This document shows positions 1 through 32,000 of a stretch of DNA of 32,000 nt, in pieces. How positions within the stretch are numbered: the stretch's first letter is position 1; every line of letters starts with the position of its first letter. The position numbers and the translations under genes are program-made. The stretch comes from Candidatus Saccharimonadota bacterium (lineage in GTDB: Bacteria > Patescibacteriota > Gracilibacteria > BD1-5 > UBA6164). The notes under the pieces are model-generated. The model was not told the DNA's origin, ran no database searches, and was given only the letters and a program-made list of their open reading frames with translations. The stretch is from NCBI GenBank assembly GCA_004563595.2, contig CP042461.1, positions 1,110,001-1,142,000 on the forward strand. The letters run 5' to 3'.

Positions 1-252
1 TCACTCTTTAGATTCGCTCAGCAGCTCTTAACAGATGCTGAAGTGTTAAAAAAATGTGAGAAATGTGAACTGTTAATTAAACAAACTGATAGTCCGAAAC
101 CAGCTCAAGATCTCTTTGAAAAGGAGTTAAAAGAAAATCCTGATATAGGCGGATGCTTTAACGCTTCTGATGATATGAGCCAGGCAATTACAAAAGTTTT
201 TGACGGTGCACTAGATCAATGTAAGTGCAATAAAGATAACAAAAGCGAATAA
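1..252 (+). CDS. C-terminal fragment of a hypothetical protein (5' end lies outside the window)
   Basis: Frame 1 is open from base 1 to TAA at 250-252 (...SLFRFAQQLLTDAEVLKKCEKCELL...DQCKCNKDNKSE*). A strong hairpin terminator follows. No family recognised. Confidence 0.5.
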   Translation, partial: SLFRFAQQLLTDAEVLKKCEKCELLIKQTDSPKPAQDLFEKELKENPDIGGCFNASDDMSQAITKVFDGALDQCKCNKDNKSE

Positions 253-278
253 AACATTAGGTTTTATTCGCTTTTTAC
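245..278 (+). terminator. Rho-independent terminator
   Basis: GCGAATAAAAC / GTTTTATTCGC forms an 11-bp perfect stem (245-255 pairs with 261-271) with a 5-nt loop, followed by TTTTT. It overlaps the stop codon of the upstream CDS. Confidence 0.65.
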
Positions 279-355
279 TTTCATATACAAGAAAAAACTT
301 TCACTTTTCATTGCTTTTCAATATAATAACTGCAATTAAAATTTTACAAATATAC

Positions 356-1558
356 ATGGCCCAAGTTGGAATCAGAGAATTTGATGCAAAAGCAATGTAC
401 TATGAATCTATATGAGAAAACTACGCTTGATATCAAATAAAAAAAACACTTGATATATCTCTCCTTTCCCCTGAAAAAAAGTATGTTATTAAACCTGATA
501 TGCTCTTTTGAAAAAGAGGAAAAAGAGGGCTTTTATGACTGAAACTTGATAAAAACTGAGTAAATAATTGGCTTCATAATAAATTACATTCAAAAGTAAA
601 TATAGACTGAGTTGATTGAGAATTAGATGTATTTTTAGCTGAAGAATTCTCCCCACTCACAAAAGAATATTATATATCTTTTTCTCAGGATCGAGACTGA
701 GACACTCTCACATTTTCTTCTGAATGAGGAATAGATATAGAAGAAAACTGGAATAAAACAACAAGTATTGTACTCTCTCCCCTTTCAAACCTTCACAAAA
801 CAGATCTAGAAAAAATTTGAATAGATGAAAGTTCCCTACAAAAAATTATTACGAAACTCTGGAACTTTTATAGAAATTATTGATTTGTATATTTAGAAAT
901 CAATCCACTATGAGTTGATAAAAATTGAAATTTTATAATCGTTGATATGGTTGCGAAAGTTGATAACTGTGAATTTTTTAGACAAAAAGATCATTGGAAA
1001 ACTCTAGAATTACCTCAAAGTTTTGGATATAAAGAAAATAAAAAAGAAAAATATATACGTGAACTTGATGCTCAAACATGAGCAAGTATGAAATTTAAAA
1101 TACTCAATAAAGATGCCGAAATTTGGACTCTCCTTGCTTGAGGATGAGGCTCCCTCGTCATTACTGATACTCTCTGAAGCTTATGATTTGCTGATGAAAT
1201 ATGAAACTACTGAGAACTCTCAGGAAATCCTGATAGAGAAAATACAAGAGAATATACCAGAGCCCTTATAGAACAAATGCTCGAAAATAATATCAAGTGA
1301 AAATATCTCATCATCGCATGAGCTATAGCAAATTTCACAAAAATTGATACTACCTTTGCTTGAATTATTGATATACTTGAAGAAAAAGCAGTAGAATTAC
1401 AAGAGCAAAAAATACAAATATTGGTAAGAAGAGGCTGACTCAATGATAAAAAATGATTAACTATTATAAAAGAGGCTTGTGATAGACTCTGACTTCCTAT
1501 AAAAATCGCAAATTCAGACATATATATGACAGATATATTAAAAGAAATTACATTATAA
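356..1558 (+). CDS. aclB: ATP-citrate lyase, ATP-grasp (beta) subunit
   Basis: 400 aa with TGA read as Gly. It is colinear with the N-terminal ~425 aa of ATP-citrate lyase: KPDMLFGKRGKRGLLGL, SSEGGIDIEENW, YLEINPL, EIWTLLAGGGGSLVITDTLGSLGFADEIGNYGELSGNP, IIAGAIANFT, VRRGG. By hand count there are 26 in-frame TGA codons, several at invariant Gly. Trp is encoded by TGG. Confidence 0.85.
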
Positions 1559-1569
1559 AATAAATATTC

Positions 1570-3360
1570 ATGTTTTCCAGAAACTCATTTGCAATAATAT
1601 ATTGATTACAAACTCAAGCAGCCCAAAAAATGCTTGATTTTGATTATCTGTGTGAAAGAGAAGCTTCAGTACTTGCTTTTATTAACGCAGGAAAACAAAA
1701 GATCAACCACAAACTCTTTTATTGAGACACTGAGATCTTAATACCTAGTTATCCAAATATAATTTCTCTTCCAGAACAAATCAAACAAAAAACTGACACT
1801 CTCGTAAATTTTGCATCTTTTAGAAGCGCAGCTCAGGCAACAAATGAAGCACTTGAAAGTAAAATATTCAAAAATGTTATTATCATCGCAGAATGAATTC
1901 CAGAAAGACAGACAATAGAGATCATAGAAAAAAATAAACAATACTGAGTCAATATTATTGGTCCTGCAACTGTTTGAGCCATGTCAGCATGAGAATTTAG
2001 AGTATGAAACACCTGAGGAAGTTTAGATAATATTGTCAGCTCTAAACTGTATCAAAAATGAAGTATATGACTTGTATCCAAGTCTGGTGGAATGAGTAAT
2101 GAAATGAGGAGAATAATCGCAGATAGAACAAATGGAACAAGTATATCTATTGCCCTTGGTTGAGATAAGTATAACATAATGACATTTACTGATGTCATGA
2201 AAAATTTTGAAGCAGACGATGAAGTAAAAATGATTGTTATGCTCTGAGAGATCTGATGAAGAGAAGAAAATAAAATAGCTGATATGATAACTGCCTGAGA
2301 AATCAAAAAACCAGTGGTTGCTTGGTGTATAGGAACCATTGGTGATACTCTCAAATGAGATGTACAATTCTGACATGCATGAGCAAAATCAAATGCAAAT
2401 GAAGAAACAGCCAATTATAAAAATAATAAACTAAAAAAGGCCTGAGCCCATGTTCCTGAAAGTTTTATAGATTTTTGAGATAAGATAGAAGAAGCATATC
2501 ACCAAGTTAATCCTGGTTTTCCTAAAGAAGAGGGGGCTAGGGGCTGAAGTTATAATATATCTGAAAAAATAAAAATCATGAACAATAGAAAATCTACTCA
2601 ATTTACATCCACTATTTCAGATGAAAGATGAGCAGAACTCACTTACAATAAAAGACCTATTTCTGAATATGCTCAAAAATGAAGTTTTGCAGATGTAATC
2701 TGAAACCTATGGTTAAAAAAAGATTTACCTGAATATGCACTTGATTTTATTAATACAACTTTGATACTTCTTGCTGATCACTGACCTGCCGTGTCAGGGG
2801 CTACAAACGCTATTATTACTGCAAGAGCAGGAAATGACTTAAAATCATCTCTGATCGCATGATTAACTACTATTTGACCGAAGTTTGGTTGAGCAATTGA
2901 TGGAGCTGCAAATTATTTTTCGCAAGCAGTACATGATAAAATTACTCCTGAAAAATTTGTTGAATCAATGAGAGAAGCCGAAATAAATATTCCTGGAATA
3001 TGACATAAAGTAAAGTCAAAGTTTAACCCAGATAAAAGGTGTGAAATACTCCTAAATCTGAGTAAAAAGTTCCCTCAAGCACAACATTTACAGTTTGCAC
3101 TTGAAGTAGAAAAACTCACTCTAGAAAAAAAATCAAACCTTATACTGAATGTAGATGGAATGGTTGCAGCAATGTTTCTAGATATATTTCAAGATATATG
3201 AATGGATTATGAAGAGATAAAAGAATATATTGATATCTGAATATTTAATGCCTTCTTTATCCTTGCAAGAACAACAGGTTTTATAGGACATATAATAGAT
3301 CAAAAGAGATCAAAAGAATGACTCTATAGAACACCTTGGGAAGATATCATGTATGATTAA
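1570..3360 (+). CDS. aclA: ATP-citrate lyase, alpha subunit (CoA-ligase plus citryl-CoA lyase domains)
   Basis: 596 aa, starting 11 nt after aclB. Motifs: IIAEGIPE, GPATVGAM, SKSGGMSNE, the catalytic-His motif VQFGHAGA, then the citrate-synthase-like part [49 protein letters not shown]. Many of the Gly residues in these motifs are TGA. Confidence 0.9.
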
Positions 3361-3364
3361 AAAA

Positions 3365-3395
3365 ATAGAGAAAACTTAAGTTTTCTCTATTTTTA
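3365..3395. terminator. Bidirectional hairpin terminator between convergent aclA and the GT2 gene
   Basis: ATAGAGAAAAC ttaa GTTTTCTCTAT is an 11-bp perfect stem. It is flanked by an A-run upstream and a T-run downstream. Confidence 0.6.
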
Positions 3396-3403
3396 AGCCA
3401 TTA

Positions 3404-4105
3404 TTAATAATTTACATTAAATCACTCTTTTTTTTCATAAAGAGTATTCATTTTTTTATCTCAGCTTCACAAATGAAACATAACTTTCAAATATTGATTT
3501 AATAATGCATGTTTCCATATTCATTTTTTTGTAAACCTCCTTGCTGATGTAATAATTTTATCATTCAAAATAACTGGTCTTGATATTTTTCTCATTCTTT
3601 GAGAAAAAATAGTATCCTCAAAAATATCAATATTTGGGAAACCTCATACCTTTTTTACTACATCAGTCTTCGCAAAGATAATATGATCTAAATACAATAT
3701 AGATTTTAATTTTCCTCTTACATTATTTGAGTACCAAGAAGTAAAATCTAATAATAGATTTTGCATATCAAAACTATGAGAATACGCACCCCATATATTC
3801 TCTCAAGACATTTTTTTCTGTATTTTAAAAAAAGTATTTTTTGGAAGAATTGAAACAGGGTGGTGAAAGACAACTATATTTCATTTGATTTGCTCCAGTC
3901 ACTTATTCAATCTCTCTGCCCTATTTGAGTTGGGAAATGAAATCACTCTTCCATATTTTTCACATAATTCTACCGTCCCATCAATACTTCCATTATCTAC
4001 TGTAATAAGCTCAGTTTCTGTATTTTGGTTTTTTATTCCTTCTAATACTTTTGCTAGATAATTATTTCTGAGTTCATTATTTGTCGAAAGAATAACTGAT
4101 ATCAT
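3404..4105 (-). CDS. Family 2 glycosyltransferase
   Basis: 233 aa. MISVILSTNNELRNNYLAKVLEGIKNQ...ITVDNGSIDGT (GT2 N-terminal fold with the DxD-type motif), GNIVVFHHPVSILP, VGGFPNIDIFEDTIFS. ATG at 4105, TAA at 3404-3406. Confidence 0.8.
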
Positions 4106-4125
4106 GTAAAACTTAAGTTATAGTA

Positions 4126-5493
4126 TTAATAGAGAACAACTTTTTTATTCGTAAATGCTTTCAGTCCATCTGGTCAATTTTCTTTCCCATATCCGCTCTT
4201 TTTGACTCCTCCAAAAGGAAGTGAAGCTTTTGATCCAGCTGGTTTATTTATAAAAATCATTCAGGTTTCCACTTGTGAAGCCACTTGTATTAATTGTTCT
4301 TGATTGTCTCAATACACACACCCACAAAGTCAAAAATCTGAGTCATTTGCAATTTTAATTGATTCTTCGATACTTGAGGATTTAATAATAGAAGCTACTG
4401 GTCAAAACACTTCTTCTTTATAAGAAGTCATATCCGCTGTAACATTTTTTAATACTGTTGGAGCAAAAAAGAATCATTTTCTATCCATAGCTTTCCCTCA
4501 TACCAAAAGCTCTGCTCATTCTGAAACAGTTTTTGATACTTGATTTTCTATATCCTTTACAGCTCATTTTTTTGCAAGTGGAGGAATTGTTGTGGAATGG
4601 TCCATAGGGTCTCAAGCTTGAAGTTCTGAGAACTTCTTGGCAAATTTTTCACAAAATTCATCATAATATTTTTCCAAAACTATAAACCTTTTCGAAGAAT
4701 TACATTTTTGACCTCCATTTGCCATTCTTGCTTGCGCTCATGCTTCAACTATTTCATCTAAGTTATCCGTGTCACATACAATAAAAGCATCATTTCATCC
4801 AAGTTCTAAAACTGATGGTTTCAAATTATTTCAAGCAATAGATCATATTACTTTTCAAGCTCCTTCACCACCGGTAAGGTTTACTCAAGCAATATAATCG
4901 TTTGATAAGATAAACTCCGTTTTACTTGATGAGACAAGCATATTTGTATATATTCATTCTCTAAAACCTGCTTGTCTAAATAGATCTTCTAATTTTTGCG
5001 CACACATCGGAACATTTGATGCATGTTTATAAATAACAGTGTTTCATGCTAATATATTTGGGATTGCTGCTCTCAATACTTGGTTATATGGAAAATTCCA
5101 TGGTGCTACTCAAAAAATTACTCCAAGTGGATCATACATATATTTCCCTTTGAGTCCCTCTGTTTCAAATTCTTCTTCTCAAAGAATTTCCTCAAAATTA
5201 TTTGCAAACCAACGAATCAATTTTACAGTTCACTTTACACCTCATACTGATTCAGTATCCAACATTCACATTTCAAGTGTTTGAAGTTTTGCTATTGCTT
5301 CAAGATCTGACTCTATTACATCTGCGAGTTGTAAAAATAGCTTTTTTTTCTCAGATCTCGGAGTCCTTTTCCATTCCTGGTATCCTTCATGAGCTATTTT
5401 TATTTTATTCTCTATTTGAGTATCATCTAACAACTCAAACTCAGCATTTACTTCCTCAGTATATGGATTTATAGATTGTATTGTATTTTTCAT
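4126..5493 (-). CDS. NAD(P)+-dependent aldehyde dehydrogenase (succinate-semialdehyde dehydrogenase-like)
   Basis: 455 aa. The N-terminus is INPYTEEV...WKRT. Motifs: ELGGNDAFIV (second G is TGA), the catalytic-Cys motif ANGGQKCNS, and C-terminal LPFGGVKKSGYGKENGPDGLKAF. No in-frame TAA/TAG by hand scan. Confidence 0.85.
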
Positions 5494-5517
5494 GGTATAT
5501 ATTTAAGGGATATTCCT

Positions 5518-5553
5518 CTTCCTTTCGTATGAAAGGAAGTCCCCGAAGGGGGA
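5518..5553 (-). other. Tandem GC-rich hairpins in the 78-nt spacer between the TPP-enzyme gene and the aldehyde dehydrogenase gene
   Basis: CTTCCTTTC gtat GAAAGGAAG is a 9-bp stem (5518-5539). It is immediately followed by TCCCC gaag GGGGA, a 5-bp stem (5540-5553). No U-tract follows on the transcribed (minus) strand. Confidence 0.3.
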
Positions 5554-5571
5554 TGGATTATAAAAGTTTTC

Positions 5572-7191
5572 CTATTTTATATCTCCATCAATCGGGTAGT
5601 CAAAATCAAGATCAATTATTTTAATTCATTTTTCTTTCAATGCATTTTCAATTGTAGTTTTAAAATCTTCTTTATTTTCAACTTTATATCATTTTGCTCA
5701 GAAACTTTCTGCAAGTTTCACAAAATCTGGATTTCAAAAATCAAGTCAGTAATTCTCAAATCATGCTCAAGTTTGTTTCCACTTAATCATTCCATATGAG
5801 TTGTTATTTAAAATAACAATGACGAGATCAATTCATAATCTTACAGCTGTTTCTAGGTCTCATAGGTTCATTACAAGTCCTCCATCTCATGTTACGGAAA
5901 CTACTTGTTTATCTGGATTGAGCCTACATGCTTCCATTGCTGATGCAACTCATGCTCACATAGTAGCAAAGGCATTATCAAGAAGAATAGTATTTGGTTT
6001 ATACGCTGGATAATTTCTTGCTAACCAAACCTTATAGAGTCCATTATCAAGAGTCAAAATATCATCATCTCATAATACTTCTCTGAGTTCTTTTGAAAGT
6101 CTTCTTGGCATCATATAATCATGCTCATCTTCAAGAGAAATATTTTGCTCTATTTTTTTTCTGTTTTCTCAGTTTATTTTATACATTTCATCAAAATCCC
6201 AAGATGAATTATCAACATCTATTTCGTCAAGTTGCCAAAATGTATTTCATATATCTCATACCACTTCTAAATATGGAGCATATACTGGATCTATTTCAGT
6301 GGAATAAAAATTTATATGAATTGTTTTTGTTCCCTGTGTTCATACTACCGTTGTAGGTTTTTCAATTGCATCATACCCAACTGATAAAATGAGATCAGCT
6401 GTATCAATAATATCATGTAAGTAATCCCCTGATGTCAGTGCTGCTGTTCAGATATATTGAGATAATCTTTCATCAACGACTCATTTTCACATTTGAGAAC
6501 TAAAAAATGGAATATTATATTTTTCTATAAATTTTGTCAGATATTTGCTGATTCTTTTTCTATTTGCTCATGCTCAAATAAGAGTAATAGGCTTTTTAGC
6601 TTTTTCTAGCTCAGTTTTTAATATCTCAAGCATTTTTTCATCTATCTGTGGTCTTCTAATTTTAAGTTCTTCTGTAATGACTACTTCTTCACTTACAGAT
6701 TCACCTGCAATATCTTCAGGAAGTTCGATCGCTACTGCTCCTGGCCTTTCTTCTTCTGCTATCCTAAAAGCATTATTGAGAATGTATGGGATTCTATCCG
6801 GACTTACTATAGAAGTTGAATATTTTGTAATTGGCTTCATCATAGAAACAACATCTATAATTTGAAACTGTCATTGCTTTGATTTTTTTATTGGTTTTTG
6901 TCATGTAATAACCATCACTGGCATTCACCCTAGAGTAGCATATGCCACTCCTGTCACCATATTTGTGGCTCCAGGCCCAAGTGTTGCAAGTGCTACACCA
7001 AGCTTCCCAGTAAACCTTCCATACGTTGCTGCCATAAAAACAGCTGTTTGCTCATTTCTCGTAAGAATCAGCTCTATTTTTGAATCCTTTAAAGAGTTCA
7101 AAAAATCTAAATTTTCCTCTCCTGGAACTCAATAAATAGTTTCCACTCAATGATTTTCTAATATTTTTATAAATAGGTCTGTTGCTTTCAT
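5572..7191 (-). CDS. Thiamine-pyrophosphate enzyme, acetolactate synthase (AlsS/IlvB) family
   Basis: 539 aa. The N-terminus is MKATDLFIKILENHGVETIYGVPGEENLDF...ATLGPGATNMVTGVAYATLGGMPVMVITGQ. The TPP-binding motif is VTGDGGLVMNLGDLETAVRLGIDLVIVILNNNSYG. ATG at 7191, TAG at 5572-5574. Confidence 0.85.
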
Positions 7192-7275
7192 AGATATATG
7201 GTTAATAAAACTTTCATATAATACCAATTTTTTAAAACTTTTCTAAACATTTTTTGAAATAAAAAAAATTACTTC

Positions 7276-7289
7276 TATTTCTAGAAATA
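7276..7289. promoter_or_regulatory. Perfect 14-bp palindrome, possible operator
   Basis: TATTTCTAGAAATA lies about 85-98 nt upstream of the TPP-enzyme start codon, inside a 233-nt intergenic region. Confidence 0.2.
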
Positions 7290-7393
7290 ACTGTATGTTT
7301 TTGTCTTAAACTAACCTTAAAAATTAGGTGTAATTGAACCGTTTTCATCTAATATACTTAAATATTTTGCTCAAAAAAAACATGTATTCACAG

Positions 7394-7436
7394 AAATCGA
7401 CTAAAATTCACTTAAAAGTGAGTTTTAGTCGATTTT
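7394..7436. terminator. Long hairpin terminator after the response-regulator gene
   Basis: AAATCGACTAAAATTCAC...GTGAGTTTTAGTCGATTT forms a stem of about 16 bp with one G-U pair. The regulator's TAA stop (7425-7427) sits inside the 3' arm. Confidence 0.55.
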
Positions 7437-8081
7437 ATATCAAAATCATTTGATAGTATGGATAAGCTCTTTTGATAATTTGTGTCTAATATTTGATATA
7501 TAAACATCTAATTTTCCATCAGAATCAAAGATAGAATCTCATCATCCCCATGCATATTCAATTATATCTGTTCTTGAAGTAGGTGTTCATCTATTTTTGA
7601 GAAGTAACTCTATTATTAAATATTCTTTTTGAGTAATAAGCACATCCTTTGAATCTTTTGTGAAGATTCTTTTTGACATATCTATCTCTATATTATTAAC
7701 AACAAGTACTGAATTATCATCATTTTTTCTCAATATTGTTTTTATACGGGCCTCTAATTCTCTCAGATCAAAAGGCTTCACAATATAATCAACTACTCAA
7801 TAATCAAATCAAATGAGTTTGTCATCTATTGAATCTTTTGCCGTTATTATAATAATAGGTATTTCATTTCCTCTTTCTTTTAATTTTCTAGCAATAGTAA
7901 AACCATCAATTTCAGGCAACATAACGTCAAGGAGGATAAGATCATATTTTTTACCCAATGCTGAATCTAATCCTGACTCACCATCAAAACACCTATCAAT
8001 CTCAAAATCTTCTAATTCTAAATACTGTTTTATACTATCTGATATTTCTCTGTTATCCTCAATCAGTAAAATCTTTGCCAT
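7425..8081 (-). CDS. OmpR/PhoB-family response regulator
   Basis: 218 aa. The receiver domain reads MAKILLIEDN...DLILLDVMLPEIDGF...IIIITAK. The winged-helix output domain reads ITQKEYLIIELLL...LDVYISNIRHKL...IKGFGYKID*, and its conserved C-terminal GxGY only appears when two TGA codons are read as Gly. Confidence 0.9.
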
Positions 8082-8094
8082 AAAATGCCTAACA

Positions 8095-9423
8095 TTAAAA
8101 TGTAATTGTAAACTGAGTCCCTTTTCATGTCTCGCTTTCTACTTTTATAGACCATTTATATAAATCAATAATTCTCTTTATAATAAATAATCAAACTCAA
8201 AATCATTCTCTTTTTGTATCTGCTCTATAAAACTTATTCCAAATATTTTTGAGGTCCTTTTGCTCAATTCAAATTCAATTATCTTTTACCCAAAATTTAC
8301 TCTCATCCAGTCATACCTCAATAATAGCCTCGTTTTGAGAGAATTTCACCGAATTTGTAAGCAGATTCTCTATTATAATGTTAAAGGTTACTTTATCAAT
8401 ACATTTTATAACTCCTGGTCTTATCTTATATTTTATAGTAATCTCTTTATCTATTAATCCTTTTATTATGCTATCAATAGTTGATTTTAAGAGTATTCAC
8501 AAATCCACCTCCTCCCTCTCAAATTCTTCAATTCATTCTGTTTTTCTTGACAGTAAAAAGAGTGTTTCTAAAAGGTTGTTCAATTTTTTTGTATTATGTT
8601 TAATTGATTCTAGTAATACTTCTACATCTTCTTTTGAACTTTTATTTTTCTCAAGCATTTTATAATACACATCAATTTTTGAATTTATTATCATAAGAGG
8701 AGTTTTAAACTCGTGACTTACATCTGTAATAAATTGACGTAAATTTTGTGTTTGAGATTGGATTTTTTCAAAAGATGAATTGATAGTATCAGCTAATATT
8801 TTTATTTCATCTCCTTGGCATCAATAACACTCAATTTTTTTGAAATTATCGATATTAATCCCCTGTGCTTCGTGAGAAATTTTCCTCAAATCTTTCAACA
8901 TATATTTCGAGAAAAGTTTTCAGGTAAAGTATGATAAAAATAAAAATATAAGAATAATTATAAAACTAATTTTAATAATGATAATTTGAGATTTGATATA
9001 TGGAGTTGTATCAAAAAGAACCTTTACTTCTCCTATCTCTTCATAATATTGAGAAAATATAAAATATATTTTTCCATCCTCTTTATAAAAATATGAATCT
9101 TTTATTTCATCGAGCTTTGCTATATCATTATGAAGCTTCTTTGATACTCCATTTGAACATATAAGTTCTCATTCGGGTGGAATAATTATAGTATCTTTTT
9201 GTAAAATATAACTTTTAAAAGCCTCAATATTATTTTTACTAAACGTTTTTGAATATGCATCATAATTTATATCCATATCATACAAACTTTCTTGTTTTTG
9301 GTCTTCATACCACAAGAAAAAGTATATTACATTGATTGATAAAAGTAATACAATAAGTGAAAGTAGGTTTACAAGAGCAAATGTAAACGAAATTTTGTCT
9401 GTTGTTTTAAATTTTTTAAACAT
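8095..9423 (-). CDS. Sensor histidine kinase (HisKA + HATPase_c)
   Basis: 442 aa. There is an N-terminal TM segment (FTFALVNLLSLIVLLLSINVIYFFLW), the H-box FITDVSHEFKTPL, and the C-terminus RIIDLYKWSIKVESETGKGTQFTITF*. Its stop is 13 nt upstream of the regulator ATG. No in-frame TAA/TAG by hand scan. Confidence 0.85.
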
Positions 9424-9432
9424 AGTATGTGA

Positions 9433-10701
9433 TTATATTTCTCCTCTGTCTCTCATGGCATCAAAGATTCTCGTCATTGCCACAATATATGCAGCTGAAC
9501 GGAGTGTTGAAGAGTATTCTAAAGAAGTATGGAATACTTTTTCCGCTGCTCAACTAATTTTTTTATGTAATTTTTGATCTATTTCTTCTTCTTCCCAATA
9601 GAAGTTCATATTATTTTGAACTTGTTCAAAATAACTTACCATTACCCCCCCTGCGTTTGCGAGAATGTCAGGAATAACGATCGTGAAGTTTTTATGAAGT
9701 ATTTCATCTGCTTCCGGAGTAATAGGTCCATTTGCAAGTTCTAAAATAATCTTTGCTTGAATGTTTAAAACATTATCTCATGTGATTTGATTTTCAAGAG
9801 CAGCTGGAATCAAAATATCACATTTTACTTCTAATACTCATTTTTCTGCTAATTTTTCAGCATCATCATATTCTATTACTGATTTTCTTGCAGCTTTTAA
9901 TTCAGATATTTTTTCTATATTTATTCCATTTTCATTATATATTCCTCACCTAGAATCAGAGATTCAAACAATATGCACTCAGAGGTCAACAAGTAACTTT
10001 GCCATAGTAAGTCCCGCATTCCCAGCTCATTGAATAGCTACCTTTTTTCCTTTGAGCTCTATATCTTTTAATTCTAATATTTTTTGCAATACATACACTC
10101 ATCCTTGAGCTGTTGCTTCTCATCTTCATGCTGATCATCCAGAGCTTAATGGTTTTCAAGTAAATGAACCTGGAGAATACTTTCAAACAAGCATTGAATA
10201 TTCATCCATCATCCAACCCATTACTTTTGGATTTGTATTTACGTCTGGAGCTGGAACATCTGTTTCAGGCCCAATATATTTATATAATTCTCTCACATAC
10301 CCTCTTGAAAGTCTCTCTAACTCCCCGTCTGATAATTCTTTTGGATTTACGATAACTCATCATTTTCATCCTCAGAGTGGAATATCTATAACAGCACACT
10401 TAATACTCATCCACATAGACAAAGCTTTTACTTCTGATTTATTTACATCTTGATGAAAACGAATTCCTCATTTAAATGGTCCTCTTGCATCATTATGTTG
10501 GGACCTAAAACCTATAAAAGTTCTAATAGATCCATTATCCATTCTTACAGGAATATTTACTTCTATAATTCTTCTTGGGTGTGAAATAAGCTCATATTTA
10601 TTGGTATCTAACCTACATCCATCATATAAGTCACAAGCCTTTCTCATTTGTTTTCTTGCATTTAAAAATGCATCATTTATATTTTGTTCTAACACCTTCA
10701 A
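9433..10701 (-). CDS. gdhA: Glutamate dehydrogenase (Glu/Leu/Phe/Val dehydrogenase family)
   Basis: 422 aa. [34 protein letters not shown] (first G of KGG is TGA), IPLGGGKGG, C-terminus [23 protein letters not shown]. No ATG is available upstream of the conserved N-terminal helix, so the start is TTG 10701 or GTG 10695. The stop lies 9 nt before the kinase ATG. Confidence 0.88.
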
Positions 10702-10767
10702 AAAAGATTAAAAAATAATTATATTTCTCAATATAATAATTGACCTTAACTCAACCTTAATAATATT

Positions 10768-11127
10768 CTAAATTTCTATGTTTTTATAATGTTTAAGTCT
10801 ATAACTTTTTTCATTTTTTACAATAGTTATCACATCAAATTGAATATTTTCAATGTCTATGCGTTTTTTAAAACAATAGGCATAAATACTTTTTTGTAAC
10901 TTATGTAATTTTCACTTTGTAATACTCTCTTCAGGGCTTCCGTATTTATCGTTTGTTCTATATTTCACTTCTATAAAATGAGTGATTTTATCTTTTTTAA
11001 TTATCAGATCTAATTCTCAAAATCTTCAAAATTTATAATTTGTATCTAATATATTGTATCACTTTTGTTGTAAATATTTAATTGCTATGAGCTCTCCTTG
11101 GTCTCATAATTTTTTTGTTGTAGTCAT
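10768..11127 (-). CDS. yraN: YraN-family (UPF0102) endonuclease-like protein
   Basis: 119 aa. GDQGELIAIKYLQQKGYNILDTNYKFGRFGELDLII...HFIEVKYR...GSPEESIT..K...QFDVITI matches the UPF0102 pattern. Confidence 0.75.
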
Positions 11128-11155
11128 ATTTTTATTGTTAGAATAACCTGCCTTT

Positions 11156-11809
11156 TTAGATTATCTCCTCCATAATCATCTCAGTTATATCTTCAATATT
11201 TCTCATCTCTCCAGCTTCTTCACAGTCAATTTTCACCCAATCAGAGTGAGATTCTACGACTTCCATTGCAGAGGCATGAGCATTTTTGAGATGATCTACA
11301 TCTTCTTCATGGAGATCCATTTTTTTTCATCATTTCAAATATTCCCTTTCTTCTTTTTTGAGAACAAGTTTTTGACTCATTTGAGGGCTTACATTTAAAA
11401 AGATAGTTTTATCTGGTTTTGGAATTCAAAATATATTATATTCAAGATCTTCTAACCATTCAATAAACTCTTTTCTTTCATTTTTATCAGAGATTTTCCC
11501 TGCTTGATGAATAGTATTCGCAGAAACATATCTATTTGATATGATATAATCATAGTTTTTAAAATCAGATTGAACATCTACATATGCCTGAAACCTATCA
11601 ATAGCATAAAAAATAGATGCTTGCTTTGGATTTACTTCTTTCCCATATTCTCCATTAAGATACTTTTCAACCATAAATGCTGATTTTTCTCAGTATCTTG
11701 GAAAATCAAGAATCAATACTGTTTTTCATAGAGATTGTAACTGTTCAGTTACTCGTTTTAATTGTGTTCATTTCCCACTTCCATCTATTCCATCAATGAC
11801 TATAAACAT
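11156..11809 (-). CDS. tmk: Thymidylate kinase
   Basis: 217 aa. The P-loop is MFIVIDGIDGSGKGTQ (the G following the GK dipeptide is TGA), followed by DFPRYGEKS and DRF...YIISNRY. Confidence 0.85.
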
Positions 11810-11865
11810 AAAATTTTAATTCTATAAATTATAAGATTTTGAGAATTATATATGTTTATAGGAAT

Positions 11866-11897
11866 AAAAAAACTATTTTTTCAAAAATAGTTTTTTT
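11866..11897. terminator. Bidirectional A/T hairpin terminator (copy 1 of a repeated hairpin)
   Basis: AAAAAACTATTTTT c AAAAATAGTTTTTT lies between tmk and the GGDEF gene. A near-identical hairpin recurs at 13397-13425. Confidence 0.5.
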
Positions 11898-11898
11898 A

Positions 11899-13329
11899 TT
11901 ATGCTGCTTCATCAATAAAAAACTCGCGCAATTTTTCTGTCTCTTTACCCCTCATTAATTGAAGATATCTTATATTTTCCTCTATTGTATATATGTCATC
12001 GTCATCCAAACCTCATTTTGATAGTTCTGATACCTTATAGTAAAGAACGTTCATAAAAGTATCAAAAAAATAATCTCATTTTTCTTCACTTTGAAGAAGT
12101 GCAGGAAAAAATTTATCTGAAAATACCTGGTTTGAAATTAATTCTATGATAGCAGGCTTCACAGCTTTTGGACTCAAGGATTTAAACAATGATAACACTC
12201 TATACGCTTCTCATTCGGGGTCCTTGTTCTCTTTGAGCATATCATTTGCAATGGTTAATAAGGATTCCCCATTTTTTGCATTCTCCTTTGAGCTTGTTGC
12301 GTATCAAAACACTAGTCATAATTTTATGTCTTTTCCTGTAAGGTCATTACGAAGGGATAATTCTTCCTCAGAAGATTTTTCGATCCTCTCTACAAAGTTT
12401 TTTATATGTTCGTCTCTATTGTCTTGTGTTGTTCAACCATTGTTAAAGAGTATAAAAAACTCATCTCATCATAATCTAATAACTCTATCATTTGCTCTGA
12501 CACAACTTTCTAAAAACCTCGCAACTTTTATAAGTGCTTTATCTCAAAAGAGTTGTCAATTTTCATCATTAATTTTTTTAAATGATGAAACATCTATAAA
12601 AATACCTGAATAATCATGCTTTTGCCTGTTTAGTATCTCATTAAAGTATGTAGAATTATACAATCATGTCATCCCATCAGAATACTTTTGTTTCATTTTA
12701 TTTGATTTTTCCTCTATAAGTTTTGAGATATTTTTTCCCTCTAATAAATTTTTTAATACTATTAGGTCATGTTTGTATAATATTTCATCATTTGTTTGTG
12801 ATTCAAAAGTCATAACAATATACTCTTCTCGACCTCATGGAAGTTCAAATTTTACTTGTATACACTCTTCTCAAGATTTGTACGTCTCTCAATCTCATAA
12901 AAATTGTACTCATTCTAAAATTGCATCACTCTTTTTTTTATCAAATTTTTCAATTCTTTCTGCAAACACATCTGAGCTTTCATCTTTTGAAATACATTCT
13001 ATAGCTCATTCTCATACAATATGCTGTACTGAAGAAAGTTGAATATTTTTTATTCTTGAATTCAAGCTTTCCCCTACTACTTTCATATACTCCTCAATTT
13101 CAATTGATCATAAATCATCTGGAGCGAATTCATCCGGGCTTACTCATAGGTCCCTTAATACTGCAGCTGATATTCAGTTTGAATCGCTCAGTTCCAAAAG
13201 TTCTTCTACTTTCATCTTCGAAAATTTGACCAACATTTTCAACTGTTCTTTTTTTTCTTCACGAGGAGTTCATTCTAAAGAGAGTTTTATAAGTGGTCTA
13301 TATTGCATTGAAGTGTTCTTTCAAGTCAT
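11899..13329 (-). CDS. GGDEF-domain diguanylate cyclase with an uncharacterised N-terminal region
   Basis: 476 aa. FIDVSSFKKINDENGQLFGDKALIKVARFLESCVRANDRVIRLGGDEFFILF. Both Gly of GGDEF are TGA TGA (12466-12471, minus strand). An RxxD I-site (RAND) sits 5 residues upstream of GGDEF. Confidence 0.85.
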
Positions 13330-13396
13330 ACAGTGTTCATTATTGTGTTATTCATATAAGAATACTATATTTTTTTATTTAATGCAAAATTATCAC

Positions 13397-13425
13397 AAAA
13401 AAAACTATTTTAAAAATAGTTTTTT
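13397..13425. terminator. A/T hairpin terminator (copy 2 of the repeated hairpin)
   Basis: AAAAAAAACTATTTT aa AAATAGTTTTTT lies 11 nt after the stop of the 125-aa ORF and 68 nt upstream of the GGDEF start codon. Confidence 0.5.
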
Positions 13426-13435
13426 CTTCTTCACT

Positions 13436-13813
13436 TTATTGAAGATCTGTATACATATCAAATTGCTCTTTGGTGAGATTCTCACCTGATTTAAGAATAC
13501 TCTCAAACCTCCCCATCAACACGACTTCTGTGATTTCTTTATGCTTTTGAAGTGTCCCTCTATTGTTATTAGAAGGAGAAGATAATAACTCTCCATATGC
13601 CTCAATTATTTTTTCGGTTGATAGTCAACTCATACTCTCTTTAAATTTTTCAAATGCTTCATCCACCACATCTATTAGAGGAGGTTTTTTAGGAGCAGCT
13701 AATGCCTCTAACATCCTTTTTCTTGTAAAACCAAGTGGTTTCATAACACTTATTTTTGATGCTTTATCCCCTTTATCCACTATATTGTTGTTTTTTATAT
13801 TATTACCTCCCAT
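13436..13813 (-). CDS. Hypothetical protein (125 aa)
   Basis: MGGNNIKNNNIVDKGDK...EAFEKFKESMSGLSTEKIIEAYGELL...FDMYTDLQ*. One in-frame TGA. No family recognised. Confidence 0.5.
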
Positions 13814-13924
13814 AATAAATAATTATATACTAAGATTTCACTGATATGCAGCTTCTGATACCCACTATATCTTATTAATGCAATTAGGTCAAATTAGCCC
13901 TCTTTTATTTTCTCACATGGATTT

Positions 13925-13953
13925 TTGAAAAATCTAAACCTTTATGATACAAT
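13925..13953 (+). promoter_or_regulatory. Candidate sigma-70 promoter (TTGAAA-17 nt-TACAAT)
   Basis: TTGAAA at 13925-13930, a 17-nt spacer ending in TGa, and TACAAT at 13948-13953. If functional, transcription would start near 13960 and the downstream ORF would begin at ATG 13973 rather than ATG 13952. Confidence 0.3.
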
Positions 13954-14713
13954 GAAGGAAACTTTATTACATATGTATAGTATTATGTGAAACGCACCAG
14001 ACTTTTATGATGGTTTTTTAGAAAATACTGAAATAAATGGAAAAATAAAAGAATTAGTTAATGATTACATTGGACAAAAAACATGAACTAATATCTCAAA
14101 TATTATTAAACAAAATATTTTTGATGAAGCATCTAAATTGTCAAAAAATGAACGAGCAGCTTTAAGAGAGGTTTTTATGAAATCAGCACTCAGTTTATCA
14201 TGAGATGATAAAATACAATATTATGAGCTTGCTGCCGGGTTACATAATCTACAATCAACTACAGAGATAAATGAAAAACCTACAGGGATTGATTTTAGCA
14301 TCACCCAAGCAACAGCAGAAATAAAAACGCTTGACTGAAAAAAAGATTATATATTAAATCAAAGATGAGATCCAGTCTTTACACAAATCTGAGAAAATAT
14401 ATATAGTGTAATAATGAACTTTAAAAGAGACTCTAGTAGTAGCCTGAAATGAAATAAAAATATTCATCTAACATTTCGTTACAATTGAAAAAAAATATTG
14501 TTTTTTAACGACAAAGATTCAAATTGACTGTTAGACAAAAATGAATGATGAACAATAATTAAAGTCCCTTTTAAAGAAGGGACAACAATTGATAAAATAA
14601 ATTGAAAACCATATATCCATAACGAGGGTATTGATATGAAAATTAATCTCTGAAGAAAAGCCATCACAGAACCTCTTATAAGAAGTTTAAATTTAACTCT
14701 TTCTTTTAATTAA
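13952..14713 (+). CDS. Hypothetical protein (253 aa; alternative start at 13973)
   Basis: First in-frame ATG after TAG 13895-13897. MKETLLHMYSIMGNAPDFYDGFLENTEINGKIKEL...LIRSLNLTLSFN*. About 15 in-frame TGA codons. No family recognised. Confidence 0.5.
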
Positions 14714-14716
14714 GAT

Positions 14717-14741
14717 AAAGCTGATTAACTCAGCTTTTTTC
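14717..14741 (+). terminator. Rho-independent terminator
   Basis: AAAGCTGA ttaac TCAGCTTT is followed by a T-run, 4 nt after the stop codon. Confidence 0.6.
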
Positions 14742-14798
14742 TTTACAAAAAATATAAAGCAATTATTATAAATATAATTTAAAACTAAGCAGAAAAAT

Positions 14799-16469
14799 GT
14801 GGGTATAGTTGAACAATTAGAGTGAGCAATAGATATCGTTGACCTTGTGCAAAAGTATTCAAAGATAAAAAAAGCATGAGTAAACTATAAGGGGTTGTGT
14901 CCATTTCCTGGGCATAATGAGAAAACCCCGAGTTTTATGGTGAGCCCCGCAAAACAAATTGCTTATTGTTTTTGATGCCATAAATGATGAGGGCCGGTAA
15001 AGTTTGTTATGGATATTGAAAATACTGAGTTTAAAGATGCGATTGAAGTACTCTGAAATTTAACTGGTATAGCTGTAAATACCAACTTTGATAAAGAAAA
15101 ATATAAAGCTCAGAAAAATCTCTACTCACTTTATAAAGATGCAGCTAACTACTACAAATCAAGTCTATCAAAACACCCAGAAATCAAAAAATACCTAATG
15201 GAAAGGGGGTTTAACGAAGAATCAATAACAAATTTCCACCTTTGATATTCTAATAGTTGATTAGAGCTTTATAATTATTTGAGAGAAAAATGATATGATG
15301 ATAAAATTATTGAAGAATCAAAAATCTTCCTAGATATCAGAACAAAAAAAGACAAATTTATAAATAGAGTTATTTTCCCTATTCAAAATGCAAGATGAGA
15401 TTTTGTAGCGTTTACATGAAGAGTTTTATGAGTTTGAGAACCAAAATATCTGAACTCACCAGCTTCAGATATTTATGACAAATCGGCAATCCTATATGGT
15501 CTCTACACAGCTAAAAATCAAATAACAAAAAGTGATTTTGTTATTGTCACAGAATGAAACCCCGACACTATAGCTATGCAACAATATGGTTTTTTCAATA
15601 CAGTTGCAGTTTCTGGAACCGCGCTTACAGAAAAACATCTTGTAATCCTAAAAAGACTTACTCATAAAGTATATCTTTGCTTTGATAACGATAAAGCTTG
15701 AGAAAAAGCTACTAAATCATCACTTGAAATGCTCAAAAACAAAGACCTAGAAGTAAAGGTGATCTCTTTACAATGAGGTAAAGACCCTGATGAGATATTA
15801 ACCAGTTGAGGTGATTTTCAAATACTTATTGATAAAGCTGAAAGCCCTATTTGATACTATATTGCAAAAGCTAAATTTGATGTTACCAGTATTGAAGAAA
15901 AAAGAAAACTTTTAAAAGAGCTTCTTGATATTGTAAAATCATACTCTGATAATATTGAGAAAGATTTTTATTTAAAAGAAATTTCAAGGCTTCTTGATAT
16001 CAATACAAAGATTGTATATGATCTTTTTAATAGGGTAAAATTTACAACAGAAAAAAAATGAGATTGAGAAAAAAACAATAAGGCTCTCACGAGTGAAGAA
16101 CTTGCAATATGAAACATTTTAATAGATGAAAAGCATAGTGCTTTTTTTAAAAAACACATAGTATTCACAGACTGACTTCACCCAGACTTACTCAAAGCAC
16201 TTGAAAAATGACCTCACTTTATAAATGACATTAGCTTAGATCAAAAAGAAAGATATAGAGGTATATCTTTACAAATCGAAGAAGAAAATAAATTAAAAAC
16301 AGAAAATAATTCTGAAATTGAGCTCGAAAAACTTACTTTAGGGATCAATCGTGATATGTATAAAAAGATGGTAAATGACCTCAAGAATAAGATGAAAAAA
16401 TGAGACACAAATGCCTTCACGAAATATAGTGAAATAGCGAAAATAGCAAAAGACTTATGAATAAAATAA
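14799..16469 (+). CDS. dnaG: DNA primase
   Basis: 556 aa. The zinc ribbon reads [38 protein letters not shown]. The TOPRIM domain reads [28 protein letters not shown]...CFDNDKAGEKA. No in-frame ATG lies between TAA 14776-14778 and the conserved N-terminus, so GTG 14799 is the proposed start. The whole frame was hand-scanned and has no TAA/TAG. Confidence 0.82.
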
Positions 16470-16544
16470 AACTTGCCTAAAAAAGATTATTTTATATAAT
16501 AAGAGCCGAAAAAGAGAATAAAAATAATGAATTATGCTTTTTGC

Positions 16545-16576
16545 TCCTTCTTAAAAAATAATAGAAGGAATTTTTT
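16545..16576 (+). terminator. Weak hairpin terminator or attenuator between dnaG and rpoD
   Basis: TCCTTCT (11-nt loop) AGAAGGA is followed by aTTTTTT. A TATAAT hexamer at 16578-16583 follows directly, 34 nt before the rpoD ATG. Confidence 0.35.
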
Positions 16577-16616
16577 GTATAATTATGTGATTTTAAATAT
16601 TTAATATCCATACTGA

Positions 16617-17990
16617 ATGACTAAAAGTACAGATCCAAAAAAAGGAAATAACGGTATAGAAGAAATAAATTTAGATGAACTAAAAGTTGATGTTTTAAAG
16701 CAAAATGAAATAGAAAAATTTGATTTTGAGGAACCGACTATGGGTGAACTCAAAGAAGAAGAAATATTAATTAAAGAAGAAGATTGAAAAGATATTGTAT
16801 GAGCATTAAAAAAAGAAAAATGAGGAAATAAGCTTCCAAAAGATAGAGAAGAAGATAAAAGAAGGCTTTGAAAATGACTCAAAAACTTCATAGATATAAA
16901 AGTTGATGATGCACTGCTCGAATGAATGCCTGATGAGATTCAGGAGCTCATGAAACAATGAAAAAAAGATGGTCGCGTTACTCAAGATGAAGTAATGGCT
17001 GCTATTCCAAATGCTGAAGAAGACTTAGAATTACTAGACGAAGTGTATACAAGGTTTCTTCAACTTAAAATTGAGATCGTAGATAACCTCGATAAAGAAA
17101 ATCTTTTTGAAACTGAGAAAAAAATAGCTAAAAAATCAGATGGGAAACAATCAATTTCTCTTTCAGAAATTAGTGATGATTCAATTAGAATGTACCTCAA
17201 TGAAATTTGAAGAGTTGACCTTCTGAGTTCAGAGCAAGAAATTACACTTGGGAAAAGAATTAGAGCCTGAGATCAAGAGTCAAGAAAACAACTTGCTGCT
17301 GCAAACCTAAGGCTTGTTGTTTCTATTGCAAAAAAATATATGGGGAGAGGACTTGGACTCCTTGACCTTATCCAAGAATGAAATGTATGACTTTTTAGAG
17401 CAGTAGATAAATTTGATCCACATAAATGATTCAAATTTTCAACCTACGCTACTTGGTGGATTAGACAATGAGTAACCAGAGCAATTGCAGATCAAGCAAG
17501 AACTATTAGAGTCCCTGTTCATATGATCGAAACAATTAATAAATTTACTCATACATATAGAAGACTCACTCAAGAATTAACTCGTGAGCCCCTCATGGAA
17601 GAGCTTGCTACCGAGCTTGATATGGATATCAGAAAAGTAAGACAAATCATGAGGATTTCTCAAGATATACTCTCGCTTGATGCTCCTGTATGATCAGAAG
17701 AAGATACTTCCCTCTGAGACTTTATCGAAGATGATAAAAACCCTACTCCAGACGCTCAAACAAACATGAATCTTCTGAAAGATAATCTCTATGATATGTT
17801 AGATTTTCTTACTCCTCGTGAAAGAAAAATTATCATCATGAGGTTTGGTCTCAATTGAGGTGATGTACATACTCTTGAAGAAGTTTGAAAAGAATTCTGA
17901 GTAACCAGAGAAAGAATAAGACAAATTGAAGCAAAAACTCTTGAAAAATTAAAAGAACATCCAAATGCAGATAAAATTAGATTCTTCTAA
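16617..17990 (+). CDS. rpoD: Primary RNA polymerase sigma factor (sigma-70 family)
   Basis: 457 aa. It has an acidic N-terminal region, then [54 protein letters not shown] (EGN and VGL Gly are TGA at 17379-81 and 17388-90; WW is TGG TGG at 17454-59). Further motifs: [13 protein letters not shown] and [22 protein letters not shown]. Confidence 0.93.
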
Positions 17991-18002
17991 TTATGCATTT
18001 AG

Positions 18003-18046
18003 ATACACAAAAAAACCAGAATGAATATTCTGGTTTTTTTGTGTAT
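18003..18046. terminator. Bidirectional terminator with a 20-bp perfect stem
   Basis: ATACACAAAAAAACCAGAAT gaat ATTCTGGTTTTTTTGTGTAT lies between convergent rpoD and the surface-protein gene. Its last base is the first base of that gene's stop codon complement. Confidence 0.7.
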
Positions 18047-20832
18047 TAGTCAAATAATGGAGGAGGTGTCAGTTGAATTTTTTGGTTGTATTTTATTACA
18101 ACTGGATAAAAATATTCTTCATCTGTATTTACAAAAACTGAAGTTCATCATTTTGCAGACAGATCTGCAGATGTAATACTCCCATCTAAGTTACTATCAT
18201 ATATAAAGTATCTTCTTAAATAATTCAAATCATACTTTTGTGCTGCTTCTAGATCACATACTCCATTAAAATAATATGGACATCCTGGTGGAGTTGTCCT
18301 TGAAGCACCTATGGTATTTTCAGTAAATAGAGTTCCAAGGATATATAGTTGATCTTTTAGTATATCTTGAGTTCATCAACACGATGATGAGATTTCTCAA
18401 GAGGCACATATAAGAGTATTATAACTTAATAATGATTTATCAGCATACATAATAGCGTTTATTTCTGTTACACTTGGATCAACATAGATATTTCAACCAT
18501 TTCCCTCACTATCTTTTAAGATAATTATTCAAAGCAAATGAGATGATGGAGTAATATTTCATGTTATATATACATTTCAACCATATATAACTAATGTTTT
18601 ATTCTCTGATAAGACATTATAGTCTCATAGGTTTATTACTTTATTTTCTCCTGCATCCAATCATGAGAACTTATAATATTCAACTGTGTTATTCATAAGA
18701 TCTCGTTGTGATCAATCTCAACTATGTGGAACATTTTTTATTACTTCAAATACTTTTTTTCTCAAATCTCTTTTAAGAAGAGATTTCGTATTTTTTCAAA
18801 CTATTTGAATATCCTGATTACTTACGATCTGGTTATAATTTTCAGAGTGAATATTTCAATATATTTTAATTCATGTTTGTATTGTATTATCTGTTCATAC
18901 TCATCACCAATAATTTGATTTTCAAATAATATCTGAGTTATAGACAACTGGAATAGTTCAAATTCAGTTTGGAGCTGTAATATTATAGGATATATGCGTA
19001 GATAAGTATGTATTTTGAATATCATCAAGTAAACCTCATGATTGTGTGAGTAATGTATCTAGGTCATAACTGGTAATACCAAAGCTATTTTCAAACAACG
19101 ATGTATTGGATATATTTCACTGATTTCACTCAACAATATTTCATGCTACTCAACTCACTGATAGGTCTATAAGATTTGATATTACCCTTGATCAAGAGCC
19201 AAATTCAAGATAAATATTTCTCAAAGCAGGAGTTACTACTGATGCATTTCTTATAAGCTCAGTTTGAGAAGTCTGTCATGCTCATTCTACGAATCCATAT
19301 TCTAATAAATCTCATGTTATTTGAGTTTTGTATAAAGGCTGGAAAGAGAAAACTACATTACTACTTCCTATTAGCTGAGCCCCTATATTCCCTAAAGTTC
19401 AATTAATATCATATGTAATACTAGAAATACTAAAACTCGAAAATGGATCTGCAAACTCCTTCCCATTTGTTGCAGCTATATCGTATGTTGGTCAATACAC
19501 TTTAAAATCAAAAGGGTAGCTTCCATCTAAAGATGGTTGAGTATTAAATGAAGTATTTCCTGTTGAAAGCCTGTTACTATAACTCGTGTTTGATGGAATA
19601 TTTAAATATACAGCATCTTGTGTTTGAGTGTACTGATTTCTTCTTAAATTATTTATTACATCAAAATTCAGATCTATCGTTCTTCATATTCATGATGCTG
19701 GTATAATTTCATTTCAATATATATCCTCAAGCGTAATAATTAAGTTTTTTGAGCTTCCATCAGCAACATTTGCAGAATTTGATAGTTGATTTGTAGCATT
19801 ACTTGTAGATAAAATTGTATTTGCATATACATTATATGTAAAAGTCTTCAATGCAGTTACACTACTAGATCAATTTTCTATTCATATTTTATTTCCAGCT
19901 TCATCTTCTATATATGTAACCTTAAATCAATATTCTCTTCCTCCCGAAGATAATCTCATTAAATCAACATTTTCAGTAGAATGAGAAAAAATCAAACTTC
20001 AGGTATTCGAAAAATCAATGGTTGATAAATAATCTCCGGTTGCAGAGCTATAATCTTCAAAAAATCATTGTATTTTCACAATAGGAGATCATCATTGCTC
20101 AGAAACAACTACTGAAATATTTTGAGAATTTGTTGCTAACAAATCAGAGTTATCTATTGGTGTTGTATTTCATATATCTGAAGCTGTTGGAGCTGTTTTA
20201 TCAATTTTAACGATTGCTATTCATGAGTAGATATAACCATTTCAGGCAATATCTTTTCATCTAAAACAAATGTATCTCACCCCTTCTGTATTATATATTT
20301 TTCTATAGTCAGTAACCCATGTACCTCCAGAATCACAAGTAAATGGAACAACTGACTCTCTGTATTGATAACTACTAAAATCACATAAACTTCATCATGC
20401 ATCAAAACAGGTAACCGTAACCATTACATTTCATTTTGCCCATGTATCAGTAGTTGATACAGCTCCCCCAACGCTATATCCGATTAATGGGTTTGAGCCA
20501 TCCCATTTAAGACAATGCATCGTTCATGATCATGATCATACGAGTATGGCATTAGTAGTTCCTGAATTTAATAGATCAGTGTTAAAAGAAGGTGTTGGAA
20601 GCAAGCTTCATGAACTATCCGTCACAGATATATCATTATCATAACCAGGTGGTGTTCATCATGTTATATCCCCATCATCTGGGCATATTGTACAAGTGGG
20701 ATCACCTTGAGGACATATTGTAGTTCATGGGTCAGTATATATTACAGCTGTGTTCCCATACCAATTTGCATATGAAAGATTATAACTCCCTAACGAAAGG
20801 AGAAGTAATACGACTCATAATAACTTCCTCAT
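18046..20832 (-). CDS. Large secreted/surface protein (928 aa) with a Cys-rich N-terminal region
   Basis: Sec-type signal peptide MRKLLGVVLLLLSLGSYNLSYA. Cys-rich start TTICPQGDPTCTICPDDGD...MHCLKWDG...VTCFDAGGSLCDF...FTCDSGG...YICF. An Ig-like-domain hallmark, IVKIDKTAPTASD, is followed by long Ser/Thr/Asn-rich beta-like sequence. The C-terminus reads PPGCPYYFNGVCDLEAAQKYDLNYLRRY. All 46 sequence lines were hand-scanned with no in-frame TAA/TAG. An in-frame upstream ATG exists at 20877. Confidence 0.7.
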
Positions 20833-20900
20833 AAAAAAAATATATAGAAATAAATTATATCCTATATATTTTCTCATATTTTGAATATTTTTGCAAATAT

Positions 20901-22010
20901 CTAATACTCCAAATTTGGGTAATTTTTATTTACTTGTTTAAAATGTTCTATTTGTCTTTTTTTTGCACGTATTATGACCTCTGAACTAGGATTTAATTCT
21001 TTCATTAAAGTATCCATTCATAAAATCACATAATCTATTTCCTGAGATATTTCTTCTCATAACTTTGTTAGTTTTGCGTATTTTTTTATTACTTTTTGGA
21101 GAAATTTTGTTTTTATGTGATATAAAACTATTTTTTCTAACCACATCATATTCTCTCATAAATAGCCATTTTTATAAGCCTTCATAATAATATACATTGT
21201 TGGTGCAAAAGCGTGATATCCAAGAAATACTCCATAAATATGTCTCGCATCTGGTCTAATAGCAGAGTAATACTTTTCATCCTTATTATTGAGGATAATT
21301 GGATCAAATTGAAGTAATAGATTTAATTTATTATGCGATGATTCATGAATAATCGCTTCTAAATTATTGATTTCAGGGCAACTTGAATTAATGGTATATC
21401 CTAAATAAATATGACCAATACATTCATTATAACTTGCCGAGTTATGTATTGATTTCGCAGTTCCAAGTGGCACAATTTTCTGAATAATTTGATTGAGTTC
21501 ATCGTAAGTTCATTCATCTATTTGTTGCAATAATCTGAATGTTTTCTCGTAAACTCATAGCCATTCTTCTTCTCATCTTTCTCACCATCACAATATTCAT
21601 CAAGTTGTATGATGGTCAGGGTGTGCTTCAAAGATATTATAGGGATTATTATCTTTAGCCGTAAGCCTCACATTTGTTCATGAAATTTTTTGTCACTGAT
21701 TCATGCAAAGGTTTTTACTCCCAATTCACTCTTCTAAATATATATTTATTTCATTTTTTAATTTTTGTTGTTCTATAGCATAAAATTCCTCACTATCTAG
21801 ATCATTAATAATCAGAAAATTTATTATCCCAGATTGATCAGGGTTTAAGATAAAATCCCTATTTTCAACTATTAAGAGTTCCTCTATCTCTTCTGATAAG
21901 ATTCAGTTATTTCTTAACTTTTCTAAGTGAGAGATGAGCCTTTTATAGTATTTTTCCAAATATTCCTTTAATAAAGCTGAGTTTTTCTGTCAAAGTACGT
22001 AGTATTTCAT
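20901..22010 (-). CDS. HExxH-motif protein resembling aKG-HExxH-type peptide beta-hydroxylases (HEXXH motif domain, TIGR04267-like)
   Basis: 369 aa. MKYYVLGQKNSALLKEYL...IVPLGTAKSIHNSASYNECIGHIYLGY...LEAIIHESSHNKLNLLLQFDPI...YYSAIRPDARHIYGVFLGYHAF. ATG 22010 is the first ATG after TAG 22032-22034; TAG stop at 20901-20903. The assignment rests on the HExxH motif plus the downstream R-P-x-x-R/H-rich segment only. Confidence 0.65.
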
Positions 22011-22067
22011 TTTGATATTTGATGATAAAAACTATAATTGTGTATAATTATATCTTTCAATATTTTT

Positions 22068-23384
22068 ATGCAATATTTTTTGTACTTACTTACTATTCCC
22101 TTTTTATATTTTAACTTTAAAATTGTTCTTTCTGATCTTAAATTTAAGATCATTCCAAATAAATACTTAGCAAAAATACTCTATATGCTCCCTATATGGT
22201 ATGCGTATTTAATCCTATGATGAACAATTATAGTCTCAGATGTATGGTTCATTATCCTACAAATATTTCTATCTTTCATTATTTCATTTTGACTATATGC
22301 TTATGGTATATGGTCAGCTTGAGATGCAAAATACTTATTAGTATTATCGCTATTTATCCCTCATGTATGAACTCTTACATTTATATGAAACATTGCATTG
22401 TTAACTCTTACATATTTATTGTTATACTTTATTTACTTTTATATATGAAAATGTATACTTCAATCCACATATAGAAAAAGTTTATATTGAAATATTTTTA
22501 ATGACATTAAAGAAATATTTCAATATAAACTTCAGAATAAAACCTCAGAAAATTATAAACAAAAAATCATATATAAAATATCTTTATGAGTGATAAATTT
22601 TTTCGTTATTTTTATCATTTTTAGGCTCTTAAGAATTGCAACATTAAACTGGCTCTATAGTTCATGAACTGATTTTAGCATCATTTCAACAACTGTTTCT
22701 CAGCACAGCACCTTGGTAGTTTTACTTTTGATAATTATTGTATTATGAGCCTTCTATGTAACTAAGAAGATAATGTATTTTTTCAAAAGAATCTTACATG
22801 ACTTTTTTTGAACACAAAGTAAGTATCTCTATAATTGAGTCCTACTACTCAGTTTATCATGTTATATGCTATATGAATATGCATATCATCCCCTAGAAAT
22901 TACCCAGAGTATTACCCTTATTTTTACTGTTTATTTATCTATTTACCTATTTATTATCATACTCAAGTATGCCTCTAAGATTACTTTTCAATTATGAGAA
23001 GAAAAAAGTATTCAAGTAAGGTCCCTAAAGAAATGAGATATTATTGATAAAGTATATCTAAAAAATGTGATAAATAATGTAAATCACAAAAATAAAAAAA
23101 CGGTCGATAACTATAAAGAGGCTCTCAATATCATAAATAATTCCAGCTATCAACTCACCGTCGATGATGTAAAAAAAATACAATCTATTATTAAACAAAT
23201 AAATACAGATTGTAGTACTGATCGCATAATGGCATCTTGATTTCAGTCCATCAATAACATAAAAGTTATGAATACTTTTTCTTTTTGATGATATATCTGG
23301 TCTGGTTTTATGTTGAGTGTCTTCTTATGAAGTTATTTCTCAGAAAAAATAGTACTCTCCTTACAACACATGTTCAGAATATAA
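22068..23384 (+). CDS. A24-family (prepilin/preflagellin peptidase-like) membrane aspartic peptidase with a long C-terminal extension
   Basis: 438 aa. MQYFLYLLTIPFLYFNFKIVLSDLKFKIIPN supplies the first catalytic-Asp context. GLYAYGIWSAGDAKYLLVLSLF supplies the GxGD-type second Asp (the G preceding D is TGA). Several further hydrophobic segments and a ~110-aa soluble stretch follow (KKGDIIDKVYLKNV...). It is the only plus-strand gene in the right half. An alternative TTG start exists at 22038. Confidence 0.6.
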
Positions 23385-23406
23385 AAAAATTTTATTTGAC
23401 CTATTT

Positions 23407-24135
23407 TTAACTTTTAGATGTAATATCTCGTGACTGTAGTATGTATATAGTCCCCCCTCTTACTGTGAATTCAATATCTTGTGCTTTGTCTAATATTCAT
23501 TCAATTTCCCTACATTTTTTATATAATAAATCACTAAAATTAATAAGAATATCTTCTTCAAAAAATAATGATTCAAATCTCGTACTTTGCTTCTTCTTCT
23601 CGCTTACTCATAGATAATTTTCTCCTCCATAAAAACTGTAAATTTTAAGTTTTGTTGTCTCTCTGTCAATTCCGAAACAAAATGGTTTTTTAATCTCTCA
23701 CTGTACTAGGGGTTCATTTATTCCTGGTATGATCTCAAAATAACACTCATTATTATGATGTTTTGTGAAACATACACCACTAAAATCTCCCACAATAAAT
23801 TCTTGTAAAATATATTTCTTTTCAAGCTTTCATATATCAAGGTTATGTAAATCTTTATAATGAGTATATTTTTCTGTTGTTTGTTCCTCACATATATTTA
23901 CCGCATATTTTAAATCTGCGTGAGTGTAAATTGGTGCATACGATTCAAATATTCATGCGAATGCATGACTACTACTATCTTCACATGAAAAAGAAGATCT
24001 AAGAATGAAAGGAGGGTCTAATTGAAGAGTAGAAATATCATGTATATCACTATATGTCTTACGTACAATAAAAGATGGAACATTAAAATTACTTTCCAGT
24101 AATAATTTCAGATTATCAGCTTTTGCTCAATGCAT
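23407..24135 (-). CDS. PEP/pyruvate-binding ATP-grasp domain protein (PPDK_N, PF01326-like), stand-alone
   Basis: 242 aa. MHGAKADNLKLL..NVPSFIV, FILRSSFSCEDSSSHAFAGIFESY, LQEFIVGDFSGVCFTKHH...IIPGINEPLVQGEIKKP, DIEFTVRGGTIYILQSRDIT. All four blocks of the PpsA/PPDK/rifampicin-phosphotransferase nucleotide-binding domain are present. Confidence 0.75.
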
Positions 24136-24140
24136 AAAAT

Positions 24141-25145
24141 TTATTTAATATTAATTTTCTTAGATACCGTATTAATTTCTAGAGTATCATCATTTTGACA
24201 AGAAAAAAATATACCTTCTGCTCCCAGCATTAAAGGAATTCATAACTCTCTACATGTAATTGCTGCATGGGATAATTCTGAACGAGTTTCAACACATATA
24301 CATTGTGCATTATAAAATGCCCTCAAAAATTCTGGATTTGTATTTTCTGCGACCATAATACTTCATTTATTTAAATCACTGGCAGATTCAACATTATAGA
24401 CTTTATGCACTTTTCATTCATAGCTATCTTGTTGTATTGAAATATTTATATCGTAACTTATACTCCTCCTCTGCGTTTTTTGAGAATCAAAATATTGTTC
24501 TATGCTAGAATATCACATGTTCAATATTTCTTGATAGAACTGAATTGCTCTTTTAAATTTAACAGCTTGAAAACGAAAAAAGTATTTTTCAAGTATGCTC
24601 TGGTATTTAAATGTTTTTTGCTGAAGATTTTTAACAATAGAAATATATTTAAGATATTCTGAAGTATAAAAATTATAATTCTCTTGAATATCACTTACAT
24701 CACAGTTAATCATATTAATAATTTCAGCTGATCAGAGCACATAATCATTATCACGTATTTTTTGAAATGAATATTCTTTTTCAAAATCAAGAGAAAGAGG
24801 TAATCATTCTACCATGATATGTTCATTTTTGAGCTCGTTATAGTGTTTTTGAGAACAAATAAATATATCAATTTCAAAACTTTTGTTCAATAATTTTTCA
24901 TACTGACATTGTAATAATCAATGTTTTTTAGATGGGTAAAATGCTCCTAAATCACATCAAATTGAAATAGGTATGTATATTTTAATAGATGATAAATCAA
25001 TATGTAATATATCAGTCAATCTCTTGCTGACCAATACTGGTAATAATCTATTATCTAATAAGATTCCCTGTCACTGAAAAAAATCATGCTGTAATAATGC
25101 AATAATTTCTTGTATTTGTTCTTTTAAACTAAGACTATGTTTCAT
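24141..25145 (-). CDS. PEP-utilising-enzyme mobile (swivel phospho-His) domain protein with an uncharacterised ~230-aa N-terminal domain
   Basis: 334 aa. The C-terminus reads KGSIMVAENTNPEFLRAFYNAQCICVETRSELSHAAITCRELGIPLMLGAEG, matching the PF00391 pattern G.ilV....P......a.aivt..G...SHaAI.aRElGIP. Its stop is 5 nt before the ATG of the ATG-grasp... of the ATP-grasp gene. Confidence 0.7.
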
Positions 25146-25147
25146 AT

Positions 25148-27046
25148 CTATTTTATAGGATTTAATTCACTATCTCAAAGTTTATCATAATAAGTAGTCC
25201 AAATTCATTCACACTTATCATACAGTTTACATCATTCACATTTTTTTGTTCTGACTCTTCATGTATTTTTTCTTCACTCTACAACATCATCGTTATAAAA
25301 ATCTGGTGCACTATGGGTCACATTTGTATATATATCAATCTCTTTTAATTCTGAAATATTATCTTCTAAGTAATCTTCAAAGTGGCATAAAGGAACATAT
25401 CTTACTCGATAGATCATACCATTTGCATTTCCCCAATCGAGAAGTTCTCTCATATGTGGTGAAGCTTCTGATATTTTTGGCATAAGTTCTTCAAAATTAT
25501 CATGAACCCCTCACACATTTGGATCAGCAAATATAAATTCAGAACTTCAAAAGCACTTAAGTTTTTTTACAAATTTTCAAATTCAAAGTACATTATCAAA
25601 ATTTCACTTCTCAATTGCTGTATTGGTACCAATGCTTTCATTTGGAAATCATAATTCTTGCCAGATTTGAATTCATTTTATGAGTTTATCAAACGCTCCT
25701 GGAACTGCTACTAACTTATCATGTAATTCTGCATTATCGGCATGAATCGAAAATACTACGCTATCAAGAATATCCATATCATAAAGTTTTTGAGAAAACT
25801 CACGGTCAGAAAATTTCAATCAGTTTGTTACCAAATATACATGACGAAAATGAAGAGATTTAATAAATTTCATGATCACAAAAAAATCTTTTCTGATAGT
25901 GACTTCTCATCATATAATCTCCAATATTTCAGTTCCATTTTGCTTTGCAATTAATATGTCTTTTAGGACTTCTTTCGTCGTTCTATTTATATTACGTTTA
26001 TTTAAATCTATACAGAACCTACACACAATATTACATCCATATCATACAAAAATAACCGTTTTTTTTCATGCAAAACTATCTTTTACATCTTCAATTGGTT
26101 TAAATCTAAAATTGTCAGTGTTTTCAATAATTTTTAATTTATCAATATCTTTTTTATAAAATGGCTGTATTTCTTCTTTTCAATTAAATTCACAATAGGT
26201 CTCGTGAATTCACATACAATACTTTGATAACTTACATGTACTACACTTCCCTGTAAAAGTGATTTCATGACTTGGAAGTGTTCTCCACATGTACTTCCAT
26301 AGTTTTTTTTCTTTTATGGTACACAGCGGAAAATGATACAATTTAAATTTATCTACTCAAAACTTTTCTCAATATTCCAAAAAAACCTTCTCATTTACTC
26401 ACATAACCTGAGTATAATTCATTTTTGTGAGTTTGATATTATCAATTGCTTGTCATTCAAACTCCATCATAATCGTAACAACACTATCAACCTGAGGAAA
26501 ATATTTATATATCAGTTCATACATTTTATCTAAAAACTTATAGTTTTGTCATTGAATAATAAGTCTTAATTCAAGAGTTTGATTATTAAATTTTTTATAT
26601 TTAAGGGCATTATGGATTCACTTCAATAGTTCTTCCCATGATCATTTTTTTCTCACAATTGCTTCGTGAGTTTCTTTGTTATAACCATGAATAGGAAATA
26701 CCAAATGATAATTTTCTAGGGTTGCTATTTGTTTCATAAAATCTATATTTGCAAACCTATCTCCATGCGTCAATTGTACCAGTGTTGATTGTGGAAATTT
26801 TTCTCTTATATATTGAAGTATTTTAAAATAATCTGGGTTCAAAGTTGGTTCACCTCATGTAATAGTCCAGTCATCTTTTAAATCAGGGAATCTATGAAAA
26901 TTTCTATCGTCACCTGATAAAAACCCATCAATTCTTGTTTTGATGGCCTCATAATGATAATCTTTTAATGTATATTTATAGTCAGCATCGTTTGAACACA
27001 TAGTACATTTGTGATCACAAGCTGGCCATAAGGCAATATCTGGCAT
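25148..27046 (-). CDS. Fused double radical SAM protein (two complete radical SAM modules in one 632-aa ORF)
   Basis: Module 1: WPACDHKCTMC (CX3CX2C, 26996-27019), ITGGEPTL, and the C-terminal Cys motif FPLC...GKCSTCKLSKYCMGIHETYC. Module 2: GYGCNIVCRFC (26012-26035), EIIGGEVT (GG is TGA TGA), YVPLCHF...KKCEGCKLYDKCEGIWTTYYDKLGDSELNPIK*. I hand-scanned every codion... every codon between the modules and found no TAA/TAG. The stop lies 2 nt before the next ATG. Confidence 0.75.
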
Positions 27047-27051
27047 ATTCT

Positions 27052-27570
27052 TTAGGTTAATTCATTAATAAGCCATTTAAAGAGAGGAAAATGCTCTCAC
27101 TTAAATGTATATAATTCAGAACATTCATAAGTAAAGTAAAGAAAATAATCTACTATATTATCTGTTTCAATTACTCATTTTTGTCATTCTCATATTTTCT
27201 TTCCATTTGAAGTATCTATTATCTTATTCAGAAAAACTTCATTTTTTCAAAAATCAAAGTAATCCTTATATCACTTGATAAACTGAATATCTGTATCAAA
27301 ATGAGAAAAACTTATCTTATACATTTCTTTTCTAAATCGAAATGTATATCAATTATCGAATTGAACCTCTCAGAGAAGATAAAAATAATAAAAAAGTAGC
27401 TTTTTCACTTCTTGAACCTCATTAATGTTAAAATCATTACAAGCTAATGTAGATTTTAAATAGTATAAAAGTTCGAACTGTCATATATTTTCTGTCTTAT
27501 AGGGGTTTGTTAGTCAGATAACTTCCTTGTATTGCTGGTTATCAAACAGCCTTAATATTTTATCGTTCAT
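27052..27570 (-). CDS. Hypothetical protein (172 aa)
   Basis: MNDKILRLFDNQQYKEVIGLTNPYKTENIGQFELLYYLKSTLA...FKGEHFPLFKWLINELT*. ATG at 27570 lies one codon after an in-frame TAG. The stop is 5 nt before the double radical SAM ATG. No family recognised. Confidence 0.5.
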
Positions 27571-27647
27571 ATCCTATATTAGTATCATAATTTTTCATTC
27601 ATAGCAATTATATACAAATCTATATCATTCCCAAAAATAAAACTCAT

Positions 27648-28829
27648 TTATCTCACCTTTCACTCATCTATGTATAGCAAATAATTATAGCACAATTTCT
27701 CAATATTCATTAAGCCTTGGAATGCTTTACTTTCTCAAATATGATGCTCTCGATATAAAAAGGCTAAAGAAAACATAATCTCATCTGTTTCATCATTAAT
27801 ATATTTTCCATAATAGTTTAAAAAATCTTTCTTCGAGTTAGAAAAAAGAACATCTGACTTCAGATTACTTTCTAGAGAGAGGATTTGCATATTTTCATGA
27901 AAATTTAATTCAGAAAATTCATTGAAAAATTTTTGAACACTCTGTTTCAAGTATATGTAAAAATTTTCATAATCTCATAAAATGAGATTATTCTCTGCTA
28001 AAGTTTTATAAAATTTAAAATCATTTTTATTATTTATTTCTGCATCATGCAAAATTGTCATTAAAATATCTTGTGACTCATCATACTTTCATATCTTCTT
28101 TAAAGCTGCGGCTTTTCAAATAAATGGCTCAGGCTGACGATACTTATAATATGTTTCATTTAAAATAATAGATCCATTGAATAATGATATTGCTTTTTTT
28201 TGATCTCATAATGCAAGATAAATATATCCGAGCCGACTATATATAAAAGTAGGGATTTCAGAATGAGTATATCTTTTTTCAAGAATTTTTACGGCCTTAA
28301 TACAATACTTTTTCGCTGCACTCAGATACTTCTTATCTTTGTGCATTCTATATAATCGAGTTCCTAAAAAACGGGAGTATGCACAAAGCACATAAGGATT
28401 ATCAGTGTTGCATTCTAATAATTGTCTAAAAATTTCATTCATCTCTCGGCTTCATTTATTGTCATAGTATCGTACATACGCAGCGAGTGCATAGAAATTA
28501 TATTTATTTTCTTTCAATAATTCATCAACATTCTCTCATTGCTTCTGAGACATAAAGCATGGGTCAAGAATAGACTCATTTAAAAATAAAAAAATGTACC
28601 TCTTATCATATCAAAGAATAGACTCTCTACATTCACTAAAACCAATATCTAAATCCTGACGAGTATCTATATTCTTAAAATAAAAATATGGTCGTTGAAA
28701 CTTTTCTCTGCCTTTTAAATATCCCTTATATCAATGGTAATAAGCAAAATAATCTAAAAAAACCTCAAAGTCTTCTTTGTTCTTGAATTCTACCATACGC
28801 TCATATATATTATCAATAAATACACTCAT
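27648..28829 (-). CDS. TPR-like repeat protein
   Basis: 393 aa. TPR-like helical repeats, for example NPYVLCAYSRFLG, IYSRLGYIYLALGDQKKAISLFNGSI, FIGKAAALKKIGKYDESQDILMTIL. The first ATG at 28829 overlaps the upstream radical SAM ORF by 20 nt; an alternative ATG is at 28796. TAA stop at 27648-27650. Confidence 0.6.
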
Positions 28830-29679
28830 AGCAGCTTGAAAATAAGTCTCTTTTAGAATTAATTTCTTCTAATCTATTATAATAACGATCAAAATCTTTC
28901 TTTATTTTTTCATCGCTATCATACACATTTAACATATTTCTATTTTTTGATAAATAACATATATTCGTATGCATTGTTAAATCTCAATTTAACATAATAT
29001 TTATCTCATTCTCATCGTGAGTAAATGTCCCCAACTCATCTTTATATTTCATAAAGTAATAATACTTACAATTATCAGTTCATAACCTTGTAGAAACGAA
29101 TTTTTTACTATCATGAATGGGATATGGGTGTTTTCAAAATACTAAGTCTACGTTTTTAAACTTTTGTCATAGATAATATAAAAATTTAAATTCTGAGTTC
29201 TCAATGCTATATCTCACACTAAAAGGAGAAAAATAATTATGAGTATTGAGAAAATGGAATACTTTTACCCAATCTTTTTTATACTTTGTTACATTCATTT
29301 CATTTATATTTGAAACAAATGTATACTCAATGTTATAGATATTTTTTATTTCAACTAAATTTTCAAGGTACTCTTTATTATATGGGACAAGTCAAGATAC
29401 TTGAATAATAATCTTTAAATTTGGCTGAAATGAATGTACATACGTAATAAGATCAATAATATGCTTATTTGCAAACATATTACTTCAAAAAAAGGTAAAT
29501 CACTGTAAATAATCTCAGTCTACAATCAAAAAGGTTTTTCTAATTGACTCCTTGAGTTGAAGAATTTCTTCATCAGAATAAATACTCATTTCCATGACTC
29601 ATTCTTTACATGTATCACACCTCGTTATACATCCATGTCATAACTTAGTTATTAATTTTGGAACTTGGATTTTTAACAT
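28810..29679 (-). CDS. Small radical SAM protein, paralogue A (289 aa)
   Basis: MLKIQVPKLITKLGHGCITRCDTC (CX3CX2C). C-terminal Cys residues: TDNCKYY, LNGDLTMHTNICYL, SSCYECIYG*. The architecture is shared with the next two ORFs. Confidence 0.7.
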
Positions 29680-30613
29680 TATTATAATGGTTTACAAAGT
29701 ATGACTGGCAAAAATTACAAATATTTCAATCCTTTCATTTATTTTTATAATCATTCGACATAGACTCTAATGATTTTTTTAACACTATCGAATTCTCTAT
29801 TAAATCACTCTTTTTACTTTTAATATTTCATATTGAAAGTTCTTTGATTGATGAACAATATGGTCAATGTGGCATTATTTGATTTTCTGAAAAATCAAAC
29901 ATAAGAATATCTAGGTCCTTGCTCTTATCTGATATATAGTTCTTGGAAAGAAAAGAGCACTCCTTTTCTCATGAATATGAAAATAGCTCTGTTGAAAGGT
30001 CAATGTAACTTATAACTTTTGTTCATTCGCCTTCGGTAAAATACAATTTAGTGCCACTATCTAATAGTCATCTTAAAACATTTAAAGTTTTGTTTTTATC
30101 TACTCTATTCGAAGAAGAGTTTATTTCTCTATGTAAAATGAGTTTAGATTCTATATTTTTCCTTTTTAATAAATGTAATTTTGCAGGAATATCGTCAGTC
30201 AAAATATCCTCATTTAACCTTACAGATATTCAAAGTTTTATGGAAAAAAAAGGTTGAAAAATATCTATAAATTCTTTCACATCTGCATCGAAAATACCGT
30301 TTATATTTTTTATTTTTGTATATACCAATAGCTCATCTTTTCGCTTTAAAATCTTAAGTTTCATCAAAGTATAAATATATTTTTTAATGAAAGCTATGTT
30401 CGTTACAAAGTCTCAACACTGATTTAATGAAAGTGAATTATATGTAAGGTTATTTTTTTTTGCAAAATAAGAAAATTTCACCAAAAATTTGAGGTCTATT
30501 TTGCTTAATATTTCCTCGTTTCTGTTTGAGCTTATACAACTATAACATCATCTCGAACAATTATAATTATTAGGTATCGGATTCAAAACGAATCAATCAA
30601 TATTTATTTTCAT
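29645..30613 (-). CDS. Small radical SAM protein, paralogue B (322 aa)
   Basis: MKINIDGFVLNPIPNNYNCSRGCYSC (CX3CX2C; the G inside the motif is TGA). C-terminal Cys residues: ENQIMPHGPYCSS, GNICNFCQSY. The 3' end overlaps paralogue A by 35 nt in a different frame. Confidence 0.7.
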
Positions 30614-30621
30614 ATGTATGA

Positions 30622-31491
30622 TTATTGATAACTATACTTCCCTTTAATTATACATTTATAACAATTATGTTCAAATGTTTTTTCTTCATTATTCACGCTA
30701 TTAAGATATGATTTAAAGCTATTAAAATCAAATATTCTTTTCTCATTATCAAAAAATATATTTGATATTTTTAAGTCTGCCAAATAACACCTCGGAATAT
30801 GTGGTCTAATATCTCAATTTATAGATATTTCTAGGTCATAATATCAATCAAAGTCTTCAAAAATAATATCATTATTTTTGACTAAGAATGAGTTATGATA
30901 TTTGCAAAGTACATCTTCACTTGTTACAATTTCGTTATCATTATCAATCTGTAGTGCCTCAGAAATACTTAATTTCAATTGTTTATACCTTGTTAATAAT
31001 CGAAAATTTTTACTTTCTATTAACTCTATTTTTTTCTTATAATATATTTGAAATGAAATATTATCAATATAATCCTCCAAAAAAAATTCTAATAGCCTTA
31101 CCAATGATTTAAAATTATAAGTATTCAGGTTACTAATTGAAGTAGAAACATAAACTTGTATATTATATTTTTGTAATAAATATGCTAATATTTTATAAGT
31201 TCAAGGTTTATAGATATTTATATCTGAAATTTGAATTGCAATTCATCATTTTGGATCGAATTGATGTATATACAACATCAGCTCATCTATATCGCCGTAC
31301 AGTAATGGATCAACTCAAAAACAAAATATCTCACAGTCATTATTAAAGACTTGAAAAGTAGTTGCAATATTTTTCTTTAATTCAGACATGTCATAATACG
31401 TCTGAGAGGTATAATTATCACTACATCAAGTACATCAAGTATTACAACCTTTTCAAAGTCTGAAAAGGAGCCTTTTTGCTCCATATATCAT
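30622..31491 (-). CDS. Small radical SAM protein, paralogue C (289 aa)
   Basis: MIYGAKRLLFRLGKGCNTGCTGC (CX3CX2C with two TGA Gly inside the motif), CFGVDPLLYGDIDEL (GGEP-like), INGDIRPHIPRCYL, HNCYKCIIKG. ATG at 31491 lies one codon after the upstream gene's TAA. Confidence 0.7.
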
Positions 31492-31494
31492 ATC

Positions 31495-32000
31495 TTATAT
31501 ATTTATTAAATCACTCTGCCCATATGCAGAAATATACTCGTCAAATATTCCATAACAATCATCTTTAAAATCACACTTTCCACATTCTGGTAAATATGAT
31601 CTTCTTCCATAATCAGTATTATAGAGCTTATTCTCATATACCTCAGTTATATAATTTATCTTTTCAGTCTTCAGGTCAGCCCTTTTTTCTAAATCTCATA
31701 AAAATAAACATAGAGGGAATCAATCCCAGTATATTTTAATACCTTTTCCGTCAAACATTTCTATTGCTGATTTTATATTAAGAGAGGCTTCTTTCGGTGA
31801 ACAGAATAATGCATCATTATTTCAAGCACCAGAGGGTTCTAAAAGAGAAAACTTAATACTTAAGTTTTCATACGAAGTCTTTAAAAGACCATTCAAAGTG
31901 TCCTCTATGGAAGATAAATTATCAGAAATAACCACATAATTTAAAAATAATGAATCAAAACTTCTTTTTTTCAAAGAACCTATGATCTTTATGACTCATT
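31495..32000 (-). CDS. C-terminal part of a further radical SAM protein (5' end lies outside the window)
   Basis: ...IKIYWDGFPLCLFLGDLEK...RSYLPECGKCDFKDDCYGIFDEYISAYGQSDLINI*. The tail closely parallels module 2 of the double radical SAM protein (YVPLCHF...KKCEGCKLYDKCEGIWTTYYDKLGDSEL). The CX3CX2C motif itself is not in the window. Confidence 0.55.

Follow-up and report, generated by a model that had tools for sequence, protein, structure and literature searches.

UGA as an ordinary glycine codon in a 32-kb chromosomal stretch of Candidatus Gracilibacteria bacterium 28_42_T64

We consider it nearly certain (probability about 0.98) that the analysed DNA, a 32-kb stretch of chromosome (the window), is translated by table 25, with UGA as an ordinary codon for glycine, UGG for tryptophan, and no stops other than TAA and TAG. 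The assignment of UGA to glycine is real, correctly decoded and already known; as biology it is nothing new. Its practical value is that of a warning, since table-11 calls on such DNA give fragments, and the proteins obtained by the common switch to table 4 are full-length but carry tryptophan at ∼4% of positions, catalytic glycines included.

Open reading frames under alternative codes

The largest table-11 ORF that begins with a start codon had 155 aa, exactly the upper limit claimed by an earlier interpretation made from the letters alone (the sequence-only reading). This ORF (12146–12613, plus strand) is spurious, being antisense to the GGDEF gene. Greedy selection of ORFs without overlap (minimum 60 aa) covered 30% of the window with table 11 (mean ORF length 83 aa) versus 96% with TGA as sense, where 28 ORFs stood back to back with mean length 366 aa and a maximum of 943; the comparison of coding density and ORF length, proposed earlier as a check, thus came out as predicted. 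In control runs, with TAG or TAA made sense instead, coverage was 43% and 73%, respectively, and ORFs were short. The ORFs ended in 23 TAA and 4 TAG codons; note that TAA or TAG was set as the stop by construction, and a gene ending at TGA would be read through.

If the standard code were in use, the region would be a field of pseudogenes, or its TGA codons would be sequencing or assembly errors. The shortness of the table-11 ORFs is what one would see in such a case; however, 28 full-length genes of homologue length contained 431 in-frame TGA codons and not a single in-frame TAA or TAG, the TGA codons are located specifically at glycine positions, and the sequence recurs unchanged in independent assemblies, namely those of ENA, JGI and Logan and a closed GenBank genome. 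We regard the chance of the standard code as negligible.

Genes of the window and the residues encoded by TGA

The window opens on the plus strand with the 3′-end (83 codons, no TGA) of a 98-aa ORF of unassigned function (1–252; source-contig gene call and frame-1 translation); a minus-strand ORF picked by a naive scan at this left edge was wrong. It is followed on the plus strand by genes for two ATP-citrate lyase subunits: aclB (356–1558; beta subunit with ATP-grasp and citrate-binding domains, Pfam) and aclA (1570–3360; alpha subunit). In aclB we counted 26 TGA and 9 GGN codons, in line with an earlier hand count of 26 and roughly 10; TGA codons at 1139–41 and 1145–47 encode glycines of the AGGGGS motif. 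The 32 TGA codons of aclA include both glycines of the GHAGA active site.

Ten genes on the minus strand come next: a family-2 glycosyltransferase (3404–4105; 8 TGA; Pfam PF00535); an aldehyde/succinate-semialdehyde dehydrogenase, ALDH (4126–5493; 23 TGA); an acetolactate-synthase-like TPP enzyme, ALS (5572–7227; TTG start per the source gene call; 27 TGA, including the first glycine of GDGG; Pfam); an OmpR-family response regulator (7425–8081; 7 TGA, including both glycines of the C-terminal GFGY; Pfam); a sensor histidine kinase (8095–9423; 12 TGA; Pfam HisKA and HATPase_c); glutamate dehydrogenase, GDH, with a GTG start (9433–10695; 18 TGA and 22 GGN; the first glycine of KGGIRFH is TGA); a UPF0102/YraN-like protein (10768–11127; 5 TGA; Pfam); thymidylate kinase (11156–11809; 6 TGA, one for the last glycine of the P-loop GSGKGT; Pfam); a GGDEF diguanylate cyclase (11899–13329; 23 TGA, with both glycines of GGDEF written TGA TGA at 12466–12471; Pfam); and a hypothetical protein of 125 aa (13436–13813; 1 TGA; ORF call, no Pfam match).

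The plus strand then carries a hypothetical protein of 253 aa (13952–14713; 13 TGA; ORF call, no Pfam match), DNA primase DnaG with a GTG start (14799–16469; 25 TGA, including those in CFGCHKGG; Pfam and source gene call) and the primary sigma factor RpoD (16617–17990; 18 TGA), where TGA at 17379–81 and 17388–90 encodes glycines of IQEGNVGL. A secreted protein of 943 aa with unassigned function (18046–20877, minus strand; 58 TGA; ORF call, no Pfam match) has a homologue adjoining rpoD in one relative (locus L102). An HExxH-type peptide beta-hydroxylase-like protein (20901–22010, minus strand; 15 TGA; NCBIfam TIGR04267) and a polytopic membrane protein (22068–23384, plus strand; 19 TGA and 2 GGN; ORF call) precede the last group, all on the minus strand: two ORFs with a PEP-utilising mobile domain and a PPDK_N ATP-grasp domain (23407–25145, namely 24141–25145, then 23407–24135; 15 TGA; Pfam and NCBIfam); a double radical-SAM protein, HxsC-like plus HxsC4-like (25148–27046; 27 TGA; NCBIfam), with GGE motifs written TGA-GGT-GAA and TGA-TGA-GAA; a 172-aa hypothetical protein and a 393-aa TPR protein (27052–28829; 20 TGA); and three CX3CX2C radical-SAM-like paralogues (28810–29679, 29645–30613 and 30622–31491) with the 3′ part of an HxsC-like gene (31495–32000), 35 TGA jointly. 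No His-Xaa-Ser repeat peptide was found beside the HxsC-like radical-SAM genes.

The sequence-only reading had named the glycines of GGDEF, AGGGGS and IQEGNVGL as TGA-encoded, with coordinates that turned out to be exact, as well as those of KGGIRFH, GDGG, GGE and GFGY, all of which were found as described. Conserved tryptophans, said there to use TGG, do so in YATWWIRQ of RpoD (TGG TGG) and in EIWTLL.

ORF structure alone does not distinguish table 25 from table 4, the code of Mycoplasmatales and of several insect endosymbionts, where UGA encodes tryptophan; in addition, most public gene catalogues show W at the TGA positions of these proteins. Five proteins (AclA, AclB, ALDH, RpoD and ALS), with TGA masked as X, were aligned to PDB chains from organisms with the standard code. 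TGA fell on glycine in 86 of 120 cases (72%) and on tryptophan in none, the remainder being mainly alanine or serine; the binomial P-value for this excess over the 8.3% glycine background was 9e-65. GGN codons of the same proteins fell on glycine in 52 of 74 cases (70%), and TGG fell on tryptophan in 13 of 17. By protein, TGA was on glycine at 28/32 sites in AclA (human ACLY, E=1e-144), 17/26 in AclB (6hxi_A, E=5e-83), 15/23 in ALDH (4ogd, E=4e-97), 16/27 in ALS (13bb_A, E=5e-110) and 10/12 aligned sites in RpoD (8x6f_E, E=2e-98). UGA is located at glycine sites as frequently as GGN codons are; this alignment check, too, had been proposed earlier and came out as predicted. The ∼28% of TGA codons at other residues reflect ordinary divergence, because GGN codons likewise miss glycine in 30% of cases when single homologues are compared.

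A column-wise test of GDH with 150 diverse representative homologues (37–51% identity) gave a similar picture: glycine was the majority residue in 12 of the 18 TGA columns and reached at least 97% in 6; pooled, these columns had 62.5% glycine versus a background of 9.1%, and TGG columns had 77% tryptophan. The scarce W residues in TGA columns come from mistranslated database entries.

Amino acid composition of the window is normal only if TGA encodes glycine, because glycine makes up 7.0% when TGA is counted and 2.7% otherwise, and tryptophan, 0.54% by TGG alone, would rise under code 4 to an abnormal 4.8%. Furthermore, the W residues in databases occupy universally invariant glycine columns, such as those of KGGIRFH and GGGKGG. 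With TGA never found on tryptophan in the masked alignments and TGG keeping this residue, we see code 4 as extremely improbable, in agreement with its earlier dismissal. Still, in a large public protein collection 101 of the 120 closest relatives of the GDH are mistranslated entries with W at TGA; the family profiles of the lineage are affected by such errors, as are homology searches and structure prediction.

TGA makes up 62% of the glycine codons in the window and is thus the major glycine codon, as inferred earlier from aclB. This share is not unusual, because it fits a strong trend in the lineage (r = −0.89 between TGA share and GC content across relatives) and is normal for low-GC members; the GC content of the window is 28.8%. 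UGA reaches its 62% because mutational pressure towards AT, at 29% GC, favours the glycine codon richest in AT.

Decoding of UGA and the state of CGA and CGG

Judging by relatives and the literature, UGA would have a tRNA-Gly of its own, with UCA as the anticodon (G1:C72, C2:G71, G3:C70, U73), and loss of release factor 2 would abolish termination at UGA. The 32-kb window itself contains no tRNA gene, no release-factor gene and no match to any Rfam family; a tRNA(UCA) is absent from the 21-kb source locus as well. In the 28_42_T64 genome its sequence is anticipated to be close to GCGGGGGTAACATAAAAGAGTGAGTGTACTAAGGCTTCAACCCTTGGGTG...CCCCCGCTCCA.

A search pattern combining universal tRNA features, glycine identity and the UCA anticodon matched 99 records labelled Gracilibacteria, Patescibacteria or ‘Peribacteria’, all of them relatives and not the source genome. 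The matches represent a single conserved 76-nt type that has its CCA encoded and shows compensatory changes in 8 stem pairs, part of the observed invariance being imposed by the pattern. Among related loci collected by GDH, the close relatives (L002–L007) had no tRNA genes and the more distant ones none with a UCA anticodon. Linkage of DUF87 to a tRNA, seen in locus L098, was kept in only 5 of 120 loci; L098, with its ‘ERZ’ contig name, does not come from the same assembly, as it belongs to ERZ4200980 (a Saanich-type marine sample) and not to ERZ510998.

One could also imagine UGA in a dual role, encoding glycine mostly, yet at some sites still ending translation (leakily) or specifying selenocysteine. 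ORFs delimited by TAA and TAG would indeed run through a true TGA end, UCA is the tRNA-Sec anticodon too, and ARAGORN labels the relatives’ tRNAs ‘SeC’. Nevertheless, alignments reach the C-termini of homologues and finish at TAA or TAG, and neighbouring genes abut without extensions that would need explaining. As for selenocysteine, TGA aligns to glycine and not to cysteine, and the relatives’ tRNA is an ordinary class-I molecule with glycine identity rather than the long-arm Sec type. Termination at UGA is also opposed by the report that prfB was undetectable in 28_42_T64 and in every other BD1-5 genome available to the authors in 2019 (PMC6851277), a paper whose supplements hold nothing on tRNAs or prfB. 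A dual role is, in our estimate, very unlikely. For UGA as a plain glycine codon, metaproteomics in the lineage detected peptides unique to a UGA=Gly database (PMC4032931).

CGN codons are depleted: among 10,034 codons of the window, CGA occurs 15 times and CGG once. CGA was on conserved arginine at both informative sites, codon 113 of aclB (arginine of human ACLY) and the ILQSRDIT motif of the PEP-utilising/PPDK_N ORFs (arginine of YIVQSRPIT in PDB 5hv6); from these two sites, CGA appears still to read as arginine. The single CGG, in the TPR protein, is at an uninformative position. Codetta is said to have predicted CGG as captured for tryptophan or unassigned in some Gracilibacteria. In the window CGG is nearly extinct, and tryptophan encoded by TGG stands at only 0.54%; that CGG is in such a state here, in addition to UGA=Gly, is unlikely.

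Source genome and known variant codes

Table-25 translations of six window proteins were 100% identical to QFR39583.1 (AclB), QFR39584.1 (AclA), QFR39586.1 (ALDH), QFR39590.1 (GDH), QFR39593.1 (GGDEF) and QFR39602.1 (double radical-SAM protein), all from a 1,343,103-bp record named ‘Candidatus Gracilibacteria bacterium 28_42_T64’. The window belongs to this genome or to an indistinguishable population assembly (ENA ERZ510998 NODE_17). The closed 1.34-Mb genome was described by Sieber et al. 2019 in mBio with code-25 annotation, 28.87% GC and a two-subunit ATP-citrate lyase (PMC6851277). The sequence-only reading, which placed the source in Gracilibacteria or Absconditabacteria (SR1) and was borne out for the former by the exact identities, did not include the point that genome and code had already been published, with table-25 annotation. 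All named relatives of the GDH are Ca. Gracilibacteria. Protein identity thus points to GTDB class JAEDAM01, a clade with UGA=Gly that comprises BD1-5 and Absconditabacterales, within the BD1-5 lineage of Patescibacteria/CPR.

Between the published 28_42_T64 and the window we found no difference, with the six proteins identical and GC content of 28.87% versus 28.8%. Code 25 became known in 2013; proteomics validated it in 2014, and 28_42_T64 was annotated with it in 2019. Campbell et al. 2013, Rinke et al. 2013 and Hanke et al. 2014 reportedly described this SR1/Gracilibacteria code, NCBI table 25. The window shares with it glycine at UGA, tryptophan at UGG, TAA and TAG stops, low GC and the CPR lineage; with tRNA-Gly(UCA) carried by relatives and prfB reported absent, no difference was found.

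Table 4 is used by Mycoplasma/Spiroplasma, Hodgkinia, Zinderia, Nasuia and others. There, too, small genomes rich in AT that lost RF2 have made the UGA stop a sense codon, read by a tRNA whose anticodon is UCA; the amino acid, however, is tryptophan, whereas in the window UGA is never on tryptophan and the relatives’ tRNA has glycine identity elements. The Absconditabacteria variant, with CGA and CGG as tryptophan in addition to UGA=Gly (Shulgina & Eddy 2021, PMC8629427), is similar in glycine at UGA and in the depletion of CGN, but appears to differ in that CGA, read there as tryptophan, is here on conserved arginine at the two informative sites.

Reading frames and codon usage in the window

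In the window (28.8% GC) the sequence-only reading had found no ORF beyond 155 aa under the standard stops (table 11). We obtained the same figure for ORFs that begin with a start codon; the 155-aa one, at 12146-12613 (plus strand), is spurious and overlaps the GGDEF gene (11899-13329, minus strand) in antisense. With table 11, ORFs of 60 aa or more, chosen greedily and without overlap, covered 30% of the window at a mean length of 83 aa. When TGA was taken as a sense codon, coverage was 96% (28 ORFs, mean 366 aa, maximum 943 aa), which bears out the earlier claim of long ORFs in this reading. In control runs with either TAG or TAA as sense, coverage was 43% and 73%, respectively, and ORFs were still short. 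Stop codons in this back-to-back series of 28 genes are 23 TAA and 4 TAG.

Every coordinate and codon quoted in the earlier reading was exact on codon check; in aclB (356-1558, plus strand) its count of 26 TGA against roughly 10 GGN codons became 26 and 9. A small correction concerns the left window edge, where positions 1-252 (plus strand) are the 3′-end of a gene. The source assembly also has a 38-aa ORF at 7232-7348 (minus strand), with no TGA and no glycine, in the 233-nt gap between a response-regulator gene and the acetolactate-synthase-like (ALS-like) gene; it could encode a leader peptide or be a calling artefact.

TGA makes up 62% of the window's glycine codons, and is thus the major one, as had been proposed. 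In 66 related loci, most with tRNA(UCA), crude ORF calling gave approximate TGA shares of 3% to 90%, correlated with GC content at r = -0.89; total glycine was roughly 5-11% (6-8% in most). Since the window fits this trend, its TGA share at its GC content is not special.

The region 20901-32000 is a cluster rich in radical-SAM genes of peptide-maturation type. It comprises genes for a HExxH beta-hydroxylase-like protein and a TPR protein, a PEP-utilising enzyme that is split between two ORFs standing in an unusual order, a double radical-SAM fusion (HxsC-like and HxsC4-like) and three CX3CX2C proteins (28810-31491, minus strand; the first and third are 25% identical, the second shares the motif only), as well as a further HxsC-like gene cut off at the window end. 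The cluster showed neither a His-Xaa-Ser repeat peptide nor any other obvious precursor.

The amino acid encoded by TGA

To avoid circularity, TGA was masked as X before five proteins were aligned to solved structures of standard-code organisms. The best matches were 4ogd for ALDH (4126-5493, minus strand), human ACLY (6hxh, E about 1e-144) for aclA (1570-3360, plus strand), Methanothrix concilii ACLY-A (6hxi) for aclB, 8x6f for RpoD (16617-17990, plus strand) and 13bb for the ALS-like enzyme (5572-7227, minus strand). Among 120 aligned TGA codons, 86 (72%) fell on Gly, 9 on Ala, 4 on Ser, 4 on Arg and none on Trp (for Gly, binomial p = 9e-65 against 8.3% background Gly in target chains); GGN fell on Gly in 52 of 74 cases (70%), and TGG on Trp in 13 of 17.

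For glutamate dehydrogenase (GDH; 9433-10695, minus strand) the comparison covered 150 homologues, each representing a 50%-identity cluster and 37-51% identical to the query. Gly is the majority residue in 12 of the 18 TGA columns and reaches at least 97% in 6. Pooled over columns, it makes up 62.5% at TGA and 72% at GGN, against a background of 9.1%; TGG columns are 77% Trp. Composition agrees: glycine is 7.0% of residues with TGA as Gly and 2.7% without. From structure alignments, GDH columns and composition together, TGA therefore encodes glycine in the window, as the sequence-only reading had it. Its rejection of tryptophan (code 4) holds as well, given the absence of TGA on Trp in the structure alignments and a tryptophan share that would reach 4.8%. 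Pseudogenes and selenocysteine are excluded too.

A useful by-product is a view of how widely public protein collections mistranslate this lineage with table 4. The nearest GDH database entry, P0001, is the window's own gene in table 4, with W at 18 of 18 TGA positions; it sits on the 412,643-bp contig NODE_17 of ENA ERZ510998, and its 90% cluster includes QFR39590.1. The same GDH is also stored table-4 style as P0393, beside the correct GenBank version, P0391. Among the 120 closest GDH relatives in a large public protein collection (P0001-P0120), 101 have Trp in at least one universally invariant Gly column and were therefore translated with table 4, not 25.

The tRNA-Gly(UCA) of related genomes

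By the accepted mechanism, UGA is read by a tRNA-Gly whose anticodon is UCA, and RF2 has been lost (PMC8629427; gTranslate preprint). There is no tRNA gene in the 32-kb window; as relatives and the literature suggest, 28_42_T64, the published genome of this DNA, would decode UGA by its own tRNA-Gly(UCA).

The search pattern, applied to a single genome from each species, combined universal positions (U8, A14, G53-T54-T55-C56-R57-A58, C61), Gly identity elements (G1:C72, C2:G71, G3:C70, U73) and a UUCAA anticodon loop, and gave at least 120 matches. One conserved 76-nt tRNA (34 distinct sequences) accounts for 99 of the matches listed, all 99 with an encoded CCA end and the anticodon loop CUUCAAC; 65 are labelled Ca. 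Gracilibacteria, 15 'Ca. Peribacteria', 9 Patescibacteria group and 1 Ca. Altimarinus. The invariant acceptor identity and UUCAA core are imposed by the pattern and are not independent evidence; stem covariation (compensatory changes at 8 stem pairs) and taxonomic restriction are. This tRNA (e.g. locus L109, 6520-6595) has a 10-nt D-loop (AAAAGAGTGA) and a candidate sixth anticodon-stem pair, C29:G47 (U:A in two variants), which would shorten the variable loop to 4 nt.

Next to the tRNA, 38 of 68 loci have a gene for a conserved basic protein of 110 aa. L102 (2353-4463) and L175 (3-1752), from two relatives with an RpoD 75% identical to that of the window, show the order rpoD, frr, tRNA(UCA), basic protein. 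In the window, dnaG instead lies upstream of rpoD (14799-17990), and there is no tRNA; the block is therefore rearranged.

TGA-rich ORFs were present in all 11 'Candidatus Peribacteria' tRNA records taken into ORF analysis, out of 15 (L095, L111, L112, L113, L120, L125, L144, L146, L147, L148, L154, L158, L162, L177, L186), which include a complete genome, CP060226.1. This NCBI label is no predictor of genetic code; the gTranslate preprint likewise notes the naming problem.

The tRNA(UCA) of Gracilibacteria MAG PL25b_bin.48 (L160, 4485-4561) is unlike the type in the 99 other records. Six standard-code bacterial records (L085, L104, L128, L145, L190, L191; Anaerolineaceae, Akkermansia, Archangium, Gemmatimonadales, Streptococcus sp. 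LQJ-218, Thalassotalea) have ARAGORN-confirmed UCA tRNAs with glycine-type acceptor stem and U73; these look like tRNA-Gly(UCC) derivatives and could be natural opal suppressors, or MAG contamination.

Comparison with published genetic codes

Shulgina and Eddy (PMC8629427) predict CGA and CGG as Trp in Absconditabacteria, and CGG as Trp in some Gracilibacteria. Among 10,034 window codons there are 15 CGA and a single CGG, at an uninformative position. Two sites are informative for CGA, and it fell on Arg at each: codon 113 of aclB (Arg in human ACLY) and a conserved ILQSRDIT, aligned with YIVQSRPIT of PEP-synthase-like proteins.

The table-25 translation of the window GDH is identical to QFR39590.1, from a 1,343,103-bp contig of 'Candidatus Gracilibacteria bacterium 28_42_T64'. 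Five more table-25 translations (aclB, aclA, ALDH, GGDEF and the double radical-SAM protein) have exact GenBank counterparts in this genome. Gene prediction for the closed genome (1.343 Mb, 28.87% GC; Sieber et al. 2019, PMC6851277) used code 25; prfA was present, and prfB was undetected in it and in all other BD1-5 genomes available to the authors. They also described an ATP-citrate lyase of two subunits that has a GHAGA site and was probably acquired from archaea; in the aclB-aclA pair of the window (356-3360), TGA encodes both glycines of this active site. Given the protein identity to a genome annotated with table 25, the reading of UGA as glycine is correct but already known, code 25 having been published for exactly this DNA.

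What the first reader, a model, noticed from the sequence alone, without database searches (positions are those of the whole stretch)
20901..32000. Candidate undescribed peptide/protein-modification system with six radical SAM domains, an HExxH hydroxylase-like protein, a split PEP-type phosphotransferase and an A24 membrane peptidase
From the right edge down to 23407, nine minus-strand ORFs are packed with gaps of -35 to +77 nt. In order they are:
1. a radical SAM protein (partial)
2. three small radical SAM paralogues
3. a TPR-like protein
4. a 172-aa unknown protein
5. a double radical SAM fusion
6. a swivel-His domain protein
7. an ATP-grasp PPDK_N protein

Next come a convergent A24-type aspartic peptidase-like membrane protein and an HExxH protein of the type found in RiPP clusters. 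Radical SAM enzymes with C-terminal Cys-rich (SPASM/twitch-like) tails, HExxH hydroxylases, a protease and TPR scaffolds are the usual vocabulary of RiPP maturation. I do not recognise this combination and multiplicity from any described RiPP class, least of all with a PpsA/rifampicin-phosphotransferase-like kinase. The cluster uses TGA = Gly inside catalytic motifs, so it is functional in the recoded host rather than a recent import from a standard-code organism.
Basis: partly seen in the sequence, partly recalled or inferred. Interest (0 to 1): 0.92.

Follow-up and report, generated by a model that had tools for sequence, protein, structure and literature searches.

The report
Expanded His-Xaa-Ser radical SAM system
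The gene cluster is the downstream two-thirds of an unusually large version of the known His-Xaa-Ser (HXS) peptide-maturation system, recently shown in E. coli to block phage DNA entry; here it sits in a tiny recoded Gracilibacteria genome with several extra enzymes of unknown role.

Summary
The cluster is not a stand-alone unknown system, because the window cuts an operon in half. An identical contig (L014, 0 mismatches over 12,356 bp) shows the missing upstream genes: hxsD, an HxsD-like gene, hxsB, and a 123-aa HxsA-type substrate ending in (HGS)6-7. HxsD and HxsB pass their curated cutoffs.

The "double radical SAM fusion" joins an HxsC homolog to an HxsC4-like homolog. These are separate adjacent genes in a standard-code HxsA4-type cluster.

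Of the "six radical SAM domains":
- three are solid;
- RS_a and RS_c are probable but degenerate;
- RS_b is supported only by Cys motifs.

The A24 peptidase, the αKG-HExxH protein and the split PpsA-like phosphotransferase are all confirmed as families. Each recurs in some related Gracilibacteria loci, which vary greatly in accessory genes. A 172-aa partner of the fusion is always present and has a confident predicted structure with no known fold match.

Verdict: a new, heavily elaborated variant of a known kind. The chemistry, the roles of the accessory enzymes and the biological function are inferred, not shown.

The parts
31495..32000 (-). 3' part (C-terminal 167 of 298 aa) of an HxsC-like radical SAM gene. 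The full gene is 31495-32391 in window-equivalent coordinates.
   Evidence: The partial product hits HxsC TIGR03977 at E 3.6e-7. The full-length product from the identical contig L014 has CNYTCSFC and SGGEST motifs and scores 88.5 bits on HxsC, below the 267.9 cutoff.
30622..31491 (-). RS_a, 289 aa: a divergent, probably degenerate HxsC-like radical SAM protein and paralogue of RS_c.
   Evidence: CxxxCxxC at residues 16-23. Pfam Radical_SAM scores 26.4 bits, below the gathering cutoff of 29.5. Paralogous to RS_c at E 2e-18. HHalign gives 92-93% probability to HxsC-like families over the N-terminal ~90 aa. Only one other homolog was found in 5.8 billion proteins.
29645..30613 (-). RS_b, 322 aa: a Cys-rich protein of a small orphan family. 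Its radical SAM status is unproven.
   Evidence: Seven Cys are conserved across the family: C19/C23/C26, C219, C253, C299, C302. The family has only 10 representatives among 1.84 billion proteins. None of the 10 members hits PF04055. HHalign to radical SAM families reaches at most 17.5%. The AF2 model has pLDDT 48.5 with an alternating β/α core. Foldseek finds only generic barrels.
28810..29679 (-). RS_c, 289 aa: paralogue of RS_a.
   Evidence: CxxxCxxC at residues 17-24. Pfam Fer4_12 hits at E 0.014 only. Paralogous to RS_a at E 2e-18. The C-terminal H-x-x-x-C ... CxxC tail aligns with the HxsC-type tails.
27648..28829 (-). TPR-like protein, 393 aa.
   Evidence: TPR_8/TPR_2/TPR_1 hits at E 6e-5 to 2e-4, all below gathering cutoffs. 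Homologs occur in L003, L008, L009 and L012 next to the fusion gene.
27052..27570 (-). 172-aa conserved partner of the fusion protein; unknown family and fold.
   Evidence: Present beside or near the fusion gene in 9 of the 10 related loci compared with the window (all but L012). The family has 49 members, all unannotated. No Pfam, NCBIfam, PADLOC or PDB-sequence hit. The AF2 model of ortholog P0046 has pLDDT 88.8 and pTM 0.86. No fold match in PDB (best E 2.7) or BFVD.
25148..27046 (-). 632-aa fusion of two radical SAM enzymes: N half HxsC-type, C half HxsC4-like.
   Evidence: TIGR03977 HxsC scores 215 bits on residues 9-282 (cutoff 267.9). NF038332 HxsC4 scores 141 bits on residues 330-631 (cutoff 500). 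About 30 full-length homologs at 60-80% identity were found; those traced to records are Gracilibacteria/Patescibacteria MAGs. Both CxxxCxxC motifs, both GGE motifs and 4+4 C-terminal Cys are invariant or nearly invariant. The halves correspond to adjacent separate genes in L015/L017, at E 3.5e-87 and 3.8e-57.
24141..25145 (-). 334-aa protein: an unknown N-terminal ~240 aa plus a C-terminal PEP-utilising swivel phospho-His domain.
   Evidence: PF00391 scores 52.2 bits (cutoff 23.1) on residues 259-325. The His motif SELSHAAIT is conserved with the L003 homolog.
23407..24135 (-). 242-aa PPDK_N-type ATP-grasp nucleotide-binding protein, partner of the swivel protein. Last gene of the operon.
   Evidence: PF01326 scores 64.7 bits (cutoff 27). 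The best NCBIfam hits are PEP synthase, PigC and rifamycin phosphotransferase, all partial. The same split pair occurs in L003, and a fused 500-aa version in L001/L013.
22068..23384 (+). 438-aa polytopic membrane protein with an N-terminal A24 (prepilin-peptidase-type) aspartic protease domain. Convergent with the operon end.
   Evidence: The window protein scores 18.5 bits on PF01478 (cutoff 26.5). All 7 family members hit PF01478, best E 2.7e-8. D23 (SDxxxxxIPN) and G85-D86-x-K88 are invariant. Present at the edge of the island in 7 loci.
20901..22010 (-). 369-aa αKG-HExxH-type peptide β-hydroxylase homolog. It starts a separate transcription unit, divergent from the A24 gene.
   Evidence: TIGR04267 scores 56.6 bits (cutoff 40). 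HExxHNKLN and RPDARH motifs are conserved in 4 loci. In L012 it directly follows radical SAM genes on the same strand.
18046..20877 (-). 943-aa secreted protein with an N-terminal signal-like segment. It is a conserved downstream partner of the HExxH gene; whether it belongs to the system is uncertain.
   Evidence: No Pfam or NCBIfam hit. Homologs follow the HExxH gene in L002, L009 and L012. It starts 23 nt after the HExxH stop.

Best explanation
**What it is.** The finding is the distal part of a single ~12.6-kb, 14-gene minus-strand operon. The operon is an expanded His-Xaa-Ser (Hxs/HXS) radical SAM protein-maturation system of the (HGS)n, HxsA4-like type.

**Gene order.** hxsD, hxsD-like (64 aa), hxsB, hxsA (123 aa), a 324-aa membrane-anchored protein, an HxsC-like radical SAM (298 aa), RS_a, RS_b, RS_c, TPR, the 172-aa protein, the HxsC+HxsC4-like fusion, the swivel-His protein and the PPDK_N ATP-grasp protein. 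The first five genes and the 5' end of the sixth lie just beyond the window edge.

**Shown here.**
- The gene content.
- The family memberships.
- The substrate gene.
- Conservation of the core in related loci.

**Inferred by analogy with E. coli HXS.**
- HxsB and the HxsC-type enzymes, assisted by HxsD-family proteins, make radical-mediated covalent modifications at HxS motifs of HxsA.
- Candidate sites are the invariant HxSGxVxGHxS motif and the C-terminal (HGS)6-7 plus Cys tail.
- HxsA is then N-terminally processed and exported to the cell surface.

**Inferred from family chemistry only.**
- The extra HxsC-like, RS_a/RS_c and RS_b proteins, with the TPR and 172-aa proteins, add or scaffold further modifications.
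- The split PpsA/rifampicin-phosphotransferase-like pair transfers phosphate from ATP through a phospho-His to a hydroxyl, most simply a Ser of the repeats.
- The neighbouring αKG-HExxH enzyme β-hydroxylates His or Asp residues.
- The A24-type membrane protease takes part in leader removal.

**Biological role.** It is unknown. Antiphage defence as in E. coli HXS is the leading guess (about 0.3). A metal-binding or host-interaction surface peptide is the alternative.
For: 1. **Extension of the operon.** L014 is identical to window 19645-32000 (0 mismatches over 12,356 bp) and extends it.
2. **Curated models on the upstream genes.**
   - HxsD TIGR03976: 64.6 bits, cutoff 50.
   - HxsB TIGR03978: 479 bits, cutoff 370.
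   - HxsD-like NF038315: 38.8 bits, cutoff 41.
   - HxsA aligns end to end with HxsA4 (profile 3-93 of 93) and ends in GHGSHGSHGSHGSHGSHGSHCSW.
3. **The fusion.** It matches HxsC at 215 bits plus HxsC4 at 141 bits.
4. **Unfused relatives.** Its halves are adjacent separate genes in standard-code clusters. Those clusters carry two cutoff-passing HxsB genes, HxsD-family genes and an HxsA4 that passes its cutoff (127.9 bits vs 55).
5. **Related Gracilibacteria loci.** L001, L002, L004, L005 and L013 carry the same leader+(HGS)n substrates. HxsB-like genes were detected in L001, L002 and L013, and HxsD in L001 and L002.
6. **Tight packing.** Gaps of -35 to +77 nt on one strand.
7. **Similarity to annotated HxsB.** The window-genome HxsB is 33-36% identical over ~96% of its length to annotated hxsB on 415 plasmids.
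8. **Mechanistic analogy.** HxsC-HxsD complex, +8 Da modification in an HxS repeat, N-terminal processing and export (PMC13128918).
9. **HExxH chemistry.** αKG-HExxH enzymes hydroxylate His/Asp on radical-SAM-modified peptides (PMC12636437).
10. **Recurrence of the phosphotransferase.** It appears split in the window and L003, and fused in L001/L013.
Against: - **Cutoffs not reached.** No HxsC-type protein here reaches the HxsC or HxsC4 curated cutoff, and HxsA is below the HxsA3/HxsA4 cutoffs.
- **Different substrate.** HxsA lacks the peptidoglycan-binding domain. Its X residue is Gly, not basic, so the electrostatic DNA-binding model of E. coli HXS does not transfer directly.
- **Loci without visible Hxs genes.** L003, L008, L009 and L012 carry the fusion, the TPR protein and (except L012) the 172-aa protein, but no HxsA/B/D within 10 kb. 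The fusion may therefore also serve other substrates.
- **Separate transcription.** HExxH and the A24 peptidase are not in the operon. They could be conserved neighbours by descent.
- **Leader cleavage site.** The residue before the putative G|F site is N, S or V in some homologs.
- **Lineage-specific genes.** RS_a, RS_b and RS_c are nearly lineage-specific. RS_a/RS_c lack an evident GGE SAM motif and may be non-catalytic.
- **No expression or product data exist.**
Confidence: 0.8

Rival explanations
1. Composite locus. A standard Hxs core (HxsD, HxsB, HxsA, one HxsC-like enzyme) lies next to a second, independent peptide-modification pathway. That pathway would comprise RS_a/b/c, TPR, the 172-aa protein, the fusion and the phosphotransferase, with its own unidentified substrate. 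The two are co-transcribed only because the genome is compact.
For: - Loci L003, L008, L009 and L012 have the fusion and TPR (and, except L012, the 172-aa protein) plus many other radical SAM genes, a 2OG oxygenase and a cysteine desulfurase, but no HxsA/B/D within 10 kb.
- Accessory gene content differs greatly between loci, while the fusion stays 70-80% identical.
- The 172-aa, TPR, RS_a/b/c and phosphotransferase families are absent from the standard-code HxsA4 clusters.
Against: - Both halves of the fusion are orthologous to the adjacent HxsC / HxsC4-like pair inside a genuine HxsA4 cluster. The fusion is therefore an Hxs component, not a foreign module.
- In the window genome everything lies in one tightly packed operon.
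- No second candidate substrate ORF was found in the window.
- The 10-kb flanks of the loci lacking HxsA may simply be too short.
Confidence: 0.15
2. One reading: a self-contained, previously undescribed RiPP class unrelated to any catalogued system.
For: - The combination of many radical SAM proteins, a PpsA-like kinase, an A24 peptidase and an HExxH enzyme was not found in the literature searched.
- Three families (the 172-aa protein, RS_b, RS_a/c) have no annotated relatives.
Against: - HxsB and HxsD pass curated equivalog cutoffs.
- An HxS-repeat substrate is present.
- The fusion's best matches are HxsC and HxsC4.
- NCBIfam already holds HxsA3, HxsA4, HxsC4 and HxsD-like models, and a standard-code HxsA4 cluster is homologous.
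Confidence: 0.03
3. Housekeeping radical SAM genes (cofactor, tRNA or rRNA modification) that merely sit side by side.
For: Generic radical SAM similarity to MoaA, NirJ, AhbD and viperin models at 40-75 bits.
Against: - All such hits are far below their cutoffs and weaker than the Hxs hits.
- The genes travel together with HxsD and HxS-repeat substrates in several loci.
- No housekeeping family model is passed.
Confidence: 0.02

Closest known systems
Canonical HXS / His-Xaa-Ser system (HxsD-HxsB-HxsC-HxsA; TIGR03976-03979; Li et al., Nat Commun 2026, PMC13128918)
   Same: - HxsB and HxsD pass their curated cutoffs.
- The HxsC-type radical SAM has a C-terminal Cys motif.
- The substrate has tandem His-Xaa-Ser repeats and an N-terminal leader.
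- HxsB is 33-36% identical to annotated HxsB.
   Different: - 14 operon genes instead of 4.
- Order D-D'-B-A-...-C rather than D-B-C-A.
- HxsC is below its cutoff and is fused to a second radical SAM domain.
- HxsA is 123 aa with X = Gly and no peptidoglycan-binding domain.
- The host is a code-25 CPR bacterium, whereas 99.7% of surveyed HXS systems are in Pseudomonadota.
- Extra phosphotransferase, TPR, 172-aa, RS_a/b/c, A24 and HExxH genes.
HxsA4 / HxsC4 / HxsD-like variant catalogued in NCBIfam (NF038313, NF038332, NF038315), exemplified here by locus L015 (standard code, 54.5% GC)
   Same: - Same leader motif, and an (HGS)n repeat followed by a Cys-containing tail.
- An HxsD-like small protein.
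- HxsC plus an HxsC4-like enzyme, adjacent in L015 and fused here.
- Several radical SAM genes in one cluster.
   Different: - The window-genome proteins fall below the HxsA4, HxsC4 and HxsD-like cutoffs.
- The two HxsC-type genes are fused, and in the opposite order.
- L015 has two HxsB genes and about 30 repeats.
- L015/L017 lack the 172-aa, TPR, RS_a/b/c, swivel/PPDK_N, A24 and HExxH families.
- No publication on this variant was found.
αKG-HExxH peptide β-hydroxylases (TIGR04267 / IPR026337; ChlBH, BpmH, PflC/PosC)
   Same: - The domain passes its cutoff (56.6 bits vs 40).
- The HExxH motif and downstream His motifs are conserved.
- Family members act on radical-SAM-modified peptides and hydroxylate His/Asp.
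   Different: [quoted passage not shown]
- Transcribed separately from the operon.
- Always followed by a ~950-aa secreted protein.
- The substrate is unknown.
PEP synthase / rifampicin phosphotransferase / PigC-type ATP-grasp + swivel-His enzymes
   Same: ATP-grasp (PF01326) and swivel phospho-His (PF00391) domains, with the catalytic His motif intact.
   Different: - Split into two proteins in the order swivel then ATP-grasp; fused in L001/L013.
- No recognisable PEP/pyruvate-binding or rifampicin-binding domain.
- The ~240-aa N-terminal part of the swivel protein is unassigned.
- Every full-length family cutoff is missed by a wide margin.
Peptidase A24 (prepilin/preflagellin peptidases)
   Same: The N-terminal ~105 aa matches PF01478 across the family, and both catalytic Asp motifs are invariant.
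   Different: - 438 aa, with a long extra polytopic and soluble C-terminal region.
- No methyltransferase domain.
- The window protein is below the Pfam cutoff.
- No solved-structure match by sequence profile.

Membership tests
His-Xaa-Ser (Hxs/HXS) system | HxsB radical SAM/SPASM maturase (TIGR03978, cutoff 370) | tested here: met
   479 bits, aligned 3-466 of 466. The gene lies at window-equivalent 33766-35214 on the identical contig L014.
His-Xaa-Ser (Hxs/HXS) system | HxsD small protein (TIGR03976, cutoff 50; PF27806) | tested here: met
   64.6 bits, with a precomputed PF27806 hit.
His-Xaa-Ser (Hxs/HXS) system | HxsC radical SAM maturase (TIGR03977, cutoff 267.9) | tested here: not met
   HxsC is the best family hit but below cutoff: 215 bits for the fusion N half and 88.5 bits for the 298-aa protein.
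His-Xaa-Ser (Hxs/HXS) system | Substrate protein with tandem His-Xaa-Ser repeats next to the maturases | tested here: met
   The 123-aa protein ends in GHGSHGSHGSHGSHGSHGSHCSW and lies directly after hxsB. Homologous substrates occur in 5 related loci. No canonical HxsA model was among its hits at E <= 0.01; only HxsA3 and HxsA4 matched.
His-Xaa-Ser (Hxs/HXS) system | [quoted passage not shown] | tested here: not met
   14 genes, in the order D, D-like, B, A..., C-type enzymes.
His-Xaa-Ser (Hxs/HXS) system | [quoted passage not shown] | tested here: not met
   X is Gly in every repeat, and the 123-aa protein matched only the HxsA3 and HxsA4 repeat-protein models in NCBIfam. HxsA itself was not scanned against Pfam.
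His-Xaa-Ser (Hxs/HXS) system | Antiphage activity by blocking DNA entry | not testable with these tools
   The organism is uncultivated. PADLOC v2 has no HXS model.
HxsA4/HxsC4-type variant (NCBIfam) | HxsA4 repeat protein (NF038313, cutoff 55) | tested here: not met
   33.7 bits, although aligned over profile positions 3-93 of 93. The L015 relative passes with 127.9 bits.
HxsA4/HxsC4-type variant (NCBIfam) | HxsC4 radical SAM protein (NF038332, cutoff 500) | tested here: not met
   141 bits for the fusion C half, aligned 16-335 of 335. The L015 homolog also fails, at 124 bits.
HxsA4/HxsC4-type variant (NCBIfam) | HxsD-like small protein (NF038315, cutoff 41) | tested here: not met
   38.8 bits, just under the cutoff, aligned 3-62 of 62.
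HxsA4/HxsC4-type variant (NCBIfam) | HxsC and an HxsC4-like enzyme encoded together | tested here: met
   They are fused in one 632-aa protein here and are adjacent genes in L015/L017, matching at E 3.5e-87 and 3.8e-57.
Radical SAM superfamily (for RS_a, RS_b, RS_c) | N-terminal CxxxCxxC cluster motif | tested here: met
   Present at residues 16-23, 19-26 and 17-24. There are 5 motifs in the window against 0.03 expected.
Radical SAM superfamily (for RS_a, RS_b, RS_c) | Match to PF04055 at the gathering cutoff (29.5 bits) | tested here: not met
   RS_a scores 26.4 bits; RS_b and RS_c have no hit. None of the 10 RS_b family members hits.
Radical SAM superfamily (for RS_a, RS_b, RS_c) | Profile-level homology to confirmed radical SAM enzymes | tested here: inconclusive
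   RS_a/RS_c give 92-93% HHalign probability, but over only ~90 residues. RS_b gives at most 17.5%. The RS_b model has low confidence.
Radical SAM superfamily (for RS_a, RS_b, RS_c) | SAM-binding GGE motif | tested here: not met
   The aligned positions read FGVDP (RS_a) and FGSN (RS_c), and no equivalent is seen in RS_b. The fusion halves have GGEP and GGEV.
SPASM/twitch auxiliary-cluster domain | PF13186 / TIGR04085 match | tested here: not met
   No SPASM hit for any window protein. The C-terminal tails are HxsC-type (HxPxC ... CxxCxxxxxC), with four conserved Cys per domain.
Peptidase A24 | Two catalytic Asp motifs in membrane segments (D...IP and GxGDxK) | tested here: met
   D23, I29-P30-N31 and G85-D86-x-K88 are invariant in 7 sequences.
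Peptidase A24 | PF01478 at the gathering cutoff (26.5 bits) | tested here: inconclusive
   The window protein scores 18.5 bits. All 7 family members hit at E <= 0.01, with a best E of 2.7e-8.
αKG-HExxH peptide β-hydroxylase | TIGR04267 domain (cutoff 40) with a conserved HExxH motif | tested here: met
   56.6 bits. HE(S/Y)xHNKLN is conserved in 4 homologs.
PEP-utilising / PpsA-RPH-type phosphotransferase | ATP-grasp PPDK_N domain plus a swivel domain with the catalytic His | tested here: met
   PF01326 scores 64.7 bits and PF00391 scores 52.2 bits. The SELSHAAIT His motif is conserved.
PEP-utilising / PpsA-RPH-type phosphotransferase | Third, substrate-binding domain (PEP/pyruvate TIM barrel or rifampicin-binding domain) | tested here: not met
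   No model covers residues 1-240 of the swivel protein. All full-length family cutoffs are missed.

The most novel reading that the evidence does not exclude
A Gracilibacteria lineage has built a much more elaborate pathway on the Hxs scaffold. The pathway would combine radical SAM chemistry with ATP-dependent phosphoryl transfer through a PpsA-like phospho-His relay. It would also use αKG-dependent hydroxylation and an atypical A24 membrane protease, producing a heavily decorated His-rich surface peptide.

That would be the first PpsA/RPH-type enzyme in peptide maturation. The pathway would involve three protein families with no known relatives: the 172-aa fold-orphan partner of the fusion, the seven-Cys RS_b family, and the degenerate RS_a/RS_c pair. 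The strong locus-to-locus variation in accessory genes would reflect diversifying selection on the product, as expected for defence or host interaction in an episymbiont.
Probability: 0.3. Interest if true: 0.7.

Novelty: new variant of a known kind. Interest (0 to 1): 0.5.

Why it matters
- **Reach of the system.** HXS was shown only in 2026 to be an antiphage system, and it was reported as almost exclusive to Pseudomonadota. This locus shows that a related (HGS)n-type system exists in recoded, genome-reduced CPR bacteria. Here it takes up about 1% of a 1.34-Mb genome and has grown to at least seven CxxxCxxC-bearing domains.
- **A natural gene fusion.** The HxsC+HxsC4-like fusion argues that the two enzymes act together.
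- **A conserved fold-orphan partner.** The 172-aa protein may play an HxsD-like role for the fusion.
- **Candidate tailoring enzymes.** The phosphotransferase, HExxH and A24 enzymes could help define the still unknown chemistry of Hxs maturation.
- **Annotation.** It is a clear example of why code-25 genomes must be translated correctly before clusters are called novel, and of how a window edge can hide the defining genes.

Tried and rejected
1. **Extending the window directly.**
   - P0001 is not in the encoding index.
   - A genome-contig scan with the edge gene found nothing.
   - An exact 37-mer scan of metagenome contigs found nothing.
   - The extension finally came from looking up RS_b's database copy, P0043.
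2. **A substrate inside the window.** Six-frame searches for HxS repeats, for the KGFLTxESGK leader and for Cys/His-rich small ORFs found none in the window.
3. **HxsD-like or RRE-like identity for the 172-aa protein.** There is no Pfam, NCBIfam, PADLOC, PDB-sequence, PDB-fold or viral-fold match.
4. **RS_b as a radical SAM enzyme.**
   - BLAST, phmmer and HHalign with 2-sequence and 10-sequence profiles gave no support.
   - A Pfam scan of 10 members and a PDB profile search gave none either.
   - AF2 plus Foldseek added nothing beyond motifs and a β/α pattern.
5. **Prepilin-type G|F...E(+5) cleavage of the HxsA leader by the A24 protease.** This was considered because 5 of 7 Gracilibacteria leaders read K-G-F-L-T-x-E. 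It was downgraded because the -1 residue is N, S or V in other homologs, the hydrophobic segment starts about 15 residues later, and L015/L017 lack the protease.
6. **PADLOC as a test of defence function.** It is uninformative because the library predates HXS.
7. **Promoter/terminator scan of 20700-24300.** The total count of hits is not above shuffles, and no terminator was found.
Database versions, some carrying Trp at TGA codons, had to be used instead.

Full report
**1. Observation**

Under the standard bacterial code, no ORF longer than 105 aa overlaps 19000-32000. Reading TGA as a sense codon raises long-ORF coverage of the window from 6.5 kb to 48 kb. TGA falls at conserved glycine positions, for example ELGgNDAF in an aldehyde dehydrogenase. 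It also falls inside catalytic motifs of the cluster: TITgGEPT, EIIggEVT, CNTgCTgC and CSRgCYSC. The genome therefore uses code 25.

| Coordinates | Strand | Gene | Size (aa) |
|---|---|---|---|
| 31495-32000 | - | partial gene | 167 in window |
| 30622-31491 | - | RS_a | 289 |
| 29645-30613 | - | RS_b | 322 |
| 28810-29679 | - | RS_c | 289 |
| 27648-28829 | - | TPR-like | 393 |
| 27052-27570 | - | 172-aa protein | 172 |
| 25148-27046 | - | fusion | 632 |
| 24141-25145 | - | swivel protein | 334 |
| 23407-24135 | - | PPDK_N | 242 |
| 22068-23384 | + | A24-like | 438 |
| 20901-22010 | - | HExxH | 369 |

Gaps within the minus-strand run are -35 to +77 nt. All five CxxxCxxC motifs in the window's proteome lie in this cluster, against 0.03 expected from 2000 composition-preserving shuffles.

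**2. Family assignments inside the window**

- **Fusion.** It has two Radical_SAM domains. Its N half matches the His-Xaa-Ser maturase HxsC (TIGR03977, 215 bits, cutoff 267.9). Its C half matches 'radical SAM protein HxsC4' (NF038332, 141 bits, cutoff 500).
- **Partial edge gene.** It is also HxsC-like.
- **Phosphotransferase pair.** The swivel protein carries PF00391 (52 bits) and the next gene PF01326 (65 bits). Their best full-length relatives are PEP synthase, PigC/RedH and rifamycin phosphotransferase, all far below cutoff.
- **HExxH protein.** It passes TIGR04267 (56.6 bits, cutoff 40).
- **Membrane protein.** On its own it scores below the Peptidase_A24 cutoff. All seven members of its family match the model (best E 2.7e-8), and both catalytic Asp motifs are invariant.
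- **172-aa protein.** It has no hit in any library.

**3. The three small proteins**

- RS_a and RS_c are paralogues (E 2e-18). As a family they show remote homology to HxsC-type enzymes: HHalign probability 92-93% over the N-terminal ~90 residues.
- RS_a is just below the Pfam cutoff (26.4 vs 29.5 bits).
- Neither RS_a nor RS_c has an evident GGE SAM-binding motif.
- RS_b is different. Even with a 10-member family profile, taken from an exhaustive search of 1.84 billion representatives, there is no detectable homology to radical SAM enzymes.
  - None of the 10 members hits PF04055.
  - HHalign aligns only the CxxxCxxC stretch.
  - The best radical SAM PDB match is BtrN at E ~4.
- The RS_b structure model has low confidence (pLDDT 48.5), though its core alternates β/α. 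Fold hits are generic barrels.
- The RS_b family does conserve seven Cys: three N-terminal and four C-terminal. This fits one radical SAM cluster plus one auxiliary cluster.

I count three solid radical SAM domains in the window, two probable and degenerate, and one supported by motifs only. All three small proteins are nearly lineage-specific: the only other homologs found in 5.8 billion proteins are two proteins from a 2.1-kb contig.

**4. What lies beyond the edge**

- **Source.** The fusion protein is 100% identical to a protein of Candidatus Gracilibacteria bacterium 28_42_T64, a closed 1.34-Mb genome.
- **Extension.**
  - That genome is absent from the scanned collections.
  - RS_b's database copy led to a 412,643-bp contig, L014.
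  - Its reverse complement matches window 19645-32000 with 0 mismatches over 12,356 bp and continues 8.6 kb further.

In window-equivalent coordinates, on the minus strand, the operon continues upstream as follows:

| Window-equivalent coordinates | Gene | Evidence |
|---|---|---|
| 31495-32391 | 298-aa HxsC-like enzyme (the full version of the edge gene) | CNYTCSFC and SGGEST motifs; HxsC 88.5 bits |
| 32376-33350 | 324-aa protein with an N-terminal membrane anchor | no family hit |
| 33371-33742 | 123-aa HxsA-type substrate | basic leader; ends GHGSHGSHGSHGSHGSHGSHCSW |
| 33766-35214 | HxsB | TIGR03978, 479 bits, cutoff 370 |
| 35218-35412 | 64-aa 'HxsD-like protein' | NF038315, 38.8 bits, cutoff 41 |
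| 35424-35993 | HxsD | TIGR03976, 64.6 bits, cutoff 50 |

Upstream of HxsD lies the ATP synthase operon.

**5. Comparison with related loci**

- **Conserved core.**
  - Thirteen loci carrying the fusion were fetched, and genes were called with code 25.
  - The fusion is 60-80% identical across about 30 homologs. Those traced to records are Gracilibacteria/Patescibacteria MAGs.
  - Both cluster motifs, both GGE motifs and 4+4 C-terminal Cys are invariant or nearly invariant.
  - The 172-aa family accompanies the fusion in 9 of the 10 related loci compared with the window (all but L012).
  - The A24-like protein marks the far edge of the island in seven loci.
- **Variable remainder.**
  - Each locus holds two to seven CxxxCxxC-bearing genes of differing types, typically five or more where 10 kb of flank is available.
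  - L001, L002, L004, L005 and L013 carry HxsA-type substrates. HxsB-like genes were detected in L001, L002 and L013, and HxsD in L001 and L002.
  - These substrates share an invariant leader (P..K..K.F...ESGK..KK.A.G). They also share an invariant H-x-S-G-x-V-x-G-H-x-S motif and 4-7 HGS repeats.
  - L003, L008, L009 and L012 show none of these genes within 10 kb. Instead they carry PapB-like/SPASM enzymes, a second two-domain radical SAM protein, a 2OG oxygenase, a cysteine desulfurase and a YcaO-looking protein.
- **Accessory modules.**
  - The PpsA-like module recurs as a split pair in L003 and as a fused 500-aa protein in L001/L013.
  - HExxH followed by a ~950-aa secreted protein recurs in L002, L009 and L012. 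In L012, HExxH directly follows radical SAM genes on the same strand.

**6. Relatives outside the clade**

The closest single-domain relatives of the fusion come from standard-code organisms (L015/L016 at 54.5% GC; L017 at 62.9% GC).

- A 354-363-aa gene homologous to the fusion's C half (E 3.5e-87) sits directly before a 320-aa gene homologous to its N half (E 3.8e-57).
- In L015 the cluster also contains two HxsB genes (467 and 419 bits, both above cutoff) and several HxsD-family genes.
- The L015 cluster also holds a cysteine desulfurase and further radical SAM genes.
- L015 also has a 175-aa substrate that passes the HxsA4 cutoff (127.9 bits vs 55). It has the same leader, about 30 HGS repeats and a Cys-rich tail.
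- The Gracilibacteria fusion is therefore a fusion of two neighbouring Hxs genes. The whole system belongs with the (HGS)n, HxsA4-like branch that NCBIfam already catalogues.
- I found no publication on that branch.
- None of the 172-aa, TPR, RS_a/b/c, swivel, PPDK_N, A24-like or HExxH families occurs in L015/L017.

**7. What is known about the family**

- **Canonical system.**
  - HXS is a four-gene system, HxsD-HxsB-HxsC-HxsA, and 99.7% of examples are in Pseudomonadota.
  - It protects E. coli against 110 of 113 phages by blocking DNA entry.
- **Maturation.**
  - HxsC binds HxsD.
  - HxsA acquires a +8 Da modification in its last HxS repeat.
  - HxsA is N-terminally processed and acts in the periplasm. 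There its basic repeats are thought to bind DNA and its peptidoglycan-binding domain to anchor it.
- **Similarity to annotated genes.**
  - The window genome's HxsB is 33-36% identical over ~96% of its length to annotated hxsB on 415 plasmids, mostly conjugative Klebsiella plasmids.
  - A Nostoc plasmid shows the compact order hxsA2-hxsD-hxsB-hxsC.
- **HExxH enzymes.** αKG-HExxH enzymes β-hydroxylate Asp, His or Gln in peptides. Many are fused to radical SAM domains and act after radical SAM crosslinking.

**8. Most likely mechanism**

*Shown:* the operon structure, the substrate gene, the family memberships and conservation of the core.

*Inferred by analogy with E. coli HXS:*
- HxsB and the HxsC-type enzymes, with HxsD-family helpers, install radical-mediated covalent modifications at HxS motifs of the 123-aa HxsA.
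- HxsA is then processed and exported.

*Inferred from family chemistry only:*
- The ATP-grasp protein loads a phosphoryl group onto the swivel His (motif SELSHAAIT, conserved).
- That group passes to a hydroxyl, most simply a repeat Ser.
- HExxH hydroxylates His or Asp.
- The A24-type protease helps remove the leader.
- The TPR protein and the 172-aa protein act as scaffolds.

*The 172-aa protein.* Its ortholog gives a confident model (pLDDT 88.8, pTM 0.86). No fold match was found in the PDB or BFVD.

*Leader cleavage.*
- The leader reads K-G-F-L-T-D-E in five of seven Gracilibacteria substrates. This recalls a prepilin site with Gly at -1, Phe at +1 and Glu at +5.
- The -1 residue is N, S or V in other homologs.
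- The hydrophobic segment starts much later than in pilins.
- I therefore give this only about 25%.

*Biological role.*
- It is open. The substrate lacks basic repeat residues and a peptidoglycan-binding domain, so the E. coli DNA-binding model does not carry over unchanged.
- The highly variable accessory content points to diversifying selection, as in defence or host interaction. One locus (L003) has toxin-antitoxin genes interspersed among the radical SAM genes.

**9. Transcription units**

- The A24-like gene is convergent with the operon's last gene, 22 nt apart.
- It is divergent from HExxH across a 57-nt spacer.
- Promoter-like hexamers face both ways in that spacer: 22019-22048 on the plus strand and 22060-22031 on the minus strand.
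- The region's total count of such hits does not exceed shuffles, and no terminator-like site was found.
- HExxH and the 943-aa protein thus form their own unit. Their membership in the system rests on recurrence in four loci, not on co-transcription.

**10. Novelty and verdict**

- The genome paper for this organism never mentions radical SAM genes.
- No paper in the library links Gracilibacteria with this system.
- No paper describes a PpsA-like enzyme in peptide maturation.
- The core is nonetheless a catalogued and now experimentally characterised family. The finding is a new, strongly elaborated variant of a known kind rather than a new class.
- I rate interest at 0.5.
  - For a specialist, the surprising points are the system's presence and size in a reduced, recoded CPR genome, and the natural HxsC-HxsC4 fusion.
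  - The fold-orphan partner and the recurring phosphotransferase also stand out.
  - No step of the added chemistry has been demonstrated.

Noticed in passing
window 356-1558 (+) and 1570-3360 (+): A two-subunit ATP-citrate lyase: Citrate_bind 192 bits plus an ACL-type ATP-grasp 151 bits, then CoA-ligase plus a citrate synthase C-terminal domain. This is unusual for a CPR bacterium, but the genome paper for this organism already mentions citrate lyase and citrate degradation.
   Followed up: partly
window 18046-20877 (-): A 943-aa secreted protein with no Pfam or NCBIfam hit. It always follows the HExxH gene (window, L002, L009, L012) and is followed by rpoD and dnaG in the window and L002. 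It could be the hydroxylase's real substrate or simply a conserved neighbour.
   Followed up: partly
L014 7264-8238 (window-equivalent 32376-33350, minus strand): A 324-aa protein with an N-terminal membrane anchor lies directly after hxsA. L001 (312 aa) and L002 (258 aa) have membrane-anchored proteins in the same position, with no detectable sequence similarity to it. These are positional analogues of unknown role.
   Followed up: no
L003 8542-9766 and 13313-15661: Two PemK-family toxin genes and an AAA_14/DUF4143 ATPase pair are interspersed among the radical SAM genes of one related island. This is the sort of company seen in variable defence islands.
   Followed up: no
L005 6349-7566, L008 6718-7947, L009 12460-13671: A conserved ~405-aa family in the loci lacking visible HxsA looks YcaO-like by eye (GKGLTKYQAxASALMEFxERYSW). 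It sits near a cysteine desulfurase (Aminotran_5), which hints at thioamide or azoline chemistry. It was not tested against any library.
   Followed up: no
L003 3036-4754, L008 3719-5446, L009 4426-6165: A second, different two-domain radical SAM protein of 572-579 aa. The L009 member has two PapB/HxsB-like radical SAM stretches. It occurs in the same islands, so domain duplication or fusion of radical SAM enzymes has happened at least twice in this clade.
   Followed up: partly
database proteins P0043, P0045, P0066 and many rows of A1/A7: Public translations of these genes often carry Trp where the true residue is Gly, because TGA was read with code 4 instead of code 25. Examples are GWEPT for GGEPT and SRWCYSC for SRGCYSC. 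This weakens homology searches and structure prediction for the clade.
   Followed up: partly
L015 16306-16833: An HxsA4 substrate with about 30 consecutive HGS repeats and the tail CRGGWCCPRCF, in a standard-code organism with two HxsB paralogues and four HxsD-family genes. It is a second, unstudied, expanded Hxs architecture.
   Followed up: partly
window 11899-13329 (-), 7425-9423 (-): A GGDEF-domain protein (88.7 bits), plus a response regulator and histidine kinase pair identified by eye only. This is signalling capacity in a very small genome.
   Followed up: no
window 13383-13937 (+): A 185-codon stop-free stretch with its first ATG at codon 165 and low-complexity content. It is probably not a gene.
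   Followed up: no

What the first reader, a model, noticed from the sequence alone, without database searches (positions are those of the whole stretch)
23407..25145. Split rifampicin-phosphotransferase / PEP-synthase-like phosphotransferase inside the cluster
The ORF at 24141-25145 ends in a canonical swivel phospho-histidine domain (TRSELSHAAITCRELGIP), preceded by about 230 aa of unknown sequence. Five nt later comes a stand-alone ATP-grasp PPDK_N domain (RSSFSCEDSSSHAFAG, SGVCFT, DIEFTV..IYILQSRDIT). Together they rebuild the three-part logic of PpsA and rifampicin phosphotransferase (ATP-grasp, swivel His, substrate-binding domain), but split and permuted. The unknown N-terminal domain would be the candidate substrate-binding module. 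In this context it suggests ATP-dependent phosphorylation of the cluster's product, for example activation of Ser/Thr or a hydroxyl installed by the HExxH enzyme. This is a type of kinase not normally associated with RiPP pathways.
Basis: partly seen in the sequence, partly recalled or inferred. Interest (0 to 1): 0.66.

Follow-up and report, generated by a model that had tools for sequence, protein, structure and literature searches.

The report
Mini split dikinase in His-Xaa-Ser cluster
Two adjacent genes encode a stripped-down, two-protein version of the rifampicin-phosphotransferase type of ATP-driven kinase, and it is always built into a radical-SAM operon that matures a peptide with His-Xaa-Ser repeats, a setting in which the papers I could search report no kinase of this type.

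Summary
The genes lie on the minus strand and can only be read with genetic code 25 (TGA=Gly). Gene A (25145..24141, 334 aa) is an orphan ~235-aa N-terminal domain followed by a swivel phospho-histidine domain (PF00391, E=5e-14). His293 is invariant. Gene B starts 5 nt later (24135..23407, 242 aa). It is a minimised PPDK_N ATP-grasp (E=1e-17) that keeps the counterparts of RPH Lys22, Arg117, Thr136 and Glu297. The closest solved structures are Listeria rifampin phosphotransferase and HpeI. Splitting into [substrate domain + swivel] and [ATP-grasp] is already known from HpeHI, CreHI and PpsAB, so the split itself is not new. The context is new. In all eight independent loci found, all from TGA-recoded genomes, A and B are translationally coupled and sit beside an HxsC/HxsC4-type radical SAM enzyme. 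About 1.4 kb beyond the window edge the operon starts with HxsB and a 123-aa precursor ending in (HGS)6-HCS-W. The cluster is therefore an expanded His-Xaa-Ser system, not a generic RiPP cluster. The phospho-acceptor is unknown. It is most likely a hydroxyl on the HxS precursor, either Ser or a beta-hydroxy residue made by the HExxH enzyme. Verdict: a new variant of a known kinase kind, of moderately high interest.

The parts
24141..25145 (-). Gene A, 334 aa (code 25): orphan N-terminal domain (aa 1-~235) followed by a C-terminal swivel phospho-histidine domain
   Evidence: PF00391 E=4.7e-14. AlphaFold2 model pLDDT 81.5.
24441..25145 (-). A N-terminal domain (aa 1-235), the candidate substrate-binding module, found only in this small family
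   Evidence: No Pfam or NCBIfam hit. An HMM of this part alone finds only the ~15 family members. hhalign against pre-swivel modules of other dikinases gives probability 0.2%. Foldseek finds no significant match for aa 1-120. Conserved residues: R33, D93, K198, Y212, N234.
24267..24269 (-). Codon CAT for His293, the predicted phospho-carrier histidine in the motif SELSHAAITCRE
   Evidence: Invariant in 10/10 family members and 7/7 paired loci. Aligns with His825 of RPH-Lm. Codon position.
23407..24135 (-). Gene B, 242 aa: minimal PPDK_N-type ATP-grasp, the ATP-binding subunit
   Evidence: PF01326 E=1.2e-17. PDB sequence hit to the RPH ATP-grasp domain 5hv6, E=2e-12. Model pLDDT 84.9, pTM 0.85. 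Foldseek: 5hv1 E=1e-11 with TM 0.65, HpeI 9goj E=2.6e-8. K5, R46, S65 and E222 correspond to RPH K22, R117, T136 and E297.
25148..27046 (-). Fused double radical SAM, 632 aa: HxsC-like N-half plus HxsC4-like C-half. Its stop codon is 2 nt upstream of the A start codon.
   Evidence: TIGR03977 E=1e-63 and NF038332 E=4e-41, both below the curated cut-offs. 60-80% identical across loci.
27052..27570 (-). 172-aa protein conserved next to the HxsC-like enzyme; no family match. Possible HxsD-like partner (inference only).
27648..28829 (-). TPR protein, 393 aa
28810..31491 (-). Three paralogous ~290-320-aa radical-SAM-like proteins, each with an N-terminal CxxxCxxC motif (28810-29679, 29645-30613, 30622-31491)
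31495..32000 (-). C-terminal part of a 298-aa HxsC-like radical SAM, cut by the window edge. Upstream, outside the window (equivalent coordinates ~32376-34135), lie a 324-aa membrane-anchored protein, the 123-aa HxS-repeat precursor (~33371-33742) and the C-terminal end (~120 aa) of a 482-aa HxsB gene that continues further upstream.
   Evidence: L019 is the same region from another assembly. Precursor: HxsA3 E=1.3e-9, HxsA4 E=5e-8. HxsB: TIGR03978 E=1e-25.
22068..23384 (+). Polytopic membrane protein with both A24/GXGD aspartyl-peptidase motifs; candidate leader peptidase. It converges on B.
20901..22010 (-). aKG-HExxH-type peptide beta-hydroxylase, 369 aa
   Evidence: TIGR04267 E=3e-15, above the cut-off. 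Present in 5 of 6 determinable loci.
18046..20877 (-). 943-aa secreted protein with no family match that always follows the cluster

Best explanation
A and B together form a miniaturised two-component ATP-dependent dikinase of the rifampin-phosphotransferase / HpeHI type. It works as a tailoring enzyme of an expanded His-Xaa-Ser (Hxs) peptide-maturation pathway. The proposed mechanism is as follows. B binds Mg-ATP in its ATP-grasp cleft. The C-terminal swivel domain of A docks on B, and His293 attacks the beta-phosphate of ATP. The gamma-phosphate is lost as Pi and AMP is released, leaving phospho-His293. The swivel domain then returns to A's own N-terminal domain, where the phosphoryl group passes to a hydroxyl of the substrate. 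The most likely substrate is the 123-aa HxS-repeat precursor, which has 10 HxS motifs and ends in (HGS)6-HCS-W. The acceptor would be a Ser of the repeats or a beta-hydroxy-His/Asp made by the neighbouring aKG-HExxH enzyme. The phosphate either stays as a mark or serves as a leaving group for later chemistry by the HxsB/HxsC-type radical SAM enzymes. Shown here: the domain identities, conservation of the catalytic residues, the obligatory gene pairing, and the linkage to the Hxs operon. Inferred: the reaction order (by homology with RPH, PEPS and HpeHI) and the identity of the acceptor.
For: Domains: PF00391 and PF01326. The best PDB sequence and fold matches for both proteins are RPH-Lm, and for B also HpeI, the ATP-grasp subunit of a known two-component dikinase. 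Catalytic residues: His293 is invariant. B K5, R46, S65 and E222 align with RPH K22, R117, T136 and E297, whose roles were tested by mutagenesis (PMC4844700). Pairing: A then B, with junctions from -32 to +5 nt, in the window/L019, L001, L002/3, L004, L005/6, L008/9, L010 and L020. No fused form appears among the full-length family members. Context: the pair always lies next to HxsC/HxsC4-like radical SAM genes. An HxsB gene and an HxS-repeat precursor head the operon in L019 (the window's genome) and in L004. Precedent for the two-component mechanism, including loss of activity on His mutation and phosphotransfer by the H subunit alone: PMC12167813. aKG-HExxH enzymes are known to beta-hydroxylate His and Asp in RiPPs (PMC12636437).
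Against: No biochemical data exist. Every characterised RPH-like dikinase acts on a small molecule, not a peptide. A's N-terminal domain shows no detectable homology to the RIF-binding or HpeH substrate domains, so its role in substrate binding rests on position only. The canonical HXS system matures its effector without any kinase (PMC13128918). The precursor was seen in only 2 of the 8 loci. The others are cut by contig ends or, in L001 and L008, lack it nearby. The A+B complex could not be modelled.
Confidence: 0.55

Rival explanations
1. A/B is a two-component dikinase as described above, but its substrate is a small molecule (a metabolite, cofactor or antibiotic-like compound) rather than the Hxs peptide. 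Gene linkage would then reflect co-regulation or supply of a co-substrate.
For: All characterised relatives phosphorylate small molecules: rifampin for RPH, phenolics for HpeHI, CreHI and PpsAB, pyruvate for PEPS. NCBIfam's next-best matches are also small-molecule enzymes, PigC and RedH. A's substrate domain is small, about 235 aa. L001 and L008 carry A/B without a nearby precursor.
Against: A and B are translationally coupled inside the radical SAM operon in eight loci, with 2 nt between the HxsC/C4 stop and the A start in the window. No small-molecule biosynthetic genes are present in the cluster. The family is found only in this context.
Confidence: 0.2
2. A/B is a phosphorelay or protein kinase. 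Phospho-His293 would be passed to another protein, as enzyme I passes phosphate to HPr. The target could be a radical SAM enzyme, the 172-aa partner protein or the large secreted protein, in order to regulate or energise maturation or export.
For: The swivel domain is shared with PTS enzyme I (Foldseek hits 1zym and 2hwg). The 943-aa secreted protein and the A24-like membrane protein always accompany the cluster. In canonical HXS the substrate is a whole protein that is processed and exported.
Against: No HPr-like or receiver partner was detected. B is the ATP-using dikinase type, not a PEP-binding domain. The closest relatives in sequence and fold are RPH and HpeI rather than enzyme I.
Confidence: 0.1
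3. The pair is a decaying or non-catalytic remnant of a PEP synthase that serves only as a scaffold.
For: Both proteins are much shorter than their relatives: B lacks about 75 residues of PPDK_N, and A's substrate domain is about half the size of HpeH's. Sequence divergence between loci is high, at 30-57% identity.
Against: All tested catalytic residues are invariant across members that are only 30-57% identical. The reading frames are intact. Both models are confident. The two-gene arrangement is conserved with varied junctions.
Confidence: 0.05

Closest known systems
Two-component small-molecule dikinases HpeHI, CreHI and PpsAB (phenylphosphate synthase)
   Same: The domains are divided in the same way: one subunit carries the substrate domain plus the swivel His, the other is a separate ATP-grasp subunit (PMC12167813). 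HpeI (9goj) is a top fold match of B. The catalytic His is conserved.
   Different: HpeH is about 600 aa and HpeI about 340 aa, against 334 and 242 aa here. A's N-terminal domain has no detectable homology to the HpeH/RIF-binding domain. Those enzymes start the catabolism of phenolics in Actinomycetota and Pseudomonadota. This pair sits in a radical SAM peptide-maturation operon in code-25 bacteria.
Rifampin phosphotransferase (RPH-Lm; PDB 5fbs, 5hv1)
   Same: It is the best solved-structure match for both proteins by sequence and by fold. Lys22, Arg117, Thr136, Glu297 and His825 all have counterparts. The swivel domain is C-terminal to the substrate domain, as in A.
   Different: RPH is a single 867-aa chain ordered ATP-grasp, RIF-binding domain, swivel. 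Its 430-aa RIF-binding domain and the Arg666-Glu667 pair cannot be identified in A. It is an antibiotic-resistance enzyme.
PEP synthase (PpsA) and pyruvate phosphate dikinase
   Same: They share the ATP-grasp and swivel domains and the His phospho-carrier chemistry.
   Different: The window has no PEP/pyruvate TIM-barrel domain. NCBIfam scores of 40-60 bits are far below the equivalog cut-offs of 600-880 bits. The regulatory Thr of the GGxTSH motif is replaced (SELSH).
Canonical His-Xaa-Ser (HXS) anti-phage system HxsABCD
   Same: HxsB-like and HxsC-like radical SAM enzymes and an HxS-repeat substrate with an N-terminal leader (PMC13128918).
   Different: The canonical system has four genes and no kinase. 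It is 99.7% Pseudomonadota, and its HxsA is an effector protein with a peptidoglycan-binding domain. Here there are at least six radical SAM or radical-SAM-like genes, a 123-aa precursor, the A/B dikinase, an aKG-HExxH hydroxylase, an A24-like peptidase and a ~940-aa secreted protein. The family scores fall below the equivalog cut-offs.
Known RiPP kinases (LanL/LanKC-type, HPr-kinase-like lasso peptide kinases, the cyanobactin kinase domain)
   Same: ATP-dependent O-phosphorylation of a ribosomal peptide, either as a final mark or as a leaving group (general knowledge; PMC12639078 listed).
   Different: They have unrelated folds and transfer the gamma-phosphate directly. None uses an ATP-grasp plus swivel-His dikinase. 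The searches found no report of a PEP-synthase-type enzyme in a RiPP or Hxs pathway.

Membership tests
PEP-utilising / RPH-like dikinase superfamily (ATP-grasp + swivel His) | Swivel phospho-histidine domain (PF00391) with the conserved catalytic His | tested here: met
   PF00391 E=4.7e-14, above the cut-off. His293 is invariant and aligns with RPH His825.
PEP-utilising / RPH-like dikinase superfamily (ATP-grasp + swivel His) | PPDK_N-type ATP-grasp with Lys, Arg, Thr/Ser and Glu as nucleotide/Mg ligands | tested here: met
   PF01326 at 64.7 bits against a cut-off of 27. K5, R46, S65 and E222 are conserved. The fold matches 5hv1 and 9goj. The domain is truncated by about 75 residues.
PEP-utilising / RPH-like dikinase superfamily (ATP-grasp + swivel His) | ATP -> AMP + Pi with transfer of the beta-phosphate through His~P | not testable with these tools
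   Needs biochemistry.
Two-component dikinase subfamily (HpeHI/CreHI/PpsAB) | Separate genes for [substrate domain + swivel] and [ATP-grasp], adjacent and both required | tested here: met
   The split and the A-then-B order are conserved in 8 loci. Whether both are required could not be tested.
Two-component dikinase subfamily (HpeHI/CreHI/PpsAB) | Substrate domain homologous to the RIF-binding/HpeH domain (HpeH, CreH and PpsA share ~45% identity with each other) | tested here: not met
   No sequence, profile or fold similarity for A residues 1-235. Only the ~45 residues before the swivel match NF004882.
PEP synthase (PpsA) proper | C-terminal PEP/pyruvate-binding TIM-barrel domain; equivalog-level score | tested here: not met
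   No such domain is found in A, B or their neighbours. Scores are 40-60 bits against cut-offs of 598-883 bits.
His-Xaa-Ser (Hxs) system | Substrate protein with tandem His-Xaa-Ser repeats | tested here: met
   The 123-aa ORF at L019 394-765 has 10 HxS motifs, 7 of them in tandem. L004 has 7. It matches HxsA3/A4 models at 1e-9 and 5e-8, below the cut-offs. It lies about 1.4 kb outside the window.
His-Xaa-Ser (Hxs) system | Paired radical SAM maturases HxsB and HxsC | tested here: met
   HxsC: TIGR03977 at 215 bits against a cut-off of 268. HxsB: TIGR03978 at E=1e-25 on the C-terminal 120 aa available. These are related proteins but fall below equivalog thresholds.
His-Xaa-Ser (Hxs) system | HxsD partner protein; four-gene architecture; anti-phage function | tested here: inconclusive
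   There is no HxsD model hit. The 172-aa neighbour of the HxsC-like gene has no family match. The architecture is much larger than four genes. PADLOC gives no defence-specific hit. Function cannot be tested here.

The most novel reading that the evidence does not exclude
A/B would be the first swivel-histidine (PEP-synthase/RPH-type) dikinase that acts on a ribosomal peptide. It would phosphorylate Ser, or beta-hydroxy-His, within the His-Xaa-Ser repeats so that the phosphate acts as a leaving group. This would enable His-to-Ser-derived crosslinks (for example of the histidinoalanine type) or prime the repeats for the 6-8 radical SAM enzymes. The orphan 235-aa N-terminal domain of A would then be a new peptide-binding fold, and the CPR cluster would give a chemically tractable entry into the still unsolved chemistry of Hxs maturation.
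Probability: 0.3. Interest if true: 0.85.

Novelty: new variant of a known kind. Interest (0 to 1): 0.62.

Why it matters
RPH-like dikinases are known as antibiotic-resistance and aromatic-catabolism enzymes that act on small molecules. Finding a minimal two-protein version hard-wired into a peptide-maturation operon would extend the chemistry of this superfamily to ribosomal peptides or proteins, and would add a new kinase type to RiPP enzymology. It also shows that the His-Xaa-Ser system, only recently shown to be an anti-phage device in Proteobacteria and with unresolved radical SAM chemistry, exists in a much more elaborate form in tiny-genome, TGA-recoded candidate-phyla bacteria. For a genome of about 1.3 Mb, roughly 16 kb is a large investment. 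The small size of the enzyme (334 + 242 aa) makes it an attractive minimal model for the swivel mechanism.

Tried and rejected
1. Table 11 ORF calling failed. It was replaced by code 25 after the stop-codon test.
2. A search for a conserved small precursor ORF inside the first loci found only shadow ORFs. The 68-aa ORF in L008 is a transposase-like fragment. The large secreted proteins have no HxS repeats.
3. I suspected A-B fusion proteins among the distant hits (P0099, P0073 and others). They turned out to be tandem [module + swivel] repeats, not fusions.
4. The GTDB genome scan and two metagenome scans gave mostly swivel-only hits that lack the cluster. Only L020 was a true member.
B was therefore modelled from P0011, which has W at six TGA positions.
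6. The last homologue search, using the truncated edge gene, found nothing. The P0011 look-up finally gave the upstream DNA.
7. Homology of A's N-terminal domain to the pre-swivel modules of other dikinases was rejected by an N-only HMM search and by hhalign.
8. The PADLOC defence library gave nothing specific. No tRNA lies in the window to confirm the code directly.
Full report
**1. Checking the observation**

With the standard bacterial code the region 23407-25145 has no long ORF, and the minus-strand translation is broken by stops. Reading TGA as a sense codon raises the total ORF length in the window from 6.5 kb to 48 kb; reading TAG or TAA through does not do this. Three TGA codons in gene B (residues 3, 61 and 146) align with glycines conserved in homologues from standard-code organisms: the GGK, FAG and VSG motifs. 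The conserved Gly of the swivel motif 'IPxxxG' is GGA in the window but TGA in several homologues. The window (28-30% GC) therefore uses code 25, TGA=Gly. By established knowledge this code is the mark of Gracilibacteria and Absconditabacteria (SR1).

Under code 25 the two genes are:
- A = 25145..24141 (minus strand, 334 aa).
- B = 24135..23407 (minus strand, 242 aa).

They are 5 nt apart. A starts 2 nt after the stop of the preceding radical SAM gene.

Family matches:
- Pfam: PEP-utilizers at E=4.7e-14 (A residues 259-325) and PPDK_N at E=1.2e-17 (B residues 25-241). Nothing matches A residues 1-~235.
- NCBIfam gives only sub-threshold partial hits to PEP synthases, PigC/RedH and rifamycin phosphotransferase.

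**2. Anatomy of the two proteins**

The best solved-structure relatives of both proteins are the Listeria rifampin phosphotransferase entries 5fbs, 5hv1 and 5hv6.

*Gene A.*
- His293, in SELSHAAITC[RK]E, is invariant in all ten family members and in seven paired loci. It aligns with the catalytic His825 of RPH.
- The AlphaFold2 model (pLDDT 81.5) has an alpha/beta N-terminal subdomain, two long helices and the swivel domain.
- Foldseek's significant matches go through the swivel domain (pyruvate kinase C-terminal domain, PPDK, enzyme I). RPH is the only one that aligns over 230-267 columns. Residues 1-120 have no significant match.
- An HMM of residues 1-235 alone finds only the family's own ~15 members.
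- hhalign against the pre-swivel modules of other dikinases gives probability 0.2%.

The N-terminal domain is therefore an orphan. Its assignment as the substrate-binding module rests on its position, which matches the RIF-binding domain of RPH and the substrate domain of HpeH, and on conserved polar residues (R33, D93, K198, Y212, N234).

*Gene B.*
- K5, R46, S65 and E222 correspond to RPH Lys22, Arg117, Thr136 and Glu297. The roles of those residues in ATP and Mg binding were tested by mutagenesis (PMC4844700).
- The motifs RSS..ED, FAG, QEF, SGV.FT, QDIEFT and LQSR.IT are conserved.
- B lacks the first ~20 residues and a ~55-residue helical insert of the canonical domain.
- Its model (pLDDT 84.9, pTM 0.85) matches the RPH ATP-grasp domain (E=1e-11, TM 0.65), HpeI (9goj, E=2.6e-8) and PEP synthase 2ols.

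Both proteins therefore look catalytically competent, and both are unusually small.

**3. Distribution and context**

The family is very rare.
- Full-length A: 10 clusters among 5.8 billion sequences, and about 8 representatives among 1.84 billion.
- B: 16 clusters.
- No full-length family member is a fusion.

Every locus with context is TGA-recoded and has A followed directly by B, with junctions from -32 to +5 nt. These are the window/L019, L001, L002/3, L004, L005/6, L008/9, L010 and L020. In all of them the pair lies inside a cluster rich in radical SAM genes. The hallmark of that cluster is a fused or split HxsC/HxsC4-like enzyme that is 60-80% identical between loci, whereas A is only 30-57% identical.

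Frequent companions are:
- a 165-175-aa protein next to the HxsC-like gene;
- a TPR protein;
- a class V aminotransferase;
- further radical SAM paralogues;
- an A24/GXGD-type membrane peptidase;
- an aKG-HExxH peptide beta-hydroxylase, present in 5 of 6 determinable loci and absent from the 16-kb L008 contig;
- an 800-1035-aa secreted protein.

Hits in GTDB genomes and JGI metagenomes outside this set share only the swivel domain. A lone B-like gene in a Nanoarchaeota MAG has an unrelated context.

**4. What the cluster is**

The operon runs off the window at position 32000. L019, the same region from another assembly, supplies the missing 2.1 kb. Upstream lie:
- the rest of a 298-aa HxsC-like enzyme;
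- a 324-aa membrane-anchored protein;
- a 123-aa ORF ending in SGHGSHGSHGSHGSHGSHGSHCSW;
- the end of a 482-aa radical SAM enzyme that matches HxsB (TIGR03978, E=1e-25).

The 123-aa protein carries ten His-Xaa-Ser motifs and matches the HxsA3 and HxsA4 repeat-protein models (E=1.3e-9 and 5e-8). L004 begins with a homologous precursor that ends in HNSHGSHGSHGSHCSCC.

The cluster is therefore an expanded His-Xaa-Ser system. The canonical system, HxsABCD, was recently shown to be an anti-phage device. In it HxsB, HxsC and HxsD process an HxS-repeat effector and add a +8 Da modification. It has four genes, no kinase, and is 99.7% proteobacterial (PMC13128918). None of the family scores here reaches the curated equivalog cut-offs, so this is a relative of that system, not a member of the canonical one.

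The precursor leader contains KLKG-FLTDE, which resembles a prepilin-type G|FxxxE site. The cluster's membrane protein keeps both A24 catalytic motifs. This suggests it is the leader peptidase, but that is inference.

**5. Mechanism**

The reaction order below is taken by homology from RPH, PEP synthase and HpeHI.
1. B binds ATP.
2. The swivel domain of A docks on B.
3. His293 takes the beta-phosphate, releasing AMP and Pi.
4. The domain swings back to A's N-terminal domain and phosphorylates a hydroxyl group.

I put the acceptor on the HxS precursor, for three reasons. First, the pair is translationally coupled within the maturation operon in every locus. Second, the cluster contains no small-molecule pathway. 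Third, the precursor is rich in Ser, and the HExxH enzyme family is known to make beta-hydroxy-His and beta-hydroxy-Asp (PMC12636437). Whether the phosphate is retained or serves as a leaving group is unknown.

The main rival is a small-molecule substrate, as for all characterised relatives. Lesser rivals are a protein phosphorelay and a non-catalytic remnant. Confidence in the enzyme class and its two-component nature is high, about 0.9. Confidence that the acceptor is the Hxs peptide is moderate, about 0.55 for the whole statement.

**6. Comparison and novelty**

The 'split and permuted' layout is not new. HpeHI, CreHI and PpsAB form a characterised two-component subfamily with the same division of labour (PMC12167813). 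What differs here is:
- the size, 334 + 242 aa against about 600 + 340 aa;
- the orphan substrate domain;
- the setting, a radical SAM/His-Xaa-Ser peptide-maturation operon in code-25 candidate-phyla bacteria.

Full-text searches found no report of a PEP-synthase/RPH-type enzyme in a RiPP or Hxs pathway. That library is incomplete, so this is only absence of evidence.

I rate the finding as a new variant of a known kind, with interest 0.62. It rests on a solid, checkable enzyme assignment in an unexpected and rare context, and it bears on the unresolved chemistry of Hxs maturation. The substrate, however, is still unproven.

Noticed in passing
whole window; for example TGA codons at 24240-24242, 24127-24129, 23953-23955 and 23698-23700: The genome uses TGA as a glycine codon (code 25), as shown by TGA falling on conserved Gly positions. 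Under table 11 almost no gene in the window is callable.
   Followed up: yes
outside the window; equivalent coordinates ~33371-33742, minus strand (L019:394-765). Also L004:1-306.: A 123-aa precursor with 10 His-Xaa-Ser motifs, ending in (HGS)6-HCS-W, preceded by an HxsB-like radical SAM gene. This identifies the whole cluster as an expanded Hxs system.
   Followed up: yes
window 22068-23384 (+) and L019:394-765: The membrane protein convergent with B keeps both A24/GXGD aspartyl-peptidase motifs in all loci. The precursor leader has a prepilin-like G|FxxxE site (KLKG-FLTDE). It may be a dedicated leader peptidase.
   Followed up: partly
window 18046-20877 (-): A 943-aa secreted protein with no Pfam match and no HxS repeats follows the cluster in the window, L001, L005, L008 and L010. 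Its role is unknown.
   Followed up: partly
window 356-1558 (+) and 1570-3360 (+): A two-subunit ATP-citrate lyase (Citrate_bind 6e-57; Ligase_CoA + Citrate_synt) in what appears to be a small candidate-phyla genome.
   Followed up: no
window 11899-13329 (-): A GGDEF diguanylate cyclase domain protein (E=5e-25).
   Followed up: no
proteins P0036, P0099, P0073, P0059, P0092; loci L021, L026, L028, L030, L035: Large dikinase-like proteins and loci in Patescibacteria MAGs carry 2-4 tandem [~250-aa module + swivel His] units, some with a single N-terminal ATP-grasp. This multi-swivel architecture was not explained here.
   Followed up: partly
L007:10001-10774: A Nanoarchaeota MAG has a lone 257-aa mini ATP-grasp, 33% identical to B, with no swivel-domain partner nearby.
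   Followed up: partly
window 28810-31491 (-): Three paralogous ~290-320-aa proteins have an N-terminal CxxxCxxC motif but match Radical_SAM models only weakly or not at all. They are conserved only in L005 and L010.
   Followed up: partly

What the first reader, a model, noticed from the sequence alone, without database searches (positions are those of the whole stretch)
25148..27046. Two complete radical SAM modules fused in a single 632-aa ORF
Each half has its own CX3CX2C motif (ACDHKCTMC at 26996-27019; GCNIVCRFC at 26012-26035), its own GGE SAM-binding motif (ITGGEPTL; IIGGEVT) and its own C-terminal P-L-C...C-x2-C-x5-C-x-G tail. The standard-code track breaks this gene into three short same-frame pieces. 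I checked every codon of the linker (FYKKDIDKLKIIENTDNFRFKPIEDVKDSFAGKKTVIFVGYG) and found only TGA, never TAA or TAG. The two halves look like diverged duplicates. The off-window gene at 31495-32000 carries the same tail, so this module type occurs at least three times.
Basis: seen in the sequence. Interest (0 to 1): 0.7.

Follow-up and report, generated by a model that had tools for sequence, protein, structure and literature searches.

The report
Fused double HxsC-type radical SAM enzyme
In a Gracilibacteria genome that reads TGA as glycine, one real 632-aa gene joins two different HxsC-type radical SAM enzymes that are separate neighbouring genes in relatives, and it sits in an enlarged version of the His-Xaa-Ser (HXS) protein-maturation system recently shown to block phage DNA entry in E. 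coli.

Summary
Window 25148-27046 (-) is one 632-aa gene with 27 in-frame TGA codons and no TAA or TAG. TGA encodes Gly here (code 25). The identical protein is in GenBank as "radical SAM protein" of Candidatus Gracilibacteria bacterium 28_42_T64. About 30 full-length relatives (60-78% identity) rule out a chimeric join.

Both halves are Pfam Radical_SAM domains. Each keeps its CX3CX2C motif, GGE motif and four-Cys C-terminal site across 28 relatives.

The halves are not a recent internal duplication. They are two old paralogous lineages: the N half is closest to HxsC and the C half to HxsC4. Three other genomes encode them as separate neighbouring genes, including a close relative at 54-61% identity.

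The same organism's scaffold shows, just past the window edge and on the same strand, HxsD, HxsB and a 123-aa protein ending in six His-Gly-Ser repeats. The gene therefore belongs to an expanded HXS-type maturation cluster.

Two- to four-module fusions of this enzyme type are common in metagenomes. I rate it a new variant of a known kind. The chemistry and biological role are inferred, not shown.

The parts
25148..27046 (-). Fused double radical SAM gene: 632 aa, 27 TGA=Gly codons, TAG stop at 25148-25150
   Evidence: It is identical to the GenBank 'radical SAM protein' of Ca. Gracilibacteria bacterium 28_42_T64, and about 30 full-length homologs exist.
26162..27046 (-). N module (aa 1-295), HxsC-type: CX3CX2C at 26996-27019, GGE at 26849-26857, four-Cys tail C242/C268/C271/C277 at 26216-26323
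   Evidence: Pfam Radical_SAM E 8e-13. NCBIfam HxsC TIGR03977 scores 144 bits, the best family but below the cutoff of 267.9. All Cys are invariant in 28 homologs. Stand-alone orthologs are L015 10001-10954 (61%) and L001 11058-12020 (31%).
26066..26161 (-). Junction (aa 296-327). It corresponds to the C-terminal tail of the stand-alone N-type gene (conserved N-F-R-F-x-P-I) joined to the start of the C-type gene.
   Evidence: The L015 N-type gene ends ...NFRFHPIQSLV-TAG and its C-type gene starts MLIKKSVIFTGYACN. N312/F313/P317/I318 are invariant. The AF2 model predicts beta strands here.
25148..26065 (-). C module (aa 328-632), HxsC4-type: CX3CX2C at 26012-26035, GGE at 25904-25912, four-Cys tail C554/C603/C606/C612 at 25211-25387
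   Evidence: Pfam Radical_SAM E 7e-16. NCBIfam HxsC4 NF038332 scores 96 bits and HxsC 81 bits, both below cutoff. Stand-alone orthologs are P0033/L001 10001-11065 (45%), L003 (41%) and L015 8583-9509 (54%).
27052..27570 (-). p172: a 172-aa partner protein. Its stop lies 5 nt before the start of the double gene. Function unknown.
   Evidence: It lies close to the double gene (or between its split halves) in every Gracilibacteria locus examined: directly adjacent in most, one gene away in L010 and L017, about 6.8 kb away in L011. It has no Pfam, NCBIfam or PADLOC hit. It is not HxsD (hhalign probability 0.09%). The AF2 model has pLDDT 90.6 and no PDB fold match.
27648..28829 (-). TPR-repeat protein (393 aa) in the same operon-like run
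   Evidence: Pfam TPR families, all below their gathering scores. Homologs at the same position in L011, L012 and L017 (35-38%).
28810..31491 (-). Three small proteins each with an N-terminal CX3CX2C and a C-terminal CxxC (28810-29679, 29645-30613, 30622-31491). They are divergent radical SAM-like proteins.
   Evidence: Only weak Radical_SAM or Fer4_12 hits, or none. The first and third are paralogs (25% identity, E 6e-18).
31495..32000 (-). C-terminal 167 aa of a third HxsC-like radical SAM gene. It is 298 aa in full and runs off the window.
   Evidence: HxsC hit on the fragment. The full-length gene is L019 5180-6076, with Radical_SAM E 1.6e-20 and HxsC 88.5 bits.
23407..25145 (-). Two genes immediately downstream, starting 2 nt after the double gene's stop: a PEP-utilizers mobile-domain protein (24141-25145) and a PPDK_N ATP-grasp protein (23407-24135). 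Together they form a split PEP-synthase/Rph-like phosphotransfer enzyme.
   Evidence: The same pair occurs in L017.
20901..23384 (.). Flanking genes conserved beside the cluster: an aKG-HExxH-type peptide beta-hydroxylase domain protein (20901-22010, -) and a polytopic membrane protein with a weak Peptidase_A24 match (22038-23384, +)
   Evidence: TIGR04267 scores 56.6 bits against a cutoff of 40. Peptidase_A24 E 0.003. Homologs flank the cluster in L005, L006, L011, L012, L017 and L018.

Best explanation
The ORF is a real, expressed-as-one protein of a code-25 (TGA=Gly) Gracilibacteria genome.

Origin. It arose by fusion of two distinct, anciently diverged radical SAM maturase genes of the HxsC family. 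One is an 'N-type' closest to canonical HxsC. The other is a 'C-type' closest to HxsC4.

Cofactors. Each module keeps everything needed to be catalytic on its own: a CX3CX2C site for the SAM-cleaving [4Fe-4S] cluster, the GGE SAM-binding motif, and a four-Cys C-terminal site for a second cluster. The protein should therefore carry four Fe-S clusters and two active sites.

Genomic setting. It is part of a same-strand gene run of about 15.6 kb that forms an expanded His-Xaa-Ser (HXS) system, in this order:
- HxsD, HxsD-like, HxsB;
- a 123-aa HxsA-like protein ending in (His-Gly-Ser)x6-HCSW;
- a membrane protein;
- a single-module HxsC-like enzyme;
- three small divergent radical SAM-like proteins;
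- a TPR protein;
- the invariant 172-aa partner;
- the fused double enzyme;
- a split PEP-utilising phosphotransfer enzyme.
An HExxH hydroxylase and an A24-like membrane protease flank the run.

Inferred mechanism. Each module reductively cleaves SAM to a 5'-deoxyadenosyl radical and abstracts hydrogen from residues of the His-Gly-Ser repeat region of the HxsA-like protein. This would install two different, or iterated, covalent modifications on one bound substrate. The 172-aa protein probably acts as adaptor.

Inferred role. By analogy with E. coli HXS, the matured product is exported to the envelope, and its role may be anti-phage.

Shown: gene integrity, code, domain identity, ligand conservation, fusion origin, cluster membership. 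Inferred: cluster occupancy, substrate, chemistry, biological role.
For: Code and integrity.

The fusion is real: the identical GenBank protein plus about 30 full-length homologs on independent contigs, and 10 named Gracilibacteria/Patescibacteria MAG loci.

Both modules are intact:
- Pfam Radical_SAM above the gathering score for each half.
- C10/14/17, C242/268/271/277, C338/342/345 and C554/603/612 invariant and C606 at least 90% conserved in 28 sequences; E66 and E381 invariant.
- The two modules are similarly conserved, 76% and 71%.
- The AF2 model (mean pLDDT 82.6) gives radical SAM partial-barrel matches: SuiB, BlsE, viperin, SkfB, MoaA.

Family: the best NCBIfam models are HxsC for the N half and HxsC4 for the C half. 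The stand-alone orthologs show the same split, 171 bits to HxsC and 124 bits to HxsC4.

Fusion of separate genes: split adjacent forms occur in L015 (C-type, p172, N-type), L001 and L003 (C-type then N-type).

HXS membership of the cluster in the same genome: L019 is identical to the window over 14,949 bp. It carries HxsD at 64.6 bits (cutoff 50), HxsB at 479 bits (cutoff 370), and the HGS-repeat protein. HGS-repeat genes also accompany the double gene in L005, L006, L007, L008 and L018.

Functional analogy: in E. coli, HxsB and HxsC mature HxsA, HxsC binds HxsD, and HxsC has a second C-terminal Fe-S site whose mutation reduces processing (PMC13128918).
Against: - Neither half reaches the curated HxsC or HxsC4 cutoffs: 144 and 81 bits against 267.9, and 96 against 500. 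They are HxsC-like, not HxsC equivalogs.
- The HxsA-like protein is below the HxsA3 and HxsA4 cutoffs and has no detectable peptidoglycan-binding domain.
- Four related loci (L011, L012, L015, L017) have the double or split enzyme and p172 but no HxS-repeat gene within 10 kb. p172 is the only universal partner, so the true substrate could be something else.
- No biochemical data exist for this subfamily.
- The relative orientation of the two modules in the model is uncertain (pTM 0.60).
- An anti-phage role in an uncultivated episymbiont is pure analogy. PADLOC gives no specific hit.
Confidence: 0.7

Rival explanations
1. Artefact: the ORF is not one gene. Either TGA terminates translation and yields fragments, or an assembly chimera joined two genes.
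For: Under the standard code the frame is broken by 27 TGA codons.
Against: TGA is the main Gly codon across the window and aligns to conserved Gly in GDH and in standard-code homologs of this very gene. The source paper used code 25 (PMC6851277). About 30 independent contigs carry the same 630-637-aa architecture. An independent assembly of the same organism is identical over 14.9 kb.
Confidence: 0.01
2. Recent internal tandem duplication: one radical SAM gene doubled in place and the copies diverged. One copy may be drifting toward a non-catalytic scaffold role.
For: The halves are homologous along their whole length (25% identity over 267 aa, E 5e-14) and share the same motif layout.
Against: Each half is far closer to separate stand-alone genes in other genomes (61% and 54% in L015, 31% and 45% in L001) than to its sister half. 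The two types match different NCBIfam models. All ligand Cys and both GGE motifs are conserved, and both halves are under similar constraint.
Confidence: 0.07
3. The double enzyme and p172 form a portable two-gene unit that acts on a substrate other than the His-Gly-Ser protein. That substrate could be another peptide of these variable RiPP-like clusters, or p172 itself. Linkage to Hxs genes would then be cluster co-habitation.
For: p172 lies close to the enzyme in all loci. HxS-repeat genes are absent within 10 kb in L011, L012, L015 and L017. Cluster content differs greatly between sister genomes. p172 has an invariant C-terminal LFKW-I motif.
Against: p172 is a confidently folded globular protein (pLDDT 90.6), unlike typical precursor peptides. 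Both modules' nearest families are HxsC types. The source genome and the closest relative L018 have HxsB and the HGS protein in the same run, and in L007 an HGS gene directly precedes p172 and the double gene.
Confidence: 0.17
4. Small-molecule or cofactor biosynthesis in the manner of FbiC (a CofG+CofH fusion): two radical SAM modules catalysing consecutive steps on a metabolite. The PEP-utilising pair would supply phosphorylation.
For: FbiC is the textbook case in which two separate radical SAM enzymes are fused in some lineages (PMC11917521). A PEP-synthase/Rph-like pair lies immediately downstream. The structural neighbours include BlsE, MoaA and viperin.
Against: No CofG or CofH model appears among the 25 best of the 35 NCBIfam families that matched. 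The best families and the genomic context are protein or peptide maturation: HxsB, HxsD, an HxS-repeat protein and an HExxH peptide hydroxylase.
Confidence: 0.05

Closest known systems
HxsC of the E. coli HXS anti-phage system (NCBIfam TIGR03977; Li et al., Nat Commun 2026, PMC13128918)
   Same: It is the best-scoring family for the N module and second best for the C module. Both have a CX3CX2C site plus a second C-terminal Cys site. The E. coli HxsC C342/C345 site affects processing. Both are encoded with HxsB, HxsD and a His-Xaa-Ser repeat protein.
   Different: - Scores are well below the equivalog cutoff.
- Two modules are fused here, and a third HxsC-like gene lies in the same cluster, against one HxsC in E. 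coli.
- The host is a code-25 CPR bacterium, whereas 99.7% of known HXS systems are in Pseudomonadota.
- Gene order is D-Drel-B-A-... instead of D-B-C-A.
- The repeat protein is short (123 aa), has uniform HGS repeats and no detectable peptidoglycan-binding domain.
- The cluster holds many extra genes.
HxsC4 (NCBIfam NF038332, 'rare' variant-system radical SAM) and the HxsA3/HxsA4/HxsD-like variant models
   Same: The C module and its stand-alone orthologs score best against HxsC4. The 123-aa repeat protein hits HxsA3 and HxsA4, and the 64-aa protein hits HxsD_rel. NCBI curators have therefore already recognised variant Hxs systems.
   Different: All of these hits are below the curated cutoffs: 96 against 500, 37.7 against 65, 33.7 against 55, and 38.8 against 41. 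HxsC4 is a 335-position single-module model. I found no description of a fused form.
FbiC (FO synthase): a CofG+CofH fusion with two radical SAM domains
   Same: Two radical SAM enzymes that are separate polypeptides in some lineages are fused in others and use two 5'-deoxyadenosyl radicals on one pathway (PMC11917521). This is the same evolutionary logic as the split and fused forms seen here.
   Different: The subfamilies are unrelated and FbiC acts on a small molecule. FbiC's domains are not close paralogs with matching auxiliary-cluster tails. This is an analogy only.
Peptide-modifying radical SAM maturases with auxiliary clusters (SuiB 5v1q, SkfB 6efn, CteB 5why, PqqE 6c8v)
   Same: They are the closest solved folds to the model (Foldseek E 1e-9 to 1e-6). 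They share the partial TIM barrel plus a C-terminal Cys-ligated cluster domain.
   Different: Identity is only 14-20% and each template covers one module. No Pfam SPASM hit was found. The tail here is a shorter four-Cys motif. No solved structure has two radical SAM barrels in one chain.

Membership tests
Radical SAM superfamily (PF04055) | CX3CX2C motif ligating the SAM-binding [4Fe-4S] cluster | tested here: met
   C10/C14/C17 and C338/C342/C345 are present and invariant in 28 homologs.
Radical SAM superfamily (PF04055) | Profile score above Pfam's gathering score, for each half on its own | tested here: met
   N half 49.3 bits and C half 59.3 bits, against a gathering score of 29.5.
Radical SAM superfamily (PF04055) | GGE SAM-binding motif and partial TIM-barrel fold | tested here: met
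   T-G-G-E66-P and I-G-G-E381-V are present, with the Glu invariant. The AF2 model matches radical SAM structures at Foldseek probability 1.00.
Radical SAM superfamily (PF04055) | Reductive SAM cleavage and Fe-S cluster content | not testable with these tools
   This needs purified protein.
HxsC, His-Xaa-Ser system maturase (TIGR03977 equivalog) | Score at or above the curated cutoff (267.9 bits) | tested here: not met
   Whole protein 215.1 bits, N half 144.4, C half 80.9, edge gene 88.5. HxsC is the best family for the N half only.
HxsC, His-Xaa-Ser system maturase (TIGR03977 equivalog) | Encoded in a cluster with HxsB, HxsD and a His-Xaa-Ser repeat protein | tested here: met
   On the same genome and strand (L019): HxsB at 479 bits (cutoff 370), HxsD at 64.6 (cutoff 50), and a 123-aa protein with six HGS repeats.
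HxsC, His-Xaa-Ser system maturase (TIGR03977 equivalog) | Second, C-terminal Cys-ligated Fe-S site | tested here: met
   C-x2-C-x5-C plus an upstream PLC Cys in each half, conserved. The HMM alignment runs to the end of the HxsC profile (positions 34-290 of 292). The E. coli counterpart is C342/C345.
HxsC, His-Xaa-Ser system maturase (TIGR03977 equivalog) | Physical complex with HxsD and modification of the HxS motif | not testable with these tools
   Known only for E. coli.
HxsC4 (NF038332) | Score at or above the curated cutoff (500 bits) | tested here: not met
   C half 96.1 bits, whole protein 141.4. HxsC4 is the best family for the C half.
HXS anti-phage system as defined by Li et al. 2026 | [quoted passage not shown] | tested here: inconclusive
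   HxsB and HxsD pass their cutoffs. The repeat protein is present but below the HxsA3/A4 cutoffs and has no Pfam domain. The order is D-Drel-B-A-...-C-like modules, with many extra genes.
HXS anti-phage system as defined by Li et al. 2026 | Protection against phage by blocking DNA entry | not testable with these tools
   The host is uncultivated. PADLOC 2023 has no specific model hit.
SPASM/twitch radical SAM subgroup (PF13186; NF033640) | SPASM-domain profile match or a seven-Cys motif | tested here: not met
   No PF13186 hit at E up to 0.1. N_Twi_rSAM scores 38.6 bits against a cutoff of 170. The tail has four Cys only.
FbiC / CofG-CofH two-domain FO synthase | Profile match to CofG and CofH modules | tested here: not met
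   Not among the 25 best of the 35 NCBIfam families that matched. The resemblance is architectural only.

The most novel reading that the evidence does not exclude
HxsC-type radical SAM modules behave as combinable units. They are strung into polypeptides of two, three and four modules, in N-C, C-N and C-C orders, up to about 1,400 aa with four CX3CX2C sites. These would act as assembly-line maturases that pass one repeat-bearing protein substrate from active site to active site. In code-25 CPR bacteria, this machinery, together with a fold-novel 172-aa adaptor, would build a heavily cross-linked His-Gly-Ser envelope protein that serves as an HXS-type barrier against phage DNA entry. That would be the first such defence in the candidate phyla radiation.
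Probability: 0.25. Interest if true: 0.65.

Novelty: new variant of a known kind. Interest (0 to 1): 0.45.

Why it matters
Single polypeptides with two complete radical SAM active sites are rare among characterised enzymes. FbiC is the usual example. Here the fusion joins two paralogous protein-maturase modules, and split forms exist for comparison in close relatives. That makes a natural experiment on why radical SAM partners fuse, for example substrate hand-off or obligate pairing.

It also extends the HXS system, reported in 2026 as an anti-phage barrier found almost only in Pseudomonadota, to recoded, host-dependent CPR bacteria. The CPR version is much enlarged, with up to seven radical SAM-type modules acting around one His-Gly-Ser repeat protein.

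Two practical points follow:
- Public databases hold many members of this family translated with Trp at TGA, which corrupts the GGE motif.
- About a third of the closest family representatives are multi-module proteins. This pool of enzymes appears largely undescribed.

Tried and rejected
1. p172 as a cryptic HxsD. Profile-profile comparison gave probability 0.09% and there was no Pfam hit even at E up to 10. Rejected.
2. A His-Xaa-Ser repeat ORF inside the window. A six-frame code-25 scan found only one spurious HLSHLS match, at 27645-27662. The real gene is about 1.4 kb beyond the edge.
3. Fetching the source contig through the exact target protein. It is not on record. An exact 40-nt search of JGI metagenomes found nothing. 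The GTDB scan did not return the source genome. The region was finally reached through the code-4 translation of p172 (P0190).
4. PADLOC defence models. Only a generic viperin-type radical SAM hit.
5. Fold search of the double enzyme. Only generic single-module radical SAM templates, and no two-barrel template.
6. Fold search of p172. No significant match, best E 5.1.
7. SPASM domain as the identity of the Cys tail. No PF13186 hit.
8. tRNA scan for a UGA-reading tRNA-Gly. No tRNA gene in the window.
9. BLAST homologs of the three small CX3CX2C proteins in sister loci. None found.
10. Literature search for tandem, dual or double radical SAM. It returned only FbiC and unrelated uses, and nothing on fused HxsC. 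The source-genome paper never mentions radical SAM.
Full report
**1. The observation**

Window 25148-27046 on the minus strand reads as 633 codons from ATG to TAG. It has 27 in-frame TGA codons and no TAA or TAG.

TGA is a sense codon across the whole window:
- The window has 7 ORFs of at least 100 aa under the standard code and 49 when TGA is read through.
- In the 26 main genes TGA makes up 4.3% of codons, and all 26 stops are TAA (22) or TAG (4).

The meaning of TGA is Gly, not Trp:
- In the window's glutamate dehydrogenase, 12 of 18 TGA positions align to Gly in PDB 1euz and none to Trp. These include the GGGKGG and GxGNxG motifs.
- In the target gene itself, 17 of 24 alignable TGA positions are Gly and none Trp in homologs from genomes that use the standard code.
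- Trp is encoded by TGG, for example in the sigma-70 'ATWWIRQ' motif.

CX3CX2C lies at 26996-27019 and 26012-26035. The GGE motifs and the two PLC...C-x2-C-x5-C-x-G tails are present. The 'three same-frame pieces' are the three standard-code ORFs of at least 60 aa in this frame.

**2. It is a real single gene**

The identical 632-aa protein is in GenBank as 'radical SAM protein [Candidatus Gracilibacteria bacterium 28_42_T64]', on a 1.34-Mb contig. This is the closed genome of Sieber et al. 2019, who used code 25 and report 28.87% G+C. They do not discuss radical SAM genes (PMC6851277).

About 30 relatives of 630-637 aa at 60-78% identity lie on independent contigs. Ten named Gracilibacteria, 'Peribacteria' or Patescibacteria MAG loci were recovered from GTDB genomes. 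An independent assembly of the same organism (L019) is identical to the window over 14,949 bp. A chimeric join is therefore excluded.

**3. Both halves look functional**

- Pfam Radical_SAM hits each half separately, at E 8e-13 and 7e-16, both above the gathering score.
- In an alignment of 28 full-length relatives, C10/14/17, C242/268/271/277, C338/342/345 and C554/603/612 are invariant and C606 is at least 90% conserved. The Glu of each GGE motif is also invariant.
- Mean identity is 76% for the N module, 71% for the C module and 62% for the junction.
- An AlphaFold2 model (mean pLDDT 82.6, pTM 0.60) matches only single-module radical SAM structures: SuiB, BlsE, GDGT-MAS, viperin, SkfB and MoaA. 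No solved structure has two such barrels in one chain.

**4. What the halves are**

NCBIfam places the N half closest to HxsC (TIGR03977, 144 bits). It places the C half closest to HxsC4 (NF038332, 96 bits), with HxsC second at 81 bits. All of these scores are below the curated cutoffs. The halves are 25% identical to each other (E 5e-14).

Each half has much closer stand-alone relatives:
- In L015, a Patescibacteria MAG, there is a 308-aa C-type gene (54% identity to aa 328-631), then a p172 homolog, then a 317-aa N-type gene (61% identity to aa 1-321). The N-type gene ends '...NFRFHPIQSLV' followed by TAG, which falls inside what is the linker in the fusion.
- In L001 (55% GC, standard code) and L003 (40% GC), a C-type gene is immediately followed by an N-type gene. 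These orthologs show the same HxsC4 and HxsC preference.

The protein is therefore a fusion of two long-separate paralogous genes from one operon, not an in-gene duplication. The fused order, N then C, differs from the split order, C then N.

**5. Fusion is a family habit**

An exhaustive search of 1.84 billion representatives found 7,998 relatives. I classified 159 proteins: the 148 new representatives plus P0031-P0041. Of these, 47 have two or more HxsC-like modules:
- N-C order: P0044, P0092.
- C-N order: P0057, P0075, P0080.
- C-C order: many.
- Triples: P0061, P0067, P0069, P0072.
- Four CX3CX2C motifs: P0062 (1,318 aa) and P0113 (1,406 aa).

I found no literature describing this. The only 'two radical SAM domains' precedent retrieved was FbiC, the fusion of CofG and CofH.

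**6. The system**

The window holds only part of the cluster. L019 extends it by 5.6 kb. Upstream, on the same strand and tightly spaced, lie:
- HxsD (189 aa; 64.6 bits against a cutoff of 50);
- an HxsD-like 64-aa protein (38.8 bits against 41);
- HxsB (482 aa; 479 bits against 370);
- a 123-aa protein ending 'SGHGSHGSHGSHGSHGSHGSHCSW' (weak HxsA3 and HxsA4 hits, no Pfam domain);
- a 324-aa protein with an N-terminal hydrophobic segment;
- the full 298-aa HxsC-like gene whose tail is window 31495-32000.

Inside the window follow:
- three small divergent CX3CX2C proteins;
- a TPR protein;
- p172;
- the double enzyme;
- a split PEP-utilising enzyme (PEP-utilizers mobile domain plus PPDK_N).

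Flanking these are an A24-like membrane protein and an aKG-HExxH-type hydroxylase domain protein.

HGS-repeat genes also accompany the double gene in L005/L016, L006, L007, L008 and L018. In L007 one directly precedes p172 and the double gene. L018 is the closest relative, at 84% identity. L011, L012, L015 and L017 have none within 10 kb. Cluster content varies a good deal between sister genomes.

**7. The known reference**

Li et al. (Nat Commun 2026, PMC13128918) showed that E. coli HxsD-HxsB-HxsC-HxsA is an anti-phage system. Their findings:
- HxsB and HxsC, both with two Fe-S sites, mature HxsA by N-terminal processing and a +8 Da change on an SHRSS motif.
- HxsC binds HxsD.
- The product acts in the periplasm against phage DNA entry.
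- 99.7% of such systems are in Pseudomonadota.

The cluster here shares HxsB, HxsD, an HxS-repeat protein and HxsC-type enzymes. It differs in host phylum, genetic code, gene order, number of radical SAM modules (up to seven), the short domain-less repeat protein, and the fused enzyme.

**8. The partner p172**

It lies close to the enzyme in every locus examined: directly adjacent in most, one gene away in L010 and L017, about 6.8 kb away in L011, and between the split halves in L015. It has no family hit and is not HxsD. It is predicted with high confidence (pLDDT 90.6, pTM 0.88) to be a compact alpha/beta protein with no PDB fold match. The model was built from a Trp-for-Gly translation, which is a caveat. 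I read p172 as an accessory or adaptor protein and not a precursor, but that is inference.

**9. Mechanism and confidence**

Shown:
- one gene, read in code 25;
- two intact radical SAM modules with auxiliary-cluster motifs;
- origin by gene fusion;
- membership of an Hxs-type cluster.

Inferred:
- four [4Fe-4S] clusters;
- two 5'-deoxyadenosyl-radical-driven modifications on the HGS-repeat protein;
- p172 as adaptor;
- export of the product and a possible anti-phage role.

The main rival, at about 0.17, is that the enzyme and p172 form a portable unit acting on another substrate. The artefact, internal-duplication and cofactor-pathway readings are unlikely.

**10. Verdict**

The finding is real and correctly read. 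It is a new variant of a known kind (the HxsC-type maturase and the HXS system), not a new category. It is of moderate interest, raised somewhat by the unreported abundance of multi-module relatives and by the presence of the system in CPR bacteria.

Noticed in passing
whole window (1-32000): TGA is the dominant glycine codon: 429 TGA against 262 GGN in the 26 main genes, about 62% of Gly codons. Several public database entries for this protein family are translated with Trp at TGA (for example P0018 and P0030 read 'ITWWEPT'), which corrupts the GGE SAM-binding motif.
   Followed up: yes
window 27052-27570 (-): The 172-aa protein lies close to the double enzyme in every related locus and has an invariant C-terminal L-F-K-W-x-I motif. 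It is predicted confidently (pLDDT 90.6) as a compact alpha/beta fold with no significant PDB match and no family hit.
   Followed up: partly
window 28810-31491 (-): Three consecutive small proteins (289, 322 and 289 aa) have an N-terminal CX3CX2C and a C-terminal CxxC but no clear GGE motif, and only weak radical SAM hits or none. The first and third are paralogs (25% identity, E 6e-18). BLAST found no homologs in the sister loci. Adjacent genes overlap by 20 and 35 nt.
   Followed up: partly
window 23407-25145 (-); L005 4164-5666; L017 16997-18752: A PEP-synthase/rifampicin-phosphotransferase-like enzyme is split into two genes, with the mobile His-domain protein first and the ATP-grasp PPDK_N protein second. 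L017 has the same split pair. L005 has one 500-aa protein with the domains in the opposite order.
   Followed up: partly
window 22038-23384 (+): A polytopic membrane protein on the opposite strand has a weak Peptidase_A24 (prepilin peptidase) match and an 'AGDAKY' motif. It is conserved beside the cluster in L005, L006, L011, L012, L017 and L018. It is a candidate leader protease, given that E. coli HxsA is N-terminally processed.
   Followed up: partly
window 20901-22010 (-): A 369-aa protein passes the NCBIfam cutoff for the aKG-HExxH-type peptide beta-hydroxylase domain (56.6 bits against 40). It is conserved next to the cluster in L006, L012, L015 and L018.
   Followed up: partly
proteins P0061, P0062, P0067, P0069, P0072, P0113 (representative search): Metagenomic relatives with three or four HxsC-like modules in one chain, 920-1,406 aa, with up to four CX3CX2C motifs. 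Their organisms and contexts were not examined.
   Followed up: partly
L019 3829-4200 (would be window 33371-33742, off the edge): The HxsA-like protein has a basic N-terminus, one hydrophobic segment, and a C-terminus of (HGS)x6 followed by HCSW. Relatives end in Cys-rich tails (HCSSMC, HCNGCCCCSNW) or in RW.
   Followed up: partly
L017 8542-9766 and 13313-15661; L011 and L012: In sister genomes the cluster is interrupted by PemK-type toxin genes and AAA_14/DUF4143 genes (L017). L011 and L012 contain ORFs of 403-409 aa beginning 'K..DTHR..P.ET', which from memory resembles YcaO enzymes. That resemblance was not tested.
   Followed up: no
window 311-3360 (+), 7425-9423 (-), 11899-13329 (-): The rest of the window looks ordinary: ATP-citrate-lyase-type subunits (Citrate_bind, Citrate_synt, Ligase_CoA), a response regulator and histidine kinase pair, a GGDEF protein, thymidylate kinase, DnaG and sigma-70. 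The citrate lyase genes fit the citrate/malate-centred metabolism described for this organism.
   Followed up: no

Follow-up and report, generated by a model that had tools for sequence, protein, structure and literature searches.

Three small radical SAM-type proteins encoded in an enlarged Hxs cluster of a TGA=Gly Gracilibacteria-type bacterium

Three adjacent minus-strand genes in a 32,000-nucleotide stretch of contig CP042461.1 (hereafter the window) come from a Gracilibacteria-type bacterium in which TGA is read as glycine. They probably encode radical SAM-type maturases that serve as accessories to an enlarged Hxs (His-Xaa-Ser) system. Judged from conserved residues and profile comparisons, the three proteins appear to be radical SAM-type iron-sulfur proteins, which would bind Fe-S clusters and cleave SAM. 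The argument is built on direct observations of the genes, the selection acting on them, their family, the residues conserved in it and its exclusive Hxs context. The features discussed are as follows.

30622..31491, minus strand: P0003, 289 aa, belonging to 'F13', a family of small radical SAM proteins related to HxsC (table 25 open reading frame; family profile compared with HxsC-like)
31423..31446, minus strand: P0003 CX3CX2C (C16, C20, C23; CNTGCTGC), presumed radical SAM [4Fe-4S] site (cysteines invariant, 27/27)
30652..30906, minus strand: P0003 C-terminal Cys/His set C196, H231, C235, C277, C280, presumed single auxiliary Fe-S site (family conservation)
29645..30613, minus strand: P0002, 322 aa, very diverged probable F13 relative (open reading frame, hhalign, shuffles)
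28810..29679, minus strand: P0001, 289 aa, second F13 member, in a subclade other than that of P0003 (BLASTP, tree)
29645..29679, minus strand: 35-nt overlap of the P0002 3' end and the P0001 5' end, in differing frames (sequence)
28810..28829, minus strand: 20-nt overlap of the P0001 3' end with the first ATG of the TPR open reading frame (sequence; TPR start uncertain)
31495..32000, minus strand: 3' part of a 298-aa HxsC-like radical SAM gene that runs on to 32391, past the window (TIGR03977 88.5 bits, below cutoff)
27648..28829, minus strand: 393-aa protein with TPR repeats that follows the trio directly and may serve as a scaffold (weak hits to several TPR models of Pfam, none reaching its cutoff)
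25148..27046, minus strand: 632-aa protein that joins two HxsC-like radical SAM modules, further along the operon-like array (PF04055 102.7, TIGR03977 215 and HxsC4 141 bits)
23407..25145, minus strand: gene pair closing the array distally, whose products carry PEP-utilising mobile and PPDK_N ATP-binding domains (PF00391, PF01326)

Gene calls and genetic code

When the window is read with translation table 25 (TGA=Gly), three minus-strand open reading frames of 289, 322 and 289 aa occupy positions 28810–29679, 29645–30613 and 30622–31491, just as an earlier note on this DNA had proposed. P0003 is the first of them by direction of transcription. Read with table 11, the same region holds no open frame longer than 86 aa. 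Pfam scores on housekeeping genes favor glycine over tryptophan as the meaning of TGA (for Aldedh, 432 versus 348 bits), and table 4 (TGA=Trp) was discarded on these score differences. The TGA glycines that the earlier note had singled out within the Cys motif of two genes are indeed present (G19 and G22 of P0003, and G22 of P0002). These codons are unremarkable and call for no special reading, since most glycines here, 63%, are encoded by TGA. Public gene calls use TGA=Trp and thereby corrupt conserved glycines, including the one at the SAM site, and so the family is hidden from standard searches.

Gene junctions and conservation in a second organism

The order and motifs of the trio recur on an independent contig (L001) at 53–76% amino-acid identity, and all three genes are under purifying selection relative to it (dN/dS 0.17–0.26), so the arrangement is more than chance. 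Identity and dN/dS are 58% and 0.26 for P0003, 53% and 0.21 for P0002, and 76% and 0.17 for the N-terminal 79 aa of P0001. For P0003 and for P0002, a word-index search for homologues recovered a single relative in each case, and the L001 orthologue is the sole homologue found for P0002. Single-sequence searches of 60 relatives yielded no homologues, and a search of the genome contigs with a 6-sequence alignment yielded no related locus, in a procedure whose tblastn confirmation probably breaks at in-frame TGA.

The junctions are as first described. A 3-nt spacer precedes the P0003 gene, and P0002 and P0001 overlap by 35 nt in different frames. The 20-nt overlap claimed between P0001 and the TPR gene holds with the first TPR ATG but not with the next in-frame ATG (codon 12), which gives no overlap and leaves the TPR start uncertain. 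On L001, the same 3-nt spacer separates the HxsC-like stop from the P0003 ATG, the counterpart of the P0002/P0001 overlap is 23 nt, and the P0001 N-terminus (MLKIQVPKLITKLGHGC) is kept, which backs its overlapping start. N-terminal conservation in this second organism backs the overlapping starts of the outer two genes. Because the junctions are tight or overlapping, they suggest that the genes may be co-translated, and translational coupling of the trio is plausible. The further proposal that coupling fixes the stoichiometry of the products is overstated. The overlaps are of unequal length in the two organisms, and an in-frame TPR start without overlap is available. A scan for promoters and terminators performed at chance level and says nothing on operon structure.

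Two F13 members and a very diverged third protein

P0001 and P0003 are true but ancient paralogues, with 25% identity over their full length by BLASTP (E=2e-18). In the family tree they fall into different well-supported subclades, with P0001 joining P0008 and P0009 at 100/99. We therefore discarded recent tandem duplication as the origin of this pair. Both proteins belong to F13, a rare family of ~290 aa proteins with 44 matches among 1.84 billion representatives. F13 has no name and no curated model, PADLOC contains no model covering the trio proteins, and family members were found only in the taxonomic family of the window itself. The most distant match, P0047, carries the source label 'organic radical activating enzyme'.

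The conservation counts given below rest on 27 aligned F13 sequences. In its radical SAM core, the F13 profile matches an HxsC-like profile at 97% probability (E=1.2e-10), compared with 24% for HxsB and 35% for a group of 450-aa radical SAM enzymes. These comparisons point to HxsC-like enzymes as the nearest relatives of F13, which may be their descendant or their sister. An uncontrolled iterative HMM search (--max) drifted to radical SAM enzymes at large and was left out of this classification.

The earlier note had presented all three genes as paralogues, a claim that stands for P0001 and P0003 but receives no significant BLASTP or phmmer similarity where P0002 is concerned. A comparison of P0002 with the other two proteins by hhalign using a shallow profile was likewise not significant. 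Against the 27-sequence F13 profile, hhalign aligns P0002 over 164 columns with E=1.1e-4 and a probability of 57%. We consider it unlikely, though deserving of serious attention, that P0002 shares no ancestry with P0001 and P0003 and that its Cys motifs arose by convergence or chance in a different Cys-rich protein. Such a reading would account for the modest probability even against a deep profile, for the lack of any match to P0002 in Pfam or NCBIfam, for an uninformative Foldseek search with the P0002 model (pLDDT 46), and for a very long tree branch with weak support (82/52). It fits poorly with the alignment itself, which is collinear over 164–191 columns and places the five conserved C-terminal residues in register with near-identical spacing. 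The real score was reached by 0 of 300 shuffles, and among 331 open reading frames of this genome P0002 ranks just behind the known radical SAM proteins. Moreover, P0002 carries its Cys motif at the same N-terminal position, has a predicted (beta/alpha)6 secondary structure, and lies between two F13 members in an order conserved in two organisms. These findings suggest that P0002 is probably a very diverged relative of F13 that shares its motif plan, and that it most likely represents a third member undergoing fast evolution.

Cysteine and histidine motifs

Each of the motifs reported by the earlier note was located in all three proteins. The CX3CX2C motif spans residues 17–24 of P0001, 19–26 of P0002 and 16–23 of P0003, the H-x3-C segments across the trio read HTNIC, HGPYC and HIPRC, and the terminal CxxC motifs read CYEC, CNFC and CYKC. 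In P0003, C16, C20 and C23 are all intact and the Ser comes after the motif, so a reading as CX3CX2S was discarded. The corresponding residues are C17, C21, C24 with C204, H237, C241, C283, C286 for P0001, and C19, C23, C26 with C219, H249, C253, C299, C302 for P0002. In P0003 numbering, C16, C20, C23, H231, C235, C277 and C280 are invariant in all 27 F13 members, and C196 is kept in 26. A [Y/F]-G-x-[D/N/E] site stands where the GGE SAM-binding motif is usual, with the equivalent glycine kept in 23 of the 27.

From these residues, the N-terminal CX3CX2C is predicted to hold the SAM-cleaving [4Fe-4S] cluster, C196...H231-x3-C235...C277-x2-C280 may bind one auxiliary cluster with a twitch-like arrangement, and the [Y/F]-G-x-[D/N/E] site would replace the GGE motif. 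The earlier proposal of radical SAM-type proteins with a twitch-like site is thus favored by a conserved C-terminal Cys/His set of a size suited to one auxiliary cluster, but the corresponding fold models are of low confidence. AF2 on shallow alignments gave pLDDT values of 52 (P0003) and 46 (P0002), with six beta/alpha units in each model. The secondary structure of the P0003 model is (beta/alpha)6 followed by a hairpin (E201-223) and a helix (H250-266), both of these at pLDDT <50. With this weak, low-confidence model, Foldseek lists are headed by radical SAM enzymes at TM 0.4–0.48, with SuiB at the top (E=3.7e-4) and EpeE, MoaA, LipA, LAM and BlsE within the top 15. In comparisons with the PDB, the F13 profile aligns with QueE (the best match), MoaA and BlsE over their radical SAM cores.

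Matches to general radical SAM models are uneven. P0003 scores 26.4 bits against PF04055 (cutoff 29.5), P0001 matches only Fer4_12 in Pfam (16 bits), and 7 of the 27 F13 members match PF04055 at E<=0.01 (best 1e-10). The residue ahead of the third Cys is G, T or S in the trio and in no case aromatic. This non-aromatic residue or the degenerate GGE could reflect altered or lost SAM chemistry. Pressed further, these features would make the trio degenerate, non-catalytic radical SAM pseudo-enzymes that act as Fe-S-bearing or structural partners, chaperones or scaffolds of the HxsB and HxsC-like enzymes. The absent or sub-threshold Pfam radical SAM scores, the degenerate GGE, the lack of an aromatic residue in CX3CX-phi-C, the small size of proteins that have no substrate-recognition domain, and the presence of several apparently canonical radical SAM enzymes in the same cluster are all compatible with this possibility. 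Nevertheless, we judge it improbable, since the three CX3CX2C cysteines are invariant in all members across deep subclades, the G-x-[D/N/E] site is kept, and each of the three genes evolves under purifying selection. To our knowledge, dead radical SAM paralogues are not usually found with every cluster ligand retained, which counts against loss of activity as well.

An expanded Hxs cluster around the trio

The earlier account did not place the three genes in a system. They are part of an expanded Hxs (His-Xaa-Ser) cluster, which supplies the likely substrate. Most of this context lies beyond the edge of the window. On the minus strand, the array runs through HxsD, HxsB, a 123-aa HxsA-like peptide that ends in (HGS)6-HCSW, a 333-aa membrane protein, the 298-aa HxsC-like protein, P0003, P0002 and P0001, and continues with the TPR protein, a 172-aa protein, the double HxsC-like fusion and a split dikinase. 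HxsD exceeds its curated cutoff of 50 bits with a score of 64.6, as does HxsB with 479 against 370, and the HxsC-like genes of the cluster score 58–122 bits in a six-frame TIGR03977 search, under the cutoff of 267.9. Dikinase homologues are present in the Hxs cluster of one relative (L012).

All nine full-length F13 members with known context lie in Hxs clusters (two each in G000, G232 and G346, and one each in L001, G033 and G176), each with an HxsA-like peptide gene only a few genes away. We infer that the HxsA-like peptide is the substrate of the trio. The cluster holds seven radical SAM domains for one obvious precursor, and some of these domains may therefore act elsewhere. Extending this to the trio, its members could be active radical SAM enzymes that modify another product of the cluster (the membrane protein, the TPR protein or the 172-aa protein) or a dikinase-linked small molecule or cofactor, or that serve in enzyme activation. 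The same imbalance between domains and recognisable precursors speaks for this idea, as do the split PEP-type dikinase in the array, which suggests chemistry beyond peptide cross-linking, the name that P0047 carries at its source, and the identity of the best PDB sequence match, QueE, as a small-molecule enzyme. We nonetheless regard a different substrate as unlikely. The proximity of F13 genes to HxsA-like peptide genes holds for every member with known context, no glycyl-radical enzyme turned up among the cluster genes, and the nearest relatives are HxsC-like, with E. coli HxsC implicated in HxsA maturation (PMC13128918).

Proposed role

Our preferred reading remains that the trio are accessory maturases. 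Given their location inside an enlarged HXS maturation system, P0001, P0002 and P0003 are likely extra tailoring enzymes for the repeat peptide. Each would probably form a 5'-deoxyadenosyl radical and act on a different position or step on the HxS-repeat peptide. An N-terminal domain for peptide recognition is missing from these enzymes, so they probably act as part of a complex that includes HxsD or the TPR protein.

A broader proposal, which we advance only tentatively and hold to be rather doubtful as a whole, is that F13 is a lineage-restricted, minimal (~290 aa) radical SAM family with a His-containing auxiliary site and at least eight subtypes in CPR (Gracilibacteria-type) Hxs clusters, and that, together with up to ~14 other radical SAM enzymes per cluster, it runs multi-step radical tailoring of a single HxS-repeat peptide. 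If this were true, the product would be far more elaborate than the single +8 Da modification of E. coli HXS, and its function in these cell-wall-poor episymbionts might be other than a block to phage DNA entry.

The function of HXS, a block to phage DNA entry in E. coli, has only just been assigned. CPR bacteria of this lineage carry versions of the system with many extra radical SAM genes. F13 may offer a tractable entry to radical chemistry on His-Xaa-Ser repeats, because its invariant residues are clean and its proteins are very small, and it also bears on why genome-reduced episymbionts spend ~12 kb on such a system.

Comparison with known systems

HXS was described as an anti-phage system of E. 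coli that blocks phage DNA entry (Li et al. 2026; PMC13128918). In that organism, HxsA is matured by HxsB and HxsC in a radical SAM-dependent manner and HxsC binds HxsD, and the canonical system comprises four genes, with 99.7% of known examples in Pseudomonadota (PMC13128918). The locus described here departs from the canonical gene set, with at least nine more genes after the D-B-A-(membrane protein)-C-like series, and its HxsA-like product of 123 aa has no match to an NCBIfam peptidoglycan-binding family.

Like the SPASM RiPP maturases SuiB and HxsB, F13 proteins are presumptive peptide-modifying radical SAM enzymes encoded beside a precursor peptide. SPASM proteins need seven cysteines for two auxiliary clusters and usually carry an N-terminal RRE domain. 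In contrast, the downstream set of F13 consists of four cysteines and one histidine and there is no N-terminal domain, which places the family outside SPASM.

F13 resembles the twitch enzymes BtrN and MoaA in its small radical SAM core and short C-terminal extension, and MoaA is among both its sequence and its fold matches. The auxiliary cluster of BtrN is bound by a C...C...CxxC set. On predicted secondary structure, the F13 ligands (a Cys, a post-hairpin Cys and a post-helix CxxC) would fit one auxiliary cluster in the same way. We know of no counterpart in BtrN or MoaA to the invariant His four residues ahead of the second Cys. NF033640, which represents one twitch subfamily, scores only 15.7 bits (cutoff 170).

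The likeness to HxsC (TIGR03977) extends to context and layout. F13 genes adjoin HxsD, HxsB and an HxS-repeat peptide gene, and their products share with HxsC a length of ~290–300 aa, an N-terminal CX3CX2C and the lack of a leader-recognition domain. Their C-terminal P/H-x-C...CxxC is collinear with that of HxsC in a weak alignment (E ~0.01). In direct searches, P0001–P0003 gave no TIGR03977 match (cutoff 267.9 bits) at E<=0.1, nor at E<=10 in six-frame searches of this genome, and no match to the HxsC4 model. The local HxsC-like proteins keep P-x-C...C-x2-C-x5-C (C228, C270, C273, C279), whereas F13 has counterparts of the first three cysteines only, lacks the final one, and adds C196 and the invariant H231. 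The GGE of HxsC also gives way to G-x-[D/N/E]. Finally, F13 genes are not substitutes for HxsC-like enzymes but extra genes found beside them.

Three tandem genes read with TGA as glycine

Read with NCBI genetic code table 25, the segment at 28810-31491 contains three tandem open reading frames (ORFs), each encoding a CX3CX2C motif inside the first 26 residues, a late H-x3-C and a terminal CxxC, as an earlier note on this DNA had described. Under table 11, the same segment holds no ORF longer than 86 amino acids. In transcription order, the genes are:

30622-31491, minus strand: P0003, 289 amino acids
29645-30613, minus strand: P0002, 322 amino acids
28810-29679, minus strand: P0001, 289 amino acids

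Assignment of TGA to glycine is preferred to assignment to tryptophan because conserved housekeeping genes of the window score higher under table 25. The aldehyde dehydrogenase yields 432 bits with this code versus 348 with table 4, and the glutamate dehydrogenase, TPP enzyme, DnaG and ATP-citrate-lyase-like genes shift in the same direction. Two adjacent ATP-citrate-lyase-type genes (311-3360, plus strand) carry Citrate_bind, ATP-grasp, CoA-ligase and citrate synthase C-terminal domains, a central-carbon enzyme that one would not expect in a reduced genome of 1.3 Mb. Across all called genes of the window (1-32000), 428 of 682 glycine codons (63%) are TGA, and the TGA share rises to 69-85% in the trio. 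Since TGA supplies most glycine codons here, its presence within the Cys motif, to which attention had been drawn, carries no special meaning.

The reported junctions also match the sequence. A 3-nt spacer separates the upstream gene from P0003, the P0002 and P0001 genes overlap by 35 nt, and P0001 overlaps the first ATG of a TPR protein ORF by 20 nt. Within 28796-28829, this last ATG falls inside the codons for the terminal C-Y-E-C of P0001; codon 12 of the TPR ORF is an in-frame ATG that offers an alternative start without overlap. A scan for promoters and terminators gave results no better than chance.

Conservation and selection

Among 5.8 billion clustered proteins, the sole close relatives of the trio are all found on a single Logan contig of 2.1 kb (L001), where the C-terminus of an HxsC-like protein is followed by orthologues of P0003 (58% identity), P0002 (53%) and P0001 (76% over the first 79 residues, which are all that is present), in the same order as in the window. 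The 3-nt spacer ahead of P0003 is identical in both. The P0001 ATG again resides within the end of the P0002 gene and the N-terminus MLKIQVPKLITKLGHGC is kept, which supports the overlapping start. This overlap measures 23 nt in L001 versus 35 nt in the window. The conserved tight junctions make the proposed translational coupling plausible, although the length of the overlap is not the same in both.

Comparison of the window with L001 gives dN/dS values (Nei-Gojobori) of 0.26, 0.21 and 0.17 for P0003, P0002 and P0001, with underlying dS of 1-2 that is near saturation. We conclude that the trio consists of real, tightly packed small radical SAM-type genes under selection.

Two family members and a probable, diverged third

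A full-length alignment of P0001 and P0003 gives 25% identity and E=2e-18. When their profile was run exhaustively with HMMER against 1.84 billion representatives, just 44 proteins scored at E<=0.001, the majority full-length (about 290-300 amino acids); public sources list family members as 'hypothetical protein' or leave them nameless. In a 27-member alignment, seven columns are invariant (C16, C20, C23, H231, C235, C277 and C280 in P0003 numbering), and C196 is present in 26 members. P0003 itself keeps all three CX3CX2C cysteines, which contradicts a suggestion that its third cluster Cys had been lost. A maximum-likelihood tree groups P0001 with database relatives P0008 and P0009 (100/99) and P0003 with its own L001 orthologue (100/99), and this separation indicates that the duplication is old.

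The claim of three paralogues is therefore secure for P0001 and P0003, and P0002 requires separate consideration. BLASTP, phmmer and hhalign with shallow profiles detect no match between P0002 and the other two, as expected if P0002 is not homologous to them. The deeper 27-member profile does bring out an alignment of 164 columns with the P0002 pair (E=1.1e-4, 57% probability), in which C219, H249, C253, C299 and C302 of P0002 coincide exactly with C196, H231, C235, C277 and C280. None of 300 column-shuffled versions attains the real score of 37.2 (shuffled maximum 26.3). When all 331 genome ORFs of 250-400 amino acids are compared with the family profile, P0002 ranks fifth, behind P0003, P0001, the HxsC-like gene and one other ORF, and it gives the longest collinear alignment of any non-family match. 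Because the profile alignment, shuffle control and genome ranking support homology, we regard P0002 as a probable but very diverged relative; in the tree its pair forms a very long branch, weakly supported as sister to the family (82/52).

The sole other ORF outside the cluster with a noticeable family-profile score (32.9 over 66 columns) encodes 348 amino acids at G000:C1:492318-493364, plus strand, and its product is probably unrelated, a housekeeping radical SAM enzyme.

Probable radical SAM core and candidate auxiliary site

Individual proteins score poorly against existing models. P0003 reaches 26.4 bits with PF04055 (cutoff 29.5), P0001 has a weak Fer4_12 match alone, P0002 matches nothing in Pfam, and an NCBIfam scan of the trio returns just one 15.7-bit twitch-rSAM match, to P0003. 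Across the family, PF04055 is matched by 7 of 27 members (best E=1e-10), and a PDB search with the family profile picks up QueE (1.5e-5), MoaA and BlsE through their radical SAM cores. In comparisons of the family with profiles built from the radical SAM genes of related Hxs (His-Xaa-Ser peptide-maturation) clusters, the HxsC-like group gives a match at 97% probability (E=1.2e-10, 147 core columns), as against 24% for HxsB and 35% for a 450-amino-acid group. In a poor AF2 model of P0003 (pLDDT 52), a hairpin and a helix come after six beta/alpha units, and with this model Foldseek ranks SuiB first and EpeE, MoaA, LipA, LAM and BlsE within the top 15. The P0002 model (pLDDT 46) shows the same strand/helix alternation, but its fold search was uninformative.

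In place of the GGE SAM-binding motif, the family carries [Y/F]-G-x-[D/N/E], and the SAM-site Gly is kept in 23 of 27 members once database 'W' is reread as Gly. Public gene calls of this lineage (P0004-P0048) were translated with TGA as Trp and so show conserved glycines as tryptophan, with 14 'W' versus 9 'G' in this column (alignment A5, P0003 G59), which weakens both family models and searches for homologues.

Local HxsC-like proteins have a conserved C228 (in P-x-C) and C270-x2-C273-x5-C279. An alignment that is collinear, though weak at E about 0.01, pairs family residues C235, C277 and C280 with C228, C270 and C273; on that alignment the family lacks the last Cys of HxsC and adds C196 and H231. 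Instead of the seven Cys that define SPASM, it has four Cys and one His, which fits a single, twitch-like auxiliary cluster of the kind suggested earlier. A less probable alternative is that the trio proteins are non-catalytic partners, a reading favoured by the altered GGE motif and opposed by the invariant CX3CX2C cysteines.

An extended Hxs gene array

In the whole genome (1.34 Mb, one contig, 29% GC), the gene array runs on beyond the window edge. Upstream of the trio, in window-style numbering, are:

35424-35993, minus strand: HxsD (TIGR03976, 64.6 bits, cutoff 50)
33766-35214, minus strand: HxsB (TIGR03978, 479 bits, cutoff 370)
33371-33742 (G000:C1:1143371-1143742), minus strand: HxsA-like peptide, 123 amino acids, sub-cutoff to NCBIfam HxsA3/HxsA4
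32376-33377, minus strand: membrane protein ORF, 333 amino acids
31495-32391, minus strand: HxsC-like enzyme, 298 amino acids (TIGR03977, 88 bits, below cutoff)
28810-31491, minus strand: the trio

The HxsA-like peptide is Lys-rich at its N-terminus and contains a hydrophobic segment, and its tail ends in GHGSHGSHGSHGSHGSHGSHCSW. On the 3' side of the trio are the TPR protein, a 172-amino-acid protein, a 632-amino-acid protein in which two HxsC-like modules are fused, and a split PEP-type dikinase. Homologues of ORFs of 943, 369 and 448 amino acids (18046-23384) lie at the distal edge of the Hxs clusters of relatives (L010, L016, L019 and L022); these ORFs may be part of the Hxs system or a conserved insertion-site marker.

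Among relatives HxsB is common, exceeding its cutoff in 29 of 61 genomes. The P0001/P0003 family is much rarer: full-length copies occur in 5 of the 401 genomes that were sampled from the class, and these 5 belong to the window's own taxonomic family. P0002-type genes were found only in this genome and L001 by clustered-protein, profile and related-genome searches. Every family copy of known context is surrounded by an Hxs cluster, usually a few genes past HxsD-HxsB-HxsA-HxsC-like. It is less probable that the trio enzymes act on a substrate other than the HxS-repeat tail; this constant neighbourhood speaks against that alternative. We infer that the trio, two members of a rare HxsC-related family and a probable, highly diverged third, has a putative accessory role in an enlarged Hxs system. 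Each small enzyme would carry two clusters, the SAM-cleaving one at CX3CX2C and a single auxiliary one at its C-terminal Cys/His set. It would form a 5'-deoxyadenosyl radical and, on the HxS-repeat tail, modify a separate site or perform a separate step. Docking would probably be provided by HxsD or the TPR protein, because the small enzymes have no recognition domain of their own.

Comparison with known HXS systems

The papers found by a literature search on Gracilibacteria/Absconditabacteria together with radical SAM or HxsA drew no link between these bacteria and Hxs/radical SAM clusters, and PADLOC has no model covering the trio proteins. The four-gene HXS system of E. coli blocks phage DNA entry; HxsA maturation there requires HxsB and HxsC and includes a shift of +8 Da at the final HxS repeat, and HxsD is bound by HxsC (Li et al. 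2026, PMC13128918). Known systems are 99.7% from Pseudomonadota, with gene order D-B-C-A (PMC13128918).

Relatives encode another, distinct double radical SAM protein (about 570 amino acids, with CX3CX2C at residue 12 and about 317) in L019 (3087-4799), L022 (3781-5481) and L010 (10093-11799). It is more HxsB-like than the 632-amino-acid fusion of the window, and therefore radical SAM modules appear to have fused on more than one occasion.

Hxs clusters of relatives hold up to about 14 tandem radical SAM genes. Loci L012 (G007:C8:148500-168300) and L013 (G014:C12:98500-118300) each carry about 12-14 consecutive CX3CX2C genes, encoding proteins of roughly 300 (HxsC-like) and roughly 450 amino acids, and these clusters are far larger than the four-gene HXS system of Pseudomonadota.
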